DNA from: Bacillota bacterium | Lineage (GTDB): Bacteria > Bacillota > Sulfobacillia > JAJYWN01 | DNA length: 64,000 nt | Reading direction: 5' to 3' | NCBI GenBank assembly: GCA_021791495.1 | Contig: JAJYWN010000016.1 | Coordinates: 38,970 to 102,969 of the forward strand | Shown here: piece by piece, positions 1-64,000 of the stretch | Layout: every line of letters begins with the position of its first letter | Numbering within the stretch: position 1 is the stretch's first letter | Program-made: the position numbers and the translations under genes | The notes under the pieces: model-generated | What the model saw: only the letters and a program-made list of their open reading frames with translations | Database searches by the model: none | Told to the model about the DNA's origin: nothing

Positions 1-708
1 GGCGCCAACGCTTCGACGGAAGCGGCGCGGTTCCACGACGTCGGCGGGCCGGCCGAGGCCGAAATGGCCGCGTCACGTGAAACGATCCGGCTGGGCTGGA
101 CCGCGGCGGTGGGCCGGCATACCCGGTTCCTCCTGTTCGTGGGCCGCCTGTCAAAGGAGAAGAACCTCAGCTTCCTGGTGGACGCCCTGAGCGAGTTAGT
201 GGCGGCGGGTCGCGACTACTACCTCATCATCGTTGGGGACGGCCCGGATCGGCTCAGGGTGGCGGCACAGGCGGAAAAGATGGGACTGGCCCGGCGCGTG
301 GTCTTCACGGGCGCGCTGATCCCCAGCCAGGTACAGCAGTTCTACCGGGCCGCCGATGTGTTCGTCTTCGCCTCCCCCCACGAGACTCAGGGGCTGGTGC
401 TGCTGGAGGCCATGGCCAACGGGCTGCCCGTGGTGGCGGTGGACTCACCGGCCAGTTCGGAACTGACAGGGGGCGGCGACAGCGGTCTCTTGGTGCCCGC
501 CGACCCGTCCCAGATGGCCGCCGCCGTCCGAAGAGTGGCGGAGACCCCAGAAGTGTCGGAACGCTTGGGCCAGCGGGGCCGGGAGCGGGCCGCCCAATTC
601 TCCACTACAGCTATGACGGCGCACCTGGAAGACTTCTACTACGAGCTGATAGACCAGCACAGCGGGCAAAAGCCCGCTGAGCCGGATTTCTCTTTTTCGC
701 CCCGGTAG
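1..708 (+). CDS. GT4 family glycosyltransferase, 5'-truncated by window edge
   Basis: GT4 C-terminal motifs (FVGRLSKEKN, IVGDGP, ETQGLVLLEAMANGLPVV). The frame is open from base 1, so ATG 64 is internal. Confidence 0.9.
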   Translation, partial: GANASTEAARFHDVGGPAEAEMAASRETIRLGWTAAVGRHTRFLLFVGRLSKEKNLSFLVDALSELVAAGRDYYLIIVGDGPDRLRVAAQAEKMGLARRVVFTGALIPSQVQQFYRAADVFVFASPHETQGLVLLEAMANGLPVVAVDSPASSELTGGGDSGLLVPADPSQMAAAVRRVAETPEVSERLGQRGRERAAQFSTTAMTAHLEDFYYELIDQHSGQKPAEPDFSFSPR

Positions 709-735
709 CCTTTCCTCCCGGTGACCCGCCCTACG

Positions 736-2943
736 TTAGAGGGCGTAGTCCGACGCGAAGCGCGCGATGTGCCGGTCGTACCAATCGGTGACGAGGTCCA
801 GGCGTTCCACCCGGTGCCGCGGCTGTCCACCCCTGGACATCCCGTGGCTCTCGTCGGGGAAGCGGACGAAGACCACCTCGCGCCGCAGCCACTTCAGGGC
901 GGTGTAGAGCATCTCGCCCTGGGAGATGGGGCACCGGTAGTCGTTCTCCTGGTGCAGGATGAGGAGCGGCGTGCGCATGTTTTCCACATAGGTGATGGGG
1001 GAGAACTCCATGTAGCGTTGCAGGTCCTCCCAGGGTTTGGTTTGTGACTCCCAGAGGCCGTTCCTAACGCCCACGTCGCTGCTGCCCCACTGGAAGTAGC
1101 GGTCGCAGGTACTGCGCATGGTGATAGCGGCCTTGAAGCGCTCGGTGTGGCCGATGACCCAGTTGGTCATGTAGCCGCCGAAGCTCCCGCCGGCTACGGC
1201 CAGGCGATCGGGGTCGGCCACGCCCAGGGCGATGGCGTGATCGACGCCCGCCATGATGTCATCGTAATCCTTCCCACCATCCATGCGGCCGGCGGCTACA
1301 AAGGTTTGGCCGTAGCCCGAGCTGCTGCGGGGATTGGTGTAGACGACGGCGAACCCGGCCGTGGCGAGGAGTTGGAATTCAAGGAAAAAGGCGTGCCCGT
1401 AGGCGGAATGGGGACCACCGTGAATCTCCAGCATGGTAGGGTAACGGCGGCCGGCGATGTAACCGGCGGGTTTCAAGAGCCAGCCTTCGATGTCCCACCC
1501 GTCGGTACTCTTGTAGTTGATGGTCTCGACTTCGCCCAATTGGACCTGGTCTAGCAGGTCCTGGTTAACCTTGGTCAGGCGGACCTCGCCGTCCCGAATC
1601 AGGGCGTAGATGTCGCCCGGGATGTGGACCGTTGAAGAAGCCAGAGCCACCGTTCCACTATCCTTGGCCACGGAGAAGGAATAGACCGACCGCCCGCCGG
1701 CGGTGAGAGGGGTCACTTTCCCCGACGCCAGGTCAAGGCGCGACAGGTGGTCGCTACCTCCATCGTGGACGAGGAAAAGGAGGGTGGAACCGCCGGCGCT
1801 CCACACGGGGGTAACCGAAGCCCCTCCCATGCGGCAGTCGGAGCCGACACCGGGGGTGCAGTCACGGTCCAGGTCCGGTGTGAGGCAGACCGGTGGCAAG
1901 ACGGCCGGGCTTTCGCCCGCGCCACTGCCGGCGGCGCCCGTCAGCTCGGGGACATCCACCGCCCACAAGGAAGTCACGGTGGCGGCGCGGTATTTGCCGT
2001 CATGGCCAAGGTAGGCGATGCGGCAGCCGTCGGGGGACCAGGAGGGGTTGGAGCACGGGCCAAGGCTGGCCGTCAGTTTGACCGGTAGAGCCTTGGAGCC
2101 GTCCGCGTTCCGCCCCACCGGGAGGATATAGACGTCATTGAAGGAGACATAATCACGGTCGGGCGATGGGTTGGCCACGTAGGCGATGTACCGGCCGTCC
2201 GGAGACCAGGCCGCTCCGGCGCAGTCATAGTCGCCCGAAGTGACGGGCCAGGGCTCTCCTCCGTCCACCGGCACGACCCAGATGTGGTTCCACCTGCCGT
2301 CCCAGAAGCCCTCGCCGTCCATCTTATAGCGGAGGCGGGTGATGATCTTCACGTCACTCTCTTCGGCCTGCCCGCCTGCGGTGGCCCCGGCGCCGCCGTT
2401 GGTCCCGTTGGCGCCGGACACTGCCGCACCGGATACTGGCGCGCCGGACCCACCGGTCGCGCCGTTGGCGGCCGGCCCCGCCCCGCTCTCTTTCTTTCCA
2501 GAAGGATAGCGCCCTCCGGTGGCGCCGCTGTCTGCCACCTTATGGCTGAAAGCGATGAAGCGACCGTCCGGCGACCAAACGGGGTTGCCGGCTCCTCCCT
2601 TAATCTTCGTCAGCTGGCGGGCCTCACCGCCGTTGGCCGGCAGGAGCCAGATCTGTCGGTCACCGCCCCGGTCGGAAACAAAGGCAATGGTCTGTCCGTC
2701 GGGGGACCAGCGGGGGGAACTGTCCGACTTGGGGCCGCCCGAGAAAGGTTGGGGGGCCATTCCGCCGACCCCGGGCCCGGGCTCCGTCCCCACCATCCAA
2801 ATGGAGGAGCGATACTTCTTCTTATCATTTGGGTCGCAGATGGTTTGAACGTACGCGACCCTACCCCCGTCCGGGGAGATCTGCGGGTCACTCACCCATT
2901 TGAAGGAATAGAGGTCGGCCGATTTCAAGGGGCGCTTGTCCAT
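736..2943 (-). CDS. S9 family serine peptidase (acylaminoacyl-peptidase/YuxL-like) with beta-propeller
   Basis: WSPDG propeller repeats, IHGGPH, nucleophile GGSFGG, ENDYRC, DESHG. Start placed at ATG 2943 (MDKRPL) with GGAGGGTG RBS upstream. Confidence 0.92.
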   Translation of the reverse strand: MDKRPLKSADLYSFKWVSDPQISPDGGRVAYVQTICDPNDKKKYRSSIWMVGTEPGPGVGGMAPQPFSGGPKSDSSPRWSPDGQTIAFVSDRGGDRQIWLLPANGGEARQLTKIKGGAGNPVWSPDGRFIAFSHKVADSGATGGRYPSGKKESGAGPAANGATGGSGAPVSGAAVSGANGTNGGAGATAGGQAEESDVKIITRLRYKMDGEGFWDGRWNHIWVVPVDGGEPWPVTSGDYDCAGAAWSPDGRYIAYVANPSPDRDYVSFNDVYILPVGRNADGSKALPVKLTASLGPCSNPSWSPDGCRIAYLGHDGKYRAATVTSLWAVDVPELTGAAGSGAGESPAVLPPVCLTPDLDRDCTPGVGSDCRMGGASVTPVWSAGGSTLLFLVHDGGSDHLSRLDLASGKVTPLTAGGRSVYSFSVAKDSGTVALASSTVHIPGDIYALIRDGEVRLTKVNQDLLDQVQLGEVETINYKSTDGWDIEGWLLKPAGYIAGRRYPTMLEIHGGPHSAYGHAFFLEFQLLATAGFAVVYTNPRSSSGYGQTFVAAGRMDGGKDYDDIMAGVDHAIALGVADPDRLAVAGGSFGGYMTNWVIGHTERFKAAITMRSTCDRYFQWGSSDVGVRNGLWESQTKPWEDLQRYMEFSPITYVENMRTPLLILHQENDYRCPISQGEMLYTALKWLRREVVFVRFPDESHGMSRGGQPRHRVERLDLVTDWYDRHIARFASDYAL

Positions 2944-3357
2944 AGCTTGGTTCACCCTCCGAAAGGTTCGAGTGTAGGAGGTATTCGGGAGAAGCCATCT
3001 CTGTCCTTCAGGCCATCTTCGTCTGAACGGCGTCTGCGGCGGCCGGGACGGTGCGTGTGTAGTCCGCATTGGGGGGGTGGGGGGTATCCGCCGCCGCGGG
3101 GTCGTGGGAGTCAATTCGGGACACTTTTCCGAGACCAACATGGTATCTTGGGTTAACCCCCGGCCATTGTGCTGGCTTTCACAAGGAGGCGGCCGGCATC
3201 TCGGGGTGAGGATCACACTGTCTTGCTTGCATTTCCGCCTGCTAGAGAGCATGGGTCCACATCCGGGTTCCCGGGCGGCACGACAGTCCGGGGGTGGTTC
3301 GGACGGGGCACGAGGGGGGTCCGGACCTTGGCGGTGGAGGTCCGAGATGCCTCTCCA

Positions 3358-3374
3358 ATACCCCCCTAGGGTAT
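3358..3374. promoter_or_regulatory. CsoR/RcnR-family operator-like box ATACCC-N5-GGGTAT
   Basis: Minus strand reads ATACCCTAGGGGGGTAT, versus the B. subtilis copZA CsoR core ATACCCTACGGGGGTAT as recalled (1 mismatch in 17). Confidence 0.5.
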
Positions 3375-3618
3375 GGTTACGCGACGGGGCGTAAACCCAA
3401 GATACCCTCTTGTCGAGAGAAAGGTATCTTGAATTGACTCCACCCGCTGTTTCCGCCGCGCCTCGGCATCAACCGCGCCTGGAATGGTACTCAGGGGCCA
3501 TTTGTCCATGTTGTCAACAACCCGAAGCCACCGAGCGCGGCTTCTTCTCAGGCTATTGGGAGACAATCTGGCTCTTTGCCTTCTTCCCGGCTCCGGCTGG
3601 GGCGCTGGCCGAAGCCCA

Positions 3619-4245
3619 TCAGGCTGGAACGTATTTCTGGAACAGCTTCTCCGCCCGCTCCACGTTATAGATCCCGCAGACGCACGGCTGGGCGACCAGG
3701 ATGGCGGCCTGGCGCGGGGTGCGTTTGCCGGCTTTCACCTGGCCGATGAGGCGCTCCACCAAGTGACGTGAGACCATCCCGTGACCACACATGGTCAAGA
3801 ACTCCAAAGCCTCCTCGGACGGCAGGTCCCCGGTCTTCCCCCAGATGTTCAGGGATAGGTTTACGGAATGTGGCCTGATCTCTAGCTCGCGGGCCATATC
3901 TTCCACCTCGTCGATGAGCCCGGAGATAGTGATGGAGAGGCCCATGTCCAGCTCTTTCACACGCCGCACGAATTCGCGGACCTTGGCCTTGTCGGCGAAG
4001 GAGCAGCGCACGCGCGGGACGCCGGACAGCTTCTCCTTGATCTGCTCGAAAGTGGCACCCGAGTAGATGGTCCCGCATTCATAGGACCCGATGTTCGTGG
4101 GGCCCAGTTCGTAGATGATGTCCAGCATCTTCAGGAGCTTCTCTTTCGAACCTTCCTGGTTGAACCCCACGGCCGGAGTGGCTAAGATTACATAATCATT
4201 TTGGAGCGATTCGGCGCTCCCGCGCCGGTGTAGAGAGTGCGTCAT
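3619..4245 (-). CDS. Uncharacterised Cys/His-motif protein (paralog 1), partner of the 4Fe-4S protein
   Basis: Starts MTHSLHR at ATG 4245. Motifs TMCGHGMV and CVCGIYN are shared with 5965-6714. Confidence 0.85.
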   Translation of the reverse strand: MTHSLHRRGSAESLQNDYVILATPAVGFNQEGSKEKLLKMLDIIYELGPTNIGSYECGTIYSGATFEQIKEKLSGVPRVRCSFADKAKVREFVRRVKELDMGLSITISGLIDEVEDMARELEIRPHSVNLSLNIWGKTGDLPSEEALEFLTMCGHGMVSRHLVERLIGQVKAGKRTPRQAAILVAQPCVCGIYNVERAEKLFQKYVPA

Positions 4246-4249
4246 TGCC

Positions 4250-4978
4250 TTACACCTCCGATAGGGGGCGGCCCAGGCCCAGATTGATCTTGGCATTCGG
4301 CCGGACCGTGAAGCCCAGCTTTTCGACATCTTCCCGCACCGGGATGCGGCCATCGGGGTCATACCGGGTGATGAGGTCGAGCGAGAAGACGGTGTCCAAC
4401 TCCTTGGCCACGCGCCGGACCTCGGTCAAGATAGCCTCCAGCCGCTCGGCCGGGGCGGTGAATTCGATGATGCAGGAGATCATCCGGAGTCCCAGGCGCC
4501 TCGCCGGAAAAGTCCCGTTCGCCGGGTCATCCATGATGTGGGACAGCGGGCTCATGTGCTCCCAAACGATGCCGATACGGGCCAGGGCCGTGGTGACCTT
4601 CTGGACCTCGGCCAGAGTGGTCCCCAGGCAGGGACGGCCCATTTCCAAGGCCACGCCGATCTCCCCACGTTTGACGCGGCCGGTGACGTCGTTGGTCTTG
4701 ACCTCCTCCGTGCCCCGTCCGGGTATCTTCGTCACCTTGTGGGTGGTCATCGGGTCGGAGAAGTATTTGGAAATACCCCTTTCCGTCTCGAAGAGGTTGG
4801 GATCGTCGTAGATGGCCCCCGTGGGGCACTTCACGATGTAGCGGCGGCCGCAGGTCCCGCACTCGGCGCAGATATCCAGATCGATGCTGGCTTTCTTCCC
4901 AGACACACTGATGGCTCCCACGGGGCAGTAGGGAACGCAGATGCCGCAGCCGTTGCACTTTTCTTGGTCGATCAGCAC
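4250..4978 (-). CDS. 2x[4Fe-4S] ferredoxin-domain protein with uncharacterised C-terminal domain (paralog 1)
   Basis: CNGCGICVPYCP and CAECGTC...CP; PGRGTEEVKTNDVTGRVKRGE; GTG start with AAAGGAG RBS. Confidence 0.9.
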   Translation of the reverse strand: MLIDQEKCNGCGICVPYCPVGAISVSGKKASIDLDICAECGTCGRRYIVKCPTGAIYDDPNLFETERGISKYFSDPMTTHKVTKIPGRGTEEVKTNDVTGRVKRGEIGVALEMGRPCLGTTLAEVQKVTTALARIGIVWEHMSPLSHIMDDPANGTFPARRLGLRMISCIIEFTAPAERLEAILTEVRRVAKELDTVFSLDLITRYDPDGRIPVREDVEKLGFTVRPNAKINLGLGRPLSEV

Positions 4979-5026
4979 GAGTCGTAGTCTCCTTTCTATG
5001 GGGTGGGCAGGGAGAGGCGTGGGGCC

Positions 5027-5962
5027 CTATGGATTCTTTCGGACCTCTGCCAGGGCCGCAAGAATCTCAGCGCGTCCGCCGGCCCCTTGGCCTCCGAAGC
5101 GGTGGTCCAGACCAAGGGCGGCGATACCCGCCAACTTGTCCCGTTCGGCGCGGGCCATGGTGGCGTCGGCGCCGATCTCGGTCAGGAAATCCACCACGTC
5201 GGCCATCTCCTCCGACCGGCGGGCCGCGTGCAGCGCAGCGCCCGCCAGGCGGTAATCCACGAGTCGAGCGAAGGGCCTTCCGGGCTCATCCAGGGTGGAC
5301 ATGACTTGGTCCAGCACACCGTAGGCCGAGGCCGCCGTGGCCAGTTCCCAGATGAGAGAGTCCAGACCTTTCTGGTAGATGCTACGGAACATCTTGATGG
5401 CCGACGCCTCACCGGGGATCTGGCCGACGACTTTCACATTCAGGCCCAGGGCGGGAGCGGCTTCCGCCAAGGCGGCCGAACCCGGTCCGGACAGCAGCAT
5501 GGGCACGTGTACTCCGTCGACGGCGAAACGGCCGACCACCGCCGCGTCGACGAAACGCCCGCCCCGCGCCGCTACTTTCTCGCCGAGGGCGCGTTTCTTC
5601 GGAGGGCTCATGGTATTCACGTCAACGAAGGTCTTTCCGGCCAACCCCATTCCGGCCGCCTCGATGACCGCCGAAGCACCGGCGGCCGTGACTGCCGAGA
5701 AAACGAGGTCCACCCCAGACTGCGTCACCGCCTCGAAGGCGGAGTGACACAGCTTCACTCCGGTCTCTTGGGCTCTCTGAAGGATCAGCGCCGCGCGGGA
5801 ACCGGCCGCGGGACCGGTCCCGCCGGAAACGGGAGCGTCACGGTCGAAGGCAACTACCATGGGGGGCTGGGGAAGGGCCCGCCACCCCTTGGCCAGCTCA
5901 TAGCCGGCCTCGCCCAGCCCCAGAAGGGCGATGACGCCGGACGCGGAGGTTGGAGCCGCCAT
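5027..5962 (-). CDS. NAD(P)-dependent oxidoreductase, 6-phosphogluconate/3-hydroxyisobutyrate dehydrogenase-like (DUF1932 type)
   Basis: Rossmann GLGEAG; FVDVNTMSP; FVDAAVVG; ASAIKMFRSIYQKG; HAARRSEEM. Confidence 0.85.
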   Translation of the reverse strand: MAAPTSASGVIALLGLGEAGYELAKGWRALPQPPMVVAFDRDAPVSGGTGPAAGSRAALILQRAQETGVKLCHSAFEAVTQSGVDLVFSAVTAAGASAVIEAAGMGLAGKTFVDVNTMSPPKKRALGEKVAARGGRFVDAAVVGRFAVDGVHVPMLLSGPGSAALAEAAPALGLNVKVVGQIPGEASAIKMFRSIYQKGLDSLIWELATAASAYGVLDQVMSTLDEPGRPFARLVDYRLAGAALHAARRSEEMADVVDFLTEIGADATMARAERDKLAGIAALGLDHRFGGQGAGGRAEILAALAEVRKNP

Positions 5963-5964
5963 GG

Positions 5965-6714
5965 CTACTCCTCCTCGCCGGCTCCGGCACCACTGCCGCT
6001 ATCGCCACCTCCATCCTCAAAGCCGGCACAGCTTTCACATCCGGTCGGCGGTGTCGCCGTCGCCCCGCCGTCACGGGCGGCTCGAGCCGCGGCCTTGGCG
6101 GCGGTGGCCATCTCACCCACGAGCTTGCCGGCGCGGACGTGGTTGAAAATGCCGCAGGGGCACAATGCGGCCAGTTTCTTCCCGGCCTCCTCCGCCGAGA
6201 TTCTCCCGGCACGCACCTCTCGGGCCATCTTTTCCACGATCCCGGGCGCCACCATGTGGTGCCCGCACATCGTGGTTACGGCCAGAGTCTCCTGCTTCGG
6301 CAGGAGCTCCTTCTTGCCCCAGACTCCCAGGGAGAAGTTGATGGTGTGCGGGGTGAGCCCGGCGGCCTTGCACGCCGGAAGGACGTAGTCCAAGGGTCCG
6401 CTGATGACCACGGACAGACCAGTGTCGGCGGTCTTGACCTGCTTCAGAAACTCCGTCACATGTTCGGGGGCGTTCAGAACCCCGCGCAGACGGGACTGGT
6501 TGGAGATGCGGGACTTTACATAATCAACCGGGTATAGCAGAATTGACCCGGACTTGACGTCTCCCCAGTTCGAGCAACCCACGGCCTCGGCGGCGGCCAG
6601 GAAGGCGCGGGCCTTCTCGGCGATGCCGGTGTCGTTGATACCTTTCGCCTGGTACATAAGCCAGACGTAGTCTTCGTTCTGGTATTCACCTTGGCGGTGA
6701 AGGGTGTGTGTCAT
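5965..6714 (-). CDS. Uncharacterised Cys/His-motif protein (paralog 2) with low-complexity CxxC tail
   Basis: Starts MTHTLHR at ATG 6714; TMCGHHMV; CPCGIFN; tail contains GCESCAG. Confidence 0.85.
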   Translation of the reverse strand: MTHTLHRQGEYQNEDYVWLMYQAKGINDTGIAEKARAFLAAAEAVGCSNWGDVKSGSILLYPVDYVKSRISNQSRLRGVLNAPEHVTEFLKQVKTADTGLSVVISGPLDYVLPACKAAGLTPHTINFSLGVWGKKELLPKQETLAVTTMCGHHMVAPGIVEKMAREVRAGRISAEEAGKKLAALCPCGIFNHVRAGKLVGEMATAAKAAARAARDGGATATPPTGCESCAGFEDGGGDSGSGAGAGEEE

Positions 6715-6805
6715 GGTGGCCGTCTTCCTCCTTGTCTTCTTCCGTGTCGGCCAGATGCCGTCAGGTGCGTCTGGTTCGTCAGATGGGCCAGATGGGCCAG
6801 GTGCG

Positions 6806-7534
6806 CTAGTCCGTAACCAGGGGCCGGCCCAGGCCGACGTTGACTTTCCCTCTGGTGGGCACGGGCAGCCCGTACTTGGGCAGCTCGGCGATGGCCGCGC
6901 TGCGGCCTTCTTCGTCCACCCGCAGCACCAGTCCAAGGGAGAAGACGGTATCGATCTCTTTTTCCACGCGCTGGAGGGCCTGGATGACCCCGCCCATATT
7001 GGACGTGGGAGTCTTACCTTCGATGATGATGGAGAGGAAGTACTTGTCCCCGATGCCGGGCAGGAACTCACCGGTCTCCAAGTTGGTCATGAGCTTGCCG
7101 ATGGGGCTGACGTGGCCGGGCTCCAGTTTCAGCCCGGCGGCGCACACGGCCCGGGCCACTTTTTCGACGTCCCGGAGATAGCAGCCTACGCCAGGGCGCC
7201 CCATGTCGATGGCGAACCCGACCTCACCCTTCTTCACTCGCCCCGTCACATCGTTGGTTTTCGACTCCTCCGTACCCCGGCCCGGAACCCCTGTTTCAGC
7301 CGTGGTCACCGTGGGGTCGGAAATGACGTGGCAAAACTCGTCGATGAAGGCCTCCAGCGAACTGGGGGTCATGGCGTCTTGTGGGCAGGCCTTGTTGCGC
7401 ACACAAACGTAGCAGTCGGTGCAGCGATGTGGGTCCACCCCGGCCTTCCGGTTCTTGACCTTGATGGCTCCCACGGAGCAATAGGCCAGGCAGTCGCCGC
7501 AGCCGGTACACTTCTCCTGATCAATGAGAATCAA
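6806..7534 (-). CDS. 2x[4Fe-4S] ferredoxin-domain protein (paralog 2)
   Basis: CTGCGDCLAYCS and CTDCYVC...CP; PGRGTEESKTNDVTGRVKKGE; TTG start at 7534 after GGAGGTG RBS. Confidence 0.9.
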   Translation of the reverse strand: MILIDQEKCTGCGDCLAYCSVGAIKVKNRKAGVDPHRCTDCYVCVRNKACPQDAMTPSSLEAFIDEFCHVISDPTVTTAETGVPGRGTEESKTNDVTGRVKKGEVGFAIDMGRPGVGCYLRDVEKVARAVCAAGLKLEPGHVSPIGKLMTNLETGEFLPGIGDKYFLSIIIEGKTPTSNMGGVIQALQRVEKEIDTVFSLGLVLRVDEEGRSAAIAELPKYGLPVPTRGKVNVGLGRPLVTD

Positions 7535-7593
7535 GCGGTCGCACCTCCGTTTCAATCCACATTCCCGCGCGGGGAATGACGAGAGACAAGCGG

Positions 7594-9105
7594 TTACTGG
7601 GTGACGCCCGCGGTCTTACGGATCCGGGCCACGATCCCACGGGCCAGGGGAATCAGGAGCATGACGATGGCCACCACTATCAGAACCCTCGAAATGGGGC
7701 GCGTGAAGAAGATGGCCAGGCTGCCGTGGGAGATCATCAGCGACTGGCGCAGAGTCATTTCCAGCTGACTGCCAAGCACCAGAGCCAGGACCAGCGGCGC
7801 CTGAGGGTACCCGAGCTTGCGCATGACGAAGCCGAGAATGCCGAAAACCAGCATGATCCAGACGTCGTTGAGGTTGTTATTGAGGCTGTATACTCCGACC
7901 ACACAGAACACCACGATCAAGCTGGACAAGATCCATTGGGGGATGCGAAGAATCTGGACGAAGGTGGGGATAAACGCGATATTCAAGATGACCAGCAAGA
8001 CGTTGCCGATGTACATGCTGGCAATCAAACCCCAGACGAACTGGGGATTCTTTTCGAAAAGCAGCGGCCCCGGGCGCAGGCCCAGCATCATCAGGGCTCC
8101 CATCATCACCGCGGTGGTGGCCGATCCGGGCACGCCCAAGGTCAACAGGGGCACCATGGCGCCCACCGAGGCGGCGTTATTAGCCGATTCAGGTGCCGCG
8201 ACGCCGACGATTTCGCCCTTACCGAAGGTCTCCGGGTGCTTGGAGAGTTTCTTCTCCGAGGCGTAAGACAAGAACGACGCAATGGTGGCTCCAGCCCCGG
8301 GTAGGACGCCGACCACGAATCCCAAGAAGGTCGACCGCAAGATGGCCCAACGGGTAGCGACCCAGTCCTTGGCCTTCGGGAAGACGTTCTTCAAGGCCAG
8401 ATCGGCTTTCTGAATCTCCAGGGGCTGGATTTTCTCGACGCTGGCCAGGACCTCAGTGATGCCGAACAGCCCCATGGCGATGGGCAGGAAATCGAAACCG
8501 CCCAGCAACTGCCGTGTGCCCAAGGTGAAGCGGGCCGACCCACTCACGATGTCGATGCCCACGATGGAGAGAAAGAGTCCGGCCAGGGTGGCGATGATGG
8601 TCTTCGAAGGGGACCCCTCGGTCAGGCCGGCCAGAGCCGTGAACCCCAAGAGCATCAGCGCCACGTACTCCGGGGGGCCGAAAGACAGGGCCCAACTGGC
8701 CAGGGTGGGCGCCAGGAACATGAAAATAACCTGGCTGATGGTGCCGGCGATGAAGGACCCGAGAGCGGCGATCCCCAAGGCCACACCGGCCCGGCCTTTA
8801 CGTGCCATCTGATACCCGTCGATGGTGGTCATGACCGATGAGGCTTCACCTGGGACGTTGATGAGGACCGAGGTGATGGTGCCGCCGTACATGGCTCCGT
8901 AGTAAATGCCGGCCAGCATGATGATGGCGGTGACCGGGTTCCGGCCGAAGGTCAGGGGTAGGAGAATGGCTACCCCGGCCGACGGGCCGATTCCGGGCAG
9001 GGCACCGATGATGGTGCCGAAAACGACTCCGATGAAACAGAACAGCAGGTTCACCGGGCTCAAGGCGACCCCGAAACCCATCGCCAGGTTACTCAGGACA
9101 TCCAT
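7594..9105 (-). CDS. tctA: Tripartite tricarboxylate transporter large permease
   Basis: GALPGIG, YYGAMYGGTITSVLINVPGE, AAPESANNA, GVPGSATTA. Confidence 0.95.
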   Translation of the reverse strand: MDVLSNLAMGFGVALSPVNLLFCFIGVVFGTIIGALPGIGPSAGVAILLPLTFGRNPVTAIIMLAGIYYGAMYGGTITSVLINVPGEASSVMTTIDGYQMARKGRAGVALGIAALGSFIAGTISQVIFMFLAPTLASWALSFGPPEYVALMLLGFTALAGLTEGSPSKTIIATLAGLFLSIVGIDIVSGSARFTLGTRQLLGGFDFLPIAMGLFGITEVLASVEKIQPLEIQKADLALKNVFPKAKDWVATRWAILRSTFLGFVVGVLPGAGATIASFLSYASEKKLSKHPETFGKGEIVGVAAPESANNAASVGAMVPLLTLGVPGSATTAVMMGALMMLGLRPGPLLFEKNPQFVWGLIASMYIGNVLLVILNIAFIPTFVQILRIPQWILSSLIVVFCVVGVYSLNNNLNDVWIMLVFGILGFVMRKLGYPQAPLVLALVLGSQLEMTLRQSLMISHGSLAIFFTRPISRVLIVVAIVMLLIPLARGIVARIRKTAGVTQ

Positions 9106-9132
9106 TGGTCTTCACTCCTTGAGGGTGAACTG

Positions 9133-9606
9133 CTAGAGTCCCAATTTCTCGAAAAGGAGTCCCACCGGGAACCGGACCTCCAATAGACGGGCGAAAACGA
9201 GGTAGAAGGCCAGTGGGACCCCGATCCCCCAGCGGATGGCCGACCGCCAAGAGGCCTTGGCCTCGTAGCGTAGCATGAACGCCATGAATAGGGCCAGGCC
9301 GATCAGCATCCCGAAATACCCGGTAATAAGCACCATGGCTACGGACCCGGCCGTCACCCGCAGGACACGCCCGAGTCCCTCACGGCCTTCGATGAACGGC
9401 AGACCCGGCCCGCCGGAATTCCGGTCTATCAGGAGACCGCCGAAGACAATGACCCCGCAGACGATCAGGAACAAGCCCACCCAAAACGAAGCGAAGCCTG
9501 GGCCGGGCACGCCTTCAAGGTAATAGGACAGGCCCAGCGAGGCAACGGTGATGTATGTGCCCACCGCCGTGATGGCAGAAGCCATGATGATGTTGGCCGT
9601 CCTCAA
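9133..9606 (-). CDS. tctB: Tripartite tricarboxylate transporter small permease
   Basis: 157 aa, about 4 TM, GVPGPGF motif, C-terminal LLEVRFPVG; lies between tctC and tctA. Confidence 0.88.
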   Translation of the reverse strand: MRTANIIMASAITAVGTYITVASLGLSYYLEGVPGPGFASFWVGLFLIVCGVIVFGGLLIDRNSGGPGLPFIEGREGLGRVLRVTAGSVAMVLITGYFGMLIGLALFMAFMLRYEAKASWRSAIRWGIGVPLAFYLVFARLLEVRFPVGLLFEKLGL

Positions 9607-9692
9607 GCGATGCTCACTTCCTTCCGAAAACGCGCGGCTCCAGGTGAACCAAGCTGCCCGGGGCGCTGTAAGACGCTGGATTGAGAGGCGAG

Positions 9693-9725
9693 AGGAGAGG
9701 CTGCCGGAGCATGGCAGCCTCTCCT
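9693..9725. other. 13-bp perfect hairpin between tctC and tctB
   Basis: AGGAGAGGCTGCC-ggagcat-GGCAGCCTCTCCT; no U-tract on the minus strand. Confidence 0.6.
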
Positions 9726-9741
9726 TCTCTAGACGGACTCG

Positions 9742-10737
9742 TTACTTGATCTGCCCCAGGGCCTTGAACACTGTGGTGTACAGGTCGTTCATCTGTTTGA
9801 CGGCGGTGGCGAAGGTCTTCGAATCCATGAAAGCCGGGGTGATCAGGTTCTTCTCAACATAGTCCTTGGTCCACTTGGAGCTCTGAGACATCTTCTGGAA
9901 AGCGGTTTCAAGGATCTTCACGTCCTCAGGCGGGAAGTCCTTGGGACCGAGCACGCCACGGAGTTGCTTGAAGATGACTGTCCCATAACCCAGTTCCTTG
10001 AAGGTCGGGGTGTCCTTCAGCGCGCCGCCCAGGCGGACGTCGGTGGCGACGGCCAACGGGATCATCTTTTTGGCTTCGATCTGAGCCATGGCCTCGCCGG
10101 GGTTGGCGATGGTCATGTCGGTGTGGCCGCCCATGACGTCGGTGACGGCCTCAGCGCCGCTGTTGAACGGGATGTAGTTGAAGGTGACACCGGCCTCCTT
10201 TTCAAGGAGATAGGTCACCACACGGTCATCGGAGGTGGCGCCGGTCCCGGCCACGCTGAGGGTCTTGGGCGGAGCCTTCTTGGCCGCGTCGATGATGTCT
10301 TTCAGGGACTTGTACTTCGACTTGTCGTTCACGAGGAGGACGTAAGTGTCATAAGCAAGCCCGACGATGGGGGTGAAGGAGTCGGTCTTGACGTCGGACT
10401 TTCCCAGGAGCGGGGTGGTCCACCAGCTGGAGCTGACGGTGCCGAGGGTGTAAGGAACGTCGGCCTTCTGCTTGTCGCGGATGTAGGCGTAGCCCACGGC
10501 GCCGGAGCCACCGGCCTTATTCATGACAGTCAGGGGCTGCTTGAGAAGTTTCTCAGCGTCAAAGACCGAAGCGATGGCACGGGCCAACAGGTCGCTGCCG
10601 CCGCCCGGGTTGAACGGGACCACAAACTCGATCGCCTTGCTCGGGTAGGGTTTGGAGCCGCAACCGGCCAGGAAAGTGGTAGCCAAGAGTGCGGCGACCA
10701 TGGCCAGCGCCAGGAAACGGACTCTTGCGGACTTCAC
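9742..10737 (-). CDS. tctC: Tripartite tricarboxylate transporter substrate-binding lipoprotein (Bug family)
   Basis: Lipobox LAGC; YPSKAIEFVVPFNPGGGSD; NKAGGSG; YIPFNSGAEA. Confidence 0.93.
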   Translation of the reverse strand: MKSARVRFLALAMVAALLATTFLAGCGSKPYPSKAIEFVVPFNPGGGSDLLARAIASVFDAEKLLKQPLTVMNKAGGSGAVGYAYIRDKQKADVPYTLGTVSSSWWTTPLLGKSDVKTDSFTPIVGLAYDTYVLLVNDKSKYKSLKDIIDAAKKAPPKTLSVAGTGATSDDRVVTYLLEKEAGVTFNYIPFNSGAEAVTDVMGGHTDMTIANPGEAMAQIEAKKMIPLAVATDVRLGGALKDTPTFKELGYGTVIFKQLRGVLGPKDFPPEDVKILETAFQKMSQSSKWTKDYVEKNLITPAFMDSKTFATAVKQMNDLYTTVFKALGQIK

Positions 10738-11150
10738 TAAACGGACCTCCTTCCACTTCTAGGGAACCTCAATCTCCGTCACGACAACTCAGTCACGACA
10801 ACGCCAAAGTCCTGGGAGCAACAGGAAAATAAGGAATGTCCTCTCGCTGGTTTTCCTAGAATCACCTCTTTTCCTTTGGTCACTAGAGGAATTAGAGGCA
10901 AAAAGCAGGCCTTTTGGCTATCTTTTGTTATCATACCACATTTTGCATCATTATCACTAGAGAAGAGCCACTTGGGACTAATGTCACAGTACCCCTCCCA
11001 CTAGGCCGTCCGTGGCAAAGAAGACCAGTTAAAGGTGGCAAGCCGGCGCCGGACTAGATTCAGGCAGGATGCGGGGCCGGAGAGGTGGAAGCAATCCACC
11101 GTCATGTCGACCGCATAACGGTAGCTGGAAATAGGAGAGGGGGACGGCAG

Positions 11151-13298
11151 GTGGGCCCATACAGCATCCTTCTGCTCGGCGCGCCGGCGATGCAGGGGCC
11201 GGACGGCCCCGTCCCCATCCCGAACATTAAGGCCCAAGCCCTGCTCTGGTACTTGGCGGAGCAAGGCGACCGGCCGTTCTTCCGCGCCCACCTGGCATCG
11301 CTCCTATGGGACTCCGACAGCGAGACCGATCGGCGGAACAGCCTGAACTCAACTCTTTCCAGGATGCGCAAAGCCCTTCCACTATGGCCTTTTCTCTCCG
11401 ACCGCGACCGGTTGGCGTGGGACCGGGGGAAAGGGGTAGCGGTGGACACGGAGCAGCTGGCCGCACTGCTCAGGACGGTGCGCCGGGAGGCGCGGGCTTT
11501 TGGAGCCGGTCCGTCGCGCGCCGATCGCGACCGCCTGGCGGCCGCCGTTGCCCTCTGGCGGGGGCCCTTTCTGGCGGGCTTTGAAGTTCCCGGCGACACT
11601 CTTTACGACGAGTGGTTGGACCAGAAACGTAACCTGTATGAGACTCTGACGCTGGATACATTGTCACAGTTGATCCAAATGGATGAAATGGCCGCGGCGT
11701 GGCCCGAGATGGCCTCCCGGGCCAGGCAGGCCATGGCCATCGACCCCCTTCAGGAGACCTTTCACCGCTCATTGATGACCGCTCTCTATCAGCTGGGCGA
11801 CCGCGCCGCGGCCTTGGCTCAGTATTCGGAATGCCGGCGCCTTCTGGCGGAAGAACTCGGGACGGAACCTGACCCGGCCACCAGCGCCCTCCGTGACATC
11901 ATTGCCAAAGGCCGCTTGCTGCGCCCATCGGGAGTGTCTCTTGGGGGCCTGACAGAAATGGTTGGTACTTCCAGCCCAGGCGTTCGCGACTCCGGGCTCG
12001 CGGCTCCCGGCACGGTGGTAGAGGGCCTGCCGGCGGCGACCGCGCCGGCCGGCCCCGTGCCGGCCGGTGATAGACCCAAGCTGCCCTCAAGCCAGACTGT
12101 CGGCCCAGCTGCCGGCCCAGTCGCGGTCCGGGTGGGTGCGGTCGCCACCGCCTTTGCCAAGCGGACCCTATTGGTCGGGCGGGAGAGGGAACTCGAATCC
12201 TTGTCCGGCGCCATGACCGCCACGGAGCGGAATCGGCAGACCGTCATCTTCCTGTGCGGTGAGGAGGGCGCCGGCAAGACTCGGCTGGTGGAGGAGATCG
12301 AAGCTCGCTGGCGGAGAGAAAGACCACCGGGATCCTGGTTCACCGCTCGCTGCGCCGAGGAGTTGCGGAATCTGCCGCTGGCGCCCCTGGTGGCGGCGTT
12401 GGACCTGGCGGTCAAGGGACTCGTGACTAACCGGGCAGGTCTTAGTTCAGACACCGTTGCCACCTTGGCCCGGTTGTTCCCTGAGAGCATAGGCCCGGTG
12501 GCCGGTTTCCCGTTGCTTCCCGAACCGGGCGCCGATGAATCACGCCGGCGTTCCTTTCAGGCGCTGGCGGATTTCCTGGAGGCTTTGCCGCATCCCACGG
12601 TGTTGGTGATCGAGGACAGCCAGTGGGCAGACGCCGATACTTGGTCTTTCATCGCGTTCCTGGCACGGCGCGCCACGAACAGTCCGCCGGTTGTCCTGGT
12701 CACGGCCCGGTCGAGCGACCTTCCCGAAGGAGGAAGGGCCCTGCTTGAACGGATGCAGCACGAGGGAGAGTTGACGCGCCTGGAACTTGGCCCTTTGTCC
12801 GGAGCGGCCGTGCAGGCGTTGGCGGTGGCCGCCGGGATGCCGCTCTCCCCAGCCGCGACGAAGACCCTGTCCTCCTTCACCGGCGGAAACCCGTGGTTCA
12901 CCGTGGAGACCCTGCGAGCCGCGGCGGACACCGGGTGGCCTCAGACAGTAGTGGGTGAGGGTCGGGTCGACAGTGGCAGCCCGGTCTGGCCAGTGCCCGC
13001 CGCGATCCGAGCAAGCGTGTCCACCCGGTTGGCGCGACTGTCCCCGGCGGCCCGCGAGGTGGCTTTGGTCGCTTCCGTCAGTCCGGAGGGCCTGCCTTTT
13101 GAGGATATCCTGCAGGCCACGGCGCTTTCGGAGTTCGATGCGCTAGAGGGTCTGGAAGTCCTGGTCCAGTCGGGTACCCTGGAAGAGCGCACGACAGGGG
13201 AGATTGCTTTCCGGTGCGATCTGATCCGACAGGCCGTGCTGGCGTCCATGAGCAGGGCGCGTCGGGAAAGCCTCGGGCGAAAGACGGCTTCCAAGTAA
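11151..13298 (+). CDS. SARP/AfsR-type regulator: wHTH + BTAD + AAA ATPase
   Basis: KAQALLWYLA, AAVALWRGPFL, DPLQETFHRSLMTALYQLGDRAAALAQY, Walker A GEEGAGKT, Walker B LVIEDSQWAD. GTG 11151 follows AGGAGAGGGG; the ORF track starts at 11085. Confidence 0.88.
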   Translation: MGPYSILLLGAPAMQGPDGPVPIPNIKAQALLWYLAEQGDRPFFRAHLASLLWDSDSETDRRNSLNSTLSRMRKALPLWPFLSDRDRLAWDRGKGVAVDTEQLAALLRTVRREARAFGAGPSRADRDRLAAAVALWRGPFLAGFEVPGDTLYDEWLDQKRNLYETLTLDTLSQLIQMDEMAAAWPEMASRARQAMAIDPLQETFHRSLMTALYQLGDRAAALAQYSECRRLLAEELGTEPDPATSALRDIIAKGRLLRPSGVSLGGLTEMVGTSSPGVRDSGLAAPGTVVEGLPAATAPAGPVPAGDRPKLPSSQTVGPAAGPVAVRVGAVATAFAKRTLLVGRERELESLSGAMTATERNRQTVIFLCGEEGAGKTRLVEEIEARWRRERPPGSWFTARCAEELRNLPLAPLVAALDLAVKGLVTNRAGLSSDTVATLARLFPESIGPVAGFPLLPEPGADESRRRSFQALADFLEALPHPTVLVIEDSQWADADTWSFIAFLARRATNSPPVVLVTARSSDLPEGGRALLERMQHEGELTRLELGPLSGAAVQALAVAAGMPLSPAATKTLSSFTGGNPWFTVETLRAAADTGWPQTVVGEGRVDSGSPVWPVPAAIRASVSTRLARLSPAAREVALVASVSPEGLPFEDILQATALSEFDALEGLEVLVQSGTLEERTTGEIAFRCDLIRQAVLASMSRARRESLGRKTASK

Positions 13299-13511
13299 CT
13301 AGGCCCACTGGTGTTGGAGAGCCGTTTGAGTCATGACCGAACGCCCCGGCTCCGCGGATTTTGGAACAGCAAACCATTGCAACAACGAACGACCGTTTTC
13401 TCCAATTCCTGCAGTATTTGGGTTACAGTTAGTTATGGGTTATGGTATGGTTAGGGTGCACCGTTATACTTCTTATTTACAGAACCTGTTTGGAGGACTC
13501 TGGAAGTCGCC

Positions 13512-15272
13512 ATGGCATTGACTGGTGGGCGCTACGCCGACAAGAAAGCCATCGACGTCCTACTGACCACGGAGGGCACGTATCCGGTGGCCCGTGGCGG
13601 CGTGGGCACTTGGTGCGACACGCTGATTCGAGGCGTACCCGGCGTGAATTACAGCGTCTACGTGGTCATGGCCCATCCCTACCTACCGGACCGTTATAAG
13701 ATTCCGAGCGGCGTCTCTGTGTTGCGTGTCCCGATGTGGGGCACGGAGGAGCCTACCGAACACCTGGACGTGCCGTTCTCGGAGATCTACGAACGGAAAC
13801 TGCGCACCACCCCGTCCGTGCTGACGGCGGATTTCCTGCCGATGGTCGACAGTTTCATGACCGACCTCTGGAACCCGGACCCAGATGGACACAGACTGGG
13901 TCAAACGATGTTCAGCATGTATCGCTGGTTCAAGATTCACGACTACATGGAGGCCATGAAGTCCCGTGAGGTCTGGGACTTCTTCATCCGGGGCCTACGC
14001 GAAGAGCGCTGGAACAAATTCCCGTCCCCGCCCACTTTGACCGATTGCGTCCAGTCCATGGGCTGGCTCTACCGCTTCTTCGTCGTTCTCACTACGCCCG
14101 TACCCCTTGCCGACGTGACCCATAGCTCGGCGGCGGCCTTCTCCGGGCTACCGGGAGTCCTGGCGAAACTGGACCGGAAGACACCGTACCTTCTGTCCGA
14201 GCACGGAGTGTACCTGCGCGAGCAGTACCTGTCCGTGGGAAAGTCGAAGATGACTGCCTACGCCAAGCAGTTTTTGATTGGACTGGTGCGCGGCACGGTC
14301 ACGGCCAACTACGCCCACGCCGACGTGGTGGCGCCCGTCGCCGCCTTCAACGCCAGGTGGGAGAGACGGTTCGGCGTGCCGGAGGACAAGATCCGCGTCA
14401 TCTATAATGGCGTCGATCCCAACGCCTTCAAGCCACGGCCGCGTCCCGAGAACACGGTGCCGACCGTCGTCACGCTGGCGCGCATCGACCCGCTGAAAGA
14501 CATCCTGACGCTGATCCGGTCAGCCGCCTACGTCCGCGAAAGGATGCCCGAGGCCAAGTTCGTGGTCTACGGCGGGGTTAGCGTACCCAGCTACTATCGG
14601 GAATGCCTCGAACTCCGCGACCAGTTGGGTCTACAGGAGAGCTTCATTTTCGCCGGGCATGTGGACGATGCACCGTCCGCCTACGCCAGCGGGGACCTGG
14701 TAGTTTTGTCAAGTGTCAGTGAGGGCTTCCCCTACACCGTGGTTGAGGCGATGATGTCCGGCCGCGCCGTGGTGGCCACGGACGTGGGCGGCACCAGGGA
14801 GGCCTGCGCGGGGGCCGGCCTCTTGGTTGAGCCCGGCAATCACGCGGAGATGGGCGAAGCAATCCTCCGTCTGCTCCATGATCCAGCCCTACGCGCGTCG
14901 CTGGCCGCGGAAGCCCGCGAAAGAGCGCTGGCTTACTTCACGATTCAGCAGAATCTGAACCTATATAGAAAAGCTTATGAGGATCTGGCGCAGCCAGAGG
15001 AAGTTTCGGTCGATGTGTCGAAATTTATCGGTCGCCGCCGCATGCTTGCGTTGGTGCGTGCCAGGGCCTTGCAGGCCATCGGCCGAAACGCGGAGGCCAT
15101 TCGGGAATACCGCGTCGCGGTCGACTTGGCACCTACGGACGCTACGGCGCCGGCGCTCCTTCTAACCATAGCCGAGCTTTATCTATCGCGCGGGGAAATT
15201 CAGCGCTCATGGCAAGAGATGGAAAGAGCGGAAGCGCTTGCGGCGGCGATTCGCCAACGGAGGGCAGGCTGA
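13512..15272 (+). CDS. pelF: PelF-like GT4 glycosyltransferase (DUF3492) with C-terminal TPR-like extension
   Basis: LLTTEGTYPVARGGVGTWCD, LSEHGVYLRE, IYNGVD, RIDPLKDILTL, SEGFPYTVVEAM; GGAGG RBS. Confidence 0.88.
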   Translation: MALTGGRYADKKAIDVLLTTEGTYPVARGGVGTWCDTLIRGVPGVNYSVYVVMAHPYLPDRYKIPSGVSVLRVPMWGTEEPTEHLDVPFSEIYERKLRTTPSVLTADFLPMVDSFMTDLWNPDPDGHRLGQTMFSMYRWFKIHDYMEAMKSREVWDFFIRGLREERWNKFPSPPTLTDCVQSMGWLYRFFVVLTTPVPLADVTHSSAAAFSGLPGVLAKLDRKTPYLLSEHGVYLREQYLSVGKSKMTAYAKQFLIGLVRGTVTANYAHADVVAPVAAFNARWERRFGVPEDKIRVIYNGVDPNAFKPRPRPENTVPTVVTLARIDPLKDILTLIRSAAYVRERMPEAKFVVYGGVSVPSYYRECLELRDQLGLQESFIFAGHVDDAPSAYASGDLVVLSSVSEGFPYTVVEAMMSGRAVVATDVGGTREACAGAGLLVEPGNHAEMGEAILRLLHDPALRASLAAEARERALAYFTIQQNLNLYRKAYEDLAQPEEVSVDVSKFIGRRRMLALVRARALQAIGRNAEAIREYRVAVDLAPTDATAPALLLTIAELYLSRGEIQRSWQEMERAEALAAAIRQRRAG

Positions 15273-15297
15273 ACGGCACGGAAAGGGTGGGTGTCAC

Positions 15298-15834
15298 GTG
15301 AGCGGTACGACATCCTTACGGCGGCGCATGATGGGGTACTCCCCTGCCGCCGTGGCCGAAGCGTTGCGGCAAGGCCAGGAACGCCATAACCAGGAGATGG
15401 AGCGTCTCCGGCAGGAGCTCGAGAAGTTGCGGGAGAAATCGGCGGCCCTGTCCAGGCAGATTTCGGCGGCCGAGGCCAAAGCCCAGAGCACCGACGTCCT
15501 GGTCCACACTTTGACCGCCCGTATCCTGGAATGGGTTAATCAGCGGGCCGGTGCCGTTAAGGCCCTTGCTGAGCGTGATACCCGGGCCGAGAGTGAACTG
15601 CGGTCCGAATTGGAGAGGCTGCACGCCGTGCTGACGCACCTTCAGGAATCTCAGTCCAGGTTTGGCAATGAACTCAGCAGTCTGATGCGGCGCTTCCGCG
15701 ATGAGGTCGTGTCCTTGCGGGTCGGACTTCCGTCATCCTCGCCGGCGAACAGCGCGTTGTCTGAAGTGGCGGCCGGGCCACGGACCCAGATGCCTTCTCT
15801 TCCAGGGGAACGGAAGGAGTCCGCTATCAGATGA
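15298..15834 (+). CDS. DivIVA-like coiled-coil protein
   Basis: N-terminal RRRMMGYSPAAV resembles the DivIVA F-x4-GY-x3-V head, followed by a heptad coiled coil; GTG start. Confidence 0.6.
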   Translation: MSGTTSLRRRMMGYSPAAVAEALRQGQERHNQEMERLRQELEKLREKSAALSRQISAAEAKAQSTDVLVHTLTARILEWVNQRAGAVKALAERDTRAESELRSELERLHAVLTHLQESQSRFGNELSSLMRRFRDEVVSLRVGLPSSSPANSALSEVAAGPRTQMPSLPGERKESAIR

Positions 15835-17285
15835 CCCGGGCAGACCGTAAGAGGGCCGGGTTGCCTGTGGAGCGACTCGGGAGAAGCTTTATCGGTCTGG
15901 ATCCCGCGGTGGTGGAGGACGTCCTTCGCCATCAGTCGGCGGAGGACGCACGCCAGCAACTCTTCCTTCAGGAGCTAGTCAAGGCTGAACAGGCCCAGCA
16001 GGAACGGCTGCGGTCTCGCCTGACGTCGGTCGAGAACGACCTGCGCGTCGAGGAGGCGCAGGCCGCCCACCTGGAAAGCGCCGCGAAACTGGCCGATGAT
16101 ACCGGTGAGATCATCCGTGAGGCTGTCCAGCGCTATCTGAATGTCCTGGAGGGCGAGGCGGCCGAGCGGCGCAGCGGGTTGGAGATGCGTGTTTCCGAAC
16201 TCCGCGACCAGGTCCGGCAAAGTATCCGGCAGCTCGAACTGGCCGCCGAGCAGATGGGCGCTCTGAAGGGGGGAGACCGCTCGGGCCTAATGGCGGGCTT
16301 CCCCGGATCGATTGGGCTAAACCCGGCTACGTCCCTCGTGCCACCGGTACCCGCAATTCGTCGTTCGGAGTCTCCTCCGGACGTTCCGCCTCCGAGTCCG
16401 CTCCGAGCCCCGGCGACGGTCCAGAGTCCGGCGGCCGACCGCTCACCCGCCGACCAGCGGTCGAACCCTGGTTCAGGTGGTCGGGTGGTGCTTTTCCGGG
16501 CTGCCTCCGCGCATGAAAATGAACCCGACACAGAACCGCGGCCGGCTGAGCCTGAGTTGGCCGGACGGGAGCGGTCCGATGAGCCGCCGGCGGCTGGTTA
16601 TCTTCCGGTGTCGCCAGCATACCAGTCCTTCGGGAGGTCGGCGGCCACCGACTTCACCGAAGGCTCGGACACAAGGGGGGAGGAGCCGCCGGCGCTGTTC
16701 CCGGTCCCCCCGATCCCGACGACCGACGAGAGACTGGAGGGCGACCCGAAGCCGGCGGTACCGGCTGCGACGTCACCACCGGTCCGAATGAGAGCGCCTC
16801 CCCCGGCCCTTGAGGACAGCCACGCGACCACCGTGCCGGTAAGCGCTGGACCAGCAAGGACGAGCCTGTTCGCTACGGCGTCCCCAGCCGAGCCCGAGAC
16901 GGCCGCCCCGCCCGGGGTCGCACCTCGATCCGCGGCAGCCGGCGCCCCGGAAGGGGATGCACCGGTCGAGGCCGTCCCAGCCGCCGCGACCGCGGTAAGC
17001 GCCCCCAGCGCGCCAGGGGGCGACGCCCCACCGAAGATAGCCCAACCCGCTCCGGCCCCTTCCGCTGCGCAGATGGCCGCCGGCATCAAAGGCCGTCTGG
17101 CTTTGAGCATGGCCAGGCTTCTCGATGGGAAGGTCGTTGGAACGGACCTCCGGGATGATGGCGGGAACCTAGTCGCGGCCCGCGGCACGCCGATCACGTC
17201 CGAAGTGACGGCGAAAGCCGAGGCGGCGGGACTCTTACCCGACCTGATTCTTCATATGGTGTGGCCCGAGGAAGTGGAGGCGTGA
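15831..17285 (+). CDS. DivIVA-like coiled coil + Pro/Ala-rich linker + conserved-looking C-terminal domain
   Basis: RSFIGLDPAVVEDVL head, coiled coil, long disordered region, C-terminal LLDGKVVGTDLRDDGGNLVAARGTPITSEVTAKAEAAGLL; ATGA overlap with the previous gene. Confidence 0.7.
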   Translation: MTRADRKRAGLPVERLGRSFIGLDPAVVEDVLRHQSAEDARQQLFLQELVKAEQAQQERLRSRLTSVENDLRVEEAQAAHLESAAKLADDTGEIIREAVQRYLNVLEGEAAERRSGLEMRVSELRDQVRQSIRQLELAAEQMGALKGGDRSGLMAGFPGSIGLNPATSLVPPVPAIRRSESPPDVPPPSPLRAPATVQSPAADRSPADQRSNPGSGGRVVLFRAASAHENEPDTEPRPAEPELAGRERSDEPPAAGYLPVSPAYQSFGRSAATDFTEGSDTRGEEPPALFPVPPIPTTDERLEGDPKPAVPAATSPPVRMRAPPPALEDSHATTVPVSAGPARTSLFATASPAEPETAAPPGVAPRSAAAGAPEGDAPVEAVPAAATAVSAPSAPGGDAPPKIAQPAPAPSAAQMAAGIKGRLALSMARLLDGKVVGTDLRDDGGNLVAARGTPITSEVTAKAEAAGLLPDLILHMVWPEEVEA

Positions 17286-18880
17286 GCCGTGCCCCGAGGG
17301 TGGCTGATTCCGGAGATTCCGTAGACTTCCAGAGCCTCCGGCGTCAGATCTCCGAAAGCGGTTCCCACCCGCTCGACGTATCGCATGTCGCCGCCATGCT
17401 GGAGCTAAGCGGGATCACCGACCGCCGGGCGGTGTCCCTGGGGTACGATGACGTCTTCGACCTGGCACAGGCCCTCTATGAGTCGCTCTCGACGGACATG
17501 CGTTGGGAGACGGTCTTGGCCGATGACGGAGATCCCTGGTACAAGAGGTTCTTCCAGACTATCCGTCTTTACCTGCGCGGCCTCTCTTTCGCCGCGCCCA
17601 TGATTCTGTCGTCCGCTTCGGTCCTGGCGCTGCGTTTCTCCCTATGGTCCTACGTGGATTTCAGCACGGAAATCGCCACGGCCATCGCCCTGGCCACCTT
17701 CGGCAGCTTCCTGGTGACCGGCGGATTCACCCAGGCCATCGCCCGCCGTGGGCTGTTCTACATCACCCAGGAACAGTGGCGCCTGGCCCGCATATCCACG
17801 GCCCGCCTGCTACTGATGGGAGTATATGCCATCGTCCTGACGGTGCTGCTCGTCATCATCTTTGTGGCAATCATCCCCATCTTGCCTTGGCCGATCGTGG
17901 GCTACACCTTCTTGTACTTCCTCCCCATGTCCTTCATCTGGCTGGGGACGGGGCTTCTCTATATGCTCGACTGGGAGCCGGTCATCCTCGTGCTCATCAG
18001 TTTCGGCATCGGGATGGTGTATTACTTCTTCGATATCCGCAAGGTTCCGATGATGTACGCGCAGGCCATCAGCATGTGGATCATCGCCGTCATTTCCTTC
18101 CTCCTGGCCTTCGTCCTCTTCCGGCGCCTGGAAAGGCGGAATCCCAAGGAGATGGAGCAGTCGCACCGGATGCGCTGGTCACAGGCCACCCGGTCGCTCA
18201 TGCCCTTCTTCATCTACGGCGTCGCCTATTTCGCTCTGAACTTCGCCGATCGGGTCATGGCCTGGTCGCGCCCCGAGGAGTTTCACCCCTACTTCATCTG
18301 GTTTCGCGGCGACTACGAGCTCGGCCTAGACTGGGCGCTGTGGTGTCTGTTCGTGCCTATGGGAATAGTCGAGATTTACATCGTCGGGATGTTCCGCCGG
18401 ATCCAACGCCTCGGAAAGCACGTGAATGTGGCCAACATCCCCGCCTTCAATCGTGGCTTTCAGTTGTACCACCTGCGGACCATGATCCTCGTTCTCGTAT
18501 CCGGGTTCGCCAGCATCCCCGGCCTGGTCTGGCTGGCGAAATGGCTTTTCCAACTGGGGTTGCTGTACTTCGACCCGATGGACAACCCCATCACCCGTTT
18601 CGTATTCCTGGTCGGATCGCCGTCTTTCAGCATCATCGCCGCCGGGCTGCAGGGGTCTCTGGTGCTCTTCAGTTTGAACGAACCTTGGGTCGCCACTCGG
18701 GCGGCCGGCTCGGCGTTGCTCCTGAACATCATCGTGGGGTTCCTGGCCAGCCGCTATGTAGCCTACTGGTGGGCCGTGTGGGGGTTGGCTGTGGGAAGCC
18801 TGGTCTTCACCGGCCTCATCACGGTCCAGGCGATGCGGGTCCTTGGCCGGTTGGATTTCCACCTGATGCGGGGCGCCTAG
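17282..18880 (+). CDS. pelG: PelG-like polysaccharide transporter/membrane protein
   Basis: About 12 TM; FADRVMAWS and YELGLDWAL resemble PelG motifs; N-terminal VAAMLELSGITD...YDDVFDLA; downstream of pelF. Confidence 0.7.
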   Translation: MSRAPRVADSGDSVDFQSLRRQISESGSHPLDVSHVAAMLELSGITDRRAVSLGYDDVFDLAQALYESLSTDMRWETVLADDGDPWYKRFFQTIRLYLRGLSFAAPMILSSASVLALRFSLWSYVDFSTEIATAIALATFGSFLVTGGFTQAIARRGLFYITQEQWRLARISTARLLLMGVYAIVLTVLLVIIFVAIIPILPWPIVGYTFLYFLPMSFIWLGTGLLYMLDWEPVILVLISFGIGMVYYFFDIRKVPMMYAQAISMWIIAVISFLLAFVLFRRLERRNPKEMEQSHRMRWSQATRSLMPFFIYGVAYFALNFADRVMAWSRPEEFHPYFIWFRGDYELGLDWALWCLFVPMGIVEIYIVGMFRRIQRLGKHVNVANIPAFNRGFQLYHLRTMILVLVSGFASIPGLVWLAKWLFQLGLLYFDPMDNPITRFVFLVGSPSFSIIAAGLQGSLVLFSLNEPWVATRAAGSALLLNIIVGFLASRYVAYWWAVWGLAVGSLVFTGLITVQAMRVLGRLDFHLMRGA

Positions 18881-18908
18881 AAGGGCGCCCCGACGGAGGA
18901 CGTGTTCT

Positions 18909-20891
18909 TTGGCAGACATTCGTCCCTGGCCGTGGGTAGCAGCCATAGCGCTTCTTCGGGTGGCACTGGCCATTGGCGTCATCTATGTCTTGCTGCCCTG
19001 GGTCATGTTCCCGCGCCTGGACGAGCCCGAAGACAACCCCCTAGTCTCACGGGCAATCTGGATATCCTTCTTTAGCGCGGTGGTCGTGCATGTCCTGGCG
19101 GGGTTGCGCATTTTCGAGGCCCCCGTCTTCATCGTGATCTGCCTGCTCATGGCCTTGAAGAACCGGCTCTACGCCGTCTCGGTGGAAGGGCGCACCCAGC
19201 TCCGCGTGCGGGCCCTCAGTTGGCTTTTCGATCGGGTAGACGGCAAGCCGCTCGCTCGGCGCGACCATCCTTTCGGCCTGAGGGCTCTGGCCAACCTCCG
19301 CCTGTGGCCGTCGCTGTCGTGGACTATCCTCGCCCTCGAATTCGGGGCCGTGGCCTACATCCTCTTCGCCAAAGCTTTCACCACGCCCGTTCCGCCCCTG
19401 TCCGACGCGCCGGTGAACCTCGCGTGGATGAAGTACGTCGAGAACAACGTCCTATACCACAATGAGGTCTACCCGCGGGGGATGTACACCGCGCTGTCCC
19501 TGCTGCGCAAGTTCACGTGGCTGTTGTCTTTCGTCCTCCTCGACATGGCCGGCCCCCTGATCAGCCTGGCCTCCGTGGCGTCACTAGCCTTCTTCATTCG
19601 GAAGACGACCGATTCCTGGGGCGCCGTGGTGGTTACGGTCGCCTTGTATGGCTTATTCCCGACCTTCCTTCCGGCCGACCTGGGTCGCCGGGGTGCCCCA
19701 AACTCCGAGGAGTTCGGCTTCATTTTCATCCTTCTGGCCGCCTGGTTCTTATGGTCCTTCCTAATACAGGGGCGCAGGGGTGACCGGACCACGGCCGCCG
19801 CCGCCGCGGGCATGGCGGCTTTCACTCACCCGGTTTCCGCGCTCTTTACCATTGCTATGATGGCGGGCGTGACCCTTTCGTCCATCATCTACCGCTGGAA
19901 TCAGGCTTGGCGGCGGCTGCCCGGGGCCGTCCTCTGGGCCGGCGGGGCCGGGGTCATCGCGGCCCTCCCGCCTTTCACGGCCATCCTCTTCGGCGAGACC
20001 TGGCATTCCTCGTCGCTGCAGTATCTCACTACCACTACGGGCGCTCTCTCCGAGATGAACCCGCTCCATGTGGGAGCGCTGGCCCTCTCCGGCGGGTTGG
20101 CCCTCATCCTGCCGATCGTCGCTTGGCGCCTGGGGCAGAAGACCGCGGGTCTGGGCGCCGCCGCCGCCGTGGCCGCCGTTGGCTTGGTGGTATACCTGGC
20201 GCCCAACTTCGGCCTGAACAGCGGGGTACTGCTCGACCGTGGCGGTGAGATCGGGGCCATCGGCCTCGCCGTGCTGGCCGGGCTGCTGTGGGCGCTGGTG
20301 GAGCGCTCCCTGGGACGGTTTCGTCAGGCGGGGGTGCTGGCTGCGGTACTGGCCGTGGGGCTGACTTTCTCCAAGGTCCCGACATCCGGTCCGCAACCCT
20401 ACTACTACTACTCCCGGGAGATGATCGAGACCTATATGCGCGGCGCCTTGACCTATGAGCCCGGCACCTGGACCCTTGTCGCCGGTTTCCGGGGGTACTC
20501 CCTGGCTCTGGGCCGGGCCATTCACAACTACCCGAACGATTTCCTCCTGATGGCCTCGCAGATGCCGGTCGACCTAGCCCAGTGGTATGATGCCCCCTGG
20601 AAGCTCGCCAACGGGCAGACGACCAAGGAGAAAACCCCGAACTTCGTCCTCGTGGTCGAGAAAGTCTCTCCGGTCGCGCCCGGAACAAACGACCGGGCCC
20701 GCGAGGAGGCAACCTTGGCCGACGCGGCCAAATTGGAGGCGTGGATACAGGAGAACCGGGGGAAACTGCCGCTCCAACCGATCTTGTCCGATGAGAACGT
20801 TGACGTCTGGACGTTGACGATTCCGGTACCCAAGAAGCCTGGCGATATCTTTAATCCCAGGCCGGCGCCCAGCGGCCCCATCGGGAGGTAG
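18909..20891 (+). CDS. Polytopic membrane protein, GT-C-like (paralog A)
   Basis: Many TM segments; loop SDAPVNLAWMKY...VYPRG; NSEEFG; soluble C-terminal domain; homologous to 27787-29820. Confidence 0.7.
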   Translation: MADIRPWPWVAAIALLRVALAIGVIYVLLPWVMFPRLDEPEDNPLVSRAIWISFFSAVVVHVLAGLRIFEAPVFIVICLLMALKNRLYAVSVEGRTQLRVRALSWLFDRVDGKPLARRDHPFGLRALANLRLWPSLSWTILALEFGAVAYILFAKAFTTPVPPLSDAPVNLAWMKYVENNVLYHNEVYPRGMYTALSLLRKFTWLLSFVLLDMAGPLISLASVASLAFFIRKTTDSWGAVVVTVALYGLFPTFLPADLGRRGAPNSEEFGFIFILLAAWFLWSFLIQGRRGDRTTAAAAAGMAAFTHPVSALFTIAMMAGVTLSSIIYRWNQAWRRLPGAVLWAGGAGVIAALPPFTAILFGETWHSSSLQYLTTTTGALSEMNPLHVGALALSGGLALILPIVAWRLGQKTAGLGAAAAVAAVGLVVYLAPNFGLNSGVLLDRGGEIGAIGLAVLAGLLWALVERSLGRFRQAGVLAAVLAVGLTFSKVPTSGPQPYYYYSREMIETYMRGALTYEPGTWTLVAGFRGYSLALGRAIHNYPNDFLLMASQMPVDLAQWYDAPWKLANGQTTKEKTPNFVLVVEKVSPVAPGTNDRAREEATLADAAKLEAWIQENRGKLPLQPILSDENVDVWTLTIPVPKKPGDIFNPRPAPSGPIGR

Positions 20892-20898
20892 AGCCGAC

Positions 20899-21717
20899 GT
20901 GAAGGCCAAGCCGAAAGCGATCGTGGTCATCCCCGAGTACAACGAAGAAAAGACCATCACCAACGTCCTGGAGAGGACCTATCCCTACGCCGACCTGGTT
21001 GTCGTCGTGAACGATGGCTCCACGGATACGTCCGGCCACCTGGTGCGGAAATGGGCCGCCGCCCATCCTGGAGTGGTCCTCCTTACTCTGGCTCGCAACC
21101 AGGGCATGTCCGGCGCCCTGCTCATGGGGTTCACTTTCGTTCTCCAACTGCTGGACCGCGGCTTCGTCGATCCCGAAGACGTGGTGGTCAACATCGACGC
21201 AGATGGTCAGCACTTGCCGGAGGAGATTCCCGTGGCCCTGGAGGCGATGAAGGCGGGTGGTAGCGACGTCCTCCTCGGGAAACGTGACCTCCGTGGTTAT
21301 CCTTGGTTCAAGCACATCGGCAACTGGGGCCTCTCCCTGTGGGCCACGCTGCTCTCTGGCTATCATTACCAGGACGTGGAGTGCGGCTTCCGCCTGATGC
21401 GGGTGGAGGTGCTGGCCGACATGCTGTCGTATTTCGCCGGCCGTCGGTACGGCTGCGCTCAGGAGATCGGGGTGATCACGGCTCGACGCGGGTGGAGAAT
21501 CGATAACCGTTTCCAGACCAATATCGCCTACTACCGGGCAGGGGCGCGGATCAGGGACGGGATCACGAACTTGCGCATGGGCTTCATGGCCTTCCTTCGC
21601 GTGGCGCTGAACCGCCGGACGCCGCTGGACGTCCGGTACGCCATGATCTCTGGACTGGTGGTGGAAGACACTCTTCAGGAGAGGGTGACGTTCAGGCCAT
21701 GGGCCGCGTCCTCCTGA
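20899..21717 (+). CDS. GT2 glycosyltransferase, polyprenol-phosphate sugar synthase-like
   Basis: VIPEYNEE, VNDGSTD, DADGQH, DVECGFR. Confidence 0.88.
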   Translation: MKAKPKAIVVIPEYNEEKTITNVLERTYPYADLVVVVNDGSTDTSGHLVRKWAAAHPGVVLLTLARNQGMSGALLMGFTFVLQLLDRGFVDPEDVVVNIDADGQHLPEEIPVALEAMKAGGSDVLLGKRDLRGYPWFKHIGNWGLSLWATLLSGYHYQDVECGFRLMRVEVLADMLSYFAGRRYGCAQEIGVITARRGWRIDNRFQTNIAYYRAGARIRDGITNLRMGFMAFLRVALNRRTPLDVRYAMISGLVVEDTLQERVTFRPWAASS

Positions 21718-22862
21718 CCGACGGCCAGCAGCGCAAGACTCTGACCGCCGTCCGGTCCCTGGGGCGACGCGGGGACAGCGTCTGGGTGGCCGACGTCACG
21801 CTCTTCTCGACCAGTCGCTTCTCCCGTTATTGCCACCGGGGCTTGGTCTGCCCGAGACCTGAGGAAGAGGGCCGGTTCTGGAACTGGGTCCTGGCAGTGG
21901 TGGACCGGTACGCGCTGGACCTTTTCATGCCCATGGATGATTTCACCACGGAGGTGGGTGTGGAGTGTCAAGGTGAACTGCCTCCGGGATGCGGTTCCCT
22001 GCTCCCCACGCCCCAGCAATACGCGGCGGCACGGGACAAGGGCGCCACCGCCCAGCTGGCGATGAAGGCTGGGGTACGGCTGCCCCGCACTTTCGAGGTG
22101 GCCGACCGCGGGGAGATGGAGGCGGCCCTGGCGGTACTGGGTGGGCCAGCCGTGATCAAGCCCAGGTATTCGTCGGGTGGACGTGGTATCTACTTCGTTC
22201 AGGACCGGGCCGAAGCCGAGCGAGCCTGGACCATGGCGGAAGGCCGGCCGGAATGGGGCGGCCTCCTGGTTCAGGAACGCATTCCTTTGGGGCGTAAGTT
22301 CGACGTCTGCCTGCTCTATGGACCGGCGGGCGATGTCCGGGCTTCCTTCGTGCAGGAGGAACTCCGGTGGTTTCCGCTGGAGTCGGGCGCTAGCACCCTT
22401 CAGGAGAGCGTCGACCGACCGGACCTGGTGGACCTGGCGGCGCGGCTTCTCTCCCCGGTGGGATGGCGCGGCCCCGTCGAGGTGGAGTTCATGCTGGACC
22501 GCACTGGCGCCCCGGTGTTGATGGAGATCAACCCGCGGTTCTGGGCATCGCTGGCGCTGGCGGTGCAATGCGGCGTGGACTTCCCGTCCTTGACGGCGGA
22601 CCTCGCCTGGGGCCGCGACGTGCGGGGACCGGCGAAGTACCCGGTCGGACGGCGGTGCCGCTGGCTTTTGCCGGGCGACTTACTGCACGCCATGGCCAGA
22701 CGAGGAAGGGGCATCACCCCCCCCTTCTTCGCCACCTACGACGGACGGACGGTCGACGACATACTGTCCTGGGAAGACCCCGGTCCGACACTGGGTGTGG
22801 TCTTGGCCATGCTGCGGTATTCGTTGGATCCGGGCATGTGGAGGATGCTGCTGCGGTGGTAA
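21699..22862 (+). CDS. ATP-grasp carboxylate-amine ligase family protein
   Basis: LTAVRSLGRRG, ARDKG, VIKPR, LVQERIP, VEVEFM, LMEINPRFWAS. Confidence 0.85.
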   Translation: MGRVLLTDGQQRKTLTAVRSLGRRGDSVWVADVTLFSTSRFSRYCHRGLVCPRPEEEGRFWNWVLAVVDRYALDLFMPMDDFTTEVGVECQGELPPGCGSLLPTPQQYAAARDKGATAQLAMKAGVRLPRTFEVADRGEMEAALAVLGGPAVIKPRYSSGGRGIYFVQDRAEAERAWTMAEGRPEWGGLLVQERIPLGRKFDVCLLYGPAGDVRASFVQEELRWFPLESGASTLQESVDRPDLVDLAARLLSPVGWRGPVEVEFMLDRTGAPVLMEINPRFWASLALAVQCGVDFPSLTADLAWGRDVRGPAKYPVGRRCRWLLPGDLLHAMARRGRGITPPFFATYDGRTVDDILSWEDPGPTLGVVLAMLRYSLDPGMWRMLLRW

Positions 22863-23755
22863 GCCATGTTCTCAGCTTCGACGTGGAAAACTGGTTCGAC
22901 GGAAACCTCCACCGCCGCTGGACTGGGAGGCTGGGAGAGACTGGCGCTGCGACTGGCGATCGTCTGCCGGCCGAAGTGGACGCCGTCCTGTCCCTGCTTT
23001 CCGAAGCCGGCGGGGTCAAAGCTACCTTCTTCGTGCTGGGCAGTGTCGCGGCGGCGCATCCCGAGGTGGTGCGCCGGCTGGCCGACGGGGGGCACGAGAT
23101 TGGCTGCCATGGCATGGAGCACGACTTGGTCAGGGAGGTGACGCCCGTCCGCTACCTCGAAGGGCTTCGCCGGGCGCGGGGGCTCTTACAGGAACTGTCC
23201 GGCCAGCCTGTGGCGGGCCATCGCGCTCCTTCTTGGTCCATCGACCGCCGCGTCCCCTGGGCGGTGGCTGCGGTCATCGATGCGGGGTTCAGTTATGACT
23301 CCAGCGTTTTCCCTGCCCGGACGCCTCTCTACGGCGAGCCGTCCTGGCCTGTGGCGCCATTCTGGCTGGCCACTTCTGCCGGGAAGCACCTCCTCGAACT
23401 GCCGCCCGCCGTCCTCCGCTTGGGGCCGCTGTCCCTGCCCTACGGCGGTGGGTTGTACTGGCGCGTGCTGCCATTCGCCTTGGTCCATCTTCTCCTGCGT
23501 CGGGCGAGTTCTCCCCGGGTGACCTATCTGCACCCCTGGGAGCTGAACCCCGAGCCGGCGGGGCCGCTTCCGGCGGGGACACCGTTTGCGGCCAGGGCTG
23601 CCCTGCACTGGGGCGTGAAGCATAGCCGCGGGCGACTGAGGCGCCTCCTGTCGGCCCTTGGATTCCAGGAGTTTCGCGCCGTGGTGGGTAGTCTTTCGGC
23701 CGACCCGCGGCTTCCCACGGTTACTCTCCGAGGTCTGGAGGATGAGGCGGCGTGA
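22856..23755 (+). CDS. CE4 polysaccharide deacetylase (DUF3473 type)
   Basis: LSFDVENWF, ATFFVLG, HEIGCHGMEH, GHRAPSWS, YDSSVFP, YLHPWEL. GTG 22856 overlaps the previous stop. Confidence 0.88.
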   Translation: MVSHVLSFDVENWFDGNLHRRWTGRLGETGAATGDRLPAEVDAVLSLLSEAGGVKATFFVLGSVAAAHPEVVRRLADGGHEIGCHGMEHDLVREVTPVRYLEGLRRARGLLQELSGQPVAGHRAPSWSIDRRVPWAVAAVIDAGFSYDSSVFPARTPLYGEPSWPVAPFWLATSAGKHLLELPPAVLRLGPLSLPYGGGLYWRVLPFALVHLLLRRASSPRVTYLHPWELNPEPAGPLPAGTPFAARAALHWGVKHSRGRLRRLLSALGFQEFRAVVGSLSADPRLPTVTLRGLEDEAA

Positions 23756-25557
23756 TCCTGTCGGAAATGCCTTGGTGGGTGTCGGCGGCAGCTGGAGCCG
23801 CTTCGATCCTTCTAGCCTGGATTATTTCGTCGCTCGTGTTCGGAGGGGCGCGACGCCGCCGCGGAGACCCGGTGGCCCCGGTGTCTCTGCCGGGTCTGGA
23901 GAACGTCCAATCGCTGGACGAAGCCAGCGCCCGCATCCTGGACCACGTGGCCACCTGGGTCAAGGGGAAGTCCTATCACGCCTACTGGCTCGACGACAAG
24001 GGCGGGGCCTGGTGGCTGCGGGCCAGCCTCACCAGACCGGAATATCCGGACGTGGCTCCGAACTACTCCGGCCTGGTCATGGACGGCAGCCGGGCCGTAC
24101 CGCTATCCTTGCCCTTCGACGCGACCTTGACCTCCTCGCGCATCCGGGGGCCCCGCGACGAGCGTTGGCTGGACCTGCCCATCGGCAAGGACCTGCTGGT
24201 AACCGTCCTCCTCGGGCCGATTGGTGCCCTATCCGTCGCCGAGATCAGGCGGCTGGACCAGTCCTGCCAGACCCTGGCGCCGCTGGCTCTGACCGTGCGC
24301 CGCTGGCGCTCCGCGATGGAGGAAGCCCAGCACTATCGCGATTTGCTGGAGTCCACCCGCGTGGCTCTTGATGTCACGCTCCATATCGATCGGGCCGTCG
24401 AACTGCTCCTGAACGTTGGAGGCCAAGCGGTGGAGGCTCTGGTTCAGGTGGCGGTGGTGGAAGGGCCCAAGGAACCCTTGATCATCTCCAATTCCAGTGA
24501 AGGCAAAGCGCTGGGCCGCCGGATCGCCGAGAACGCGGAGCCGCGCCTGATGGCGCTGCCCCCCCAGCCCGACGTGGTTCCCGGAAGCCGGATGCCCACC
24601 CTGGGCTCGCTCTACAACGGCTGTGTGCGCGTCCCGGTGATGGTTTCCGGCAAGGAACCGGTGGGCTGTTTCTTCTACTTCATGAAGCACGCGCCGGCGG
24701 TCAACGGATACCAGACCGCGGTCCTCCGGGCTCTGGGCGAGAGAGCGTCGCAATTGGTGGCCAGCCAGCGCCAGGTCCAGAATGCCTCGGCAGGGTACGC
24801 CGATACTCTGGGAATCCTAGTCAATGCCATGGACGGCCTGTCCCCGCATAGCCAGGGGCACTCTCTTCGGGTGGCCCGGTTGGCCCGAATGATCGCCGGA
24901 CAGATGAAGCTGCCGCCGGACGAGGCGCAGGCAGTGGCCCAGGGTGCCTTCTACCACGATGTCGGCATGGTAGCGGTCGATCCGCGGGTGGTCCTGAAGC
25001 CCCAGAAGCTCACGTCCGGGGAGTACCAGCAGGTGAAACGGCACGCCGAGTTGGGCGGTCAGCTAGTGAGTGCCCTACCGGCCGCTCTCCCTCTGGGGGA
25101 GATCGTGGCCGGCCACCATGAGCGGTGGGATGGCGACGGGTATCCCCGCGGTCTGCGGGGGGAGGAGATTCCTCTGGGTGCCCGGATCGTGGCGGCCGCT
25201 GATCTGTTCGAAGCCAAGACCACCGGCCGCGCCTACCGGTCTCCCGTACCTTTCCTCCAAGCCGTCCAGGACATCCGCGCCGCGGCCGGCAGCCATTTGG
25301 ACCCCCAGGTAGTCGGCGCGTTGGTAGCGGCTTTCGCGGAGGCGGCGCGGGCGGTGTCGCCAAGCCTGCCCCTGGCCGCTTGCTGGGAGATGCGGTGCAT
25401 CCCGGCGGCCGTCTGTTCGGGGTGCGTCAACCGGCAGACCGGCGCGGGGCGTTGTTGGGAGGCGGGGAGCAACCTGTGTTCCCGCCACGGCGACCGTTGC
25501 GCGGAATGCCTTGTCTACACCGAAGCGACTTCGCGTTTGGCGGCGGGACGCGCGTGA
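23752..25557 (+). CDS. TM + GAF-like + degenerate HD-GYP + C-terminal Cys/Trp-rich (two-CW-like) protein
   Basis: N-terminal TM; GHSLRVA, YHDVGM, HHERWDGDGYP, ADLFEAK; tail CWEMRC...C..C...CWE...C......C..CLVY. Confidence 0.85.
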   Translation: MILSEMPWWVSAAAGAASILLAWIISSLVFGGARRRRGDPVAPVSLPGLENVQSLDEASARILDHVATWVKGKSYHAYWLDDKGGAWWLRASLTRPEYPDVAPNYSGLVMDGSRAVPLSLPFDATLTSSRIRGPRDERWLDLPIGKDLLVTVLLGPIGALSVAEIRRLDQSCQTLAPLALTVRRWRSAMEEAQHYRDLLESTRVALDVTLHIDRAVELLLNVGGQAVEALVQVAVVEGPKEPLIISNSSEGKALGRRIAENAEPRLMALPPQPDVVPGSRMPTLGSLYNGCVRVPVMVSGKEPVGCFFYFMKHAPAVNGYQTAVLRALGERASQLVASQRQVQNASAGYADTLGILVNAMDGLSPHSQGHSLRVARLARMIAGQMKLPPDEAQAVAQGAFYHDVGMVAVDPRVVLKPQKLTSGEYQQVKRHAELGGQLVSALPAALPLGEIVAGHHERWDGDGYPRGLRGEEIPLGARIVAAADLFEAKTTGRAYRSPVPFLQAVQDIRAAAGSHLDPQVVGALVAAFAEAARAVSPSLPLAACWEMRCIPAAVCSGCVNRQTGAGRCWEAGSNLCSRHGDRCAECLVYTEATSRLAAGRA

Positions 25558-26384
25558 GCCGGCGCCTGGGCGATGTGCGGACCTTTGCCGTGTACTACGG
25601 CACCGGCGGCGAGGATGTCCTGTCCACCTATGACCTGGCCATCGTGGCCGCGCCGGGGCGAGACCGGGAGCGGATCGCCGCCATAAGGGAGAAGGGCACC
25701 TTGATCTTGGCCTACTTGAGCGTTTTGGAAGCGCCGCTGGGCGAGCCTGATGATGTCCGAAGGCCGGGAGAGGCACTCGTCCAGGAGGCTCCCGCTAATG
25801 TCCTGACCGGCCCGGGAGGACCGGTGGTCAACCGGCAATGGAGGACGTGGGTGCTGGATCCGCGGCATGAGAGAACTCGCGACCGATTCCTCGGTCAGGC
25901 CGAAGACCTGCTTGATCGGGGATATGATGGCCTCTTTCTCGACACCATGGCCGACTTGGAAGATCTGCCCGAGGCCGTGGCCGCCGGTGGGTTAACGGGG
26001 CAGGCGACCATCGTAGAGGCCGCCCGCCTGGTAGCCGAGGCCGCGGCTAGCTTCGGGTGCGCGATGGTTCAGAACCGTGGCTTTCGCCTCCTGCTGCCCC
26101 TGACCATGCCGTATCTTGATGGGTTGTGCTGGGAGTCCTTCCCGTATCGCCGGATCGGGCTCTTCCCCCGGAGGAACCGCACCATCCGCTCACTACAAGG
26201 GGCGGAGGGAGCTGCCGGACTACGCGTTCTGGCACTGAACGAATGGAGCGAGACCAAAGTCGCCCAACAGGAGGAGCGTTCGGCCTCGCGCGCGGCCCGA
26301 CGGTGCGGCTTTCCGTGGTATGGGACCCTCCACTACACTGATCTGCCCAGCCCGGCCCCGGCGGCGGGAGTGATGCCGACATGA
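25554..26384 (+). CDS. PelA-like endo-alpha-1,4-galactosaminidase (GH114/GH166-like TIM barrel)
   Basis: FAVYYG, YDLAIV, LAYLSVLE, GYDGLFLDT, VQNRGF, LCWESF; GTGA overlap start at 25554. Confidence 0.78.
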   Translation: MSRRLGDVRTFAVYYGTGGEDVLSTYDLAIVAAPGRDRERIAAIREKGTLILAYLSVLEAPLGEPDDVRRPGEALVQEAPANVLTGPGGPVVNRQWRTWVLDPRHERTRDRFLGQAEDLLDRGYDGLFLDTMADLEDLPEAVAAGGLTGQATIVEAARLVAEAAASFGCAMVQNRGFRLLLPLTMPYLDGLCWESFPYRRIGLFPRRNRTIRSLQGAEGAAGLRVLALNEWSETKVAQQEERSASRAARRCGFPWYGTLHYTDLPSPAPAAGVMPT

Positions 26385-27715
26385 TCTTCAGTCGAAATCT
26401 TCTCTTGGCGGCCGTGTCTTTCTTCCTGTGGTCCGCCTCGTACAACCTCATAGCTCCGTTCCTCCCGCTTCTCGCCAGGGAGTTGGGCGCCACCTCGGTC
26501 CAGATGGGCTTGGTGGGAAGCATCGGAATGCTGGGAGCCGCCACCTTGGTGTTCCCCATCTCGGTCCTGTCCGACCGGGTCGGCCGGCGCCCGGCTCTGG
26601 TCCTGGGATGGGTCGCCAGCGCCGCCGGGATGTTCATCATGTGGCCGGCCCGATCCTGGGCCGGCCTGCTGCCGGGTGTCTTTTTGTCTATGGCGGCGGT
26701 GGCCGCGCTACCGACCTTGAACGCCTTGGCTCTGGAGGAGCTTCCGGCGCCCCGGCGTGCCCGTGGGTTCGCCTTGCTCTACGCCGCCGCACCCCTGGGG
26801 ACCCTCCTGGGGTCGGCGGTGTCGGGGTTCCTCGGCACGCTGGTGGGTCTGCAGGCCAGCACGGCGGTGGCCGGCGCCTGTCTCTTAGGAGCAACTCTGG
26901 TGCTGCTGCCGATCACGGAGCGCCGTCCTGCCGGAGCAGATGAAACTGCCACGGCCGGGGCGGCCGCGAGCGGCAGGCCGGGCGGGTCGACTGGACCGGG
27001 CGGACCGGGCGGACCGGGCGAACGAGGCGGGCCAGGCGGGTCCGCCGCCACCGACGGTCGCCAACCAGGCGGAATACTCCTAGCCCTGTTCAGCGTGATG
27101 TCAGCCGGGGCTCTCTTCCTCATGGGCTTGCCGGGGAGCTTCATCGTTCCCTATGTCAAGGAGGTTTCCCGGGTCAGTCTCGTGCTGGCGGGGCTGGCCG
27201 TTTCGGTCCTGTCCGGCGCCCAGCTGGCCTGGTCGCTACTGTTCTCTACATGGCCGCGGTTTTCCGGGAGAGTCCGGGTGGGGCGTGGCCGGACCGAACT
27301 CGAACTCTCGCGCGCCACACTTCAGGCGATAACTGTTTGCCTGGCCGCCAACGCGCTGTTCGGTCTGCTTCTCCCCTCAGGGTTGGCCGCCGCCGCCGTG
27401 GTCGCTCTGGTCCTTCGGGGCAGTCAGTTTGCCTTGCAGTCTCTGGGATCCGCGCTGATGGGCGATGTCGTACCTGTCGGCCCGGGTCTCAGTACCCGGT
27501 TGACCACCCTCAGCGTGGCGCTGGGAGTCGGCGCCGCTGCCGCCCCGGTGGCGGGGGGATGGCTTTACGGCATCCGGCCCGCGTTGCCCTTTTGGGTCAT
27601 GGCCGCGGCGGCCGCCGTGGGCGCGGTCCTCCTGGCAGCCGTCAACCAGTGGTTGCCGGAAGCCGGCGCCCGGGCCGAGCGCCGCTCCGGCGTGGCGGCA
27701 GGAGAGAATCCGTGA
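26381..27715 (+). CDS. MFS transporter
   Basis: Motif A (LSDRVGRRP); 12 TM with a Gly/Pro-rich central loop. Confidence 0.85.
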   Translation: MIFSRNLLLAAVSFFLWSASYNLIAPFLPLLARELGATSVQMGLVGSIGMLGAATLVFPISVLSDRVGRRPALVLGWVASAAGMFIMWPARSWAGLLPGVFLSMAAVAALPTLNALALEELPAPRRARGFALLYAAAPLGTLLGSAVSGFLGTLVGLQASTAVAGACLLGATLVLLPITERRPAGADETATAGAAASGRPGGSTGPGGPGGPGERGGPGGSAATDGRQPGGILLALFSVMSAGALFLMGLPGSFIVPYVKEVSRVSLVLAGLAVSVLSGAQLAWSLLFSTWPRFSGRVRVGRGRTELELSRATLQAITVCLAANALFGLLLPSGLAAAAVVALVLRGSQFALQSLGSALMGDVVPVGPGLSTRLTTLSVALGVGAAAAPVAGGWLYGIRPALPFWVMAAAAAVGAVLLAAVNQWLPEAGARAERRSGVAAGENP

Positions 27716-27786
27716 ACGGCCAATGCTGTTCCTACCCTGATCGATGGAGGCCCGCCGGCGGGTAGGCGGACACTGTCAAAGAAGGA

Positions 27787-29820
27787 GTGAGGTCGGGCGT
27801 GCTGCGAGCGGAAGAGGCGCTTTCCATAGCCTTGCGTTTCGCCTTCTGGTTCGGCCTTTTCCCGTACATCCTTCTGTCTGGCCGGGGCCGGCCGCGCCTC
27901 GACCGCTTCATGATGGGCCTTCTGGGTTCGCTGGCGCTGGTCATTGTCGAGGGGCAGGTTCTGTCGGCGCTGGGGTTGTGGGAGCCCATATCTGTGTGGG
28001 GTACGGTCTTGGCCTTCATCCTGGCAACGATCGCCCGCCGCCTCCGGGGCGTGAACTGGGAGAGCAAGCTGCTCAAGAGCCTTGAGCGGACCGAGGAAGG
28101 CGGGGTGGAGGAACTCCGGAACCTGGTCGCCAAGGGGCGGGAGAGCGTCTCCAGCCGCCGCCAGAGAAGGCCGTCGGCGAGGCGCGGCGCGCGGGCCGAC
28201 CGGGATGTCCTCGCCTGGGTTGTCGGAGCCGTGGTGATGGCCGGCGCACTGTTCCTCTTATACAATCAGGTGATCAGACACTACTACCTGCCGGCCTCTG
28301 AGTCCTACCAGCACCTGGCGTGGGTCAAGTATCTGCAGAAGTCCCCGGCGACGGTGGGCCAACCCACACATATCTACCAAGAAGGGGTCTATCCCTACGG
28401 CTATCATGCTTTCATATCGGCTCTGAGCCTCCTGGACTTCCTCGATCCCTTCATCGTCATCAGTTTCGCCGGCCCTCTGACCGGCCTCTTGCTCCTTCTG
28501 TCCGTTGGATACGCCGCCTACCGGCTAACCGGCAGGGTGATCTCGGCCGCACTCGCGATGGGCGTTCTGGCTGCCGGTTACTTCGGCTCGGGTGTCACTG
28601 GCGCTTCACGGGCCATCAGCCCTCTCCCTCCGGAGTTCGGGGCCGTCTTCGCCCTTCCCAGCCTGGTGAGCGCATGGCTCTTCCTGAGCACCCGCAGCCG
28701 GGATCAGGCGATCCTGGCGGTCGGGGCGGCCTTTCTGACGGCTGCCGTCTCCCCTTGGGCTTTCTGTTACCTGCTGGTGGCCCTCCTTATCCTCGGCGTG
28801 GTCGCCAGCGCCGCACGCCTGGCTGCCGGGCGGACGGCCGTCCGGCTGTTTCTGGGGGCGGCGGGGGCGGGGATCGTCACCGCGGTCCCCCTTGTGGCCG
28901 CGCGCTTATACGGTATCCCCTTCCATCCCGGCCTTTCGCCATGGTCACCGGGGAAAGGGATCCTGGCCGCCGGCGGAGGGAGCACCGCGGGCGGCTGGAT
29001 CTCGGCGGGGTTTGCCCACGTCGGCCTGGGAGCGGGCGTCTTGCTCCTGGTGGCCGGAGTCATCGGCTGGCGCCGTGGAGAGAAGGCGAACTCTCCCTTG
29101 GCGGTGGGCCTGGGTACCATGATCGTCCTCTCCTTCGTCCTATCGGGAGCCTGGGAAGGGCCGCTCTTCGTGGACCCGGCGCTGGCCAGCCTGCTCTTCG
29201 CTCTTTTCGCGGCGCTGGGAGCGGGACTGGGTCTGAACTTCGTCGCCGATGTCCTGATGTTGAACGGCCGGTGGCGGACGGGGATCGCGGCGGTCCTACT
29301 GATAGGTGCAGTCTTTTATTGGAAGCCGGTCCCGGCGGTGCCGCTCGGCCAGTACGAATACGACGACGAGGCTAAGGCGTATCTGTATATTGTGCACATG
29401 GCCCGGCGGTGGGACTGGACCATCATCTCGACGCAGGCGGCCCTCCCCAAGGTCCTCGGGTACGGTTTCCACATGCAAATTCTGGAGTTTGCCCGAAGCT
29501 ATTCCTACGATCAGATCCGTGAACCTGGCTTCGAACTGGCCACGAAGGATACAGGCGACTTCTTCATCTTCATCGAGAAAGTGCCGCTGGGAACCAAGGA
29601 GACCATCGAACCGAATGCGCAGACGCCTTTCCCGGTGGGCCGGGGGCTGGGCGCCACGACCGATGGATATTACCTGGATCCCCAGGCGCGTGCGAGTATC
29701 ATGGCCAGGTCCTGGGGGTTTGTCGAGGAATACCGGAAGATTCACCCGGATCTGGTGAAAGTCATTGTGGATAACCAGACCTTCCGCGTCTACCGGATCA
29801 CGCATGCGGGGGGACCATAA
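27787..29820 (+). CDS. Polytopic membrane protein, GT-C-like (paralog B)
   Basis: SESYQHLAWVKY...VYPYG; PLPPEFG; same architecture as 18909-20891. Confidence 0.7.
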   Translation: MRSGVLRAEEALSIALRFAFWFGLFPYILLSGRGRPRLDRFMMGLLGSLALVIVEGQVLSALGLWEPISVWGTVLAFILATIARRLRGVNWESKLLKSLERTEEGGVEELRNLVAKGRESVSSRRQRRPSARRGARADRDVLAWVVGAVVMAGALFLLYNQVIRHYYLPASESYQHLAWVKYLQKSPATVGQPTHIYQEGVYPYGYHAFISALSLLDFLDPFIVISFAGPLTGLLLLLSVGYAAYRLTGRVISAALAMGVLAAGYFGSGVTGASRAISPLPPEFGAVFALPSLVSAWLFLSTRSRDQAILAVGAAFLTAAVSPWAFCYLLVALLILGVVASAARLAAGRTAVRLFLGAAGAGIVTAVPLVAARLYGIPFHPGLSPWSPGKGILAAGGGSTAGGWISAGFAHVGLGAGVLLLVAGVIGWRRGEKANSPLAVGLGTMIVLSFVLSGAWEGPLFVDPALASLLFALFAALGAGLGLNFVADVLMLNGRWRTGIAAVLLIGAVFYWKPVPAVPLGQYEYDDEAKAYLYIVHMARRWDWTIISTQAALPKVLGYGFHMQILEFARSYSYDQIREPGFELATKDTGDFFIFIEKVPLGTKETIEPNAQTPFPVGRGLGATTDGYYLDPQARASIMARSWGFVEEYRKIHPDLVKVIVDNQTFRVYRITHAGGP

Positions 29821-29837
29821 CAAAGGGGGAACGAGTC

Positions 29838-30776
29838 GTGGGGGCTGAGGCGGTTGCTAGAGTTCTGGTCACCGGGGGTGCCGGTTTCGTGGGGTCCTAC
29901 GTGGCCAGGGCGTTGCTGGGCGCGGGCCAGGAGGTGGTGATCCTGGACGACCTGTCATCCGGTTTCGCCAGTAACGTTCCGGCCGGGGCCAGACTGGTGG
30001 AAGGTGACATAAGGGACGCCGCCCACCTAGAGCGCGTGCTGGCGGGGACGCGGCCCCAAGGGGTGGTTCATTGCGCCGCACAAGTGGGCGTTAGCGCCTC
30101 GGTAGCCGACCCCATGAACGATCTGGAACGCAACATAGTAGGAACGGTGAGGCTGGTTCAGGCGGCGGCCGCGGCCGGGGTCCGGTCCTTCGTCTACTCT
30201 TCGTCGGCGGCCGTATACGGCAACCCCGAGAGCGTGCCCATCACGGAGACGCATCCCACGAAGCCCCTCAGCCCCTACGGTCTGTCGAAGTTGACAGCCG
30301 AACGGTACGTCGCTCTCCTGGGCGAGCAATACGGCCTGAAATGGGCCTGCCTCCGATACGCCAATATCTTCGGGCCCGGCCAGCGGGCGGCGGGCGACGG
30401 GGCCGTGATACCGACTTTCCTGGAAGCCTTCGCGTCCGGACGCGATCCCGTGATTCAGGGAGACGGAGAGCAGACGCGGGATTTCATCTTCGTGGAAGAC
30501 GTGGCCAAGGCCAACCTCCTGGCTCTTTCGGGTGATGCTTCCGGGGTCTTCAATGTCGGAAGCGGTCAGGCCATGAGTATCAAGGCGCTCTGGCAAGCCG
30601 CGGCGTCCCTCATGGGATGGGACCGGCCGCCCGTCTACGGACCACCGCGTCCCGGTGACATCCGCGACTCCGTCCTGTCGGTGAGCGCCGCTGCCCAGAG
30701 TCTGGGGTGGGGTTCGCAGACGAGGTTCGGCGATGGCCTGCGGGCCACGGTGGCGGCGCTGAGACAGACTCTTTGA
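29838..30776 (+). CDS. galE: UDP-glucose/UDP-GlcNAc 4-epimerase (GalE/PelX-like SDR)
   Basis: TGGAGFVG, HCAAQ, SSSAAVYG, YGLSK, LRYANIFGP, TRDFIFVEDVA. Confidence 0.88.
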   Translation: MGAEAVARVLVTGGAGFVGSYVARALLGAGQEVVILDDLSSGFASNVPAGARLVEGDIRDAAHLERVLAGTRPQGVVHCAAQVGVSASVADPMNDLERNIVGTVRLVQAAAAAGVRSFVYSSSAAVYGNPESVPITETHPTKPLSPYGLSKLTAERYVALLGEQYGLKWACLRYANIFGPGQRAAGDGAVIPTFLEAFASGRDPVIQGDGEQTRDFIFVEDVAKANLLALSGDASGVFNVGSGQAMSIKALWQAAASLMGWDRPPVYGPPRPGDIRDSVLSVSAAAQSLGWGSQTRFGDGLRATVAALRQTL

Positions 30777-30863
30777 GCACAGCTAGCGTTCACGGTGACC
30801 CTGCACTCCCGAGGTAGTCCCGCGATTGGCCACCGCGTCGTCCTTTTTCGGCAAAGGTTCTCA

Positions 30864-30893
30864 TTGAGCAGAAGGTTCCCGCGGTGCTAGAAT
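30864..30893 (+). promoter_or_regulatory. Putative sigma-A promoter for the yihY-family gene
   Basis: TTGAGC-18 bp-TAGAAT with TGn extension. Confidence 0.45.
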
Positions 30894-30902
30894 GTCAGGG
30901 AG

Positions 30903-31853
30903 ATGAAGCCAATAACCCACGCTTACGCAGGTATTTTACACCTTTTCCGTTCGTACGCCCGGCACGATGGCGCTTTCATCGCCGCCGCCATCTCTTTTTA
31001 CGGCTTGCTATCGTTGTTCCCGTTGTTGCTGGTGACCGTGGCGATTCTGAACGGGCTCTTTCCGACGGCGCCGGTCCTGGCCGATATCGTGAGACAAATC
31101 GAGGCCGTGGCCCCCGGCTCCGGCGCGCTCATTGGGGGCACGCTGGGCGAGGCTTTGCGGGCGCGGCCGCAGCTCAGTGTCTTGGCGGCGCTGACCTTGC
31201 TCTGGTCTGCCTCCGGAGTCTTCTCGGCCATTTCTCGGGCCCTGAACCGGATCTATCATGTCAAGTCGCCACGCACCTTCATCGGTCACCGGTTGATGGC
31301 GCTGGCGGTGGCGGTGGTGGGGATGGTGGCCTTCATGGCGCCGTTCGTTGTGACCATTGCCGTCCAGTTGGGCGAGAGGCTGCCCTTCAACGTCCTGGGC
31401 CTGAAACTGCTGAGCCAGACCCCTTTTTGGCGGGCGGTCTCGGTGGGTGGCACGTTCCTGATGACGCTGGCCGCCTTCACCGTGATCTATTGGCGCCTGC
31501 CGAACCACCGGCCGCCGCTCACGGCCAAAGAAGTCTTCCCCGGGGCCTTGATCGGCGCCACGGTTTTTGAGGCGGCCAAACGCGCCTTCACCTGGTATAT
31601 CCCAAACCTGTCGAAGTACCGTCTGGTCTATGGTTCGCTGACAGCCGTGGTCGTGCTCTTGATGTACTTCTATATCGGGTCCAGTCTGCTGTTGTTCGGC
31701 GCGGAGATCTCGGCGGCCTACCCGTGGCGGAACCGCGCGGGCCACGAACAAGAGGAAAGCGATCCGTCCGGCGCCAGCCCGGCGCCCGCCAAGCCCGCCA
31801 AGCCCGCCAAGCCCCGGCGCCGGTGGCGCCGCAAGCGCCACGACGCCGCCTAA
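30903..31853 (+). CDS. YihY/BrkB (virulence factor) family membrane protein
   Basis: AAAISFYGLLSLFPLL, ALNRIY, YGSLTAVVVLLMYFY. Confidence 0.9.
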   Translation: MKPITHAYAGILHLFRSYARHDGAFIAAAISFYGLLSLFPLLLVTVAILNGLFPTAPVLADIVRQIEAVAPGSGALIGGTLGEALRARPQLSVLAALTLLWSASGVFSAISRALNRIYHVKSPRTFIGHRLMALAVAVVGMVAFMAPFVVTIAVQLGERLPFNVLGLKLLSQTPFWRAVSVGGTFLMTLAAFTVIYWRLPNHRPPLTAKEVFPGALIGATVFEAAKRAFTWYIPNLSKYRLVYGSLTAVVVLLMYFYIGSSLLLFGAEISAAYPWRNRAGHEQEESDPSGASPAPAKPAKPAKPRRRWRRKRHDAA

Positions 31854-31951
31854 AGGGCTGGCCCAAGCCTGCCATGGAAAGATAAGAGACATTCACCGAG
31901 CGGGCGCACGACGGGCATGGGCGCTCGCCGGTTATCAGGAGGCGGTCTGGT

Positions 31952-33814
31952 TTGGCGCTTTCCAAAGAGACCTTGAAAGACATCGCCCGCGACTATTTCC
32001 GCCGCGAGGTAGAGGACAGCGTGCTGGAGGATTCGGCTTCCCGGGTCCGCACCATTCTGGCCTGGATCAGCACCGTGGAGCAGGCCAGGGCCCGGGACCT
32101 GGAACCCTCGGCGATCTTCGACGCGGCCGACCCGGCGTGGGATGTGCAGGCCGCCGGGTCGCGGCTCCACCCTGGAAGAGGAGCTTGGGAGACGGTGGGT
32201 CCGGTCGGACCGGGCGGCAGCGGTTATGGTCTGCCGCCTGGACAGGGGACTGGCAAGGGGGCCATAGGTGCCCCGCAGGCGGGTGTCGCACAAGGCAACA
32301 CTCCGTCGTCCGCGCCGGCGGAACCGTCGTCAACGGCGGCGGCGAAGGCGCCGGCACGCCAACCCTTGGGACTCCCCATTCCGGGTCTCCTGGCCATGAG
32401 CCTGAGCGAAGCCGCCGCCCGCGTCCGAAATAGGCAAGTCTCTCCGGTGGATCTGGTTCAGGCGGCCCTGGACCGCATTACCGACCTGAACCCTAAGAAC
32501 TCCGCCTTCATTACCATCACCGGCGATCAAGCCCTAGAGCAGGCGCACCGCGCCCAAGAGGCCATCGCCCAGGGCCGGGCCGGTTCCCTTGGTCCCCTGG
32601 CCGGCGTGCCCATCGGCGTGAAGGACATCATTAGGACGGCTGGGGTACGCACCACCTGCGGCTCGCGCCTTCTGGCCGAGTACATCCCGGACGAAGATGC
32701 CGCGGTGGTCCAGCGCCTGCGTTCCGCCGGGGCCATCATGGTCGGGAAGACAAACACCCACGAGTTCGCCTTCGGGGCCACTGGGGTGAACCCGAACTAT
32801 GGCGCCGCCCGCAATCCCAACGACCCTAACCGCGTTTCCGGCGGCTCCAGCAGCGGCTCCGCCGTGGCCGTGACCACCGGCATGGTCTTCGGCGCCCTGG
32901 GTACCGATACCGGCGGCTCCATCCGCATCCCCGCCGCCGCGTGCGGCGCCGTTGGGCTGAAGCCCACCTACGGCCGCGTCAGCAAGCGCGGCATTTTTCC
33001 GCTCAGCTGGTCTTTGGACCACGCCGGCCCCATCACGCGCACCGTGCGCGACGCCGCCCTCCTCCTTCAGGTGCTGGCCGGCCCCGACCCCTTGGACCCC
33101 TCCACCGCCGCTCGTCCGGTGCCCGATTACTCCAAGGCGCTGGACCGCGCCGCCACCGACGGTCTGAAAGGGTTGAAAGTCGGCGTGCCGCACGCGTGGC
33201 TGACGACTCGCCTCCAGCCCGGCGTCCGCGCCCATTACGAGGCGGCGCTGAAGGCCTTGGCGGGCCTCGGGGCCGAGGTGGTGGAGGCCGACTACCCGCC
33301 GGCCGACCCCATGATGCTGGCCAACCGCCTGCTGGCCCTGACCGAAGCTGCCGCCTATCACGCGCCCTTCCTGGCGGACCCCGCCAAGGCGCGCCTCTAC
33401 GGCGCCGACGTCCGCGCCCGCCTGGAGATGGGCCAGTACATCATGGCCCGCGACTACATCCTGGGCCAGCGGCTGCGCGGCGAGATCGCCTGGGTAGTGG
33501 CGAAAACCATGGCCCAGGTGGACGTACTGGCCATGCCCACCCTGCCGGTGGTGGCGCCCCTTATCGGTCAGGACTTTGTGGACTGGCCGGAAGGGGCCGG
33601 ACAAGGGGAGGCGGCGGCGCCCGCCCGCGAGGCGGTGCCCGATGCCCTCATCCGGTTCACCGCGCCCATCAACGTCACCGGCCAGCCCACCATCTCGGTG
33701 CCCTGCGGGTTCGCGGAACCAGGTCTTCCGGTGGGGCTGCAGATCGTGGGGCGGGCTTTCGATGAGGAGACCGTGTTGCGGGTGGCCGCGGCCTACGAGG
33801 CGGCGCGGAGTTAG
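31952..33814 (+). CDS. Amidase-signature enzyme (GatA/AtzE-like) with N-terminal ~60-aa GatC-like segment
   Basis: GVKDII, GKTNTHEFAFG, SGGSSSGS, GTDTGGSIRIPAA. Confidence 0.9.
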   Translation: MALSKETLKDIARDYFRREVEDSVLEDSASRVRTILAWISTVEQARARDLEPSAIFDAADPAWDVQAAGSRLHPGRGAWETVGPVGPGGSGYGLPPGQGTGKGAIGAPQAGVAQGNTPSSAPAEPSSTAAAKAPARQPLGLPIPGLLAMSLSEAAARVRNRQVSPVDLVQAALDRITDLNPKNSAFITITGDQALEQAHRAQEAIAQGRAGSLGPLAGVPIGVKDIIRTAGVRTTCGSRLLAEYIPDEDAAVVQRLRSAGAIMVGKTNTHEFAFGATGVNPNYGAARNPNDPNRVSGGSSSGSAVAVTTGMVFGALGTDTGGSIRIPAAACGAVGLKPTYGRVSKRGIFPLSWSLDHAGPITRTVRDAALLLQVLAGPDPLDPSTAARPVPDYSKALDRAATDGLKGLKVGVPHAWLTTRLQPGVRAHYEAALKALAGLGAEVVEADYPPADPMMLANRLLALTEAAAYHAPFLADPAKARLYGADVRARLEMGQYIMARDYILGQRLRGEIAWVVAKTMAQVDVLAMPTLPVVAPLIGQDFVDWPEGAGQGEAAAPAREAVPDALIRFTAPINVTGQPTISVPCGFAEPGLPVGLQIVGRAFDEETVLRVAAAYEAARS

Positions 33815-33819
33815 GGTGG

Positions 33820-34389
33820 TCAGGCCCTGGCCAGCACCACTCCGAACTGGCGCGCTTTATCCAGTAACTCCTCGTTCTCGGCCACGTCGCCGAGATTCTC
33901 CGCCTGCCCGCAGATGTACCCCATCCAGCGCATGTTGGCGTAGTCGGCGGCCTGGCGCACCACGTTGATGACGTTGGACACGCCGGCGGCCGCGGGGTCG
34001 GCGTCACCGTAGACGACGGCGAGGGCGAGCTTCTTCCCTTGGAGAGTGCGGATCCGCTCGCCGCTGCTGAAAGGTAGGAGCCGGTCCAGGAAGACCTTGG
34101 TCTGGGCCGATAAGGAGAAGAAGTAGACCGGCGTACCCACTAGCAGACAGTCGGCCTCCGCCACCTTTGGGTAGAGGTCACGCATGTCATCTTCCTTGAA
34201 ACAATAGTCGGCGTTTGGGTCCGCCTGAATGCAAGTCTCACAAGCGTCGCAGAACTCGATGCGCAGTTCGGCGAGGTTCACTTTCTCCACTCCGGCCCCC
34301 ACCGAAGCCGCACCCTCCAAAATGGCGGAAACCAGAGCATCGGTATTGCCCTCCTTGCGGGGGCTACCCACCGCGGCCAGCACTTTCAT
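33820..34389 (-). CDS. Flavodoxin-like NAD(P)H-FMN reductase / iron-sulfur flavoprotein family
   Basis: GSPRKEGNT, CDACETC...C, GTPVYF, KVFLDR. Confidence 0.88.
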   Translation of the reverse strand: MKVLAAVGSPRKEGNTDALVSAILEGAASVGAGVEKVNLAELRIEFCDACETCIQADPNADYCFKEDDMRDLYPKVAEADCLLVGTPVYFFSLSAQTKVFLDRLLPFSSGERIRTLQGKKLALAVVYGDADPAAAGVSNVINVVRQAADYANMRWMGYICGQAENLGDVAENEELLDKARQFGVVLARA

Positions 34390-34531
34390 GCCTTTCGACC
34401 TCCCGCGCCACCTTCTCGCGACTATCTAGCATGCTCTGAGCCGCTGCGCAGGAAACACAAGGCGCAGCCCGAATCCTTTCTCGCGCCGATTCGGGAAAGC
34501 TAGGGCGGCGGAAGGTGGCAAAGGAGCCGCT

Positions 34532-35146
34532 ATGGACGTAATGGATGAACGACATCACGAGGGTGGGCCGGCGGCCGGGACGGCAGTCGGAACGGGGACC
34601 GGTGCCGGTGGCCCCAGCGCCTTTCGGCCGGAATCGGGTGGTGGCAGTAGCACGTTTCGGCCCGAACCCGGCGGCGCCAGCAGCCTGGAGGTGGCCCGCG
34701 CGGCCATCCGCCTGGCCATCAGCGCCGACCGCGAAGAGGAGCGCGTCTTGAAGGAGGAGTACCGGCGCCGCGGTATCCGAACGGCGGCGGTGGACCACGG
34801 CGGCGAGTACGTCTTGTCCATTCGGAAGCTAATCGAGAAAGCGGTGGTGGCCGCCAAGCGCGAAGGCGTGGTGGGTGAGTCACACCTGGAGGAGGGTGCC
34901 GTGGCCGGGGCGGCCCACGAGGCCGTCAGCAAGTTCGGCGAGAAGGCGCTGGGGCTAAACATCGGCGGAAAGATGGGACTGGCCAGCCAAGGGGAACACG
35001 TGGTGGTGGCCTTCTTCGCGAACGTGGGCCTCCTTCACCTGAATGAAGTGGGCGTCTCCATGGCCCACCGGCCGGTGCCGCGCCGTCCACAGGGTGCGGG
35101 CGTGGGTGTGCCGCCGAAAGCTGAGTCCGGCCCGCGTTGGGAGTAA
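34532..35146 (+). CDS. HutP-family RNA-binding protein with low-complexity N-terminus
   Basis: AAVDHGGE, AAKREGVV, EGAVAGAAHEA, GGKMG, GLLHLNE...AHR. Confidence 0.8.
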   Translation: MDVMDERHHEGGPAAGTAVGTGTGAGGPSAFRPESGGGSSTFRPEPGGASSLEVARAAIRLAISADREEERVLKEEYRRRGIRTAAVDHGGEYVLSIRKLIEKAVVAAKREGVVGESHLEEGAVAGAAHEAVSKFGEKALGLNIGGKMGLASQGEHVVVAFFANVGLLHLNEVGVSMAHRPVPRRPQGAGVGVPPKAESGPRWE

Positions 35147-35160
35147 TGATCCGCGCCCCT

Positions 35161-35261
35161 TGTTGCTCCTCGGGCTTGTTGCTCCTCGTACTCTGTTGCT
35201 CCTCGTAGTCTGTTGCTCCTCGTACTCTGTTGCTCCTCGTAGTCTGTTGCCCCTCGTACTC
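35161..35261. repeat. Tandem repeat, 6 copies of a ~17-bp unit TGTTGCTCCTCGTA(C/G)TC
   Basis: Units start at 35161, 35177, 35194, 35211, 35228 and 35245; TACTC and TAGTC endings alternate. Confidence 0.95.
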
Positions 35262-35262
35262 C

Positions 35263-35291
35263 TGGACACCGGCGGGCGCTGGGTGTAAAAT
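35263..35291 (+). promoter_or_regulatory. Sigma-A promoter for thiT-thiN
   Basis: TGGACA-17 bp-TAAAAT, directly upstream of the TPP aptamer. Confidence 0.65.
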
Positions 35292-35311
35292 AACCGCAAA
35301 ACCACATATTG

Positions 35312-35400
35312 CCCCACGGGGGAGCCCTTTAGGCTGAGAGGCGGGCACGGAAGCCCGCGACCCCGACACCTGATCTGGATAATACCAGCGTAGGAAGTGG
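35312..35400 (+). ncRNA. TPP riboswitch
   Basis: GGGG...GCTGAGA...GACCC...ACCTGATCTGGATAATACCAGCGTAGGAAG; P1 CCAC/GTGG; upstream of thiT. Confidence 0.95.
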
Positions 35401-35541
35401 AGCTGACCGAGGAAGACAGACCGGCCGCGTCCCCGACTAAAGGTGTCGCGGCCTTCGTTATTGGCTCATCCTCCGTGAGGGCGCCAACCAAGCACCCCAC
35501 GGGCGTCACCCGCGCCCCCGGGGGAAGGAGGCGAAAGTAGG

Positions 35542-36072
35542 GTGAAGAAATCGAAGTTTACGTCGGCGGCCATGGCGGAAGCCGGAATGGCCATCGCCCT
35601 GACCGGGCTCCTGCACATGATCACTATCTACCAAATGCCTCAGGGAGGCCGTGTCACGGCGGCGGCGATGGTACCTCTCGTTTTCCTGGCCTTGCGCCGC
35701 GGGCCGGCGGTGGGGATGGTGGCCGGGACGGTTTTCGGCCTTTTCAACTACATTCAGGATCCCTTCTTCGTCCACCCGGTCCAGTTCTTACTGGACTATC
35801 CGGTGCCTTTTATGCTGTTGGGGCTGGCCGGATGTTTCCGCCGCTGGCCGGCGGTGGGTGTCGTGGTGGCCATCGCGGCGCGGTTCGCCAGCCATGTGGT
35901 GTCGGGCGCGGTGTTCTTCGCCTCGTACGCACCCAAGGGGATGAACCCATGGATCTACTCGGCAGTCTATAACGCGACCTATTTGGTGCCGGAGCTCATC
36001 GTCACCGTGGTGGTCATCGTGGCGCTCTGGAGCGTCCCCGCTCTGGGCCGGGGGGCCAGAGTGGAAGGCTAG
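35542..36072 (+). CDS. thiT: ECF S-component thiamine transporter
   Basis: MPQGGRVT, RGPAVG, HPVQFLLDYP, SGAVFFASYAP, YNATY; TPP riboswitch upstream. Confidence 0.92.
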   Translation: MKKSKFTSAAMAEAGMAIALTGLLHMITIYQMPQGGRVTAAAMVPLVFLALRRGPAVGMVAGTVFGLFNYIQDPFFVHPVQFLLDYPVPFMLLGLAGCFRRWPAVGVVVAIAARFASHVVSGAVFFASYAPKGMNPWIYSAVYNATYLVPELIVTVVVIVALWSVPALGRGARVEG

Positions 36073-36089
36073 CCGCGGCGCGGAGCCTC

Positions 36090-37019
36090 ATGAAGGTGGA
36101 AGGCCAGTTGTGTAGCGTTTTCTGTGGCAAGGGTTGCGGAGGGTGCCCGGCCGGTGGCGGGGCGCCCTCCGTTGCGTGTCCCGGAAACGGGTGCGGTCAA
36201 TGCCGCGGGGCGGCGGGTGCCGGAGCCGGTGCCGGAGCCGGCCTGGGTCCCGGCGCCGCTCTGCCGAAACTCGTGATCTTCGCCGGCGGAGACATCCGGG
36301 ATGAGGCCGCCGTGGCCCGCTGGACCGGCGGAGCCGATCTGGTAGTCGCGGCCGACTCTGGGCTCGGGCGCGCCTTCGCCTGCGGGCTGACCCCGGACGC
36401 TTTGGTGGGCGACCTGGATTCGGCGGCGCCGGCCGACGTGGAAGCGGCGCGGCGGGCGGGGGTCGCCATGCTCACAGTGAATCCCGTGAAAGACGAAACT
36501 GATTTGGAACTGGCGGTCGAGTACGGGCTGGCACGACTCGGCATTCCCGCCGGCGTCCAACTAGACCTGCCCGCTGCTCCCGGCGACCCAAGCCCGTCTG
36601 CTCTACCGAGCCTGCCCGACCCGTCCGGCCCGATAGCCCATATCATTCTAGCCGGCATTACGGGCGGGAGGCTGGACCATACCCTGGCCGCCTTCGGCCT
36701 GATGGCGCGGCTGTCGCGACAAGGGCATTGTGTCGAAGCCGGGGATGGGGTGGCCTGGGCCACGATCCTCGGAGGTCGGCGCCTGGCCATCCAGTTACGT
36801 GGCCACCCAGGCGAGTACCTGTCTCTCATACCCTTGCTGTCCGACGTGACCGGTGTAACCCTGTCCGGGTTCAAGTACCCGTTGACCAAGGCCACGCTAC
36901 CGTGGGGCAAGTCCGTGGGTGTGAGTAACGAGTTTGCCACGCCCCAGGCTCTCGTCCAGATCGACGGCGGCTGGCTTCTGGTGGTCAAGCCGGGATCGGT
37001 GCCACCGGCCCATGAGTAG
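36090..37019 (+). CDS. thiN: Thiamine pyrophosphokinase with Cys-rich N-terminal extension
   Basis: AADSG, VGDLDS, KDETDLELA, GGRLDH, YLSLIPL, GFKYPL, GVSNE. Confidence 0.9.
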   Translation: MKVEGQLCSVFCGKGCGGCPAGGGAPSVACPGNGCGQCRGAAGAGAGAGAGLGPGAALPKLVIFAGGDIRDEAAVARWTGGADLVVAADSGLGRAFACGLTPDALVGDLDSAAPADVEAARRAGVAMLTVNPVKDETDLELAVEYGLARLGIPAGVQLDLPAAPGDPSPSALPSLPDPSGPIAHIILAGITGGRLDHTLAAFGLMARLSRQGHCVEAGDGVAWATILGGRRLAIQLRGHPGEYLSLIPLLSDVTGVTLSGFKYPLTKATLPWGKSVGVSNEFATPQALVQIDGGWLLVVKPGSVPPAHE

Positions 37020-37049
37020 AACTGGTTGGCGGAGGGATTGCGCCTCACG

Positions 37050-37390
37050 GAACTAAACTGTCGATTCGAGAATGGTTTCGCGGAGAGCGCTTGTGTCTGG
37101 AGTACACATTGCCCTCCGTCACACCCCTTTTGGGGACCAATTCCGCCTGACCCGATGCCGATTGCAACTCCTACCCCCATAGATCCTCGGCATCCCCGCC
37201 CGTCCTCTCCGCCTGAAATCTTAGGCCAGCTCAGATAGCACGATGTTTTCTCCGGGGGCAGAGTTTGCTCCTTACCTTCATCCGGGCTATCCGGTGCTAT
37301 CCGGTGCCCCAACGCCCCGTCGGCTGCAAAATGGGTATTCGGGACACACAGCCTGAGCCAAAATCAGGTCCCGAATGGACAGTTTAGTTC
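37050..37390. repeat. 341-bp non-coding element bounded by 19-bp inverted repeats
   Basis: GAACTAAACTGTCGATTCG (37050-68) versus CGAATGGACAGTTTAGTTC (37372-90), 1 mismatch; no clear target-site duplication. Confidence 0.75.
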
Positions 37391-37450
37391 AGGAATTCAC
37401 AACCGGTTTCCAGCGGAAGGAAATACGGTCTGCGCCTTCAAGGAAGGAAG

Positions 37451-38413
37451 ATGGAAGCGGGTGGAAGCGGCCTTGGGTATGGGCTGGGGTGTGGTGTGGC
37501 GCTGGGGAATGAAGGGGGGAGGACCGTGAAAGCACTGCTGATACCGGTCAAAGTCTTGGTGGCTGATAACCTACCGTTATCGGCCAGGCTTCTGTTCTTC
37601 CTGATCCTTCTCAAAACGCGGGAATCAGGGAAAGCCTGCACCCTGACCCAAGACGAAATGGCGACAATCCTTGGTGTCTCACGTTCGACCGTATACAGGG
37701 ATTTGCGCGTCCTGCTTTCGGCCGGCCTCATCAAGATCGAAGGGCACCGCAAATATGTAGCCCTTGACCCCGATCGCGCCAAGGACCAGGCCGCGATCGA
37801 GAAAGCGAAGCTCCGGGTCGCCCACGCCAAGTCTATAGGCCAAGGGCTACTACAGGCCTTGGGCACCGAGGTGTTCGATGACGATTCATTTATCGCCGAC
37901 GCCCGCCTAGACTGCATGACGAACAAGAAGACCGGAGCCCAACTGGAGCTGGACCTCTACTCCGCCAAGTACAAGGTCGCCTTCGAGTTCAATGGCGCAC
38001 AGCACGAGGGCCCAACCGAGCTCTACCCTGATGAAGAGGAGGCAGGAGAGAGGCAGATGCTAGATGACGTCAAAGTGGGTCTCTGCGTGAAGAACGGTAT
38101 CAAGCTCATCATCGTCCGTCCCGAGGATCTTAGTGTTCAAAGGCTGTTAGCTCTGGTCGGCGATGCCTTGCCACTCAGACCAGGCGCTTTGGATAGCGCT
38201 GTAGTCGCCTATCTTGAGAAGATGTGCTACTTCTACAGGCGAAAGGCTCTAAGATCCTCTCGCTCGGCAACGGCCTGCCCGAGTGAAGGTACGGGTGAAG
38301 GAGAAGGTACACCGCGCGAACGGTCCGGCTCCATCCGCCGCTTCATTCCCCGGTCAGGTTCGAAAGGCAATCCCGCGGTTCAGGAAGAGCAAGGTCAAGC
38401 ACCCCAAAGCTGA
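37451..38413 (+). CDS. Winged-HTH + PD-(D/E)XK/Vsr-like nuclease-domain protein
   Basis: TQDEMATILGVSRSTVYRDLRVLLSAGLI; LELDLY...AFEFNGAQH...DDVKVGLCVKNGIKLIIV. True start may be GTG 37526. Confidence 0.75.
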   Translation: MEAGGSGLGYGLGCGVALGNEGGRTVKALLIPVKVLVADNLPLSARLLFFLILLKTRESGKACTLTQDEMATILGVSRSTVYRDLRVLLSAGLIKIEGHRKYVALDPDRAKDQAAIEKAKLRVAHAKSIGQGLLQALGTEVFDDDSFIADARLDCMTNKKTGAQLELDLYSAKYKVAFEFNGAQHEGPTELYPDEEEAGERQMLDDVKVGLCVKNGIKLIIVRPEDLSVQRLLALVGDALPLRPGALDSAVVAYLEKMCYFYRRKALRSSRSATACPSEGTGEGEGTPRERSGSIRRFIPRSGSKGNPAVQEEQGQAPQS

Positions 38414-38435
38414 GACGGTAAGATGCAGAGATTGC

Positions 38436-39542
38436 CTAGGCTTGCGGCGGCGACGGCGGAACTGGCGGCGTCGGTGCAGCCGGTGCAGTCGGTGCAGCCG
38501 GTGCAGCCGGTGCAGCCGGTGCAGTCGGTGCAGTCGGTGCAGCCGGTGCAGCCGGTGCAGCCGGTGCAGCCGGTGCAGCCACGTTGACCTGGGAACCGGT
38601 GTTGGCCCCGGCATCGAGACCGACACCCGCCCGGGAGTCAGGCCGCCTGAACAGCCTGGGAAGCGCGACCAAGAGGACGCCGGCGGCCAGCACGACGGCC
38701 CCGGCCAGGATTACCCTGGACTCCACGCCTCCGACTGCGTCACTTACCAATGCCATCCGCACCTCGGGTTTGATGGGGGCCAGCATGATCGAGGCGGGAT
38801 CATTCGGACCGCCCTTGCCGACGTTGGCCACGGCTTTCTGCGCCACGGCCAGCAGCTTCGGTGCCCCGACCAATGCCTCCGCCAGAAGCCCTCCGCCCCC
38901 AAGGACGCACATGAATCCCAAGGGACGGGCGGCCCGGCGCGACGCTCCCCGCACCAGCCATATCAAAAGGCCCAATGCGGCGCAGACACCGATGGCCGCC
39001 GGGACGGCGATCTGGCGGTAGTGCCAGTATTTGCGGGCCTGCTGCCACTGGGTGTCGCTCCAGTTGATGCTCTTGGCCAGGTCCACCGTATCGGGGATGG
39101 CGCCGCCTATCCCTTGTTGGATGCCGGTCAGGTCCATGCCTGGCGCCGCCTTTTTGGCTTCGGCGAGCAGAGTGTCTTTCAGCTCTTTGAGGGGTACGGT
39201 GATGGTGGCCTTTCCCGTACTGCTGAGAACCTTCTTGGCCTGGCTCACCACGCTGCGCGCCTGCGTCAGAAACCACTGCTCCGAAAGAGTGGCCGAAAGG
39301 ACCTTCTCTACCGTAGCCCGCATCTCGGGAGTATCCGCGCCGTGCTCGACGAAGCTCCTGACCATGTCGGCCTTAAATGCGGTCAGGACCTGGTGCTTCT
39401 CGATGAGGTCGATGTAGTAGTTGGGCTCGGCCGCGGTGGCGCTGACGGCCGCCAGCGTCCCGGTGGCGAGAAGCGCGGGTACGAGTAAGACACCAAGGAT
39501 GAGTGTGGTCAGCCATCTGACAACGGCCAGGAAGGTCTTCAC
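38436..39542 (-). CDS. Hypothetical membrane protein with C-terminal (AAP/TAP)12 tail
   Basis: N-terminal TM, helical soluble region, three further TMs; convergent with the nuclease gene. Confidence 0.75.
38472..38579. repeat. 9-bp tandem repeat CGGTGCAG(C/T) x12 inside the CDS
   Basis: 12 units counted; encodes AAP/TAP on the minus strand. Confidence 0.95.
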
Positions 39543-39733
39543 CGCGGGTTCCGCCCTTTCTCCAAGAAATGGCTGGTGCTAGGTTATGGGTTCATGCGCC
39601 AAATCCTGCTGCGGAATGCGAAAAGACGGCCCCCGGCGCGCTTCTTACGCTCCAGGGACCGCCGCCGCTACCGCGGTCATCACCGCGGCCGCCACTTCTT
39701 TTGCCACATCTGTTGCTTCCGCCAGTACCGCCC

Positions 39734-40633
39734 CTACTCCGCACCCGTCACCGAACGGACCGTCCAGACATTGTTCACCTTCGCCAGATCTACTACGATC
39801 GTGTCCGAAGTCTGGACGGGCGGGGTACCCGGCGTCGACGGCGTGTAGGTCCGGACTACCCGGAAGCTGACCCGCATAGCGTCCGCCGACTGGGAGATGA
39901 CCTGCGGGTTCTCGATCAGTTCGCGCACCGGTGGGGCCTTGGCTTCGCCCACCGGCACCTGGGTCACCACCGGCGCCGGGGTGGCGACCTTGCCCTTGGC
40001 GAACAGGCGCAGGTCAGAAACCACGCGGGTGGTGCCGCTCCCGAACTCCGACCGGATCAGCCCGATGTCCCGGGCGTAGTACTCGTAGGTCTTGGCCGTT
40101 TGACCGGGCGTGGTCACCTCGACCTTCACCACGTCCTGGAACGAGCCCGCTGGTACGTCGACCACGCCGCCGATGCTCATGATACTGCGGGTTTCCGAAC
40201 CGTTAGCCCAGGAGGTCCCGGGTACCACCGGCGCCTTCAGCAGCACGTAATTCTCCTCAGGCGTCAGGGTCAACAGGTTGCGGTCTTCGGCCAGTTCCTT
40301 CCGGGCAAGGCGCGTAACGGCGTCATTGGTAACCTTGAACAGCGAACCGGTCGTCGTCCCCGACTTGCCGCGGAACTGCGCCAGATCACCCTGGGCGCGC
40401 ACACACTCGTTTGTGTACGTGGCGAACTCGTTCCCCGTCCCCTGATACTCCCAGCGCAGGCCGGGCTGGATGGGGAAGTAGAGAGCCGGGCTCAGCCCCT
40501 GGATCGTCGGAGCCGGCGACAAGGGTACGGGAGGTTTCTTCGCCCCCCACCGGCAGCCGGGCGCCGTCACGGCGATGGTCAATACCATTGCCGCTATCAG
40601 CCCTAAGAGAAGCACTCTTTTCGTCGTCCTCAT
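39734..40633 (-). CDS. Hypothetical lipoprotein resembling the N-terminal domain of clostridial GerMN-containing lipoproteins
   Basis: Signal MRTTKRVLLL...TAPGC; YFP...YQGTGNEFATY, LLKAPVVPGTSW, VDVPAGSF, YYARDIGLIRSEF. Confidence 0.7.
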   Translation of the reverse strand: MRTTKRVLLLGLIAAMVLTIAVTAPGCRWGAKKPPVPLSPAPTIQGLSPALYFPIQPGLRWEYQGTGNEFATYTNECVRAQGDLAQFRGKSGTTTGSLFKVTNDAVTRLARKELAEDRNLLTLTPEENYVLLKAPVVPGTSWANGSETRSIMSIGGVVDVPAGSFQDVVKVEVTTPGQTAKTYEYYARDIGLIRSEFGSGTTRVVSDLRLFAKGKVATPAPVVTQVPVGEAKAPPVRELIENPQVISQSADAMRVSFRVVRTYTPSTPGTPPVQTSDTIVVDLAKVNNVWTVRSVTGAE

Positions 40634-40909
40634 GTCCTTACACCCCTTTGACGGACGCCTTCTCGAGACATCCGATGACATTTTGCGATAGGGTCCGGTG
40701 TTAGTATGTCGCCCTTCACAGGAAGCACAAACTCGGTTAATATAGTCGAGAGGGGAAATCCGAGTTTAACACTGGGAATTCCGGATGCCGGATCCGTGGG
40801 CCGTCAGGTTGGTTCCGCCCGAAAAACGGGGCATGACCCGGAATTTCGGACCGAAAGACGATAGAACATACCATCGAGAAGCAGAAACGAAAGCTGGGGA
40901 TGGGCCAAA

Positions 40910-43432
40910 ATGCCTGCTGATTCCGAGTCTACCGCCGTTGAACTCAAGGAGATATCTTTCGACCTTACCGGCATGACCTGCGCGTCTTGTGCCGCCAACA
41001 TCGAACGGCGTCTCCGCAAGACCGAGGGCGTCACCCAGGCGAACGTGAATTTCGCCGCGGAGAAAGCCGTGGCCACCTACGACCCCACGAAGGTAACCCC
41101 CGACCAGATGGTCGCCACCGTCAAGGACATCGGTTACGGGGCGGCCTACGGCAAACGCGTCGACTTCAACCTGGTCGGGATGACCTGCGCCAACTGCGCC
41201 ATGCGGATCGAGAAGGGCCTGTCGCGCGCGCCCGGCGTTTACTCCGCCGCCGTGAACTTCGCCGCCGAGAAAGCGACCGTTTTCTACGAGCCCGGGTCGA
41301 CTACCCCCGAGAAGCTGCGGAAGGTCGTCAGCGACCTGGGCTATAAAGCCATGGTCGCCGAGGACCGGGCCGACCGCGACCGCGAGAAGCAGGAACGCGA
41401 GCGCGAGATCCGCCGCCAGATGTTCCGCCTGGGCATCTCGGCCATCATGTCCGTACCCCTGCTCCTCATGATGATCAACGACGTCCTGCCCTTCGGCTTC
41501 CCCATGGTCTTCCATAACCGGTGGGTCCAGCTGGCCCTGGCCACACCGGTCCAGTTCGTGGCCGGATGGCAGTTCTACGTCGGCGCCTATAAGAACCTGA
41601 CCCACGGCAGCGCGAACATGGACGTCCTGGTGGCCCTGGGCACGTCGGCGGCTTACTTCTTCAGCATCTACGAAGCCTTCATTAAGGGCGGCGAGCGCAC
41701 CTATTTCGAGACCGCCGCCATCCTCATCACCCTCATCATCCTTGGGAAACTCCTCGAAGCCCGCGCCAAGGGGCGGACTTCCGAAGCCATCAAGAAGCTG
41801 ATGGGCCTGCGCGCCAAGACCGCCACGGTCATCCGCGGCGGCGAAGAGAGGGAAGTGCCGGTCGAGCAGGTCGAGCTGGGTGACCTGGTGCTGGTCCGGC
41901 CCGGCGATAAGATCCCGGTCGACGGCGTGATCAAAGAAGGCTTCTCCACCGTGGACGAGTCCATGCTCACCGGCGAAAGCATCCCCGTGGATAAGAAAGT
42001 GGGCGATCCGGTCATCGGCGCCACGATCAACAAGCTCGGCACCTTCAAATTCGAGGCCACCAAGGTCGGCTCCGAAACGGCCCTGGCCCAAATCATCAAG
42101 GTCGTCGAGGATGCCCAGGGCAGCAAGGCACCCATCCAGCGCTTCGCCGACGTGGTCTCCTCCTACTTCGTCCCGGCCGTGGTGGGGGTGGCTTTCCTCA
42201 CCTTCTTAGGCTGGTACTTCTTCGGCGCCCCCGGGAACCTGGAACGCGCCATCCTGAACATGGTGGCCGTCCTGGTCATCGCCTGCCCCTGCGCCCTGGG
42301 GCTGGCCACGCCCACCTCCATCATGGTGGGCACGGGGCGGGGAGCGGAAAAAGGCATCCTCATCAAGGGTGGGGAACATCTGGAGCGGGCCCACGCCCTG
42401 AACACGGTGGTGTTGGACAAGACCGGCACCATCACCAAGGGCGAACCGTCGGTGACCGACGTCGTCCTCTTTTCCGACGAGAGTTCGCCGGCTGCTCAGG
42501 ACGAACTGCTGCGACTGGCGGCCTCAGCCGAGAAGGGGTCGGAACATCCCCTTGGGCAGGCCATCGTCCGGGCGGCGCGCGAGCGGAACCTGGCGCTGGG
42601 AGAGACATCGGACTTCGAAGCCGTCCCCGGCCACGGCATCCGGGCCACGGTGGCCGGCGGGGCCGGCGTGGTTGGAGGGGCCGGCGGGAACGGTGGCGCC
42701 GGCGATGCCGCCGCGACGGGCGGCCATCGCCTCGCCATCGGCAACCGCAAGCTCCTAGCCCTTGACGGGATCTCCCTGTCCCAGTTCGAACCCGCCATCG
42801 ACCTCCTGGAAAGTCAGGGCAAGACCGCTATGCTGGTGGCCGCCGGCGGCGTGGCGGCCGGGGCCATTGCCGTGGCCGATACGGTGAAAGAGAACTCGCG
42901 CGACGCCATCGCCGAGCTGAAAGGTATGGGCATCCAGGTCGTCATGATCACCGGCGACAACCGGCGCACCGCCGACGCCATCGCCGCCCAGGTGGGCATC
43001 GACCCCGAGAATGTACGGGCCGAGGTCCTGCCAGAGGACAAGGCCAACGAGGTGGACGCGTTGATGAAAGCGGGCCGCACCGTGGGCATGGTAGGTGACG
43101 GCATCAACGACGCCCCGGCCCTGGCCACGGCCGACCTGGGCATCGCCATTGGTACCGGCACCGACGTGGCCATGGAGACCGCCGATGTGACCTTGATGCG
43201 CGGCGATTTGCGCGGCATCCCGGCCATGATCAAACTGAGCCGGGCGACCATCCGGAATGTACGGCAGAACCTGTTCTGGGCCCTATTCTATAACACCATC
43301 GGTATCCCCGTGGCGGCCCTCGGTTTCCTGAACCCCGTCATCGCCGGCGCGGCCATGGCCTTCAGCTCTGTGTCCGTGGTCACCAACGCGCTGCGCCTGC
43401 GCGGCTTCGACCCGTATCGAGGGATGGTTTGA
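40910..43432 (+). CDS. copA: Cu(I)-exporting P1B-1 ATPase
   Basis: Two HMA domains (MTCASC, MTCANC), [29 protein letters not shown]. Confidence 0.95.
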
Positions 43433-43497
43433 GAGTGGATGGTCTGAAGCAAGTGGTCCGAAGCTGAACGCTGTGAAGCGAGATGCGCTGAAAAAGT

Positions 43498-43513
43498 AGC
43501 CCGCCGGCGGGCT
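43498..43513. other. 16-bp perfect palindrome after copA (possible terminator or operator)
   Basis: AGCCCGCCGGCGGGCT, flanked by GCTGA/TCAGC and an A-tract. Confidence 0.3.
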
Positions 43514-43558
43514 TCAGCCCCCCTTACGCTGGGCAAACTAGCCGCGGAGGGGGATTTC

Positions 43559-43747
43559 ATGCAGGTGCTTCTGGATATGCTCCTGGCTGCGGCGGTCTTA
43601 GCGGTCTTGGCCTTCATATACTCGTGGTTCACCCACGAACGCCCGGTCGTCCGGCAGGCGCAGGCCCGGGTGGTGAACCTGGCGGAAGAACGTCGTCGGC
43701 GCGCCAGTTCGCGCCTGACCCGGTCCAACCGTCTTGGAAAGCGGTAG
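43559..43747 (+). CDS. Small single-TM protein (62 aa)
   Basis: GGAGGGGG RBS, hydrophobic N-terminus, Arg-rich tail. Confidence 0.55.
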   Translation: MQVLLDMLLAAAVLAVLAFIYSWFTHERPVVRQAQARVVNLAEERRRRASSRLTRSNRLGKR

Positions 43748-43807
43748 AAAGCCATACATAGCGCCCCCACGTTAGGGAAGTGCTAGCGGTATCAGGGGGG
43801 CACTGAT

Positions 43808-45547
43808 GTGCATTCGTGGCTGAAGCCGATCGCCAACGCTTTCTTACAGAAGGACACTGAAACACCGGACCAACTTGCTCCGGACCGGCTGGAACTCACA
43901 CAGACGCCGGTCTCCGGGCGGCCTTACGAAGACGGCCAGGCTCTCAAGGCGCTCCTCTCCAAGAGCGAAGATGTGGTGACCCGTCCTTTCGGTGACTTCG
44001 TCGCGGTCTACCTGGAAGGGGCTGTGGACGGCCCGACGTTCCAGGAAGCCGTCATCGAGAAACTGGAGAAGTGGTTCCAGGGCCAACGGATACCACCAGA
44101 GATGGCCACGCCACCAGACGATGCGGAACAGAAAGGCAGCGCGCAGACCGCGCCGGAATCAGTTCAAGGGCGGGCCGGTCAAGAAAAGACCGGCGCGTCC
44201 GGATCGCCATCTCCCCCGGAATCGAAAGATGAAAGCACAGACAAGACCGTCAAGCCCATCCCGGTCGACGAGTATGTCAGGAAGAAGCCGGAGCGCCCGC
44301 ACGTCCCCAGTTTCGACAACTTCGGCGTGACCAATCCTGAGGCCGTGGGCGTCTACTCGCTGGAGCAGGCGGCCCGCGAGATCCTGGCGGGCAGCGCCGT
44401 CCTTTTTGGCCGGGGCTTCCCGTTCGCGGTGGAAGTGAGGGCCCCCGGCTGGCCCATGCGGCCGGTAAGCGGGCCCACAGCCGAACCTTCAGTCAGGTCG
44501 GCCGAGGACACCTTCGTCGAAGACCTGCGGCCCAACGTGGCTCTGGTCAGGCGGAAAGTGCAGGACCCCGACCTCATGATCAAGGTAATCCCCATCGGCG
44601 GTATCGCCAAACTGCCCGCCGCCATCGCCTACCTCAACCGTGGACAGGCCCCGGCCCGCGCCAAACAGGTCGAAGACCTGCTCCGGGCATACCAGGCGGA
44701 GACTGTGGTGGAGTTGGGTGTGGTCCGGCGCTGCCTTTGCGCCAACCAGCTCGTCGTTCCAACCACTCTGGCCACCGAACGTCCCGACCGGCTCGCCAAA
44801 CTCCTTTACCTCGAGCGAGTGGCCGTCCTGGTACAGAACTTCCCCAACGCCCTGGTGGTCCCGGTCCAGTTCGGTGAGTTTCTGTCCGTCCCGGACGACT
44901 CAATGTTCCCAGCCATTGGTTCGTTGTTCTTGAAGTTCATCAGAATCCTGGCCGCGATAATAGCCGTCTATCTGCCGTCCCTGTACATCGCGATCATCGG
45001 GTATTCTCCCGACCTGCTCCGGTTGGAGCTGGCCACCTTCGTCGCCGGCGACCGGGCGGCCGTGCCCCTTAACGCCATCCTCGAGATAGCACTCCTATTG
45101 ATGTTCTTGGAGATCCTCCTGGAGGCCACGGTCAGACTCCCCGCCCGGGTCAGCGCGGCCGGTACCGTGGTAGGAGGCCTCATCATCGGGCAGGCCATCG
45201 TCCGGGCCCACCTGGTCAGTGGCCTATCCATCGTCATCGTGGCGTCGACGGCCGTCAGTTCCTGGATTTTCTCCTCCTACGAGATGTCCGTGGTGATGCG
45301 GTCCGCCCAATGGATTCTCTCGGCGGGAGCGATGGTGTTCGGCATCCCGGGAATTCTGTGCACCTCTTTCGCTCTTATCACGCTGGTCAACGCCCATGGG
45401 GCCATGAGAACGCCATACCTACTCCCTCTCATGCGGCGGGCCTCCGCTCCCTCTGGTTCGCGGAAGACCTTCCGTCCCGCGAACCAGGTGGGACGACAGT
45501 ACAAGAAGGCGGGCGGGCCCGCCATGGCGCCAAGGAAAGCGGGTTAA
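43808..45547 (+). CDS. gerKA: Spore germination receptor A subunit
   Basis: EPSVRSAEDTFVE, TERPDR, YLPSLYIA, EILLEATVRLP, VVGGLIIGQA. Gene order A-C-B matches gerK. Confidence 0.88.
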   Translation: MHSWLKPIANAFLQKDTETPDQLAPDRLELTQTPVSGRPYEDGQALKALLSKSEDVVTRPFGDFVAVYLEGAVDGPTFQEAVIEKLEKWFQGQRIPPEMATPPDDAEQKGSAQTAPESVQGRAGQEKTGASGSPSPPESKDESTDKTVKPIPVDEYVRKKPERPHVPSFDNFGVTNPEAVGVYSLEQAAREILAGSAVLFGRGFPFAVEVRAPGWPMRPVSGPTAEPSVRSAEDTFVEDLRPNVALVRRKVQDPDLMIKVIPIGGIAKLPAAIAYLNRGQAPARAKQVEDLLRAYQAETVVELGVVRRCLCANQLVVPTTLATERPDRLAKLLYLERVAVLVQNFPNALVVPVQFGEFLSVPDDSMFPAIGSLFLKFIRILAAIIAVYLPSLYIAIIGYSPDLLRLELATFVAGDRAAVPLNAILEIALLLMFLEILLEATVRLPARVSAAGTVVGGLIIGQAIVRAHLVSGLSIVIVASTAVSSWIFSSYEMSVVMRSAQWILSAGAMVFGIPGILCTSFALITLVNAHGAMRTPYLLPLMRRASAPSGSRKTFRPANQVGRQYKKAGGPAMAPRKAG

Positions 45548-45551
45548 CGGT

Positions 45552-46697
45552 ATGCCTGTTTCCCCTGTCCGGAGAAACCGGCGCCGGCGGCTGGCGGCTC
45601 TGGCCATGATCATCACTCTACTGGTCACGTTGTCCGCGGGGTGCTGGGACTTCATCGAAATCGAACGCCGGGCCTTCGTCTTGGCAGTGGGAGTGGACCC
45701 CGGCACCACCCAGAAGCTCCGCGTCACCGTCCAGATCCTGGTGCCCATCGGCGTCTCTCCCGAAGGGGCGGCGCCCACCAAGCCCTACCGGGTCCTCACC
45801 TTCGAAGCCGACTCCCTGGGTGACTTCACCAACCAGCTCATCAGCAGCTTGCGTCACATTATCGATTTCGGACATCTGACCTACATCGTCTTGCAGGAGG
45901 AACTGGCCCGCCCGGGACTCCAGGAATTTGAGTGGTTCTCACGCTCACTCCGGCTACCGGGCTCGGTGCAGTTCATGTTGACCAGGGACACGTCCGAAGC
46001 GGTGGTCTCCGCCACCACTCCGATAGACCCCATCCCGGCGACCTACGTGTCCGAAGGAGCGAAAAGAAAGGAGAAGACAGGTTCCGCGGTAGTCTACACC
46101 ACTTTGCGCGAGGCCTTCGTCCGCGCCTTCAATAACCCGTTGGAGGATGCCTTCGCCCAAGGGCTTACTTCGCAGAAGTACGGGATCAACTTCGACGGCT
46201 TGGCCGTGTTCTCGCAGTTGAAACTGGCCGGCTGGCTGGACGAAGATGAGACGAGCATCTTCAAGTTAGTACAGCACTCCTCGGCGGTCCATCGCTACAT
46301 CACCACCCACCTGGACGACGGTACGCGGGTCACGGCCGAGTCCAGCGGGGGCCGGGTCGGCTACGGAGCGCGTCTGGACGAGGACGGCCAGCCGACCCTA
46401 TGGGTGAAAGCCGATCTGGAGGTCGAGTTGAAAGAGGCCCCTGGGAGAGCGGTTTCCACCACCGAGGCCCAGCACGAGATCGAATCCGCTCTGGCCAAGG
46501 AAGTCCAGACCAAGATAACGGATGTCATCAGAAAACTGCAAGGGATAAACTCCGACCCGTTAGGCTTTGGTGAACGGTTGCGGCGGCGGGCCCCCACGTA
46601 CCCGGACCTGGGCGCGTGGCATGACGGTGTCTACCAGAGCGTTCCATTGGAAGTTGAAGTAAAAGTGCACATGGCGACGAGGGGTTTCCGCCGCTAG
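45552..46697 (+). CDS. gerKC: Ger(x)C germination lipoprotein
   Basis: Lipobox LSAGCWD, EIERRAFVLAVGVD, GLAVF, DPLGFG. Confidence 0.88.
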   Translation: MPVSPVRRNRRRRLAALAMIITLLVTLSAGCWDFIEIERRAFVLAVGVDPGTTQKLRVTVQILVPIGVSPEGAAPTKPYRVLTFEADSLGDFTNQLISSLRHIIDFGHLTYIVLQEELARPGLQEFEWFSRSLRLPGSVQFMLTRDTSEAVVSATTPIDPIPATYVSEGAKRKEKTGSAVVYTTLREAFVRAFNNPLEDAFAQGLTSQKYGINFDGLAVFSQLKLAGWLDEDETSIFKLVQHSSAVHRYITTHLDDGTRVTAESSGGRVGYGARLDEDGQPTLWVKADLEVELKEAPGRAVSTTEAQHEIESALAKEVQTKITDVIRKLQGINSDPLGFGERLRRRAPTYPDLGAWHDGVYQSVPLEVEVKVHMATRGFRR

Positions 46698-46712
46698 AGG
46701 AGGCAAAGTATC

Positions 46713-47852
46713 TTGGCCGTCACATTCTGGGAAATGGTCGCGCTCATGTCGGTGGTGACCGTCTGCGGGAACGTCTTCGTCGCCCCTCACGCTTTCGTGA
46801 CCGCCGCCGGCCACGTCTGGTGGGTGCCCTTCGCCGGGGGGATGGCCGTCACCCTCTTTCTGACAGCGCTCATGGCCAAGGTCCGCAACCGCCACCCACG
46901 GGTGCCCGCCCTGCAGTGGCCCCAGGTCTTCTTCGGGCCGGTCATCGGCCGCATCGTGTTGTTCCTATGGCTCTTTGATCTGTTTCTCTCCATCGTGGGA
47001 GACCTCTGGCTCATCACCAGCGTCATCACTATCACTGAGCTCTTCTCCACGCCCCACCAGGCGCTGGTTACCGCGGTGGCGCTGGCGGTATTGGCTGGAG
47101 CCCTGTCCGGTCTGGCCAACCTGGCCCGCCTCTCGCCATTGGCCGCCGCCGGGAACGCTTTCACCCTCATCATCGCGGTGTTTGTCGGCCGGTTCTTCTT
47201 AGACTACGGGTACCTGTTGCCCCTCACTCAGTGGCAGGACCTGCGGCCCCAATCCCTGGAGTTCTGGGTGTCGCTGGCCCATGTCATCCGGTATGTCCCC
47301 ATGATCGCCATCCTCGCCGGGATGGCTCCCCCGGGAGTGCAGGCCTGGCTGGCACCCTGGGTGGGAATACTCATCGGAGAAACCATCGTCGGTCTGACCA
47401 TAGTCTCGCCCATCGCTTCGCTGGGCATGGAAGGAGCCAGAGTCATCCACCGGCCCTTCAACTACCTGGCCGACGCCATCGAGATCGCCAACTTCCCCCT
47501 CCGGCGCATCGGCTCCCTGGCTCAACTGTTCTTCACCGTTAACCTCCTGTTTACCATGGCCACCCGAATGGCTGTGGTTGGCTTGGGACTGAAAACCCTG
47601 CTCCCCAAGCTCAAGGTCCAGTCGTATGTTATCCTGGCCTTTGTTCTGGCCCTGGGCCTGGCCATACCCATCGCCAACACGGAAGTTGCCCCTGAGATCT
47701 GGTTTTACTACGTGACCGTCTCCAGCCTGGCCTTTGTTCCCATAGTGATCGTCCTCTGGCTGGTCGCCACCTGGCGCAAGGCCGACGCCGACCCGCTGGC
47801 CGCGACCATTCCCGCCGAAGAGTCGGGGGGGCAGTGGCACGCCGCGTCTTGA
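46713..47852 (+). CDS. gerKB: Germination receptor B subunit (GerAB family)
   Basis: About 10 TM; STPH, YLLPL, GMEGA...PF, EIANFPLRRI; follows gerKC. Confidence 0.8.
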   Translation: MAVTFWEMVALMSVVTVCGNVFVAPHAFVTAAGHVWWVPFAGGMAVTLFLTALMAKVRNRHPRVPALQWPQVFFGPVIGRIVLFLWLFDLFLSIVGDLWLITSVITITELFSTPHQALVTAVALAVLAGALSGLANLARLSPLAAAGNAFTLIIAVFVGRFFLDYGYLLPLTQWQDLRPQSLEFWVSLAHVIRYVPMIAILAGMAPPGVQAWLAPWVGILIGETIVGLTIVSPIASLGMEGARVIHRPFNYLADAIEIANFPLRRIGSLAQLFFTVNLLFTMATRMAVVGLGLKTLLPKLKVQSYVILAFVLALGLAIPIANTEVAPEIWFYYVTVSSLAFVPIVIVLWLVATWRKADADPLAATIPAEESGGQWHAAS

Positions 47853-47974
47853 GCGACGTTGGCTCCATCCGGTTACTGTCCAAGCCGTCATAATCACCCG
47901 TCCGGACCAGTAGGATTCTGGCGGGAGCCCGCGGCCTCCGGACGAAACGGGCCGCGCTCCGGGGGGCGACGGGA

Positions 47975-48976
47975 ATGCGGCTACGCCAGCGATTGCGCAG
48001 GGGGATCCGGGCCGGAGGCGAGCGGTGGCGCGCCTTCTTCGGACTTGTTCAAGGTGAGCCGGATTCTCGGATGACCGGCGACGAGGCCGAGAGCGGTATT
48101 TCGGCCTACCAACGCCCGGCGTCCGCCCGTGGCTCCGCCCGAGGTGGAGATGGTTGGAGTGGCGCGGCGGACGTCTACCGGCGTCCGAGACGGCAGCCGT
48201 ATCGCGAGACCCTTGATAGCCGCGCCGGCCGCGGTAGCGACCGTGATGTTGCCCCGCGCTGGCCTCTGTGGGTCACCCAGAGTCTGGCGGCGTTGGTCAT
48301 CTTCATCGTCGCGGTGGCCTACACCCATTCCGGGTTGCCGGGGCAGGCGCAGCTCCGGACGGCCCTGACCCGCCTGGTGACCACAGACTACGATTTCCAG
48401 GGCCTCTTGACCAGACTCCCGTCGTGGGATAAGGTCAAGAGCGTCTTCGGCCCGGGTGCCCTGACCCGCCTTTGGTGGCAGGGCGATGACCAAGGGAAGC
48501 CGACCGGCCTGAACGACTCCACCGGGGTCGGTACCGGTACTGGAACCGGCAACGGGACAGGCACCGGCACGACGCTGCGCCTCATCGCTCCTGTGCCCGG
48601 AGCGGTATCTTCCGGATTCGGTTGGCGCATCGACCCCCAAACCAAGAAGGAGGAGTACCACCCCGGCCTAGACCTGAAGGCCAAGTTGGGTGACCTGATC
48701 CTGTCCGCCGCCGCCGGTAAGGTGCTCCACGTGGGTAACGACCCCACCGGTTACGGCAGATGGCTCGAAATCGACCACGGCAACGGTGTGACCACCATTT
48801 ACGGCCACACCTCCGAAATCCTGGTGAAGGAGAAGGACACCGTTAAACAGGGCCAGGTCATCGCCAAGGTGGGGCAGACCGGGAACGCGCAGGCGCCACA
48901 TCTCCACTTCGAAGTCCGCCGGAACGGAGAGGTCATCGACCCCGCGCCCGCGCTGGGCCTGGCTCAGGGGAGTTAG
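47975..48976 (+). CDS. spoIVFA: M23/LytM peptidase, SpoIVFA-like
   Basis: Single TM; PVPGAVSSGFG, HPGLD, YGH, HLHFE; directly upstream of the M50 gene. Confidence 0.75.
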   Translation: MRLRQRLRRGIRAGGERWRAFFGLVQGEPDSRMTGDEAESGISAYQRPASARGSARGGDGWSGAADVYRRPRRQPYRETLDSRAGRGSDRDVAPRWPLWVTQSLAALVIFIVAVAYTHSGLPGQAQLRTALTRLVTTDYDFQGLLTRLPSWDKVKSVFGPGALTRLWWQGDDQGKPTGLNDSTGVGTGTGTGNGTGTGTTLRLIAPVPGAVSSGFGWRIDPQTKKEEYHPGLDLKAKLGDLILSAAAGKVLHVGNDPTGYGRWLEIDHGNGVTTIYGHTSEILVKEKDTVKQGQVIAKVGQTGNAQAPHLHFEVRRNGEVIDPAPALGLAQGS

Positions 48977-49004
48977 GGCGCCGGGGCGTGGCGCCGGAAC
49001 CGGG

Positions 49005-50039
49005 GTGCGACTGGGCCGCTTCGGCACGCTGCGTCTGACCGTCGACCCGCTCTTCCTGGGGGTCCTGGCCCTGGCCGTCGTTCTCGGAAAGCCGGCCGAA
49101 GCGGCCCTGGCCCTGATCGCCCTGGCTGCCCACGAATTCGCCCACCTCGCCTTGGCCGGGGCCACCGGCTTTCGTCCCACGGCTCTGCACCTCATGCCTT
49201 TCGGGGGCGTGGCGACCCTGGCGGAGGACTTGCACCTGCGCCCGGCGGCGGAGTTCCTCGTGGCGGCCGCCGGCCCCGCCGCTAACCTGGCCCTGGCCGC
49301 CCTGGCGGCCTGGCTCCGGTCGCTCCCTCTGACCCAAGGTCCGGTGGCCGCTTTTGCCGTCTGGGTCAACCTTGGTCTGGCCGCCGCCAATCTCGTGCCG
49401 GCCGAACCCCTGGACGGGGGGCGGGTGCTTCGGGCGGTGTTGGCCGAGTGGTGGGGGGAGAAGCGGGCCGCGCGCCTTTCCCGTACCTGCACCACGGCGG
49501 TCATTATCGCCCTGGCGGCCGCCGCGCTGGTCCTTCCCCTGGTGTCCGTCAAACACGTGGCCTGGTCCGTCAACCTGCTGGTCCTGGCCCTCTTTATCCA
49601 GCTGGGCCGCGTCCGGGCCGGTGCCGCGCTGGGCGCCGCATCCGCCGCGGCTTTCGCCGCCACCACCACCGGCCACCTTTTCTACCGCCGCCTGCGTCAA
49701 AAGAGGCAGGACCTCCAGGACGGGATCATCCTCTCAGGACAACACTTAGTGATGTCGGAGAACGCCCGCCTGCTGCCGGCCCTGGACCGGCTGCGGGCCG
49801 GGAAGTACAGCTTCGTCGCCGTCTGTGGGTCCGACCTCACCCTCCGGGGAACGGTAGGGGAAGCCGAAGCGGTGCGTGTCCTGGCGGAAAAGGGGGCCCG
49901 GGCCACCGGTGCCGACCTGCTGCCGCGGGCCTCCGGCCCCCTCCCCAAGACCTCCGGTTCACTCCCTACTACCTCCGGTCCGCTCCCGAAGAATGCCGCC
50001 TCACCTCCTGGGAGCCCGGACTTGCCTCCTACTAAGTAG
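49005..50039 (+). CDS. spoIVFB: M50 intramembrane metalloprotease, SpoIVFB-like
   Basis: HEFAH, AAAGPAAN, NLVPAEPLDGGR, CBS-like C-terminus; synteny. Confidence 0.85.
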   Translation: MRLGRFGTLRLTVDPLFLGVLALAVVLGKPAEAALALIALAAHEFAHLALAGATGFRPTALHLMPFGGVATLAEDLHLRPAAEFLVAAAGPAANLALAALAAWLRSLPLTQGPVAAFAVWVNLGLAAANLVPAEPLDGGRVLRAVLAEWWGEKRAARLSRTCTTAVIIALAAAALVLPLVSVKHVAWSVNLLVLALFIQLGRVRAGAALGAASAAAFAATTTGHLFYRRLRQKRQDLQDGIILSGQHLVMSENARLLPALDRLRAGKYSFVAVCGSDLTLRGTVGEAEAVRVLAEKGARATGADLLPRASGPLPKTSGSLPTTSGPLPKNAASPPGSPDLPPTK

Positions 50040-50162
50040 TGCTAAATCATCACCTGAATTACCCAGGTAGAAATCTGCAACCACCATTGGATATAATCTA
50101 GTTTAGATTGTTACCAACAGATGCCAGAGAAGAGGCCGCACGGAGGCGCCCGAGAAGACATC

Positions 50163-52244
50163 ATGACCGACCTGGAACGCCTGATAGAATACGAAATCCT
50201 TCCCCGCGTCGCCAAACCGGCCCGCTACACCGGCGGCGAGTGGAACATGATCCGGAAGGATCACGCCCAGACGGCGATCAAGGTCGCCCTGGCTTTCCCC
50301 GATGTCTACGAGATCGGCATGTCCCACCTGGGGTTGCGGATCCTGTACGATGTGGTGAACCGGCGCCTCGACGCCTTGGCGGAGCGGGTCTTCGCCCCAT
50401 GGCTGGACATGGAAGAGGCCCTGCGGGCCCGCGGCATCCCCTTGTTCACCTTGGAAAGCCGCACGCCGGTTTCAGCCTTCGACCTGCTCGGTTTCTCGCT
50501 GCAATATGAACTCTCTTACACCAATTTGCTGAACATGCTGGACCTGGCGGGATTGCCGCTGGCGGCGGCGGAGCGGGACGCCCGTCATCCCCTGGTCATC
50601 GCCGGCGGCCCCTGCGCCTATAACCCGGAGCCCCTGGCGCCATTCCTGGATGCGGTGGTGCTGGGCGAGGGCGAAGAGGTGCTGGGGGAGATCATCGACC
50701 TTCTGGCGCGCCACAAGGCGGCGGGCGGCGGTATGGTCAAGGACGCGGACGCCGCCGCCGGCCCCGACCGAGAAGCGGCCATCGACGGTGCCGCCGTACA
50801 TCGTCAAAGTCGCGCCCAGTTCCTGCGAGACTTGGCGCGTATCCCCGGGGTCTACGTCCCCTCTCTGTATGAGGTTTCTTATCACCCCAATGGCGCGGTG
50901 GCCGCCATCACTCCGGTGAAGGGCGCGGTCGGTGACGGACAGTCCGCGGCGGCCCAGGCTCCGCCGGTGGTCGAGAAGCGGCTCTTGGCCTCGATGGCCG
51001 GGGCGCCCTATCCCTCGGCGCCTGTGGTCCCCTTTATCGACATCGTCCACGACCGCGCCATGGTGGAGGTTTTCCGCGGGTGCACCCAGGGCTGCCGTTT
51101 TTGCCATGCCGGTATGGTTTACCGGCCGGTCCGCGAGAAGACGGCCGCCGAAGTGGTGGACCAGGCGGCCCGGCAGGTGGCCAGCACCGGACACGACGAG
51201 CTTTCGCTGGTTTCGCTCAGCTCCTGTGACTACTCCCGCATCGGGCCCGTGCTGCGCGAACTCCTCGATACCCACGCGCCTTCGGGAGTGGGAGTGTCGC
51301 TCCCTTCCTTGCGTGTCGACTCCTTCTCCGTGGCCTTGGCCCAAGAGGTACAGCGGGTGCGGAAGACGGGGCTGACCTTCGCGCCGGAGGCCGGGACGCA
51401 GCGCCTGCGCGATGTCATCAACAAGCGCGTCACCCGCGAGGACATCCTGGGCACGGCGGGGGCGGCTTTCGCCGCGGGGTGGGATGGGCTGAAGCTGTAC
51501 TTCATGATCGGCCTGCCCACCGAGACCGAGGAAGACCTCGAAGGTATCGTCGAGCTGGCCCGGGCCATAGTGGCCAAGTACGAGGAAGTGAACGCGGGTC
51601 ATAAGCGACGCCGGCCCGTGCGCGTCACGGTCAGCGTTTCTACCTTCGTGCCCAAGGCCATGACGCCGTTCCAGTGGGAACCACAGGATGGGATCGACAC
51701 CATCAAGGCTAAACAGGCTTACCTGAAGAGACGCCTCCCGAAGGGCAAGATCGAGTTGAACTGGCACGAGCCCGAGGCCAGCTTCATCGAAGCCGTCATG
51801 GCGCGTGGCGACCGGCGGCTGGCCCGTACCCTTGAGGAAGTGTGGCGGCTGGGGGCCCGTTTCGACGGGTGGGGCGACCAGTTCCGGTTCGACCGCTGGA
51901 CCGAGGCTTTCGCCAAGAGCGGGGTGGACCCCACTTTCTACGCCAACCGGCGGCGGGCCGAGGACGAGGTGTTCCCCTGGGACCACCTCACGGGCGGGGT
52001 GGATAAAGAGTTTCTTGTAGATGAGCGGCGCGCGGCTTTCCATGGACAGACCACCGACGACTGCCGCCAGGTGGGTTGCACTAATTGCGGCGTATGCCCG
52101 GCTCTGGGTGTGGCCATCGACCTGCACCCGGAGGACGACCGCGCGGAACGTGATGGCCGCGCGGAACGTGGCGATCGCGCCACCGTTGCGGCTGTGCCGG
52201 CCTCTCCCGCGGAATCCCTGAGCGAAGGGGGCACGGCCCGGTGA
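50163..52244 (+). CDS. B12-binding radical SAM protein (TIGR03960 type)
   Basis: KPARYTGGE, FPDVYEIGMSHLG, RGCTQGCRFC, APEAGTQRLR; start at MTDLE. Confidence 0.92.
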   Translation: MTDLERLIEYEILPRVAKPARYTGGEWNMIRKDHAQTAIKVALAFPDVYEIGMSHLGLRILYDVVNRRLDALAERVFAPWLDMEEALRARGIPLFTLESRTPVSAFDLLGFSLQYELSYTNLLNMLDLAGLPLAAAERDARHPLVIAGGPCAYNPEPLAPFLDAVVLGEGEEVLGEIIDLLARHKAAGGGMVKDADAAAGPDREAAIDGAAVHRQSRAQFLRDLARIPGVYVPSLYEVSYHPNGAVAAITPVKGAVGDGQSAAAQAPPVVEKRLLASMAGAPYPSAPVVPFIDIVHDRAMVEVFRGCTQGCRFCHAGMVYRPVREKTAAEVVDQAARQVASTGHDELSLVSLSSCDYSRIGPVLRELLDTHAPSGVGVSLPSLRVDSFSVALAQEVQRVRKTGLTFAPEAGTQRLRDVINKRVTREDILGTAGAAFAAGWDGLKLYFMIGLPTETEEDLEGIVELARAIVAKYEEVNAGHKRRRPVRVTVSVSTFVPKAMTPFQWEPQDGIDTIKAKQAYLKRRLPKGKIELNWHEPEASFIEAVMARGDRRLARTLEEVWRLGARFDGWGDQFRFDRWTEAFAKSGVDPTFYANRRRAEDEVFPWDHLTGGVDKEFLVDERRAAFHGQTTDDCRQVGCTNCGVCPALGVAIDLHPEDDRAERDGRAERGDRATVAAVPASPAESLSEGGTAR

Positions 52245-53050
52245 GGGTGCGCATCCTTTTCGCCAAGGACCCGGCCGTCCGGTTCATATCCCACCTGGAC
52301 CTGGCCCGGGCGTGGGAGAGAGCCCTCCGGCGCAGCGGCGTGCCGCTCAAGCTGGCGGGAGAGTTCAACCCTCACCCGAGATTGGTCTTCGCCGCCCCGC
52401 TATCGGTGGGGGCTTGCGGCGAGCGCGAACTCCTGGACGTTTTCTTGGCCCAAGGCATGGGCCTGGACGAGTTCGCGCGGGCAGTGCGGACCCGGTTGCC
52501 CGCCGGCCTGCCGCTCCTGGGTGTCCGAGAAGTGTCGCCGGAGGAGCCGGCCCTGACCGCCCAGGCCAACCTGGCCGACTACCGTTGGGAACCACGGGGC
52601 CCGTCGGCACTGGGGAGCGTTCGACAAGACGTGGAGGCCGGGGCGGCGGCCGCCGAAGTACTGCATCGCGCTGTTGAAGCTTTCTGGGCGGCACCGGCGT
52701 GCCCGGTGGAGCGGAAGACCAAGTCCGGCCAACTCCGCACCATCGACGTCCGCCCGCTGCTAAAGGGGCTGGCAGTCGAGGTTGGAGACCTTTCGAGCGA
52801 CGGAAGCCGGTCGAGCGATGGAGGCCGGCCGGCGGGTGCGCCGGATTCGGCGGTGGTTTTCCGTGCGGCCCTGGGGACCGAAGACGCCGTGCGGCCTTCG
52901 GAAGTGGTGGCGGCCTTGGGCGCTTGTCTCAAGCAAGTTTTCGCCCCCGAGGCTGGATTGGTCACTCGCGGGTGGCTGTATCATGAGAACGGCGAAGGCG
53001 GCTCTCTGCCCCTTTGGCCGCCGACTGGGGACGGGCCGGCGATGTTCTGA
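52241..53050 (+). CDS. Radical SAM-associated protein (TIGR03936/DUF2344 type)
   Basis: RFISHLDL, RALRRSG, FNPHPRLVFAAPLSVG, DVRP; GTGA overlap. Confidence 0.9.
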   Translation: MRVRILFAKDPAVRFISHLDLARAWERALRRSGVPLKLAGEFNPHPRLVFAAPLSVGACGERELLDVFLAQGMGLDEFARAVRTRLPAGLPLLGVREVSPEEPALTAQANLADYRWEPRGPSALGSVRQDVEAGAAAAEVLHRAVEAFWAAPACPVERKTKSGQLRTIDVRPLLKGLAVEVGDLSSDGSRSSDGGRPAGAPDSAVVFRAALGTEDAVRPSEVVAALGACLKQVFAPEAGLVTRGWLYHENGEGGSLPLWPPTGDGPAMF

Positions 53051-53227
53051 CCGGCCCGGCAGGGGGGCGAAGTGAGTTTCGGCGCCACCTAGCAAGCCTG
53101 GTAGTATCGCCGGCTATACTACCAAACTCCATATGCGAGAAATCGGAACCTCACGGTTCCGTCTTGAATGTCACAAGTTCGGGATCTGACTGTAGTTTTT
53201 GAAGAGTTCTAGTCTGGAGATGGTGCG

Positions 53228-54919
53228 ATGACCAAGGAGATATTGGTCAGCATCGACCAGGACGAAATCCGTGCCGCCGTCCTTGAGGACGGGGTTCTGG
53301 TCGAGATTTACATCGAGCGGGCTTCGGCCGCCCGCGTCGTCGGTAACATCTACAAGGGCCGCGTCGAAAACGTCTTGCCGGGCATGGAGGCCGCCTTCGT
53401 CAGCATCGGTTTGGAGCGCAACGCCTTTCTGTACGTCAGTGACGCCCTGGCTCCCCGCGGCGAGGATAACGAGGAGATCGTGCCGCCGCCCCGCACGCGG
53501 AACATCAAGGACCTGCTGCGCCCCGGCCAGGAACTGATCCTGCAAATCACCAAGGAGCCCATCGGCACCAAGGGGGCGCGGGTCACCAGTCACGCGACGC
53601 TCCCTGGCCGCTACTGCGTGCTCATGCCCACCGTGGAATATGTGGGCGTGTCGCGGCGCATCGAAGACCCGGCCGAGCGGGACCGGTTGCGGAAGCTGGC
53701 CGACAAACTCCGGCCGCCCGATACCGGGATCATCATCCGCACGGCGGCGGAAGGGCGGAGCGATGCTGAGATAGCAGGTGACATCCGCTTCCTCAGCCAC
53801 CTCTGGACGCGCATCGGGAACCGGGCCCGTACCAGTTCGGCGCCGGCCCTCCTCCACCGAGACCTGGGCCTAACGTTCCGCATGGTGCGTGACCACTTCA
53901 CCGAGGACGTGACCCGCTTCATCGTCGATTCGAAGCAGGAGTACGACCGGGTCATGGAGCTTCTGGACGAGATGAGCCCGAACCTGAAGAGCCGCGTTTC
54001 CATCTTCGAGAGCCGGGACCGCTCGCTCTTCGATACCTACGGGGTGGAACAGGAGATCGAGAAAGCCAGCCGCAAGAAAGTCTGGTTGCGGAGCGGTGGC
54101 TATATAATCATCGACCAGACTGAGGCTCTGACGGTCATCGACGTCAATACCGGCAAGTTCGTGGGTTCCACGAACCTTGAAGACACGGTACTGCGGAATA
54201 ACCTGGAGGCGGCCTACGAGATCGCCCGGCAGTTGCGGCTGCGCGACATCGGGGGGATCATCATCGCCGACTTCATAGACATGGAGTCTCCCGAGCACCG
54301 CCACCGGGTGGTCCACACCTTGAACGAGGCGGTGAAGAGGGACCGCACGAAGACCCACATTTTGGGCCTCACCCAGCTGGGGCTGGTGGAGATGACCAGA
54401 AAGAAAGTGCGCGAGGGCCTGGAGGACGTGCTGACGAAGCCGTGCCCGTACTGCGAGGGGCGCGGCAAGGTGCTGGCCGAGGAGACCATGGCCGGCCGGG
54501 TGCGGCGCCAGATCAAGGACGTGCTGCGCAACAGCGATAGCGAGGCGGTGCTCATCGAGGTCCACCCATCGGTGGCGTCGCTGGTCATCGGGCCCAGCGG
54601 GAATAACCTCAAGGACCTGGAGAAGGAGCTGGGCCGGTCCATTTTCGTGCGCGGGGCCGAGGACTGCCACATCGAGGAAATCCGGGTGCGGGGCCTCGGG
54701 CCGCGCGAAGAGGTGGAGACGAAGGCCCTGCCCGTGCGGGTCGGGCAAACCTTGGACGTCCGCGTCGAGGAACCCCACGTTTCGAACTTGTGGGACGGTG
54801 TCGCCCGCCTGGACGGTTACGTCATCGACGTGGCCGGGGGCGGCAGCCACGTGAACGAGACGGTGCGCGTGGAAGTGGAGAAGGTCTACCGGACGTACGC
54901 CAAGGCCCGGATCGTTTAG
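53228..54919 (+). CDS. rng: Rne/Rng family ribonuclease with C-terminal TRAM-like domain
   Basis: GNIYKGRV, EAAFVSIG, KEPIGTKG, IDVNTGK, RLRDIGGIIIADFID, CPYC. Confidence 0.93.
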   Translation: MTKEILVSIDQDEIRAAVLEDGVLVEIYIERASAARVVGNIYKGRVENVLPGMEAAFVSIGLERNAFLYVSDALAPRGEDNEEIVPPPRTRNIKDLLRPGQELILQITKEPIGTKGARVTSHATLPGRYCVLMPTVEYVGVSRRIEDPAERDRLRKLADKLRPPDTGIIIRTAAEGRSDAEIAGDIRFLSHLWTRIGNRARTSSAPALLHRDLGLTFRMVRDHFTEDVTRFIVDSKQEYDRVMELLDEMSPNLKSRVSIFESRDRSLFDTYGVEQEIEKASRKKVWLRSGGYIIIDQTEALTVIDVNTGKFVGSTNLEDTVLRNNLEAAYEIARQLRLRDIGGIIIADFIDMESPEHRHRVVHTLNEAVKRDRTKTHILGLTQLGLVEMTRKKVREGLEDVLTKPCPYCEGRGKVLAEETMAGRVRRQIKDVLRNSDSEAVLIEVHPSVASLVIGPSGNNLKDLEKELGRSIFVRGAEDCHIEEIRVRGLGPREEVETKALPVRVGQTLDVRVEEPHVSNLWDGVARLDGYVIDVAGGGSHVNETVRVEVEKVYRTYAKARIV

Positions 54920-55030
54920 CAGCCTGCGCTGTGCGTGTATTGGCATAAGTATTCACCTGGGTGGCGTTGTGATGAATTGCTCCGCCTCGGCCCCGGGGCG
55001 GTCGAAAAGAAGGAATGAGCTTCAAATTTC

Positions 55031-55214
55031 GTTCCGTCTTTTAGACCGCGGAGTGTCGGGTGCCACTTCTTGGGGGGGTGGACAGCAAGACATCGACGCC
55101 AGAAACCTGTGACGTTAACCGTAATCACCAATTCCGGTCAACTTTCTGCGGCCAGAGATCAGTCTTGACGCTGAAAGATCTCCGAAATCGGGCCGGCGGT
55201 CTGAAAGACGGAAC
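55031..55214. repeat. 184-bp intergenic element bounded by 19-bp inverted repeats
   Basis: GTTCCGTCTTTTAGACCGC (55031-49) versus GCGGTCTGAAAGACGGAAC (55196-214), 1 mismatch. Confidence 0.7.
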
Positions 55215-55411
55215 CGCTTTTTTGGAAGAGTCCTTGTTTCCGACCGTCGATAGGTGGTTGCCGTTCACGTTGTTGACATAAAACCCCACAATTTCGCAGG
55301 CCGCAACCCGGAGGAAGGCACACTGGCTTGGCGAAAAAAGTGGTCTGCGCCTGTTGCCAGTCGCGATGGTCTGTGGCGGCGCGCAGCTGATTTCCCCTGG
55401 AGGCGGACCAC

Positions 55412-56311
55412 TTGGCGTTCATCGTTCCTATCGGTGGCGGGGCCATCGGCCCGGCCATCATCAACAAACTCTTGGCCCTCGGCGGAGGCAGGTCGGCCGA
55501 CATCGTGATTCTGCCCACGGCCGCCGGAAAGGACCTGGTGGCCAGCGGTCGGCGGTACGGTGACCTGTTTGTTCGCGAAGGCGCGGGGCACGTGCGCGTC
55601 TTGGAAGTCGCCGATCGCACCGGCGCCGATGATCCGGAGAATGTGACCGCGGTGCGAGGGGCCGATATCATCTTTTTCGGCGGCGGTGACCAGACGCGGA
55701 TCACTGCCGCTTTGGGCGGGTCGAGGATGGAAGCGGTGTTGCGCACCCGCCTGGCGGGGGGACCGGTGGTGCTGGCCGGGACCAGCGCCGGCGCTGCCGT
55801 CATGGGCGAAGTGATGCCGGCGGCGGGAACGGGGTGGGGGGCGGTGCTTCGTGGTGAACGCGGCAGTGCGGCGGTCCTGGACGAAGCCCGCGAACCCTTG
55901 GTGCTGGCGGATGGACTGGGGTTTTTGCCGGGAGTGGCGTTGGACCAGCATTTTCTGGCGCGCGGCCGCTTCGGCCGGCTCCTTTACACGATCTCCAAAT
56001 TCCGCCGGCAGTCCTTCATCGGCCTCGGCATCGATGAAAGCACGGCCCTGGTCGTCCACTATCCGTCTCTCGTCGGCGAAGTCCGCGGGGACGGGGCGGT
56101 GTTGTTGTTCCGAGCCTCCCGCGATGGTTACGATAATCTCCCGGAGATGGGCGGTGGGGGCACGCCTCTGGCGTCTTTCGGGCTAACGGTGGACGTGCTG
56201 GCGCCGGGATGCGCTCTGGACGTCGCGCGCGGGCTGCCCCTCGCACCCTCTGAGGCCGCCCGAGAGGTGGCCGCGGCCGTATCGGCGGAGGCGGCGCAGG
56301 TCGAGGAGTAG
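55412..56311 (+). CDS. Cyanophycinase-like S51 peptidase
   Basis: PIGGG, PTAAG, GGGDQ, GTSAGA, DQHF, GIDE; GGAGG RBS with TTG start. Confidence 0.85.
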   Translation: MAFIVPIGGGAIGPAIINKLLALGGGRSADIVILPTAAGKDLVASGRRYGDLFVREGAGHVRVLEVADRTGADDPENVTAVRGADIIFFGGGDQTRITAALGGSRMEAVLRTRLAGGPVVLAGTSAGAAVMGEVMPAAGTGWGAVLRGERGSAAVLDEAREPLVLADGLGFLPGVALDQHFLARGRFGRLLYTISKFRRQSFIGLGIDESTALVVHYPSLVGEVRGDGAVLLFRASRDGYDNLPEMGGGGTPLASFGLTVDVLAPGCALDVARGLPLAPSEAAREVAAAVSAEAAQVEE

Positions 56312-56350
56312 CGGCGGAAGCACCGCGGGCGCGGGAGCCGGAGGCACTAC

Positions 56351-57565
56351 ATGTCGTCATTCACTACCTTGTCGGCCGCCGAACTACGCGAACTGCGGCG
56401 GATGACCGGCCTCGGGCCGTACCTGGGCATCTTCTACGGCCTGCCGCAGCCGGGACTGCCGCGGTTCGGCCACGGCGGAGATCTGTTCCGGTTGTTGACG
56501 CGGCTTTCGCCTGGGCGCGGTCTCTTCACGTTCGTGTTCACTCCAGAAAGCCTGCGGCCGCCAGAAGCGCTCTGCAAGGCCGACCGACTCGCCGGTCCGT
56601 CGACCGGCCCGTCGACCGCCCCGGTTGCCGGCTGGTTCCACGATGGGCGCGAATGGACGCGGGCGCTTTTCCCTTGGCCGGACGTCCTCTATGACCGTTC
56701 CATCGCCGACACCGAGGAAGAAAACCGCATCTTGGCCTGGGCGCGGTCCCAATTCCCGCCGGACCTGCCGGTCCTGAACAGCTGGCCTCTGGTGCTGGCC
56801 GTCGAAGATAAGTGGCTTACCAACAGCATCTTCGCTTCTCTTGCCGAAGCCCAGCCTTTCTTGCCGGCCATGTCCCTCTGCCGGAGCATGGCGGACATCC
56901 GCGACATGCTGGACAGGTTCGGCGCCGCGGTCCTGAAAGAACGGTACGGCCATAAGGCCCGGCGCGTGGCTTTCATCCGGCGGGAGGACGACCGCTTCGC
57001 CTCCGTCCGGGACACCGGCGGCCGCCAGGAACGGGCCGCGGGACTGGCCTGGCCTGATCTCGCGAAAATCCTGCAAACCCACATCGCCGGTGGTGAGTTC
57101 TTGGTCCAGCAGGCCATCGATCGGGCCCGTTTCCAGGGGCGCCATATTGAGCTGCGCGTGGTCATGCATAAAGCCGTGGATCGAGGCTTGGGCCGCGATC
57201 AGTGGTTGCGCACCGGGATGGTGTGCCGCCTCACGGACCCGGACCTTCCCTTCCTGGCTTTGGGCCGGGAGCTGGACGAACGCCCGTCAAGGGTCCTGCC
57301 GCGGGTTTTCGGGACAGCCCGGGCGGAGGCCCTATTAGACCAGGTCCGCTCTCTGGCCCGCTTGGTGAAAGTACTGGAAGACCGCACCGGCCCGGGAGCC
57401 GAGCTGGCCGTGGATTTTATGATCGATTCGGAGGCCCGTCCCTGGCTGCTCGAGGTGAACACTAGGCCGGCCATGCTTTTGAAAGCTACGGAATCCGAGA
57501 AACTGCGCCGCCGGGGGGCCGTGCGCCTCCTTGAATACGCCCGGTCCCTGGTCGAAAGACGGTGA
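56351..57565 (+). CDS. YheC/YheD family ATP-grasp protein
   Basis: WPDVLYDR, EDKW, LVQQAI, ELRVVMHK, LAVDFMID, WLLEVNTRP. Confidence 0.82.
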   Translation: MSSFTTLSAAELRELRRMTGLGPYLGIFYGLPQPGLPRFGHGGDLFRLLTRLSPGRGLFTFVFTPESLRPPEALCKADRLAGPSTGPSTAPVAGWFHDGREWTRALFPWPDVLYDRSIADTEEENRILAWARSQFPPDLPVLNSWPLVLAVEDKWLTNSIFASLAEAQPFLPAMSLCRSMADIRDMLDRFGAAVLKERYGHKARRVAFIRREDDRFASVRDTGGRQERAAGLAWPDLAKILQTHIAGGEFLVQQAIDRARFQGRHIELRVVMHKAVDRGLGRDQWLRTGMVCRLTDPDLPFLALGRELDERPSRVLPRVFGTARAEALLDQVRSLARLVKVLEDRTGPGAELAVDFMIDSEARPWLLEVNTRPAMLLKATESEKLRRRGAVRLLEYARSLVERR

Positions 57566-57612
57566 ATTCGCGACGACGCAAGTTCGCGGCGACATAAGTT
57601 CGCGGCGGCGCA

Positions 57613-57641
57613 TTGCCTTAATTCGAAGTCCGTGGTAACAT
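57613..57641 (+). promoter_or_regulatory. Sigma-A promoter of rplU-rpmA
   Basis: TTGCCT-17 bp-TAACAT with TGn. Confidence 0.6.
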
Positions 57642-57644
57642 TTC

Positions 57645-57750
57645 TAAATGCGGTGGCTTCATGAGAGCCCCGTCAACCGCACGGTAAAGGCCGACGCAAA
57701 AGCGCTCCTTTTGGAGCGTGCCCGAACCGGCGAGTCCAACCCCGGAGGGG
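57645..57750 (+). ncRNA. L21 leader-like ribosomal protein leader
   Basis: GCGGT/ACCGC stem, ACCGCAC and GGCGAGTC motifs directly upstream of rplU. Confidence 0.65.
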
Positions 57751-57757
57751 TGCTATC

Positions 57758-58072
57758 GTGTACGCGATCGTTCAGACTGGTGGCAAGCAGTACAAGGTTT
57801 CGCCCGGCGACGTGATCCGCGTGGAGAAGTTGGATGTGGAAGAGGGCCAGACCACCGAGCTTTCCAGCGTTCTGGCCGTAACCAGGGACGACGGTCAAGT
57901 GGTGGTCGGTACCCCGTTCATCGCCGGCGCCAAGGTGAAGGCCACCGTCCTGCAGCACGGAAAGGCTGATAAGGTCCTGGTCTTCAAGTATAAGTCGAAG
58001 GCCAACTACCGCCGTCGCCACGGTCACCGTCAGCCGTTCACCCGCGTGAAGATCGACGAAATCGCCTTCTAA
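57758..58072 (+). CDS. rplU: 50S ribosomal protein L21
   Basis: YAIVQTGGKQYKV, GHRQPFT. Confidence 0.98.
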   Translation: MYAIVQTGGKQYKVSPGDVIRVEKLDVEEGQTTELSSVLAVTRDDGQVVVGTPFIAGAKVKATVLQHGKADKVLVFKYKSKANYRRRHGHRQPFTRVKIDEIAF

Positions 58073-58132
58073 GAACGCAGGTGCGCCAGGCGAGGATCAT
58101 CGGACGTTGGTCCGAGTCAGGAGGTCGTTGAT

Positions 58133-58396
58133 ATGGCACATAAAAAGGGTGTAGGTAGTTCCCGTAACGGTCGGGATAGTGTTTCTAAGAGATTAGGTGT
58201 GAAGAGTGGAGACGGCTCGGTCGTCACGGCCGGCACCATCATCGTCCGCCAGCGTGGCACGCGCGTCCACCCCGGCAAGAACGTCGGGATCGGCGGCGAC
58301 GATACACTCTTCGCCTTGGCCGACGGCACGGTGAAATTCGAGCAGAAGGGCCGCGACCTCAAGGTCGTGAGCGTCCTCCCCGTCACCGCCGACTAG
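58133..58396 (+). CDS. rpmA: 50S ribosomal protein L27 (no N-terminal extension)
   Basis: [21 protein letters not shown]; AGGAGGT RBS 7 nt before the ATG. Confidence 0.98.
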
Positions 58397-58427
58397 GATC
58401 GACGGTCGTCAACTACACCAGAATCGC

Positions 58428-58460
58428 ACAAGAGGCCCGCTGCCATAGCTGGCCTCTTGT
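58428..58460 (+). terminator. Putative intrinsic terminator after rpmA
   Basis: ACAAGAGGCC...GGCCTCTTGT stem followed by TGTT. Confidence 0.55.
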
Positions 58461-58506
58461 TGTTATCAGGGGTAAGACCCAGCCGGACTCCCTCAAGACC
58501 CACTCA

Positions 58507-59433
58507 ATGAAGGGATTCGCCACCCGCATAGGGAAACTGGTGGCAAGAGTCGTGGGGGGTGGGCTATTGGACGCAAGGCAAGGGGACGCCCCGGGCCTGC
58601 GCCGCCGCCGGAGCAACGTGTTGGCTGCGGTTCTGGCCGGCCTTCCCGTGCTTATGGTCGTCGCCTCCAGTCTGGGTGTGGTCGCCACTTACGAAATTCC
58701 AGACTGGTCGGACGACACCCAGCGCGTCATGGCGGTCCTTTTTCTGATGCTGGGCGGGGCCGGGCTTTTCCTTGAGATCGAAATGCAGTGGCGCCGCCTG
58801 CGCGAGGCCCGGATCGAAGGCGACCGCCTTCTTCGCCACCGCCGCCACGATTATGCCAACCACCTTCAAGTCCTTTCGGGCTGGGCGCAGCTAGGAGACC
58901 TGGCCCGTCTCCGGTCTTATGTAAAGTCCGTCTCCAGCGATGTGGCCCAGGAGTCCGCGCTTTGTCGCAATCTCCCCGATCTTGCCGCCGCCGAACTGAC
59001 CAAGCTCCGGATGGCGGTACGGACGGGGGGCGGGCGCTTCAGTCTCCGCGTACGAGAGGCCGAGGAATTGACCGGCGACGAGCGGCACAGCATCCTAGCC
59101 GGCCTGACGGCCCTGAACGGCTTCTTTGGCGGCCTGACCGCCTATCCGACCTCAGACTGGACCTTGGAACTCACCGCGGGTGGGACTCCCGAAGGCTGTC
59201 CGGCGTTGGGAACTGGGTGCCCTACGCCGCACTGCTTCTGCGCCCGGCTCACGGGATGGCAGGGGACGGACCCCACCACGGCCCAGGAGGTGGCGGCCGG
59301 TCACCGCGGAAGCCAACGGGGAGGCCCCTTGGACCGCAAGATCCTCCGGCGGGAAGACGGGCGCGACGTACTGGTCTTTCCTCTGGGGCCGCACGCCGGC
59401 GGGGCGGCGGTTTCTCCGTTGGTTAAAGGGTAA
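58507..59433 (+). CDS. Spo0B-like phosphotransferase domain protein with two N-terminal TM segments
   Basis: RRHDYANHLQVLSGW; located between rpmA and obg, as spo0B is in Bacillus. Confidence 0.7.
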   Translation: MKGFATRIGKLVARVVGGGLLDARQGDAPGLRRRRSNVLAAVLAGLPVLMVVASSLGVVATYEIPDWSDDTQRVMAVLFLMLGGAGLFLEIEMQWRRLREARIEGDRLLRHRRHDYANHLQVLSGWAQLGDLARLRSYVKSVSSDVAQESALCRNLPDLAAAELTKLRMAVRTGGGRFSLRVREAEELTGDERHSILAGLTALNGFFGGLTAYPTSDWTLELTAGGTPEGCPALGTGCPTPHCFCARLTGWQGTDPTTAQEVAAGHRGSQRGGPLDRKILRREDGRDVLVFPLGPHAGGAAVSPLVKG

Positions 59434-59463
59434 GCTAAAGGCCAACCCTACCGAAACGAGTGA

Positions 59464-60942
<1,479 letters not shown>

Positions 60943-60943
60943 G

Positions 60944-61552
60944 TTGCGCATCGGAGTAATGGGGGGGACCTTCGATCCCATCCATTACGGCCACCTGGTC
61001 ACCGCCGAATCCGCCCGCGTCAAGTTCGGTCTCCATAGGGTCATCTTCGTCCCGGCCGGTCGGCCGCCCCACAAGAGCGCCGGAGGTGTCTCCGAGGCGC
61101 GCCACCGCTACCTCATGACGGTCCTGGCGACCATCATGGACCCGAACTTCGAGGTCTCCCGCATCGAGATCGACCGGCCGGGGCCCTCGCATACAGCCGA
61201 TACTCTCCGTCTCATGCGGGCGGAGTCAGGTGATTCCTGTGAGTTCTACTTCATCACCGGGGCCGACGCGGTCCTGGAGATGATGAACTGGCATGACCCC
61301 GGCGAAATCCTCTCCCAGTGTCAGGTCATCGCCGCCACGCGTCCAGGTTACAGCCGCGAGAGGCTGCACAACTGCGCCGTTGAAATGGCCCGCCGTTTCG
61401 GTCACCACCCGCTGGAAATGGAAGTGCCCGCCCTGGCCATTTCGTCCAGCGACATCCGGCGTCGCGTCGGTGAAGGCGAGGCTATCCGCTATCTGCTCCC
61501 AGATGCCGTCGAGAGCTACATCCGCAAGGCCGGCCTATACACAGCTGTTTGA
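60944..61552 (+). CDS. nadD: Nicotinate-nucleotide adenylyltransferase
   Basis: GGTFDPIHYGH, PPHK, FITGAD, ISSSDIR; TTG 60944 after GGGAGGT RBS. Confidence 0.95.
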   Translation: MRIGVMGGTFDPIHYGHLVTAESARVKFGLHRVIFVPAGRPPHKSAGGVSEARHRYLMTVLATIMDPNFEVSRIEIDRPGPSHTADTLRLMRAESGDSCEFYFITGADAVLEMMNWHDPGEILSQCQVIAATRPGYSRERLHNCAVEMARRFGHHPLEMEVPALAISSSDIRRRVGEGEAIRYLLPDAVESYIRKAGLYTAV

Positions 61553-61672
61553 ACAGTTCTGTAAAGCTAAATGACTGCTTCTAACTCTTGCTATGAATGA
61601 AGCTTTGTTGTAAGATGTCTATTGGAATTCATTGCTGCAAGGGCCAGCTGTTGGGAAAGGAGGTGCTATTTG

Positions 61673-61930
61673 GTGCCAAGGACCCTCTACGTGGGCAACC
61701 TGCCCTGGAAGACGTCTGAGGATGAACTGAACCAGGCTTTCGGCGCTTATGGCCAGGTCCAGAGTTGCCGCATCATCACCGACCGGGAGACCGGGAGGTC
61801 TCGCGGTTTTGGCTTCGTAGAAGTGGACGACTCCGATGTGGACAACGTGGTCCAGAACATGAACGGCTTTGTGTTGGGCGGGAGGGAACTGGTGGTCAGC
61901 GAGGCGAAACCCCGTCAACCCCGGTTCTAG
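61673..61930 (+). CDS. RRM-domain RNA-binding protein
   Basis: RNP2 LYVGNL, RNP1 RGFGFVEV; AGGAGGTG RBS. Confidence 0.93.
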   Translation: MPRTLYVGNLPWKTSEDELNQAFGAYGQVQSCRIITDRETGRSRGFGFVEVDDSDVDNVVQNMNGFVLGGRELVVSEAKPRQPRF

Positions 61931-62101
61931 TCGTTTTCTTGCGCGGGTTGTCTCTTTTCCATAGAACTGAATAGCACCTATGCCCGCCAAATCGGCGGGT
62001 CTGCCTCCTTGGTAATTTCCGGATCCGAACGGTTCCGTTGAAAAGTCCGGGAGGCTTTGCTATTTGGGCAGGTTTTTCACAAGAGGAACAGCGGGCCGTC
62101 G

Positions 62102-62110
62102 TGCTATAAT
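62102..62110 (+). promoter_or_regulatory. Extended -10 element (TGnTATAAT) upstream of the GT4 gene
   Basis: TGCTATAAT; no canonical -35 at 17 bp. Confidence 0.45.
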
Positions 62111-62175
62111 TACTTGTCCATGTCATAAGAGCGCCGTGTGACGGTGCCGTTCTTCACGCGGGGGGCCTGCATTTC

Positions 62176-63309
62176 TTGAAGGTCTTACACCTCATTAGCG
62201 GTGGCGACACCGGGGGGGCCAAGCCGCACGTCCATTCCCTCGTACGGTCGTTGTCCCAGCATAACGTGGAGGCACGCCTGGCCTGCTTCATGGAAGGACC
62301 GTTTTACCAGGAAGCCGTGCAACTCGGTCTGAACGTGGTCCTGCTAAAGCAGCTTCGCCGCTATGACCTTTCGGTGCTGAGAGCCATCGTGCGCATGGTG
62401 CGGGATGACGGCTACGACCTCCTGCACGCCCACGGGGCCCGTGCCAATTTCCTGGTCGCCTTGGTCAAGGGGCGTCTCGGGGTGCCGTGCCTCACCACCG
62501 TGCACAGCGATTACCGTCTGGACTTCCTCGGCAGCCTGTACAAGAACCTGGTCTACACCACTCTAAACTCACTGGCGCTGCGAAGGTTCGACTACTACGT
62601 CACGGTTTCGGAAGAGTTGCGCCAGGTCTTGATGGCCCGTGGCTTCGCCGCCGACCGTATCTCCGTGATCACAAACGGCATCGATTTCGACGCGAAGCTT
62701 CATCTGCCACCGAAAGATCAAGTCTTGGCCGCGAACGGCCTCGCTTTCGGCCCGGACGATCTTGTCGTCGGTACGGTGGGGCGGCTGAGCCGGGTGAAAG
62801 ACTACCCGACCTTGCTCCGCGCGGCCGCCGAAGTGGTCGCCACGCAGCCAAGGGCGCACTTCCTGATCGTCGGGGACGGCGAGGAGCGGGCCGCTCTGGA
62901 GAGCCTGGCGCAGTCCTTGCGAATCCTCCCGAACGTCCATTTCCTGGGCTTTCACGCGAACCCTCATCCTCTCCTGAACATCCTGGACGTCAACGTTCTC
63001 ACGTCGATCAGCGAGGGCTTGCCGTATGCCCTGCTTGAAGGAGCACGATTGGCGGTGCCCGCAGTGAGCACCCGAGTGGGCGGGGTCCCGCACCTCATCG
63101 CCGACGACGAGAAAGGGCGCTTGTTCGAGGTCGGCGACCACCGCCAACTGGCGGCGCACCTCATCACCTTGTTGGGGGACAGAGAAATGCGCCGCCGTCT
63201 GGGGACGAACTTGCGGGAGCACGCCCGGCAGAACTTCTCTGTGGAACGGATGGCCACACGCCAAATCGAGATCTACAAAGGAATCATCGAGGGGGGACGG
63301 GTCCGTTGA
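62176..63309 (+). CDS. GT4 glycosyltransferase (cell-wall polysaccharide locus)
   Basis: HLISGGDTGGAKPH, HAHGARAN, TVHSD, ITNGID, VGRLSRVKD, SEGLPYALLEG. Confidence 0.9.
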   Translation: MKVLHLISGGDTGGAKPHVHSLVRSLSQHNVEARLACFMEGPFYQEAVQLGLNVVLLKQLRRYDLSVLRAIVRMVRDDGYDLLHAHGARANFLVALVKGRLGVPCLTTVHSDYRLDFLGSLYKNLVYTTLNSLALRRFDYYVTVSEELRQVLMARGFAADRISVITNGIDFDAKLHLPPKDQVLAANGLAFGPDDLVVGTVGRLSRVKDYPTLLRAAAEVVATQPRAHFLIVGDGEERAALESLAQSLRILPNVHFLGFHANPHPLLNILDVNVLTSISEGLPYALLEGARLAVPAVSTRVGGVPHLIADDEKGRLFEVGDHRQLAAHLITLLGDREMRRRLGTNLREHARQNFSVERMATRQIEIYKGIIEGGRVR

Positions 63310-63797
63310 GAATCGTCGACCGCCAGGGTCGTCTGTTCGGCCTTATCAACATCATCGATATCTTGGTCGTGCTTCTGGTGGTTTCGGCTCTTGGTTTCTA
63401 CGTGTACAAGCATAAGGCCGTGAACCCGCGTATCGCTCCAGCGGCCAAGACATACACGGTGCAGGTACTGGTTCAGGAAGTCCGGCAGGTTACGGTGAAC
63501 GAACTGAGATCCGGGCTTGTGGTGAAGGAGTTCGACGCCAACACCGTCATGGGGACCATCCGCGCCGTGGATATCAAACCGGCGCTGCGGCTCGTGCAGC
63601 GGGATGACGGCCAAGTGCTATCCACCCCGGTGCCCGACCGGTCCGACGTGACACTGACCATCGAGGCGCCCGCCCAGACGACCGATTGGAGTATCCGCAT
63701 CGCCAACACGGACATGCGGATCGGTTCGACGATCAAGGTTACGGGCCAGCGGTTCATGGTCACGGGAACGGTGGTCGGATTGGAGGAGAAGAAGTAA
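63306..63797 (+). CDS. DUF4330-like protein
   Basis: IVDRQGRLFGLINIIDILVV N-terminus, TM, beta-rich domain. Confidence 0.75.
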   Translation: MRIVDRQGRLFGLINIIDILVVLLVVSALGFYVYKHKAVNPRIAPAAKTYTVQVLVQEVRQVTVNELRSGLVVKEFDANTVMGTIRAVDIKPALRLVQRDDGQVLSTPVPDRSDVTLTIEAPAQTTDWSIRIANTDMRIGSTIKVTGQRFMVTGTVVGLEEKK

Positions 63798-63800
63798 GCT

Positions 63801-64000
63801 ATGCTGGCTAGGGCTTGGCGGAACCGCATAGCCGGACTGGCCCAGTGGGCGGCGACCGTGGGAGCATGGGTTGATTCCAGCTTCGTCAGCCGTTCGCTGG
63901 GTAAGACTGGCGCGGTCTTGGGGGCGGCCCTGGCCACCTCCGTTCCCGCCAGGGTCCTGTGGTGGGACCGGTGGGCCGGCCAGATGGCGGCGGCCCGACG
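63801..64000 (+). CDS. Hypothetical protein, 3'-truncated by window edge
   Basis: ATG 63801, frame open to the end of the window; product not identifiable from 66 codons. Confidence 0.45.
   Translation, partial: MLARAWRNRIAGLAQWAATVGAWVDSSFVSRSLGKTGAVLGAALATSVPARVLWWDRWAGQMAAAR

Follow-up and report, generated by a model that had tools for sequence, protein, structure and literature searches.

LutA/LutB, HdrB/HdrC, GlcF and TcuB are flavin-free iron-sulfur systems that act on small acids or disulfides, and each of them joins a Cys-rich catalytic module to a subunit or domain resembling ferredoxin. To our knowledge, few precedents exist for redox chemistry on free carboxylates without a flavin. 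The window analysed here, a 64-kb stretch of DNA from a Bacillota bacterium, encodes what is probably an undescribed two-subunit iron-sulfur protein, referred to as A-B, in the form of two paralogous pairs, A1/B1 and A2/B2, that diverged anciently, and the A-B pair is probably a new iron-sulfur enzyme.

Organization of the operon and its two gene pairs

ORF translation of the window places A1 (6806-7534), B1 (5965-6714), A2 (4250-4978) and B2 (3619-4245) on the minus strand, where the original prediction had located them. They belong to a tightly spaced, co-directional operon with the gene order tctCBA, A1, B1, a DUF1932 NAD(P) dehydrogenase, A2 and B2. The first gene, tctC (9742-10737, minus strand), encodes the solute-binding lipoprotein of a tripartite tricarboxylate transporter (TTT), matches TTT binding proteins among the PDB sequences (best E 3e-42) and belongs to a TctC cluster present in 47 related loci. 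It is followed on the same strand by tctB (9133-9606), a small membrane subunit within the TctB cluster of related loci, whose orthologues match Pfam TctB, and by tctA (7594-9105), the large membrane subunit, whose cluster is present in 49 of 83 loci. A promoter-like site upstream of tctC (10930-10957, minus strand; 9/12 consensus matches with an extended -10 TG) is weak, as the total number of sites did not exceed that of shuffled sequence in the same scan, which also found no convincing terminator inside the operon.

The spacers measure 91 nt between A1 and B1, 2 nt between B1 and the dehydrogenase, 48 nt between the dehydrogenase and A2, and 4 nt between A2 and B2. Both A genes are 729 nt long with the stop codon counted, as predicted; an alternative TTG start of A1 is possible at 7555, and the homologues start at the position matching 7534. 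The NAD(P)-dependent dehydrogenase situated between the pairs (5027-5962, minus strand) contains NAD_binding_2 and DUF1932 domains (Pfam hits PF09130, E 2.6e-13, and PF03446, E 9.7e-5). Its relatives in the PDB are uncharacterised structural-genomics proteins, with weaker matches to beta-hydroxyacid dehydrogenases and imine reductases, and the DUF1932 family adjoins A-B in 12 other loci.

A1 and A2 share 43% identity over 242 aa (E 5e-62), and B1 and B2 38% over 208 aa (E 1e-43). The paralogy is far above chance, and the original description of two diverged paralogous pairs in one operon is borne out. The duplication is ancient. B1 forms a clade with the copies that precede Ldh_2 in other genomes (support 100/97), and the nearest A relatives of A1 are the partners of such B proteins. 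A1/B1 represents a minor paralogue type, designated type II, and A2/B2 the main type. Type-II pairs are accompanied by a main-type pair in 12 of 12 loci and may depend on it; in six of these loci an Ldh_2 dehydrogenase lies between both pairs, at the place of the DUF1932 enzyme in the window. Several other second-pair types also occur, each with its own neighbourhood. A single A-B pair is present in 36 of the 77 loci, from which it follows that one pair can stand alone.

Subunit A

Two complete CxxCxxC...CP motifs, contributing eight cysteines, are present in A1 as well as in A2, and all 105 family members retain these cysteines (residue invariance in A and B was counted across six or more phyla). 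The only Pfam families matched by A1 (at residues 2-57) and A2 are of the Fer4 type, with Fer4 and Fer4_7 E-values down to 1e-10, and the head has a ferredoxin fold by Foldseek comparison with 3eun, 1fca and 1fdn (probability 1.00; 57-77 columns, rmsd 1.7-3 Å). For A2, which has 2,754 homologues and a model with a pLDDT of 84.4, the ferredoxin head alone was matched by Foldseek, and outside the head A gave no Pfam, NCBIfam, PDB sequence or profile, or Foldseek-PDB match. In the proposed architecture, A opens with a clostridial-type ferredoxin domain (residues 1-57) carrying two [4Fe-4S] clusters, and after it comes an ACT/PII-like alpha/beta domain. The latter contains the invariant loops PGRGTEExKTNDVTGR, GRP and KxNxGLGRP, and the motifs proposed originally, SDP, PGRGTEExKTNDVTGRVKxGE, MGRP, DTVFSL and KxNxGLGRP, are all found in both copies.

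Subunit B

The partner proteins likewise share each of their proposed motifs, MTHxLHR, LSxxISG, PHxxNxSLxxWGK, TMCGHxMV and CxCGIxN; B1 has an additional 45-aa Ala/Gly/acidic tail with a CESC sequence. The three invariant cysteines and the several histidines that had been singled out are indeed kept across phyla. In B2 numbering, Cys153, His155 and Cys188 are found in 103 of 103 sequences, Cys190 in 102, and His126 and His6 in 101 each, and the also conserved His3 is replaced by Asn in the Acidobacteriota clade.

Neither B1 nor B2 falls into a Pfam or NCBIfam family (E up to 0.1), and no match to B was found among PDB sequences or by PDB profile search. The B2 model is confident (pLDDT 90.6), yet Foldseek retrieved no match from the PDB (best E 0.07, TM below 0.32). 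Among 730 homologues of B2, most are unnamed or called hypothetical protein, and none has a functional name or a Pfam domain; the family comprises 823 cluster representatives. The absence of a characterised enzyme match beyond the ferredoxin head, as originally asserted, holds in Pfam, NCBIfam, PDB sequence and profile, and Foldseek-PDB searches.

In B2 an alpha/beta domain precedes a region of four helices, in which helix 144-150, the CGH loop, helix 160-171, helix 177-185, the CxC loop and helix 195-203 succeed each other. In this order both the CGH and the CxC motif come after "up" helices, and the two loops with these invariant motifs would be expected side by side at one end of the helix bundle. 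Together they most likely bind a putative third Fe-S cluster with three Cys and one His as ligands, and the THxLHR motif conserved at the N-terminus is likely close to it, as is the PHS loop. The parts of the otherwise confident monomer models that have low confidence are the invariant loops of A (residues 80-100 and 230-242) and the N-terminus of B, which is what would be expected of interface elements.

The pair as a conserved unit

The expectation that A and B co-occur across genomes proved correct nearly without exception. In 93 adjacent pairs the gene order is always A-B, with a median spacer of 5 nt and spacers of at most 25 nt in 89 of them, distances typical of translational coupling. 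The pair is common among anaerobes; most carriers are Bacillota, and the others include Thermodesulfobacteriota, Chloroflexota, Acidobacteriota and Bathyarchaeia. Distances among A proteins correlate with those among B proteins (r = 0.877); exchanging partners inside a locus lowers the coefficient to 0.232, and random shuffles give at most 0.128. A and B diversify as cognate pairs without a sign of cross-pairing, although this may stem from joint inheritance rather than physical contact. Across Bacillota the A-B pair is 55-70% identical amid variable neighbours, a pattern that a general role not tied to any one substrate could also explain. Some Acidobacteriota A proteins have a methyltransferase neighbour instead of B, and an Acidobacteriota A-B pair is accompanied by an amidohydrolase and a cupin.

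A TTT, TRAP or CitMHS transporter is present in 51 of the 77 loci, the other 26 having none within 10 kb, and a hydroxy-acid dehydrogenase family in 39. Further recurring neighbours are DHDPS-type, IlvD/Edd, PdxA, AP_endonuc_2, RraA-like and glycerate kinase genes. In one lineage (P0421, locus L084) a GltD-like Pyr_redox_2 plus Fer4_20 module is seamlessly fused to A, and B begins 4 nt downstream; elsewhere a Fer4_11 dicluster domain is fused to B. Certain loci combine Fer4_11, Prismane-like and Pyr_redox_2 genes with A and B, and in some A-B adjoins aldehyde:ferredoxin (AFOR) or 2-oxoacid:ferredoxin (OFOR) oxidoreductases. As to fusions within the pair, those of the A-B type look like frameshift artefacts, and the B-A "fusions" P0390 and P0397 could be read-through between neighbouring genes in A-B-A-B tandems.

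Proposed function and alternative explanations

We consider it about evenly balanced whether A-B is a heteromeric Fe-S redox enzyme acting on an imported carboxylate, with the two pairs performing two steps around the dehydrogenase. The original interpretation, which was of this kind, is on the whole partly supported. In the proposed mechanism, A and B would form a complex, for which the fixed gene order, the 5-nt median spacer, the co-diversification and the possible fusions speak indirectly, with the active site built at their interface. The two clusters of A would carry electrons between the B site and the ferredoxin pool of the cell, for which an NAD(P)H-FAD-FeS module, fused to A or encoded nearby, would substitute in other lineages. 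At the B site a carboxylate imported by TctABC, presumably a hydroxy- or oxo-acid, would be reduced or oxidised. A1B1 and A2B2, flanking the reaction of the NAD(P)-dependent dehydrogenase, may then catalyse different steps or convert two isomers; the predicted two steps or two substrates fit the recurrence of both ancient paralogue types in other genomes. The redox role is supported by the invariant cysteines, the redox-module fusions and the adjacency of AFOR and OFOR in other lineages, and the role in carboxylate metabolism by the frequency of transporters and hydroxy-acid dehydrogenases. Several points run against this reading: neither A nor B has a flavin, TPP, molybdopterin or nucleotide-binding signature, about one third of the loci have no transporter within 10 kb, the conservation of the pair amid variable neighbours could have a more general cause, and Acidobacteriota deviate in the methyltransferase neighbours of some A proteins and in the Asn at His3 of B.

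An unlikely alternative is a non-redox Fe-S hydro-lyase, in which the three-Cys cluster of B would provide Lewis-acid catalysis comparable to that of aconitase, serine dehydratase and class I fumarase, and the head of A would only reduce or repair the catalytic cluster. An imported di- or polyhydroxy-carboxylate would be dehydrated to a 2-oxo acid and passed to Ldh_2, DHDPS-type or RraA-like aldolases, or a 2-oxoacid:ferredoxin oxidoreductase. Invariant cysteines in B number exactly three, most loci with DHDPS-type, RraA-like or Ldh_2 genes have no other recognisable dehydratase (IlvD/Edd occurs in just 8 loci), and the smallest loci contain just A-B, TctCBA and a GntR regulator, at times with an RraA-like aldolase/decarboxylase. 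However, the equally invariant His155 near Cys153 is a possible fourth ligand, the complete retention of eight cysteines in A would be costly for a non-redox enzyme, and the pair has independently become fused to or placed beside NAD(P)H-FAD-FeS modules. Nor is there similarity to a known Fe-S hydro-lyase family: serine dehydratase alpha/beta, class I fumarase/TtdAB and aconitase gave no Pfam or NCBIfam, PDB-profile or Foldseek match.

The prevalence of transporter genes as the commonest immediate neighbours, with TctC, TctA or TctB at about half of the pair ends and A-B inserted between tctC and tctB in 12 cases, could instead indicate a transporter accessory, a cytoplasmic ACT/PII-like Fe-S heterodimer that senses redox state or a metabolite and gates or tunes TTT, TRAP or CitMHS uptake while leaving the substrate untransformed. 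The strong conservation of A-B among variable enzymes would suit such a role, as would the resemblance of both non-ferredoxin domains to small-molecule-binding alpha/beta sandwiches, although the Foldseek likenesses to PII, SbtB and ACT proteins are weak and not significant (E above 0.03). We regard this as quite improbable, since two or three pairs per transporter are common, the paralogue type follows the neighbouring enzyme set, and the loci devoid of such a transporter include those of the AFOR and OFOR types as well as the Acidobacteriota pair with the amidohydrolase and cupin.

A comparably small probability attaches to a dedicated electron carrier, which would shuttle electrons between AFOR, OFOR or dehydrogenases and the redox pool without itself transforming a substrate. 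The association of A-B with AFOR plus Fer4_11 and with four-subunit OFOR operons, the fusions to electron-input modules and the replacement of B by a methyltransferase beside some A proteins are all compatible with it, but AFOR and OFOR already have ferredoxin subunits, most loci, the window included, contain no ferredoxin-dependent enzyme besides A-B, and some 350 invariant non-cluster residues, including charged loops in which Arg, Glu, Asn and Thr abound, exceed the needs of a shuttle. Finally, assembly of A1B1 and A2B2 into a single hetero-tetrameric enzyme, as originally envisaged for the two copies, agrees with the constant company of type-II and main-type pairs and with their co-transcription as deduced from one operon, but is equally improbable given that main-type pairs often occur alone, that cognate A and B are kept together, and that the several second-pair types are each tied to a different neighbourhood.

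To return to the redox-enzyme reading, its broadest form is tentative and rather unlikely to hold in full. A-B would represent a new flavin-free enzyme class, driven by ferredoxin or, through add-on modules, by NAD(P)H, that performs direct redox chemistry on free carboxylates not activated by CoA, at a previously unseen site of a Cys3-His Fe-S cluster and His between two ACT-like domains. If true, examples of such chemistry would be reductive dehydroxylation or NAD-independent oxidation of hydroxy acids, and anaerobes would routinely use paralogous versions of the enzyme for one step in degrading the organic acids that they import.

Comparison with known systems

The two CxxCxxC...CP motifs liken A residues 1-57 to the clostridial-type 2x[4Fe-4S] ferredoxin domains of RnfB, HydB, PorD and HgcB, but this covers just a quarter of A, the other 185 residues and all of B being unmatched. 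Like A, DUF362 proteins are seen fused to 4Fe-4S ferredoxin domains in anaerobes, and several homologues of A, from Gelria and Desulfitobacterium, are named "DUF362 domain-containing protein" at NCBI. The label appears to be an over-annotation, as the DUF362 model (PF04015) matched neither of the full-length proteins P0001 and P0003 in Pfam and NCBIfam searches (E up to 0.1) nor, in Pfam at E up to 10, any of 17 C-domains of A scanned on their own. Sulfite reductase DsrA/B (NIR_SIR/siroheme) and PreA (DHO_dh TIM barrel) can likewise be set aside for A, which matched only Fer4-type Pfam families; these labels on its homologues come from the ferredoxin head.

For B, the CCG-domain proteins HdrB, LutA, GlcF and GlpC (PF02754) gave no match at E up to 0.1, nor did PF02754 match the C-terminal region scanned alone, and the sequence has CGH and CxC with no CC pair. 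A BFD-like [2Fe-2S] domain (PF04324), suggested for the helical Cys region by a motif resemblance, found no Fer2_BFD match in 17 C-terminal segments (E up to 10), and a PDB profile search with that region was also negative.

The GltD-type NAD(P)H-FAD-[4Fe-4S] modules, known from the glutamate synthase small subunit, PreT and SudA/NfnB, are related to the system by their fusion onto A in one lineage, in which A-B would act as the catalytic partner fed by the module. The operon in the window has no such module, and there the donor or acceptor would need to be free ferredoxin or another protein. Compared with the LutA/LutB-type systems, B has neither a CCG nor a LUD/DUF162 domain (Pfam, E up to 0.1), its cysteines follow a CGH...CxC pattern and not CX(n)CCX(n)CXXC, and its fold is without a neighbour in the PDB; what we take to be common to both is the overall layout, a two-cluster ferredoxin module joined to a Cys-rich partner in hydroxy-acid catabolic operons.

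Organization of the operon

The two pairs of A, the ferredoxin-headed protein, and B, its Cys/His partner, lie in one operon of eight co-directional genes on the minus strand (window 3619-10737), in agreement with the original prediction. The operon is headed by the genes of a tripartite tricarboxylate transporter (TTT), namely tctC for the solute-binding protein (10737-9742), tctB (9606-9133) and tctA (9105-7594), which are followed by A1 (7534-6806), B1 (6714-5965), a dehydrogenase with the Pfam domains NAD_binding_2 and DUF1932 (5962-5027), A2 (4978-4250) and B2 (4245-3619). Both A genes are 729 nt long, as predicted. B1 is separated from the dehydrogenase by 2 nt, the dehydrogenase from A2 by 48 nt and A2 from B2 by 4 nt. 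A sequence scan placed a promoter-like site upstream of tctC (10957-10930, minus strand), which is weak, since such sites were no more numerous than in shuffled sequence, and a scan of the operon revealed no convincing internal terminator.

Upstream of tctC and divergent from it, a 737-aa regulator-like protein is encoded (11085-13298, plus strand), in which a SARP/BTAD-like N-terminus and then an ATPase-like region can be discerned by eye. Downstream of B2, on the minus strand (736-3252), lies a gene for an 838-aa protein that by eye resembles a beta-propeller S9 prolyl-oligopeptidase/acylaminoacyl-peptidase and is probably transcribed separately. A 461-aa open frame antisense to the dehydrogenase and B1 (5003-6388, plus strand) is a GC-rich shadow ORF and has no relatives in the 82 related loci. 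The window sequence was found in no RNA runs, the matching runs being solely mine-drainage and sediment metagenome DNA.

Families and predicted folds of A and B

The two pairs are clearly paralogous, with 43% identity between A1 and A2 (E 5e-62) and 38% between B1 and B2 (E 1e-43), and every motif quoted for them in the original prediction is present. In both A proteins, only residues 1-57 are recognized by Pfam and NCBIfam, as the expected 2x[4Fe-4S] ferredoxin head, and neither database has a family match for B1 or B2. Likewise, nothing past ferredoxins was retrieved by PDB sequence searches with the single proteins, by PDB profile searches with the A C-domain, whole B and the B C-terminal region, or by Pfam scans of the isolated A and B regions with E-values as high as 10 allowed. 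AlphaFold2 modelled both B2 (pLDDT 90.6, pTM 0.87) and A2 (pLDDT 84.4) with confidence; in Foldseek comparisons with the PDB, the sole match of A is again the ferredoxin head, and B has no neighbour (best E 0.07, TM below 0.32). The claim that no characterized enzyme belongs to either family thus holds across these searches, and a literature search, which included a proteome paper on D. hafniense, yielded no description of the A-B family.

Judged by the order of secondary structure elements, the C-domain of A and the N-domain of B both form beta-alpha-beta-beta-alpha-beta sandwiches of the ACT/PII kind, with four short helices closing B. At the end of A, RPNAKVNLGLGRP (residues 226-238) echoes the B linker KPHSVNLSLxxWGK (residues 124-137, B2 numbering), each following a beta-alpha-beta unit. 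This echo hints that the two domains could be distant duplicates, with an hhalign probability for their homology of only 2%. B1 carries a C-terminal tail of about 45 aa (window 5965-6100), rich in Ala, Gly and acidic residues (...ATAAKAAARAARDGGATATPPTGCESCAGFEDGGGDSGSGAGAGEEE) and including a CxxC motif; type-II B proteins elsewhere, the minor class to which B1 belongs, are only about 215-218 aa long and seem to be without it.

Several candidate assignments were discarded. The DUF362, PreA and sulfite reductase/DsrAB labels on A homologues come from the ferredoxin head alone and have no profile match, and a BFD-like [2Fe-2S] domain at the B C-terminus, prompted by a motif resemblance, was negative in Pfam at E up to 10 and in the PDB profile search. 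A test for hydro-lyase membership was also negative. The similarity of the A C-domain to the putative glycerate kinase TM1585 (2b8n; 56 residues, E 0.005-0.013) is too weak to use, and that of one protein, P0002, to the TALE protein Hax3 (E 3e-4) is a low-complexity or repeat artefact.

Distribution and co-inheritance of the A-B pair

The A-B family is a real and ancient one with a wide distribution. For B there are 730 close homologues, of which none is functionally named or has a Pfam domain, and clustering at 50% leaves 823 representatives; for A the homologues number 2,754. The window was compared with 82 related loci, leaving 77 once duplicates were removed. These are mainly from Bacillota, with others from Thermodesulfobacteriota, Chloroflexota, a Bathyarchaeon and further groups, and an additional clade occurs in Acidobacteriota and Nitrospirales. 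Among the anaerobic carriers are organisms of gut, rumen, digester, subsurface and mine drainage; cultured examples are Desulfitobacterium hafniense, Sporolituus thermophilus, Gelria sp. Kuro-4 and Desulfosarcina widdelii.

Throughout the loci analysed, A is immediately 5′ of B, which bears out the proposed co-occurrence of the two genes. The 93 adjacent pairs have a median spacer of 5 nt from the A stop to the B start and at most 25 nt in 89 cases, against which the 91 nt between A1 and B1 (6715-6805) are an outlier. The pairwise A-A and B-B distances of adjacent partners correlate with r = 0.877, compared with 0.232 when partners are swapped inside a locus and at most 0.128 in random shuffles, which indicates that A and B have been duplicated and passed on together, with no exchange of partners.

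The duplication itself is old. A maximum-likelihood tree built from 103 B proteins places B2 in the large main clade, and B1 in a distinct type-II clade (100/97 support) together with the "first pair" copies of loci arranged as A'B', Ldh_2, AB, tctCBA. The A tree is concordant, the closest relatives of A1 being the partners of type-II B proteins. All 12 members of the type-II clade are in loci that also hold a main-type pair; main-type pairs are often alone, and 36 of the 77 loci have a single pair. There are further types of second pair, each in a different genomic setting. The two pairs of six type-II loci flank an Ldh_2 dehydrogenase, whose position is taken in the window by the DUF1932 dehydrogenase, in what looks like a non-orthologous replacement that has kept the order of pair, NAD(P) dehydrogenase and pair.

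An Acidobacteriota locus (L083, 10001-14089) consists of A, B with a 4-nt overlap, an amidohydrolase and a cupin, without a carboxylate transporter. An Acidobacteriota-type clade has longer A proteins (283-306 aa). In this clade (L085, 10001-11884, and protein P0395), the gene after one A encodes an O-methyltransferase and no B lies closer than 10 kb, and another A is fused to a UbiE-like SAM methyltransferase, so that A may have partners besides B.

Invariant residues and a putative metal site

Conservation was assessed over 105 A and 103 B sequences drawn from every clade. In A, none of the eight ferredoxin Cys varies, and further conserved positions are GRGTEExKTND, two GRP motifs, P144, S168, E172 and KxNxGxG. 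The three Cys of B predicted to be invariant proved to be so almost without exception (B2 numbering; C153 and C188 in 103/103, C190 in 102/103), and R7 and N194 are present in 103/103. The conserved His of B were upheld for H155 (103/103), H126 and H6 (both 101/103), but H3, invariant among the 103 B sequences, is Asn in the Acidobacteriota clade; the B protein of L083 begins VTNTLHR.

In the AlphaFold2 model of B, the CGH loop comes after helix 144-150 and the CxC loop after helix 177-185. With an up-down arrangement of the helices both loops would be at the same end, from which we infer one putative metal site of three Cys and one His. The cluster could possibly be [4Fe-4S] or [2Fe-2S]; ligand sets of such kind have precedents for both. 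The low-confidence stretches of the monomer models are the invariant loops of A and the B N-terminus, as would be expected if these became ordered only at an A-B interface.

Redox modules and genomic neighbourhood

Several independent architectures connect A-B to modules for electron input. In the fusion protein P0421 (L084; 380-3139 together with the next gene), a GltD-like module of Pyr_redox_2 and Fer4_20 merges seamlessly into the first cluster motif of A and B starts 4 nt downstream, so that the locus resembles a stand-alone form of the system, linked to NAD(P)H by an NAD(P)H-FAD-FeS module. P0321 joins B to a Fer4_11 dicluster domain, and in five Thermodesulfobacteriota loci (L066, L071, L073, L078 and L079) Fer4_11, Prismane-like and Pyr_redox_2 proteins directly precede A-B and form an uncharacterized redox cassette in its own right; the Prismane-like protein has 510 aa and a weak N-terminal match to the Prismane/CODH family. 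Together with the absolute conservation of the eight Cys in A, these architectures favour a head that exchanges electrons with B, in either direction, rather than one with a structural role only. Fusions of A and B to each other are only suggestive of a complex, since read-through inside A-B-A-B tandems could account for the B-A fusions (P0390, P0397), and those of A-B type have the look of frameshifts.

A-B is nearly always found in an operon for taking up and degrading organic acids. A TTT, TRAP or CitMHS transporter is present in 51 of the 77 loci, and a hydroxy-acid dehydrogenase family (Ldh_2, NAD_binding_2/11, DUF1932, PdxA or 2-Hacid_dh) in 39. Recurrent neighbours are GntR/FCD, LysR and PrpR-type regulators and, among enzymes, DHDPS-type and IlvD/Edd proteins, AP_endonuc_2, glycerate kinase, an RraA-like aldolase/decarboxylase and M20 peptidase. 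Some single-pair loci contain an aldehyde:ferredoxin oxidoreductase with its Fer4_11 and MoaD-like partners, and some a four-subunit 2-oxoacid:ferredoxin oxidoreductase with a CoA transferase and CitMHS. This content points to hydroxy- or oxo-carboxylates as the substrate class, and no narrower. A finer assignment was set aside, as the NCBIfam resemblances all fall below curated cut-offs (sulfolactate/ureidoglycolate dehydrogenase-like for the Ldh_2 neighbours, tartronate semialdehyde reductase-like for the beta-hydroxyacid dehydrogenases, DapA-like for the DHDPS neighbours), and the PDB structure matches of TctC gave no useful ligand information.

Proposed function

We regard A-B as a probable Fe-S oxidoreductase with several clusters, whose catalytic partner would be without precedent. 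In the model that we favour, and hold with about even confidence, A-B would be a heteromeric Fe-S redox enzyme acting on the imported carboxylate, in which A would pass electrons to the Cys3-His centre of B at the subunit interface, and the two paralogous pairs would perform two steps, or handle two isomers, around the dehydrogenase. A non-redox Fe-S dehydratase supplying 2-oxo acids to the neighbouring enzymes is attractive because most loci are without any other dehydratase; it is unlikely, with the invariant head of A and the fusions to NAD(P)H modules speaking against it. An accessory of the transporters that senses redox state or a metabolite would fit the very frequent adjacency to tct genes, but is highly improbable given several pairs per transporter and loci without one, and we give equally little credence to a dedicated electron shuttle or a single hetero-tetramer built of both pairs. 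That A-B constitutes an enzyme class of an altogether new kind is doubtful.

Comparison with known systems

The copy in the window is an ordinary member of a large uncharacterized family, so the novelty resides in the family and not in the locus; what the window adds is the order of type II pair, NAD(P) dehydrogenase and main pair, kept despite the swapped dehydrogenase family (DUF1932 versus Ldh_2). Should A-B prove to be an enzyme, annotation and metabolic models at present miss a recurrent step in the anaerobic catabolism of carboxylates, and the site of three Cys and one His, together with other invariant His, could embody Fe-S chemistry of a new kind; the adjoining binding proteins offer a route to the substrate. 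The ferredoxin head of A is the sole part that belongs to a known family, B and three quarters of A having no described family or solved fold. The flavin-free Fe-S systems LutAB, HdrBC, GlcF and TcuB have a layout that resembles that of the A-B pair; the CCG and LUD domains that define systems of this type are absent from A-B.

Follow-up and report, generated by a model that had tools for sequence, protein, structure and literature searches.

A tripartite tricarboxylate-type importer and a two-protein iron–sulfur module in a Bacillota bacterium: a putative system for the uptake and redox conversion of carboxylic acids

Introduction

Transporters of the tripartite tricarboxylate (TTT) type are abundant and few of them have known ligands; to our knowledge, almost none is understood in anaerobes or in Gram-positive bacteria. 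Their commonest genomic partner in Bacillota, Chloroflexota and other phyla is a two-protein iron–sulfur (Fe–S) module, the components of which are here called A and B. Two such pairs occur beside a TTT importer in a 64,000-nt stretch of contig JAJYWN010000016.1 from a Bacillota bacterium (the window, to which all coordinates refer). What does the module do, and with which imported compound? Knowing its reaction would provide an annotation for thousands of genes listed as “hypothetical protein” and “4Fe-4S binding protein” as well as a pointer to the ligands of an entire branch of TTT transporters, and the module could reveal new iron–sulfur chemistry on free carboxylic acids.

Gene Order and the TctCBA Importer

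All the genes listed in the initial annotation were found, on the (−) strand and in one direction: tctC-tctB-tctA, A1-B1, a DUF1932 NAD(P) oxidoreductase and A2-B2. The intergenic gaps, from tctC through to B2, measure 135, 27, 38, 91, 2, 48 and 4 nt; “mostly under 100 bp”, as first described, thus holds for every gap except one. The region is best read as a single operon, its co-transcription being suggested by the spacing of the genes; promoter and terminator scans of the operon were uninformative in this respect. There is, in our estimation, an even chance that this operon serves to import a carboxylic acid and to convert it in redox reactions. The tight, co-directional arrangement does support the claim that a TTT importer is coupled to undescribed Fe–S proteins and a DUF1932 dehydrogenase.

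TctC (9742..10737; 331 aa) is the substrate-binding lipoprotein (PF03401, E 1.8e-29, 103.6 bits), TctB (9133..9606; 157 aa) the small membrane subunit (PF07331, E 2.2e-12, 47.8 bits) and TctA (7594..9105; 503 aa) the large membrane subunit, matched over its full length (PF01970, E 2.6e-170, 567.1 bits). As all three scores exceed the curated Pfam cut-offs and the N-terminus of TctC has a hydrophobic stretch leading into a lipobox, LAGC (read by eye), indicative of an extracytoplasmic location, TctCBA is a tripartite tricarboxylate-type importer. The best PDB relatives of TctC are TTT binding proteins (25hk, 4x9t, BugE 2dvz and Bug27 2qpq; E 1e-42 to 1e-23), which do not pinpoint a ligand here; a Chloroflexota locus that also has an A–B module encodes a TctC with 42% identity to it along the whole protein. 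The system resembles those of Salmonella TctC, the Bordetella Bug proteins, AdpC and TphC in its three full-length Pfam matches, its C-B-A gene order and its extracytoplasmic binding protein. However, the importer described here is genetically joined to an uncharacterised Fe–S module instead of known catabolic genes.

The A and B Proteins

A1 (6806..7555; 249 aa) carries two CxxCxxC...C motifs and matches Fer4 families with E values of 1e-8 to 1e-10, and A2 (4250..4978; 242 aa), which has Fer4 matches as well, is its true paralogue (43% identity, E 1e-61). The A family (~245 aa; more than 2600 homologues) combines a 2×[4Fe-4S] ferredoxin domain with an ACT-like domain, which in A1 shows an invariant PGRGTEExKTNDVTGR loop and a KVNVGLGRPL tail. 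Eight cysteines (C16, C19, C22, C26, C45, C48, C51 and C57) are invariant in an alignment of 38 A sequences. In the structural model of A1 (pLDDT 85), the N-terminal domain resembles clostridial ferredoxins (Z 8–9.6, rmsd 1.6–2.0 Å) and the C-terminal domain ACT-like folds (Z about 6). By its cysteine motifs and its fold, A holds two ferredoxin-type [4Fe-4S] sites in a domain of the clostridial type.

B1 (5965..6714), a type-1 B protein of 249 aa, consists of a 208-aa core and a low-complexity tail and starts with MTHTLHR; a longer open reading frame from position 7071 is spurious and overlaps A1. B2 (3619..4245; 208 aa) is a type-2 B protein and a true paralogue of B1 (38% identity, E 1e-43). 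Members of the family, of about 205 aa, show a signature of N-terminal MTHxLHR, C-G-H and C-x-C-G-x-x-N, conserved to 90–100% amongst 131 diverse representatives sharing at most 50% identity: C150 in 99%, H152, C185, C187 and N191 in 100%, H3 in 90% and H6 in 93%. Neither B1 nor B2 has a match in Pfam (E ≤ 10) or NCBIfam (E ≤ 1), the B family has no PDB relative by sequence or profile search, and the model of B1 (pLDDT 90.8) found no fold match with Foldseek (all E > 0.05) or VIA (all Z ≤ 4.8). The fold of B is therefore unmatched; its three-Cys/His site is invariant. The name “Fe–S pairs”, given initially to A-B, is sound for A with its canonical motifs; B offers just the three invariant cysteines and the histidine and is a putative Fe–S protein, because canonical Fe–S motifs occur in A only.

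Pairing, Distribution and Genomic Neighbours

Translational coupling and natural fusions show A and B to be obligate partners. A precedes B at 70 of 78 B genes with a median gap of 3.5 nt, including 13 overlaps, and two proteins (P0321 and P0386) are B-A fusions, while in a third (P0285) B is fused to Fer4_11. The family comprises 861 clusters at 50% identity from several, mostly anaerobic phyla. Genomes with the module have it in multiple copies, and there are eight pairs in this one. Both pairs in the window carry every motif that defines the A–B family. B1 belongs to a clade usually encoded directly after tctA, and B2 to one usually found, in other genomes, between a GntR gene and tctC. Type-1 pairs share 60–65% identity across phyla, with many conserved polar and charged residues.

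Both Bacillota and Chloroflexota have further examples of the unit composed of type-2 pair, TctCBA and type-1 pair (loci L026, L029, L030, L008, L003 and L025, besides the window); L003 and L025 have three pairs, and in L038 and L041 a LarA racemase stands in for the second pair. The isolate Biomaibacter acetigenes, the genome of which is complete, has a minimal GntR-TctCBA-A-B unit, which makes the question of function directly testable. The locus is thus kept in many other genomes and across phyla; absence of the neighbourhood elsewhere had been named as grounds for abandoning the original proposal, which is left standing by this test.

We surveyed synteny at 65 loci, partly from related genomes and with genes called by a crude home-made caller. 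Within 7 kb of A-B, TctA was found in 35 of these loci and TctC in 33; DctP was near the pair in six loci, GntR/FCD regulators in 17 and CitA/DpiA-like two-component systems in five to seven. The enzymes encoded nearby include Zn-dependent alcohol dehydrogenase (Zn-ADH; 12 loci), beta-hydroxyacid dehydrogenase (7), D-2-hydroxyacid dehydrogenase (6), PdxA (5), LarA, FAH and glycerate kinase (4 each) and IlvD/Edd (3), with RraA and the HpcH and DHDPS aldolases also amongst the neighbours. Genes for 2-oxoacid:ferredoxin oxidoreductase (POR) directly adjoin A-B in five loci, aldehyde:ferredoxin oxidoreductase (AOR) is near in 10, and modules of Fer4_11, Prismane-like, A, B and Pyr_redox_2 genes occur in four to five; amidohydrolases are also frequent nearby, as is an NAD(P)H flavoprotein.

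A pathway for a hydroxy-acid or sugar-acid, as initially suggested, agrees with this wealth of matching enzymes elsewhere. However, the other six pairs of this genome adjoin POR or amidohydrolases (M20, arginase-family, amidase, isochorismatase-like), which shows that the family extends beyond hydroxy-acids. The neighbourhoods are heterogeneous, and the members of the family may not all share one substrate class.

The DUF1932 Oxidoreductase

The gene between the two pairs (5027..5962) encodes a 6PGDH-like NAD(P)-binding oxidoreductase of 311 aa with a GxGxxG N-terminus, in which a Rossmann domain (PF03446, NAD_binding_2; 22.9 bits, just above the cut-off of 21) is combined with DUF1932 (PF09130; 50.1 bits, cut-off 25). 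Its PDB relatives 4ezb (E 7.8e-28), 1i36 and 3qsg (E 1e-21 to 1e-28) are all uncharacterised, and more distant ones are beta-hydroxyacid dehydrogenases and imine reductases. The enzyme is 31% identical to the DUF1932 gene product of the Chloroflexota locus L003. We know of no member of the DUF1932 subgroup with an assigned substrate.

Proposed Function and Alternatives

The two-protein Fe–S module, widespread and unstudied, probably represents a novel type of enzyme, used by anaerobes on imported organic acids. More specifically, we predict that the locus combines uptake with a new family of oxidoreductase, coupled to ferredoxin, the substrate of which would be a hydroxy- or oxo-carboxylate, a reading that we hold to be evenly poised between right and wrong. 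The neighbouring POR, AOR and Fer4_11/Prismane-like/Pyr_redox_2 genes speak for the redox role, and the TctA, TctC, DctP, GntR/FCD and CitA/DpiA-like genes, together with the hydroxy-acid enzymes and aldolases, for the carboxylate. A and B would form a heterodimeric enzyme, in which the two clusters of A connect a third metal centre, in B, with an external one-electron carrier. The carrier would be ferredoxin or, in some genomes, NAD(P)H acting via a flavoprotein plus a polyferredoxin. The centre in B would be held by C150, C185 and C187, with H152, H3 and H6 nearby, and would most likely be a [4Fe-4S] cluster with one iron open or His-bound; the three cysteines could instead be structural or bind Zn, Ni or a [2Fe-2S] cluster. 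The substrate that TctCBA imports, presumably a di- or tricarboxylate with a hydroxy or oxo substituent, would be bound at the B centre by Arg, Lys, Asp and Asn residues that are invariant in the two subunits. The direction would more likely be reductive, from low-potential carriers to the substrate, as argued from redox potentials, and the DUF1932 enzyme may link the type-1 and type-2 enzymes by an NAD(P)-dependent hydroxy/oxo conversion. The initial annotation had seen a self-contained catabolic unit; a transporter with a reductase serving as electron sink fits the locus equally well.

Amongst known systems, the lactate-utilisation complex LutABC/YkgEFG, which oxidises a hydroxy-acid with Fe–S clusters and no flavin, offers a functional analogy: like A-B, it consists of multiple Fe–S subunits without a recognisable flavin domain (no site for flavin or another hydride-handling cofactor is recognisable in A-B, a point against the oxidoreductase reading), one of which has a 2×[4Fe-4S] ferredoxin-like domain, and it is encoded alongside carboxylate uptake genes and GntR/FCD regulators. 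It differs in having three subunits instead of two and CCG motifs unlike the three-Cys/His site of B, and A1, A2, B1 and B2 lie outside the LutABC family, with no match to CCG (LutA), LUD/DUF162 (LutB, LutC) or Fer4_8 in Pfam or NCBIfam. With IspH/IspG-type reductive dehydroxylases and other three-Cys [4Fe-4S] enzymes, the module shares three cysteines suggestive of one substrate-accessible iron, and a predicted supply of electrons from ferredoxin-type clusters; there is no similarity in sequence or fold, and A-B carries its electron-transfer domain as part of the partner subunit. As a wider and rather doubtful extension, A-B could found a class of flavin-free, ferredoxin-driven reductases, in which a three-Cys/His centre of novel fold removes or reduces the alpha-substituent (hydroxyl, amino or unsaturation) of free acids without CoA activation. 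Such enzymes would provide anaerobes with a modular electron sink of the “import and reduce” kind, analogous to the Stickland reductases but free of selenium; they would have diversified into many specificities (with eight pairs in this genome) and be the chief enzymes partnered with TTT transporters in these organisms.

The genomic company of A-B also bears on a redox-neutral reaction. As an Fe–S hydro-lyase, A-B would use the three-Cys cluster of B as a Lewis acid to dehydrate imported hydroxy-acids (tartrate isomers, aldarates and other 2,3-dihydroxy acids) to 2-oxo or 2-keto-3-deoxy acids, and the two to three pairs per locus would serve different stereoisomers, in keeping with the three-pair loci and with LarA replacing a second pair. 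Aconitase, L-serine dehydratase alpha/beta, TtdAB/class I fumarase and IlvD/Edd likewise act on hydroxy-carboxylates, some of them as two subunits; a three-Cys signature is typical of their clusters, and they keep similar company. The products would be taken by neighbouring aldolases and enzymes of the oxaloacetate decarboxylase type (RraA-like, HpcH/HpaI, DHDPS, FAH), by POR with an ADP-forming acyl-CoA synthetase, and by AOR, Zn-ADH and beta-hydroxyacid dehydrogenase. Nevertheless, we consider this reading unlikely: the known hydro-lyases have no ferredoxin domain, and the invariant di-cluster domain of A, the B-Fer4_11 fusion and the NAD(P)H flavoprotein and polyferredoxin partners are left unexplained. 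Moreover, several such loci already have true dehydratases of the IlvD/Edd, aconitase or UxaA type. Neither A1, A2, B1 nor B2 matched Aconitase, SDH_alpha/beta, Fumerase, ILVD_EDD, GD_AH or any other known hydro-lyase family (Pfam E ≤ 10, NCBIfam E ≤ 1), and hydro-lyase chains are absent amongst the Foldseek and VIA matches, although a distant relationship would still be compatible with such lists.

Folds of the ACT/PII-like type (beta-alpha-beta-beta-alpha-beta) occur in both A (C-terminal) and B (N-terminal). ACT-like folds are typical of ligand-binding regulatory modules, and PII-like proteins are classically encoded beside the transporters under their control. Since A-B adjoins several transporter classes (TTT, TRAP, ABC, ECF and EamA) in otherwise very diverse contexts, it might be a non-catabolic accessory, either an Fe–S pair of the PII/ACT-like kind that senses ligand or redox state or relays electrons, regulating or energising the transporter, or a dedicated ferredoxin for neighbouring oxidoreductases. 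This appears quite improbable in view of the very high conservation of polar and charged residues at the type-1 level of identity across phyla, and of up to three paralogous pairs around one transporter. The examined flanks of some pairs, which adjoin POR, amidase or M20 genes, contain no transporter, and a minimal locus of regulator, TTT and A-B would leave the imported compound without a dedicated enzyme.

A role in handling Ni, Co or Fe or in cluster maturation, with the free N-terminal Met-Thr-His as an ATCUN/HypA/RcnR-like metal hook, would accommodate the invariant M1-T2-H3 with H6 (which we take to resemble Ni-binding motifs), the Cys/His site and the location of A-B in four to five loci, where it is flanked by a Prismane/CO-dehydrogenase-family gene and one for an FAD/NAD oxidoreductase, but is very improbable indeed, as most loci have no metalloenzyme in need of such a factor, as eight copies in a single genome and the TTT linkage fit maturation poorly, and as neither a Ni/Co transporter nor a CooC/HypB-type partner is amongst the annotated recurrent neighbour families.

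Regulator, Flanking Genes and Upstream Elements

A SARP-type regulator gene (11085..13298, (+) strand) is indeed divergent from tctC, as first noted. BTAD (PF03704, 101.6 bits) is followed by AAA_16 (PF13191, 85.8 bits), as in large SARPs, while Trans_reg_C scores 22.9 bits, under the cut-off of 26.2. Its inclusion in the unit, proposed initially, is uncertain: the gene is not conserved with the system (one weak match, 33–40% identity, in 1 of 30 relatives) and other loci use other regulators, i.e., GntR/FCD, CitA/DpiA-like, IclR and PucR. It lies directly upstream of a Pel-like operon on the same strand.

At the other end, 366 nt downstream of B2, a gene for an S9 prolyl-oligopeptidase-family peptidase (736..3252, (−) strand; PF00326, 162.7 bits, and PD40 repeats) is a doubtful member. 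Its counterpart also follows the module in contig L007, which is closely related and therefore does not constitute independent evidence.

Upstream of tctC, a consensus scan yielded a weak putative promoter (10930..10957, (−) strand), GTGATA and TATGAT spaced by 16 nt, with a TG extension. Between it and the gene, 41–64 nt upstream of the tctC start, an exact direct repeat, TTGTCGTGAC-N4-TTGTCGTGAC (10778..10801, (−) strand), is a candidate operator; TTGTCGTGAC occurs in exact form only four times across the 4.2 Mb genome, the sole tandem pair being the one upstream of tctC.

An Iron-Sulfur Gene Pair Duplicated in a Probable Carboxylate Operon

The paralogous gene pairs A1-B1 and A2-B2 of the window represent a family of two-subunit iron-sulfur proteins that has so far gone undescribed, is widely distributed and is linked to importers of the tripartite tricarboxylate transporter (TTT) type. 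Protein A (~245 aa) combines a 2x[4Fe-4S] ferredoxin with an ACT-like domain, and protein B (~205 aa) matches no Pfam or NCBIfam family. ORF listing and Pfam scans place all genes from tctC to B2 on the minus strand: tctC (10737..9742), tctB (9606..9133) and tctA (9105..7594), which encode the transporter (TctCBA), are followed by A1 (7555..6806), B1 (6714..5965), a gene for a DUF1932/NAD_binding_2 protein (5962..5027), A2 (4978..4250) and B2 (4245..3619). The intergenic distances from tctC to B2 are 135, 27, 38, 91, 2, 48 and 4 nt, in agreement with the co-directional cluster with gaps mostly under 100 bp described in the initial annotation. The tctC gene has a good ribosome-binding site (GGAAGGAGG), and TctC carries the lipoprotein signal LAGC.

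The longest ORFs for B1 (368 aa) and B2 (247 aa) were rejected, their extensions overlapping A1 and A2, respectively; we adopted the shorter, MTH starts because every homolog begins at M-T-H. A1 and A2 are 43% identical and B1 and B2 38%, and, therefore, the “Fe-S pair” is a duplicated two-gene module. B1 ends in an Ala/Gly/Glu-rich, low-complexity tail of ~40 aa (5965-6090, minus strand), which is missing in most homologs and common only to the closest relatives, P0001 and P0002.

Regulatory Region and Boundaries of the Operon

A SARP-type gene (BTAD + AAA_16; 11085..13298) is divergent from tctC, as the initial annotation had it. We do not count it as part of the conserved unit: other loci carry different regulator families, its sole match among 30 relatives is weak (33-40% identity, in one genome), and it sits directly upstream of a Pel-like operon on the same strand. 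An exact tandem direct repeat, TTGTCGTGAC-TGAG-TTGTCGTGAC, occurs at 10778-10801 (minus strand), 41-64 nt upstream of the tctC start, and is a candidate operator, whichever regulator acts here. An exact match to the 10-mer occurs four times in the 4.2 Mb genome, and only upstream of tctC do two of them stand in tandem; a genome-wide regulon motif was discarded on these numbers. Scanned for consensus promoters and terminators, the region gave a single promoter-like site, upstream of tctC, and nothing informative elsewhere. The gene located 366 nt downstream of B2 (736-3252, minus strand) is a possible member of the operon and encodes a peptidase of the S9 prolyl-oligopeptidase family that has PD40 beta-propeller repeats; it recurs after the module only in the near-identical contig L007.

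Pairing, Distribution and Conservation of the A-B Genes

We read A and B as proteins that work jointly. For 70 of the 78 B genes (65 loci), A directly precedes B on the same strand; the reversed order occurs once, in contig C56 of the window's own genome, and the remaining seven cases come down to contig edges or to misses of the gene caller. The A stop and the B start are separated by a median of 3.5 nt, with overlaps of 1-4 nt in 13 pairs. With an exhaustive HMM search, we found natural B-A fusions (P0321, 397 aa; P0386, 476 aa) and a fusion of B to a Fer4_11 polyferredoxin (P0285).

The B family numbers 861 cluster representatives at 50% identity (E<=1e-3; 242 at E<=1e-30), nearly all of 200-220 aa and aligning from residue 1. 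Named homologs occur in Bacillota (Biomaibacter acetigenes, Moorella humiferrea, Sporolituus thermophilus, Thermoanaerobacterales) and beyond, in Chloroflexota, Thermodesulfobacteriota, Synergistales, Armatimonadota, Rectinemataceae and a proteobacterial MAG. Within the window's phylum, sampling of 401 genomes in 278 genera found B in 30 of them, from 25 genera, usually in multiple copies; the window's genome has eight A-B pairs and one fragment. Literature searches on DUF1932 with TctC, on TTT with 4Fe-4S in anaerobes and on the sequence motifs returned nothing relevant.

In a FastTree phylogeny of 78 B proteins, B1 (type 1) falls in a 14-member clade (support 100), the members of which are mostly encoded directly after tctA, and B2 (type 2) in a 21-member clade (support 95) that includes genes in the order GntR, A-B, tctC. 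The gene neighbourhood of the operon is kept elsewhere: TctCBA occurs together with a type-2 and a type-1 pair in six surveyed contigs, namely L026, L029 and L030 (three Bacillota genera), L003 (Chloroflexota), L008 and L025. The operon is real and conserved. Its accessory genes vary, with DUF1932 in the window, L007 and L003, RraA-like genes in L003 and L025, DHDPS and HpcH in L025, and FAH in L030; between the window and L003, TctC is 42% and the DUF1932 protein 31% identical. Biomaibacter acetigenes has a minimal unit, GntR-TctCBA-A-B, beside a cluster of aconitase, PEP-mutase-family, PrpF and citrate-lyase genes.

Sequence and Predicted Structure of Proteins A and B

The N-terminal domain of A has eight invariant Cys in two ferredoxin motifs, which are all that Pfam (E<=10) and NCBIfam (E<=1) recognise in this protein, and its predicted fold matches clostridial 2x[4Fe-4S] ferredoxins (Z 8-9.6, 1.6-2.0 A). 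The other ~180 residues match no family. The C-terminal model is an ACT-like beta-alpha-beta-beta-alpha-beta domain, for which the best results of fold searches were weak ZipA-like matches and ACT domains at Z about 6. It is preceded by an invariant loop, SDP...PGRGTEExKTNDVTGR, poorly predicted in the model, and followed by K-x-N-x-G-L-G.

B1 and B2 are without any match in Pfam (E<=10) and NCBIfam (E<=1), and sequence and profile searches of the PDB found no relative of B, with spurious matches only (TAL-effector repeat, XPA, MetH). The B model is confident (pLDDT 90.8) and has no meaningful structural neighbour, with a best E of 0.054 in Foldseek and Z values no higher than 4.8 in a VIA-align comparison with 48,161 chains. 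The matches from both are generic ferredoxin-like or ACT-like folds, those of VIA-align spanning the N-terminal half only. ESM Atlas returned unnamed “hypothetical protein” clusters only, and a search of its named clusters gave no usable match.

Over 131 representatives with pairwise identity <=50%, C150 is conserved in 99%, G151, H152, C185, C187 and N191 in 100%, R7 and D15 in 96%, H6 and H123 in 93%, and H3 in 90%. The three invariant Cys, with His residues beside them, suggest a metal centre in B. A 3-Cys signature of this sort most commonly denotes a [4Fe-4S] cluster that has one non-Cys ligand, and by this analogy the centre of B would be of that kind.

We did not accept a homology of B with A proposed by hhalign (18% probability, 20 columns, TINxSLG against KVNVGLG). 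The stretch concerned, G(L/V)TPHTINxSLG in B and G(L/I)PxPxRGKVNVGLG in A, follows an ACT-like domain in each protein. The C-terminal half of A and the N-terminal half of B may be ancient paralogs that form a pseudo-symmetric heterodimer.

Genomic Neighbourhoods of the A-B Pairs

The survey took in 54 sites, spread over 29 other genomes of the phylum, each with up to 20 kb of sequence (~10 kb per side, contig permitting), along with nine metagenome or isolate contigs and the other pairs of the window's genome. Genes came from a simple caller, and neighbours within 7 kb were clustered and their representatives annotated with Pfam. The counts below, out of 65 loci, are descriptive and carry no statistical test because the loci come partly from related genomes. 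Transporter genes are those of TctA (35), TctC (33), TctB (at least 23) and DctP (6), and regulators are of the GntR/FCD (17), DpiA-like response regulator (7), sCache sensor kinase (5), IclR (5), PucR (4) and PrpR-like sigma-54 activator (4) types. Redox proteins include Zn-ADH (12), aldehyde:ferredoxin oxidoreductase (AOR, 10), beta-hydroxyacid DH (7), Fer4_11 (7), D-2-hydroxyacid DH (6), Prismane-family (5), PdxA (5), POR subunits (5), Fe-ADH (3), Ldh_2 (3) and Pyr_redox_2 + Rubredoxin_C flavoproteins (4; L005 has a related, partial one). Other neighbours are M20 peptidase (9), M29/NicX-like (6), ADP-forming acyl-CoA synthetase (5), LarA, FAH and glycerate kinase (4 each), and IlvD/Edd and aconitase (3 each). 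Precomputed Pfam annotations of the metagenome contigs add RraA-like, HpcH/HpaI and DHDPS aldolases, DUF1932, a UxaA/GarD-type dehydratase, CoA-transferase and gamma-glutamyltranspeptidase.

A five-gene module recurs in L057, L061, L066 and L076 (also L040 and L005), often in one operon with TctCBA. Its first two genes encode a Fer4_11 polyferredoxin and a member (~507 aa) of the Prismane/CO-dehydrogenase family; A and B come next, and an NAD(P)H flavoprotein of the Pyr_redox_2 + Rubredoxin_C type completes the set. The arrangement resembles cooF-cooS-FNOR clusters, but with A-B inserted.

Outside the window, its own genome has six further A-B pairs and one fragment on six contigs (C56:59812-68657, C62:93101-94614, C16:9203-10704, C21:34925-36605, C14:1-1175 and C36:2-325). 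C56 has A-B, IclR, an arginase-family gene, TctCBA, an unannotated gene and B-A, with M20 and PucR divergent, and C62 has DsbD, thioredoxin, A-B, an M29-like gene, an unannotated gene, a Liv-type ABC system and an isochorismatase-like hydrolase. In C16, PucR and A-B are accompanied by POR subunits and ADP-forming acyl-CoA synthetase, with AOR upstream; in C21, A-B is found with an amidase and M20. The company of these pairs differs, and, therefore, the A-B family is not limited to settings of hydroxy-acid metabolism.

Two soluble proteins of 317 and 156 aa without a Pfam match are encoded inside the A-B/transporter operons of C56 (L018:9260-10213) and C62 (L019:10081-10551). A neighbouring 370-aa protein (L019:8950-10062), likewise without a Pfam match, clusters by BLAST with M29/NicX-like neighbours of other loci.

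Proposed Function

Electron transfer is an integral part of the A-B module, as is shown by the di-cluster domain that is invariant in A, the fusion of B to a polyferredoxin, the direct adjacency of POR, the frequency of AOR and the recurring module of Fer4_11, Prismane-like, A, B and NAD(P)H-flavoprotein genes. This speaks against a role that is purely hydrolytic or that of a hydro-lyase. An alternative of the latter kind, an Fe-S dehydratase of the 3-Cys type that would act on tartrate- or aldarate-type acids, would account for the aldolase and oxaloacetate-decarboxylase-type neighbours and for two or three pairs per locus, but it leaves the ferredoxin domain of A unexplained, and it would be redundant with the IlvD/Edd, aconitase or UxaA genes of several loci. 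The ACT-like folds suggest a regulatory or sensor pair, but such a role is hard to square with the extreme conservation of polar residues, the pairs lacking a transporter in the examined flanks and the presence of several pairs per transporter. A metallochaperone, for which the N-terminal M-T-H hook is the basis, is a long shot.

As for the direction of electron transfer by A-B, ferredoxin-type clusters lie near -400 mV, NAD(P)H-flavoprotein donors near -320 mV and hydroxy-acid/oxo-acid couples near -190 mV; judged from these potentials, electron flow into the substrate is, therefore, more plausible than oxidation of the substrate. At minimal loci, which comprise a regulator, a TTT and one or two A-B pairs, the imported compound would be converted to a central metabolite or, alternatively, import and reduction would serve as an electron sink.

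Judging by the transporter types, the FCD and CitA-type regulators and neighbours such as hydroxy-acid enzymes, aldolases and glycerate kinase, the TTT-linked clades probably handle di- or tricarboxylates with a hydroxy or oxo substituent. In outline, this matches the earlier proposal of a pathway for a hydroxy-acid or sugar-acid.

Other Arrangements around A-B Pairs

In L009, a duplicated block (4755-8986 and 13829-17892) consisting of an M20 peptidase, DUF6754 and three unannotated genes flanks two A-B pairs and gamma-glutamyltranspeptidase. Two of the unannotated genes encode polytopic membrane proteins with 4-5 predicted TM segments each, and the third protein, like DUF6754, has hydrophobic segments only at the N- and C-terminus; the block may be an undescribed transporter. 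L024 encodes a 620-aa fusion (16266-18128) of an Aconitase_C small-subunit domain with a LarA-type nickel-pincer racemase (Lar_N + LarA_C), adjoining an aconitase large subunit, an M29/NicX-like protein, TctCBA and an A-B pair.

Follow-up and report, generated by a model that had tools for sequence, protein, structure and literature searches.

A conserved Pel-type polysaccharide operon without PelD or PelE that appears to be a distinct variant in Bacillota

A 13-gene operon at 13512–30776 of the window, the 64,000-nucleotide stretch of DNA analysed here, encodes a Pel-type system without PelD or PelE and appears to represent a distinct, previously uncharacterised variant in Bacillota. Its gene set forms a cassette kept in about 80 species, nearly all of them Bacillota, and because it recurs so widely it appears to be a distinct way to build and control a Pel-type polymer. 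With moderate confidence, we read the operon as a synthase-dependent system of the Pel type for the synthesis, decoration and export of an amino-sugar polymer, probably rich in GalNAc/GalN, and one that belongs to a separate, conserved lineage almost confined to Bacillota. We infer the GalNAc chemistry only from the fact that the synthase is a PelF, from a GalE match below threshold and from a GH114 match that is marginal. The alpha-1,4-galactosamine-type chemistry and the biofilm or spore-surface role put forward in the preliminary description are putative.

Operon layout and the PelF–PelG core

The genes, labelled G1–G13 in order of position, are co-directional on the + strand in both the ORF listing and the public gene calls for the source contig. 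Seven junctions overlap, at 15831 (−4), 17282 (−4), 21699 (−19), 22856 (−7), 23752 (−4), 25554 (−4) and 26381 (−4), and the remaining intergenic gaps span 7 to 71 bp; the gene count, the orientation and every junction coordinate named in the preliminary description proved exact. No promoter or terminator signal rose above background inside the block, which holds 15 terminator-like sites versus 12.6 ± 3.8 in shuffles. The proposal of a single operon of Pel type is supported; its products include a PelF, an epimerase, a GH114-like protein and a PelG that is a distant relative only. Located 213 bp upstream and co-directional with the operon is a gene for a SARP-type regulator (11085–13298, + strand) with wHTH, BTAD and AAA_16 STAND ATPase domains (Pfam BTAD 6.7e-29, AAA_16 6.4e-24). 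This regulator may activate transcription of the operon; it lies outside the conserved cassette, as BLAST detected nothing equivalent to it in 81 related loci. A search for c-di-GMP riboswitches found none in the window or in six loci.

The first gene, G1 (13512–15272), encodes a PelF-type cytoplasmic GT4 glycosyltransferase. The protein scored 156 bits against the NCBI equivalog model for PelF (NF038011; cut-off 100) and contains DUF3492 (8.6e-38) together with a GT4 domain, bearing out its earlier description as PelF-like; it has no TM segment and aligned with canonical PelF at 5.9e-60 (hhalign). Its C-terminus carries a two-TPR tail of ~80 aa (about 15030–15272), a region recognised by TPR Pfam models in 39 of 46 family members. 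Phylogenetic analysis placed the cassette PelFs in one clade (support 97/98), sister to PelFs of Streptomyces, Deinococcus and Thermus (100/100). PelFs from PelD-carrying loci form a clade that excludes them (100/100), in agreement with the suggestion that the system is a distinct class.

G4 (17282–18880, 532 aa) encodes a PelG-like exporter of the MOP-superfamily fold; at its N-terminus it bears an additional helical domain of ~100 aa, which is conserved and cytoplasmic. The window's protein had no direct Pfam match; among its homologues, 15 of 30 matched PF16933 PelG end to end (profile positions 27–452 of 452; best 4.8e-11). Alignment with proteobacterial PelG by hhalign was full-length and colinear, but weak (E 0.0056, probability 6.5%). 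The AF2 model (pLDDT 84.7) adopts a MOP fold, for which Foldseek retrieved MATE, MurJ and WzxE (prob 1.00, TM-score 0.5–0.6), and the G4 profile matches 977 clusters at 50% identity. The PelG assignment of this gene was thus upheld, only as that of a distant relative.

In 81 loci of other genomes, the same gene set lies beside the PelG-like gene. Among the 47 loci with full flanks, GT-C genes occur in 47, PelF in 44, GT2 in 40, HD-GYP in 38–42 and MurJ in 35; as lower bounds, ATP-grasp is present in at least 32, the deacetylase in at least 28 and the GH114-like gene in at least 28. The "large accessory set" proposed earlier is therefore not accessory: GT-C, GT2 and HD-GYP are each found in at least 38 of the 47, and the latter three genes in no fewer than 28 to 32. 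Beyond G5, the order of the downstream genes differs among lineages. Carriers include many spore formers, such as Paenibacillus, Desulfosporosinus, Clostridium and Psychrobacillus. In one MAG (L064), a canonical pel locus adjoins the cassette, with a canonical PelG, CotH, VTC and DUF4956 directly upstream.

Absence of PelD and PelE and possible stand-ins

Neither the operon nor the rest of the window nor the 81 related loci showed detectable homology to PelD or PelE. Proteobacterial PelD and PelE HMMs gave no match at E ≤ 1 in the window or these loci, and hhalign against a Cetobacterium locus of the Gram-positive-type layout yielded 0.018 at best for PelD and nothing for PelE. The operon encodes neither a GGDEF-domain protein nor a membrane TPR protein, and no window ORF of ≥150 aa contains a GG[DE]EF or EAL motif. 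The absence claimed in the preliminary description consequently holds for homology but not for architecture, since the operon contains analogues of both proteins: the TM-GAF-HD-GYP layout of G9 versus TM-GAF-GGDEF in PelD, and the TPR tail on PelF versus the TPR of PelE. Given these analogues, the system may still be under cyclic dinucleotide control. Possible functional stand-ins for PelD and PelE are the two-TPR tail of PelF, two DivIVA/GpsB-like coiled-coil proteins and a membrane-anchored GAF-HD-GYP protein.

The two coiled-coil proteins are encoded directly after PelF. G2 (15331–15834) specifies a small protein of 167 aa with a DivIVA/GpsB-like N-terminal head (weak GpsB NCBIfam and SMC-type coiled-coil matches); in 46 loci its position is taken by a gene of 100–190 aa with a conserved N-terminal motif, (K/R)S(L/F)xGYxxxxV. 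G3 (15831–17285) specifies a large scaffold protein of 484 aa, in which a DivIVA/GpsB-like head is followed by a coiled coil, a ~270-aa Pro/Ala-rich linker and a conserved ~60-aa C-terminal PRC-barrel-like domain. Its family profile matched GpsB N-domain structures (9pv2, 9.1e-5), and Pfam DivIVA and PRC barrel were detected in 4 and 6 of 47 members, respectively (best PRC barrel 7.3e-6). G3 is kept by position in 46 loci and is fused to G2 in 7; neither protein has TM or TPR segments. The heads are tentatively assigned as DivIVA/GpsB-like, at E 1e-4 to 1e-5. Like the membrane-binding DivIVA/GpsB scaffolds, both proteins have an N-terminal head and then a coiled coil; unlike them, they are encoded within a polysaccharide operon, their similarity is weak (E about 1e-4), and G3 adds a long disordered linker and the PRC-barrel-like domain.

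The third candidate, G9 (23752–25557; HD_5 1.1e-33), is a membrane-anchored regulator comprising an N-terminal TM segment, a GAF-like region, an HD-GYP domain and an eight-Cys C-terminal tail (~25381–25520) whose Cys columns are ≥90% conserved. The TM segment is present in 42 of 48 family members. Its profile matched the HD-GYP structures 5z7c (1.2e-50) and 4mcw and the GAF structures 3ci6 (9e-5) and 1ykd (0.02), and, judged by sequence, the nearest protein of known structure is a cGAMP phosphodiesterase. In the window's protein, the H..HD..H..HH..D signature and GYP are kept, leaving the metal site intact, so this protein is predicted to hydrolyse as well as sense c-di-GMP or another cyclic dinucleotide. 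Most Bacilli relatives have a degenerate metal site, with Y..SN..Q in 28–30 of 41 relatives (HD to SN in 28 of 41), whereas GYP and both Arg are invariant across the family; with the metal site lost and the GYP motif kept, these relatives are probably receptors. Such degeneracy echoes the degenerate GGDEF domain of PelD, which serves canonical Pel synthases as their c-di-GMP receptor and whose layout G9 also shares, with a GAF domain and a cyclic-di-GMP-family domain behind a membrane anchor. G9 differs from PelD in having HD-GYP instead of GGDEF, one TM segment instead of four and a conserved eight-Cys tail; metal ligands are intact in the window's protein, and sequence homology between the two is not significant. 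The GH114-like protein is fused to the N-terminal domain of G9 in Psychrobacillus, Paenisporosarcina and Priestia abyssalis.

Predicted sugar-modifying enzymes and decoration module

Four further genes encode an epimerase, a GH114-like protein, a deacetylase and an ATP-grasp ligase. G13 (29838–30776) is a GalE-like NAD-dependent sugar 4-epimerase (Epimerase 4.4e-69), so that the epimerase described earlier is confirmed and proves to be a GalE-like SDR; it scored 217 bits against TIGR01179 GalE, below the cut-off of 262, and would supply UDP-GalNAc. An epimerase of this type occurs in 24 of the 47 full-flank loci, on either side of the cassette. G10 (25554–26384) is a GH114-like (PelA-hydrolase/Ega3-like) TIM-barrel protein. 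Its earlier designation as PelA-hydrolase-like found marginal support, from a GH114 score of 27.5 bits against a cut-off of 27 and a match of the family profile to a GH114 of a pel locus (7.8e-8 over 98 columns). G10 has no signal peptide or TM segment, and an N-terminal hydrophobic segment was found in 0 of 38 family members. G8 (22856–23755) is a cytoplasmic CE4 polysaccharide deacetylase (Polysacc_deac_1 1.7e-17) with DUF3473 (8.4e-25), a type associated with XrtA systems, and is free of signal peptide and TM segment. It scored 206 bits against TIGR03006, below the cut-off of 276, and showed weak similarity (1.2e-4) to DUF2194-type PelA_DA; 43 of 45 family members are without a signal peptide. 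Because G8 and G10 both lack a signal peptide, unlike PelA, their roles may differ from Pel processing. G7 (21699–22862) is a cytoplasmic ATP-grasp ligase (ATP-grasp Pfam models at ~1e-9), with no signal peptide or TM segment in any of 49 family members.

Two GT-C paralogues and a GT2 enzyme make up a predicted module for lipid-linked sugar decoration. G5 (18909–20891, 660 aa) has ~12 TM segments and a C-terminal extracytoplasmic domain and gave no Pfam or NCBIfam match; its AF2 model (pLDDT 87.1, pTM 0.89) retrieved GT-C enzymes as all of the top 22 Foldseek hits (DPY19 at 1.2e-6, STT3, AftA, ArnT, PglB, PMT and Emb). The family of G12 (27787–29820, 677 aa), the second GT-C-fold glycosyltransferase, aligned with that of G5 at 1e-103 over 649 columns (hhalign), and many loci carry a second copy of this G5/G12 family. 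G6 (20899–21717; Pfam Glycos_transf_2 3e-21) is a GT2 glycosyltransferase of the ArnC/PpgS/GtrB type and a putative polyprenyl-phosphate sugar synthase, its best NCBIfam neighbours being ArnC (4.5e-15) and PpgS (2.8e-11), both far below cut-offs. G11 (26381–27715; MFS_1 2.1e-28) encodes a lineage-specific MFS transporter whose counterpart, among related loci, was found in the nearest relative only (L006). It may take the place of the relatives' MurJ-like flippase and DUF2304 protein, which occur in 35 and 33 of the 47 full-flank loci, respectively, and are both absent from the window's operon. Three-component extracytoplasmic glycosylation systems (GtrA/GtrB/GtrV; CsbB/GtcA/YfhO; PpgS/Rv3779) are built on a similar plan: a GT2 resembling polyprenyl-phosphate-sugar synthases is joined by a candidate membrane flippase and by a transferase of GT-C fold. 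The present module differs from them in a GT-C family without a Pfam model, in its flippase candidates (MurJ-like plus DUF2304, or MFS in the window) and in its place within a synthase-dependent polymer operon.

Proposed mechanism, alternatives and known systems

In the proposed mechanism, UDP-GalNAc from the GalE-like epimerase would be polymerised at the membrane by PelF, whose family membership is clear and whose substrate is presumed, and the chain would be exported by the PelG-like protein, as its MOP fold and distant homology suggest. Domain content and strict synteny suggest that the TPR tail of PelF and the two DivIVA/GpsB-like proteins organise the synthase in place of PelE and PelD; the two coiled-coil proteins would attach to the membrane and could direct synthesis to poles, septa or growth zones. 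The GAF-HD-GYP protein would fill the regulatory place of PelD and may act jointly with the GH114-like protein, the fusion partner of its N-domain in some genera. Before export, the CE4 deacetylase and the ATP-grasp ligase may alter the sugar or nascent chain, one speculative option being de-N-acetylation followed by N-acylation. Finally, a polyprenyl-phosphate sugar would be made by the GT2 enzyme and flipped by the MFS protein of this operon, a step that would fall to MurJ-like and DUF2304 proteins in other loci, and one or two enzymes of established GT-C fold would put the sugar on the polymer, the likely acceptor, outside the membrane. The earlier guess of dedicated machinery for activation, localisation and decoration is in keeping with the GAF-HD-GYP protein, the DivIVA/GpsB-like proteins and the GT2 plus GT-C module.

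Instead of a secreted biofilm matrix, the product could be a cell-envelope glycopolymer, for example a secondary polymer of the cell wall or a polysaccharide of the spore coat or exosporium. The DivIVA/GpsB-like proteins would then tie its synthesis to cell division, to elongation or to the forespore, and on the wall the polymer would be attached or decorated by the GT-C enzymes. We consider this unlikely, although several features point towards it. DivIVA/GpsB-like heads are typical of cell-division and wall-synthesis machinery, and teichoic acids and arabinogalactan are glycosylated by the same GT2, flippase and GT-C logic, here with a GT-C gene in 47 of 47 loci; furthermore, carriers are almost all Bacillota, many of them spore formers, and the canonical pel locus beside the cassette in L064 argues for a different role. 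However, an LCP family wall-anchoring enzyme, a sortase and a sporulation gene are all absent among the cassette genes and recurrent neighbour families, and HD-GYP control is more typical of lifestyle or biofilm switches.

It is improbable that the locus is an ordinary Pel operon in which divergence has made PelD and PelE unrecognisable, G9 being a PelD orthologue with a swapped C-terminal domain and G2/G3 or the PelF tail being remains of PelE. G9 and PelD do share a TM-GAF-nucleotide-domain layout, but the GAF–GAF match to a GAF-only PelD (E 0.018, 63 columns) and the match of the PelF tail to the PelE TPR region (hhalign E 1.3e-4, probability 54%) reflect the generic resemblance among GAF and TPR domains. 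HMMs for PelD and PelE found nothing in the window or the 81 loci, G2 and G3 lack the TM and TPR segments of PelE, the cassette PelFs fall outside the clade of PelD-carrying loci, and in L064 the cassette and a canonical pel locus adjoin each other. Least credible of all is a chance neighbourhood of unrelated modules (a PelF/PelG pair, a lipid-linked glycosylation module and an HD-GYP signalling gene), which would suit the variable gene order downstream of G5 and the lineage-specific MFS and SARP genes but not the seven translationally coupled junctions, the joint presence of all modules in 81 loci of Bacilli and Clostridia or the fusion of the G9 N-domain to GH114.

A Pel-type system for an amino-sugar polymer, the reading we prefer, also has relatives among annotated but uncharacterised PelF loci on plasmids of Streptomyces californicus, Deinococcus sp. 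QL22 and Thermus brockianus (L087, L088 and L094). These have PelFs of the sister clade, a GH114 gene in all three and, downstream of PelF, a membrane partner related to G4 (hhalign 1.3e-13); as in the cassette, PelD and PelE are not annotated. Unlike the cassette, they carry an SDR and a nucleotidyltransferase (Streptomyces, Deinococcus) and an Sph3-like hydrolase (Streptomyces), and a DivIVA-like pair, GT2, deacetylase and HD-GYP are not annotated in any of them, nor is GT-C, though several genes are annotated only as hypothetical.

A Gram-positive Pel system is encoded by pelDEA(DA)FG of Bacillus cereus ATCC 10987 (Whitfield et al. 2020, PMC7112168). Both systems belong to Bacillota and share a PelF-type GT4 with DUF3492, a PelG-type MOP exporter, a deacetylase of the CE4 superfamily, a nearby galE and GH114 (PelA_H-like) gene and a link, predicted for the present operon, to cyclic-dinucleotide signalling. 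In contrast to the B. cereus system, the present operon has no PelD (TM-GAF-degenerate GGDEF) or PelE (TM plus TPR), its deacetylase is of the cytoplasmic DUF3473 type rather than DUF2194, and its GH114-like protein is cytoplasmic. It bears a TPR tail on its PelF and an extra N-terminal domain on its PelG, and it adds the DivIVA-like proteins, GT-C enzymes, GT2, ATP-grasp ligase and GAF-HD-GYP protein. Its PelF comes from another deep lineage, and in L064 the cassette stands next to a canonical locus.

Operon layout and the PelF/PelG-like core

The block of 13 co-directional genes with seven overlapping junctions given in the preliminary description held in every detail. Our own ORF listing and the public gene calls of the source, a 185-kb contig from a mine-drainage metagenome assembly, agree on 13 genes (G1–G13, in order) at 13512–30776, all on the + strand, and the seven overlaps (at 15831, 17282, 21699, 22856, 23752, 25554 and 26381; 4–19 bases in size) are exact to the coordinate. 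The other intergenic gaps measure 7–71 bp, and no terminator-like or promoter-like signal inside 13512–30776 rose above background.

The assignment of a PelF-like gene was likewise confirmed. The first gene (13512–15272) scored 156 bits against NF038011 (cut-off 100), matched DUF3492 at 8.6e-38 together with a GT4 domain, and aligned with canonical PelF at 5.9e-60 by hhalign. Judged by its sequence, the protein is a PelF family member, predicted to be a cytoplasmic GT4 enzyme with a DUF3492 N-terminal domain. It carries an extra C-terminal tail of ~80 aa, which TPR models match in 39 of 46 family members.

The proposed PelG-like gene (G4, 17282–18880) stood as a case of distant homology; a direct match of the window protein itself did not materialize, as it hit no Pfam family, PF16933 (PelG) included. 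When G3, G4, G5 and G12 were run directly against Pfam and NCBIfam, no match appeared even at E ≤ 10, and PDB sequence-profile searches with the G4 and G5 families also returned none. The homologues of G4, all ~530 aa long, all annotated "hypothetical" and mainly from Bacillota, carry the signal: PF16933 was matched across the whole model by 15 of 30 (best 4.8e-11), and its gathering score was exceeded by one of the ten inspected in detail. In hhalign comparisons, the family reached E 0.0056 against proteobacterial PelG; against the single Burkholderia thailandensis PelG sequence, the G4 profile obtained a probability of 0.1%, improving only with alignments on both sides. An AF2 model of G4 (pLDDT 84.7) adopts a MOP fold, with MATE, MurJ and WzxE at TM-scores of 0.5–0.6, and the protein has an additional conserved N-terminal domain of ~100 aa. 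G4 is a distant PelG relative with a MOP fold, not a standard PelG member. Its profile retrieved 977 clusters at 50% identity among 1.84 billion representatives; E ≤ 1e-30 was reached by 338 clusters.

Outside the operon, a SARP-type regulator (BTAD and AAA_16; 11085–13298, +) lies 213 bp upstream of pelF, divergent from a TctCBA tripartite tricarboxylate transporter operon (7595–10737, − strand; L001:313–3456). The SARP regulator was rejected as a cassette member, showing no conservation beside the gene set in other genomes. On the downstream side, a TPP riboswitch (RF00059) occupies 35308–35413 (+), scoring 62.6 bits where the gathering score is 54.3.

Conservation of the cassette and the absence of PelD and PelE

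The operon structure is tight, and its synteny is wide. Scanning one genome per GTDB species yielded 80 loci encoding a G4 relative, to which a Paenibacillus phyllosphaerae locus was added, making 81. Across these loci the recurring gene set, hereafter the cassette, follows the order PelF-TPR, small coiled-coil protein, large coiled-coil protein, PelG-like protein and GT-C protein, followed in varying order by ATP-grasp, deacetylase, GT2, HD-GYP, GH114-like and epimerase genes. Families were counted in the 47 loci with full 10-kb flanks; since the cassette often extends beyond the flank, each figure is a minimum: GT-C in all 47, PelF in at least 44, GT2 in at least 40, HD-GYP in at least 38–42, a MurJ-like flippase in at least 35, DUF2304 in at least 33, ATP-grasp in at least 32, deacetylase and GH114-like proteins in at least 28 each and the epimerase in at least 24. 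The window has neither the MurJ-like nor the DUF2304 gene; instead it contains an MFS gene that recurs solely in its nearest relative (L006).

Among the carriers are Paenibacillus, Psychrobacillus, Paenisporosarcina, Priestia abyssalis, Tumebacillus, Desulfosporosinus, Clostridium, Pelotomaculum and Dethiobacter, alongside numerous Clostridia MAGs. For the Desulfosporosinus locus, a search of public RNA runs yielded none. Two carriers labelled Ca. Udaeobacter (L013) and Ignavibacteriales (L010) would imply a spread beyond Bacillota, a reading we rejected: the G9 stretch of L013 is identical to that of Paenibacillus sp. Soil522 (L024) and that of L010 has a close counterpart in a Bacillota MAG (L030), so both contigs are probably mis-binned.

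Pel, partially de-N-acetylated alpha-1,4-GalNAc, belongs to the small group of synthase-dependent biofilm polymers that are widespread. In current models its synthesis requires both PelD, a TM-GAF receptor with a degenerate GGDEF domain through which c-di-GMP works, and PelE, which combines inner-membrane TM helices with TPR repeats. Reference pel loci with annotated PelD and PelF/PelG were taken from plasmids of B. thailandensis, Azonexus and Pseudoalteromonas, with the unannotated gene between PelD and PelF taken as PelE; three alphaproteobacterial pel loci served as further references, as did a Cetobacterium locus with a Gram-positive-type layout (GH114, GAF-only PelD, DUF2194 PelA_DA, PelE, PelF, PelG). 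The plasmid collection yielded no canonical Gram-positive pel locus. HMMs for proteobacterial PelD and PelE and for the alphaproteobacterial PelE-position proteins matched nothing in the window or the 81 loci (PelD at E ≤ 1), at a sensitivity that is low because each PelD/PelE profile comprised three sequences. By hhalign, which set the G2, G3, G4, G5 and G9 families against PelD and PelE, the HD-GYP protein G9 scored 0.34 and 0.018 against PelD, the latter a generic GAF–GAF match to the Cetobacterium GAF-only PelD. G2, G3, G4 and G5 gave nothing against PelE; the sole resemblance to it lay between the soluble TPR tail of PelF and the TPR part of PelE (1.3e-4, probability 54%). Alignment of the unknown families with Cetobacterium PelD, PelE, PelA_DA, PelG and GH114 returned only generic GAF and CE4 similarity, and window ORFs of at least 150 aa contained no GG[DE]EF or EAL motif. 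With HMM matches lacking, hhalign signals weak and generic and the motifs missing, PelD or PelE homology was undetectable in the operon, where its absence had originally been proposed, and the HMMs detected none in the window or the 81 loci either. Rfam searches of the window and six loci detected no c-di-GMP riboswitch.

The absence of PelD and PelE could alternatively reflect decay of a canonical pel operon. In the PelF tree, the cassette PelFs form a single clade (97/98), whose sister (100/100) comprises PelFs of Streptomyces californicus, Deinococcus and Thermus; across a 100/100 branch lie proteobacterial and Cetobacterium PelFs, which come from loci with PelD or with genes at its position. 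Furthermore, a Peptostreptococcaceae MAG encodes both systems side by side: a canonical pel locus (L064:3–4246), with PelG at 284 bits followed by CotH, VTC polyphosphate polymerase and DUF4956, ends directly upstream of the cassette. The latter three constitute the accessory set described for clostridia by Whitfield et al. (PMC7112168). Together, the tree and this locus are evidence for a separate system rather than a decayed pel operon, in agreement with the distinct class suggested at the outset.

The sister PelFs belong to plasmid loci of S. californicus (L087), Deinococcus sp. QL22 (L088) and Thermus brockianus (L094) that have no annotated PelD or PelE and appear uncharacterised. All three contain GH114 genes and a G4-related membrane protein (hhalign 1.3e-13), and the Streptomyces and Deinococcus loci also encode an SDR protein and a nucleotidyltransferase. 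The Streptomyces locus includes an Sph3-like "spherulation-specific family 4" gene, and its gene set recalls the fungal galactosaminogalactan cluster.

Regulator, scaffold and sugar-modifying genes

G9 (23752–25557) consists of one TM segment, a GAF-like region, an HD-GYP domain and a conserved eight-Cys tail. Its profile matched HD-GYP structures at 1e-34 to 1e-50 (best 5z7c, 1.2e-50), and the GAF-like region matched PDB 3ci6 at 9e-5 and 1ykd at 0.02. The HHExxDGxGYP stretch and two Arg residues are invariant in the family. The window protein retains the full metal-ligand set (H, HD, H, HH, D) and the GYP motif; only ~10 of 41 members, among them the window, L006, and Desulfosporosinus and Peptococcaceae types, keep the first His, the HD pair and the last Asp. 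In ~28–30 of 41 relatives, mostly Paenibacillus and other Bacilli, Y, SN and Q stand in place of H, HD and D. The Lys of HDxGK is missing throughout the family, the position being Met in the window and mostly Val elsewhere. Published work discusses degenerate HD-GYP domains as potential targets of c-di-GMP (PMC12448109, PMC3411652). The tail (25381–25520; CWEMxC...C..C...NCWE...C..HG..C..C) is at least 90% conserved across the family, has no Pfam or NCBIfam match and may serve to sense a metal or the redox state.

In Psychrobacillus, Paenisporosarcina and Priestia abyssalis, the TM segment and first N-terminal domain of G9 are fused straight to the GH114-like domain, the HD-GYP part being missing (L073:18156–19559, L023:18185–19606, L027:20134–21528 and L054:20088–21398). 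The occurrence of this fusion in three genera argues that G9 and the GH114-like protein G10 are functionally tied. G10 (25554–26384) had been described as PelA-hydrolase-like. The hydrolase kinship is marginal: it matched GH114 at 27.5 bits (cut-off 27), and its family aligned with a GH114 protein of a pel locus at 7.8e-8. The PelA type combines extracytoplasmic deacetylase and GH114 hydrolase, whereas the G10 and CE4 deacetylase (G8, 22856–23755) families, like that of the ATP-grasp ligase (G7, 21699–22862), show no signal peptide or TM segment. Moreover, the deacetylase is of the DUF3473 type rather than the DUF2194/PelA type.

Neither of the coiled-coil proteins G2 (15331–15834) and G3 (15831–17285) has a TM segment, and in both a putative DivIVA/GpsB-like head precedes a coiled coil; coiled-coil models match G2. 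The family profile of G3, a putative scaffold, matched GpsB N-domain crystal structures at 9.1e-5 to 5e-3 and DivIVA 2wuj at 0.011. Pfam DivIVA matches only four of 47 members, and in six of 47 the conserved ~60-aa domain at the C-terminus is hit by a PRC-barrel model.

An AF2 model of G5 (18909–20891; pLDDT 87, pTM 0.89) gave GT-C proteins for all 22 of its best Foldseek matches (prob 0.99–1.00, with TM-scores of only ~0.4), headed by DPY19, STT3, AftA, ArnT, PglB, PMT and Emb. E70, D166 and D185 are nearly invariant in the family. G12 (27787–29820) aligned with the G5 family at 1e-103 by hhalign, and neither has a family assignment. As modelled, G5 is a predicted GT-C fold and G12 its paralogue. 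The GT2 protein G6 (20899–21717) has no TM segment and is nearest to ArnC and PpgS. Flippase candidates are the MFS transporter in the window (G11, 26381–27715) and the MurJ-like (176 bits) and DUF2304 (82 bits) proteins in relatives. The central loop of the MFS transporter holds a Gly/Pro-rich insert of ~40 aa (GRPGGSTGPGGPGGPGERGGPGG...).

A tentative third class and its relation to known systems

These components suggest how the system might operate. The GalE-like epimerase (G13, 29838–30776) would supply UDP-GalNAc, which PelF would polymerise; the deacetylase and the ATP-grasp ligase could modify the sugar or chain ahead of export, and G4 would export the polymer chain, whose product may be a biofilm matrix or else a wall or spore-surface polymer. 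In PelE's stead, the PelF TPR tail and G2/G3 may assemble and position the synthase. G9, together with G10, would gate the synthase on a cyclic dinucleotide and possibly also on redox state or metal through the Cys-rich tail. Outside the membrane, a lipid-linked sugar might be attached by G6, a flippase and G5/G12.

It is possible, though on balance doubtful, that the cassette constitutes a third architectural class of Pel-type synthase, in which the role of cyclic-dinucleotide switch passes from PelD to a membrane-anchored GAF-HD-GYP protein whose catalytic site is degenerate in most carriers, DivIVA/GpsB-like proteins place the synthase at defined cell sites to give a spatially targeted polymer, and a previously unrecognised GT-C family performs decoration outside the cell. 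Full-text literature searches found no published description of this cassette. The closest mention is a panel of Gram-positive loci with only pelF and pelG (Bundalovic-Torma et al. 2020, S3 Fig, panel iii), and the S1 table of Whitfield et al. (PMC7112168) counts strains of Paenibacillus and Tumebacillus as carrying pel loci of one type or another.

If the third-class reading is true, the cassette would encode the first exopolysaccharide synthase to be gated by a receptor of the HD-GYP type. A conserved lineage in ~80 species, nearly all Bacillota, that dispenses with PelD and PelE and in their place has a GAF-HD-GYP protein along with DivIVA-like scaffolds and a module for GT-C decoration would show how a Pel-type synthase can be rewired. 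Degenerate HD-GYP domains, for which acting as receptors is so far largely a hypothesis, would gain a function, and names could be given to a GT-C family and to a PelG-related one (the 977 clusters), both now annotated as hypothetical. Because Paenibacillus spp., Psychrobacillus insolitus DSM 5, Tumebacillus flagellatus and Desulfosporosinus acididurans are cultivable, these ideas are directly testable.

The cassette has a GT2 and a predicted GT-C component, as three-component polyprenyl-P-sugar glycosylation systems do, with only a candidate flippase. G9 parallels PelD in layout, each having a TM segment, a GAF region and a domain of a cyclic-di-GMP-related family, degenerate in PelD and in most Bacilli relatives of G9, yet the two are not homologous.
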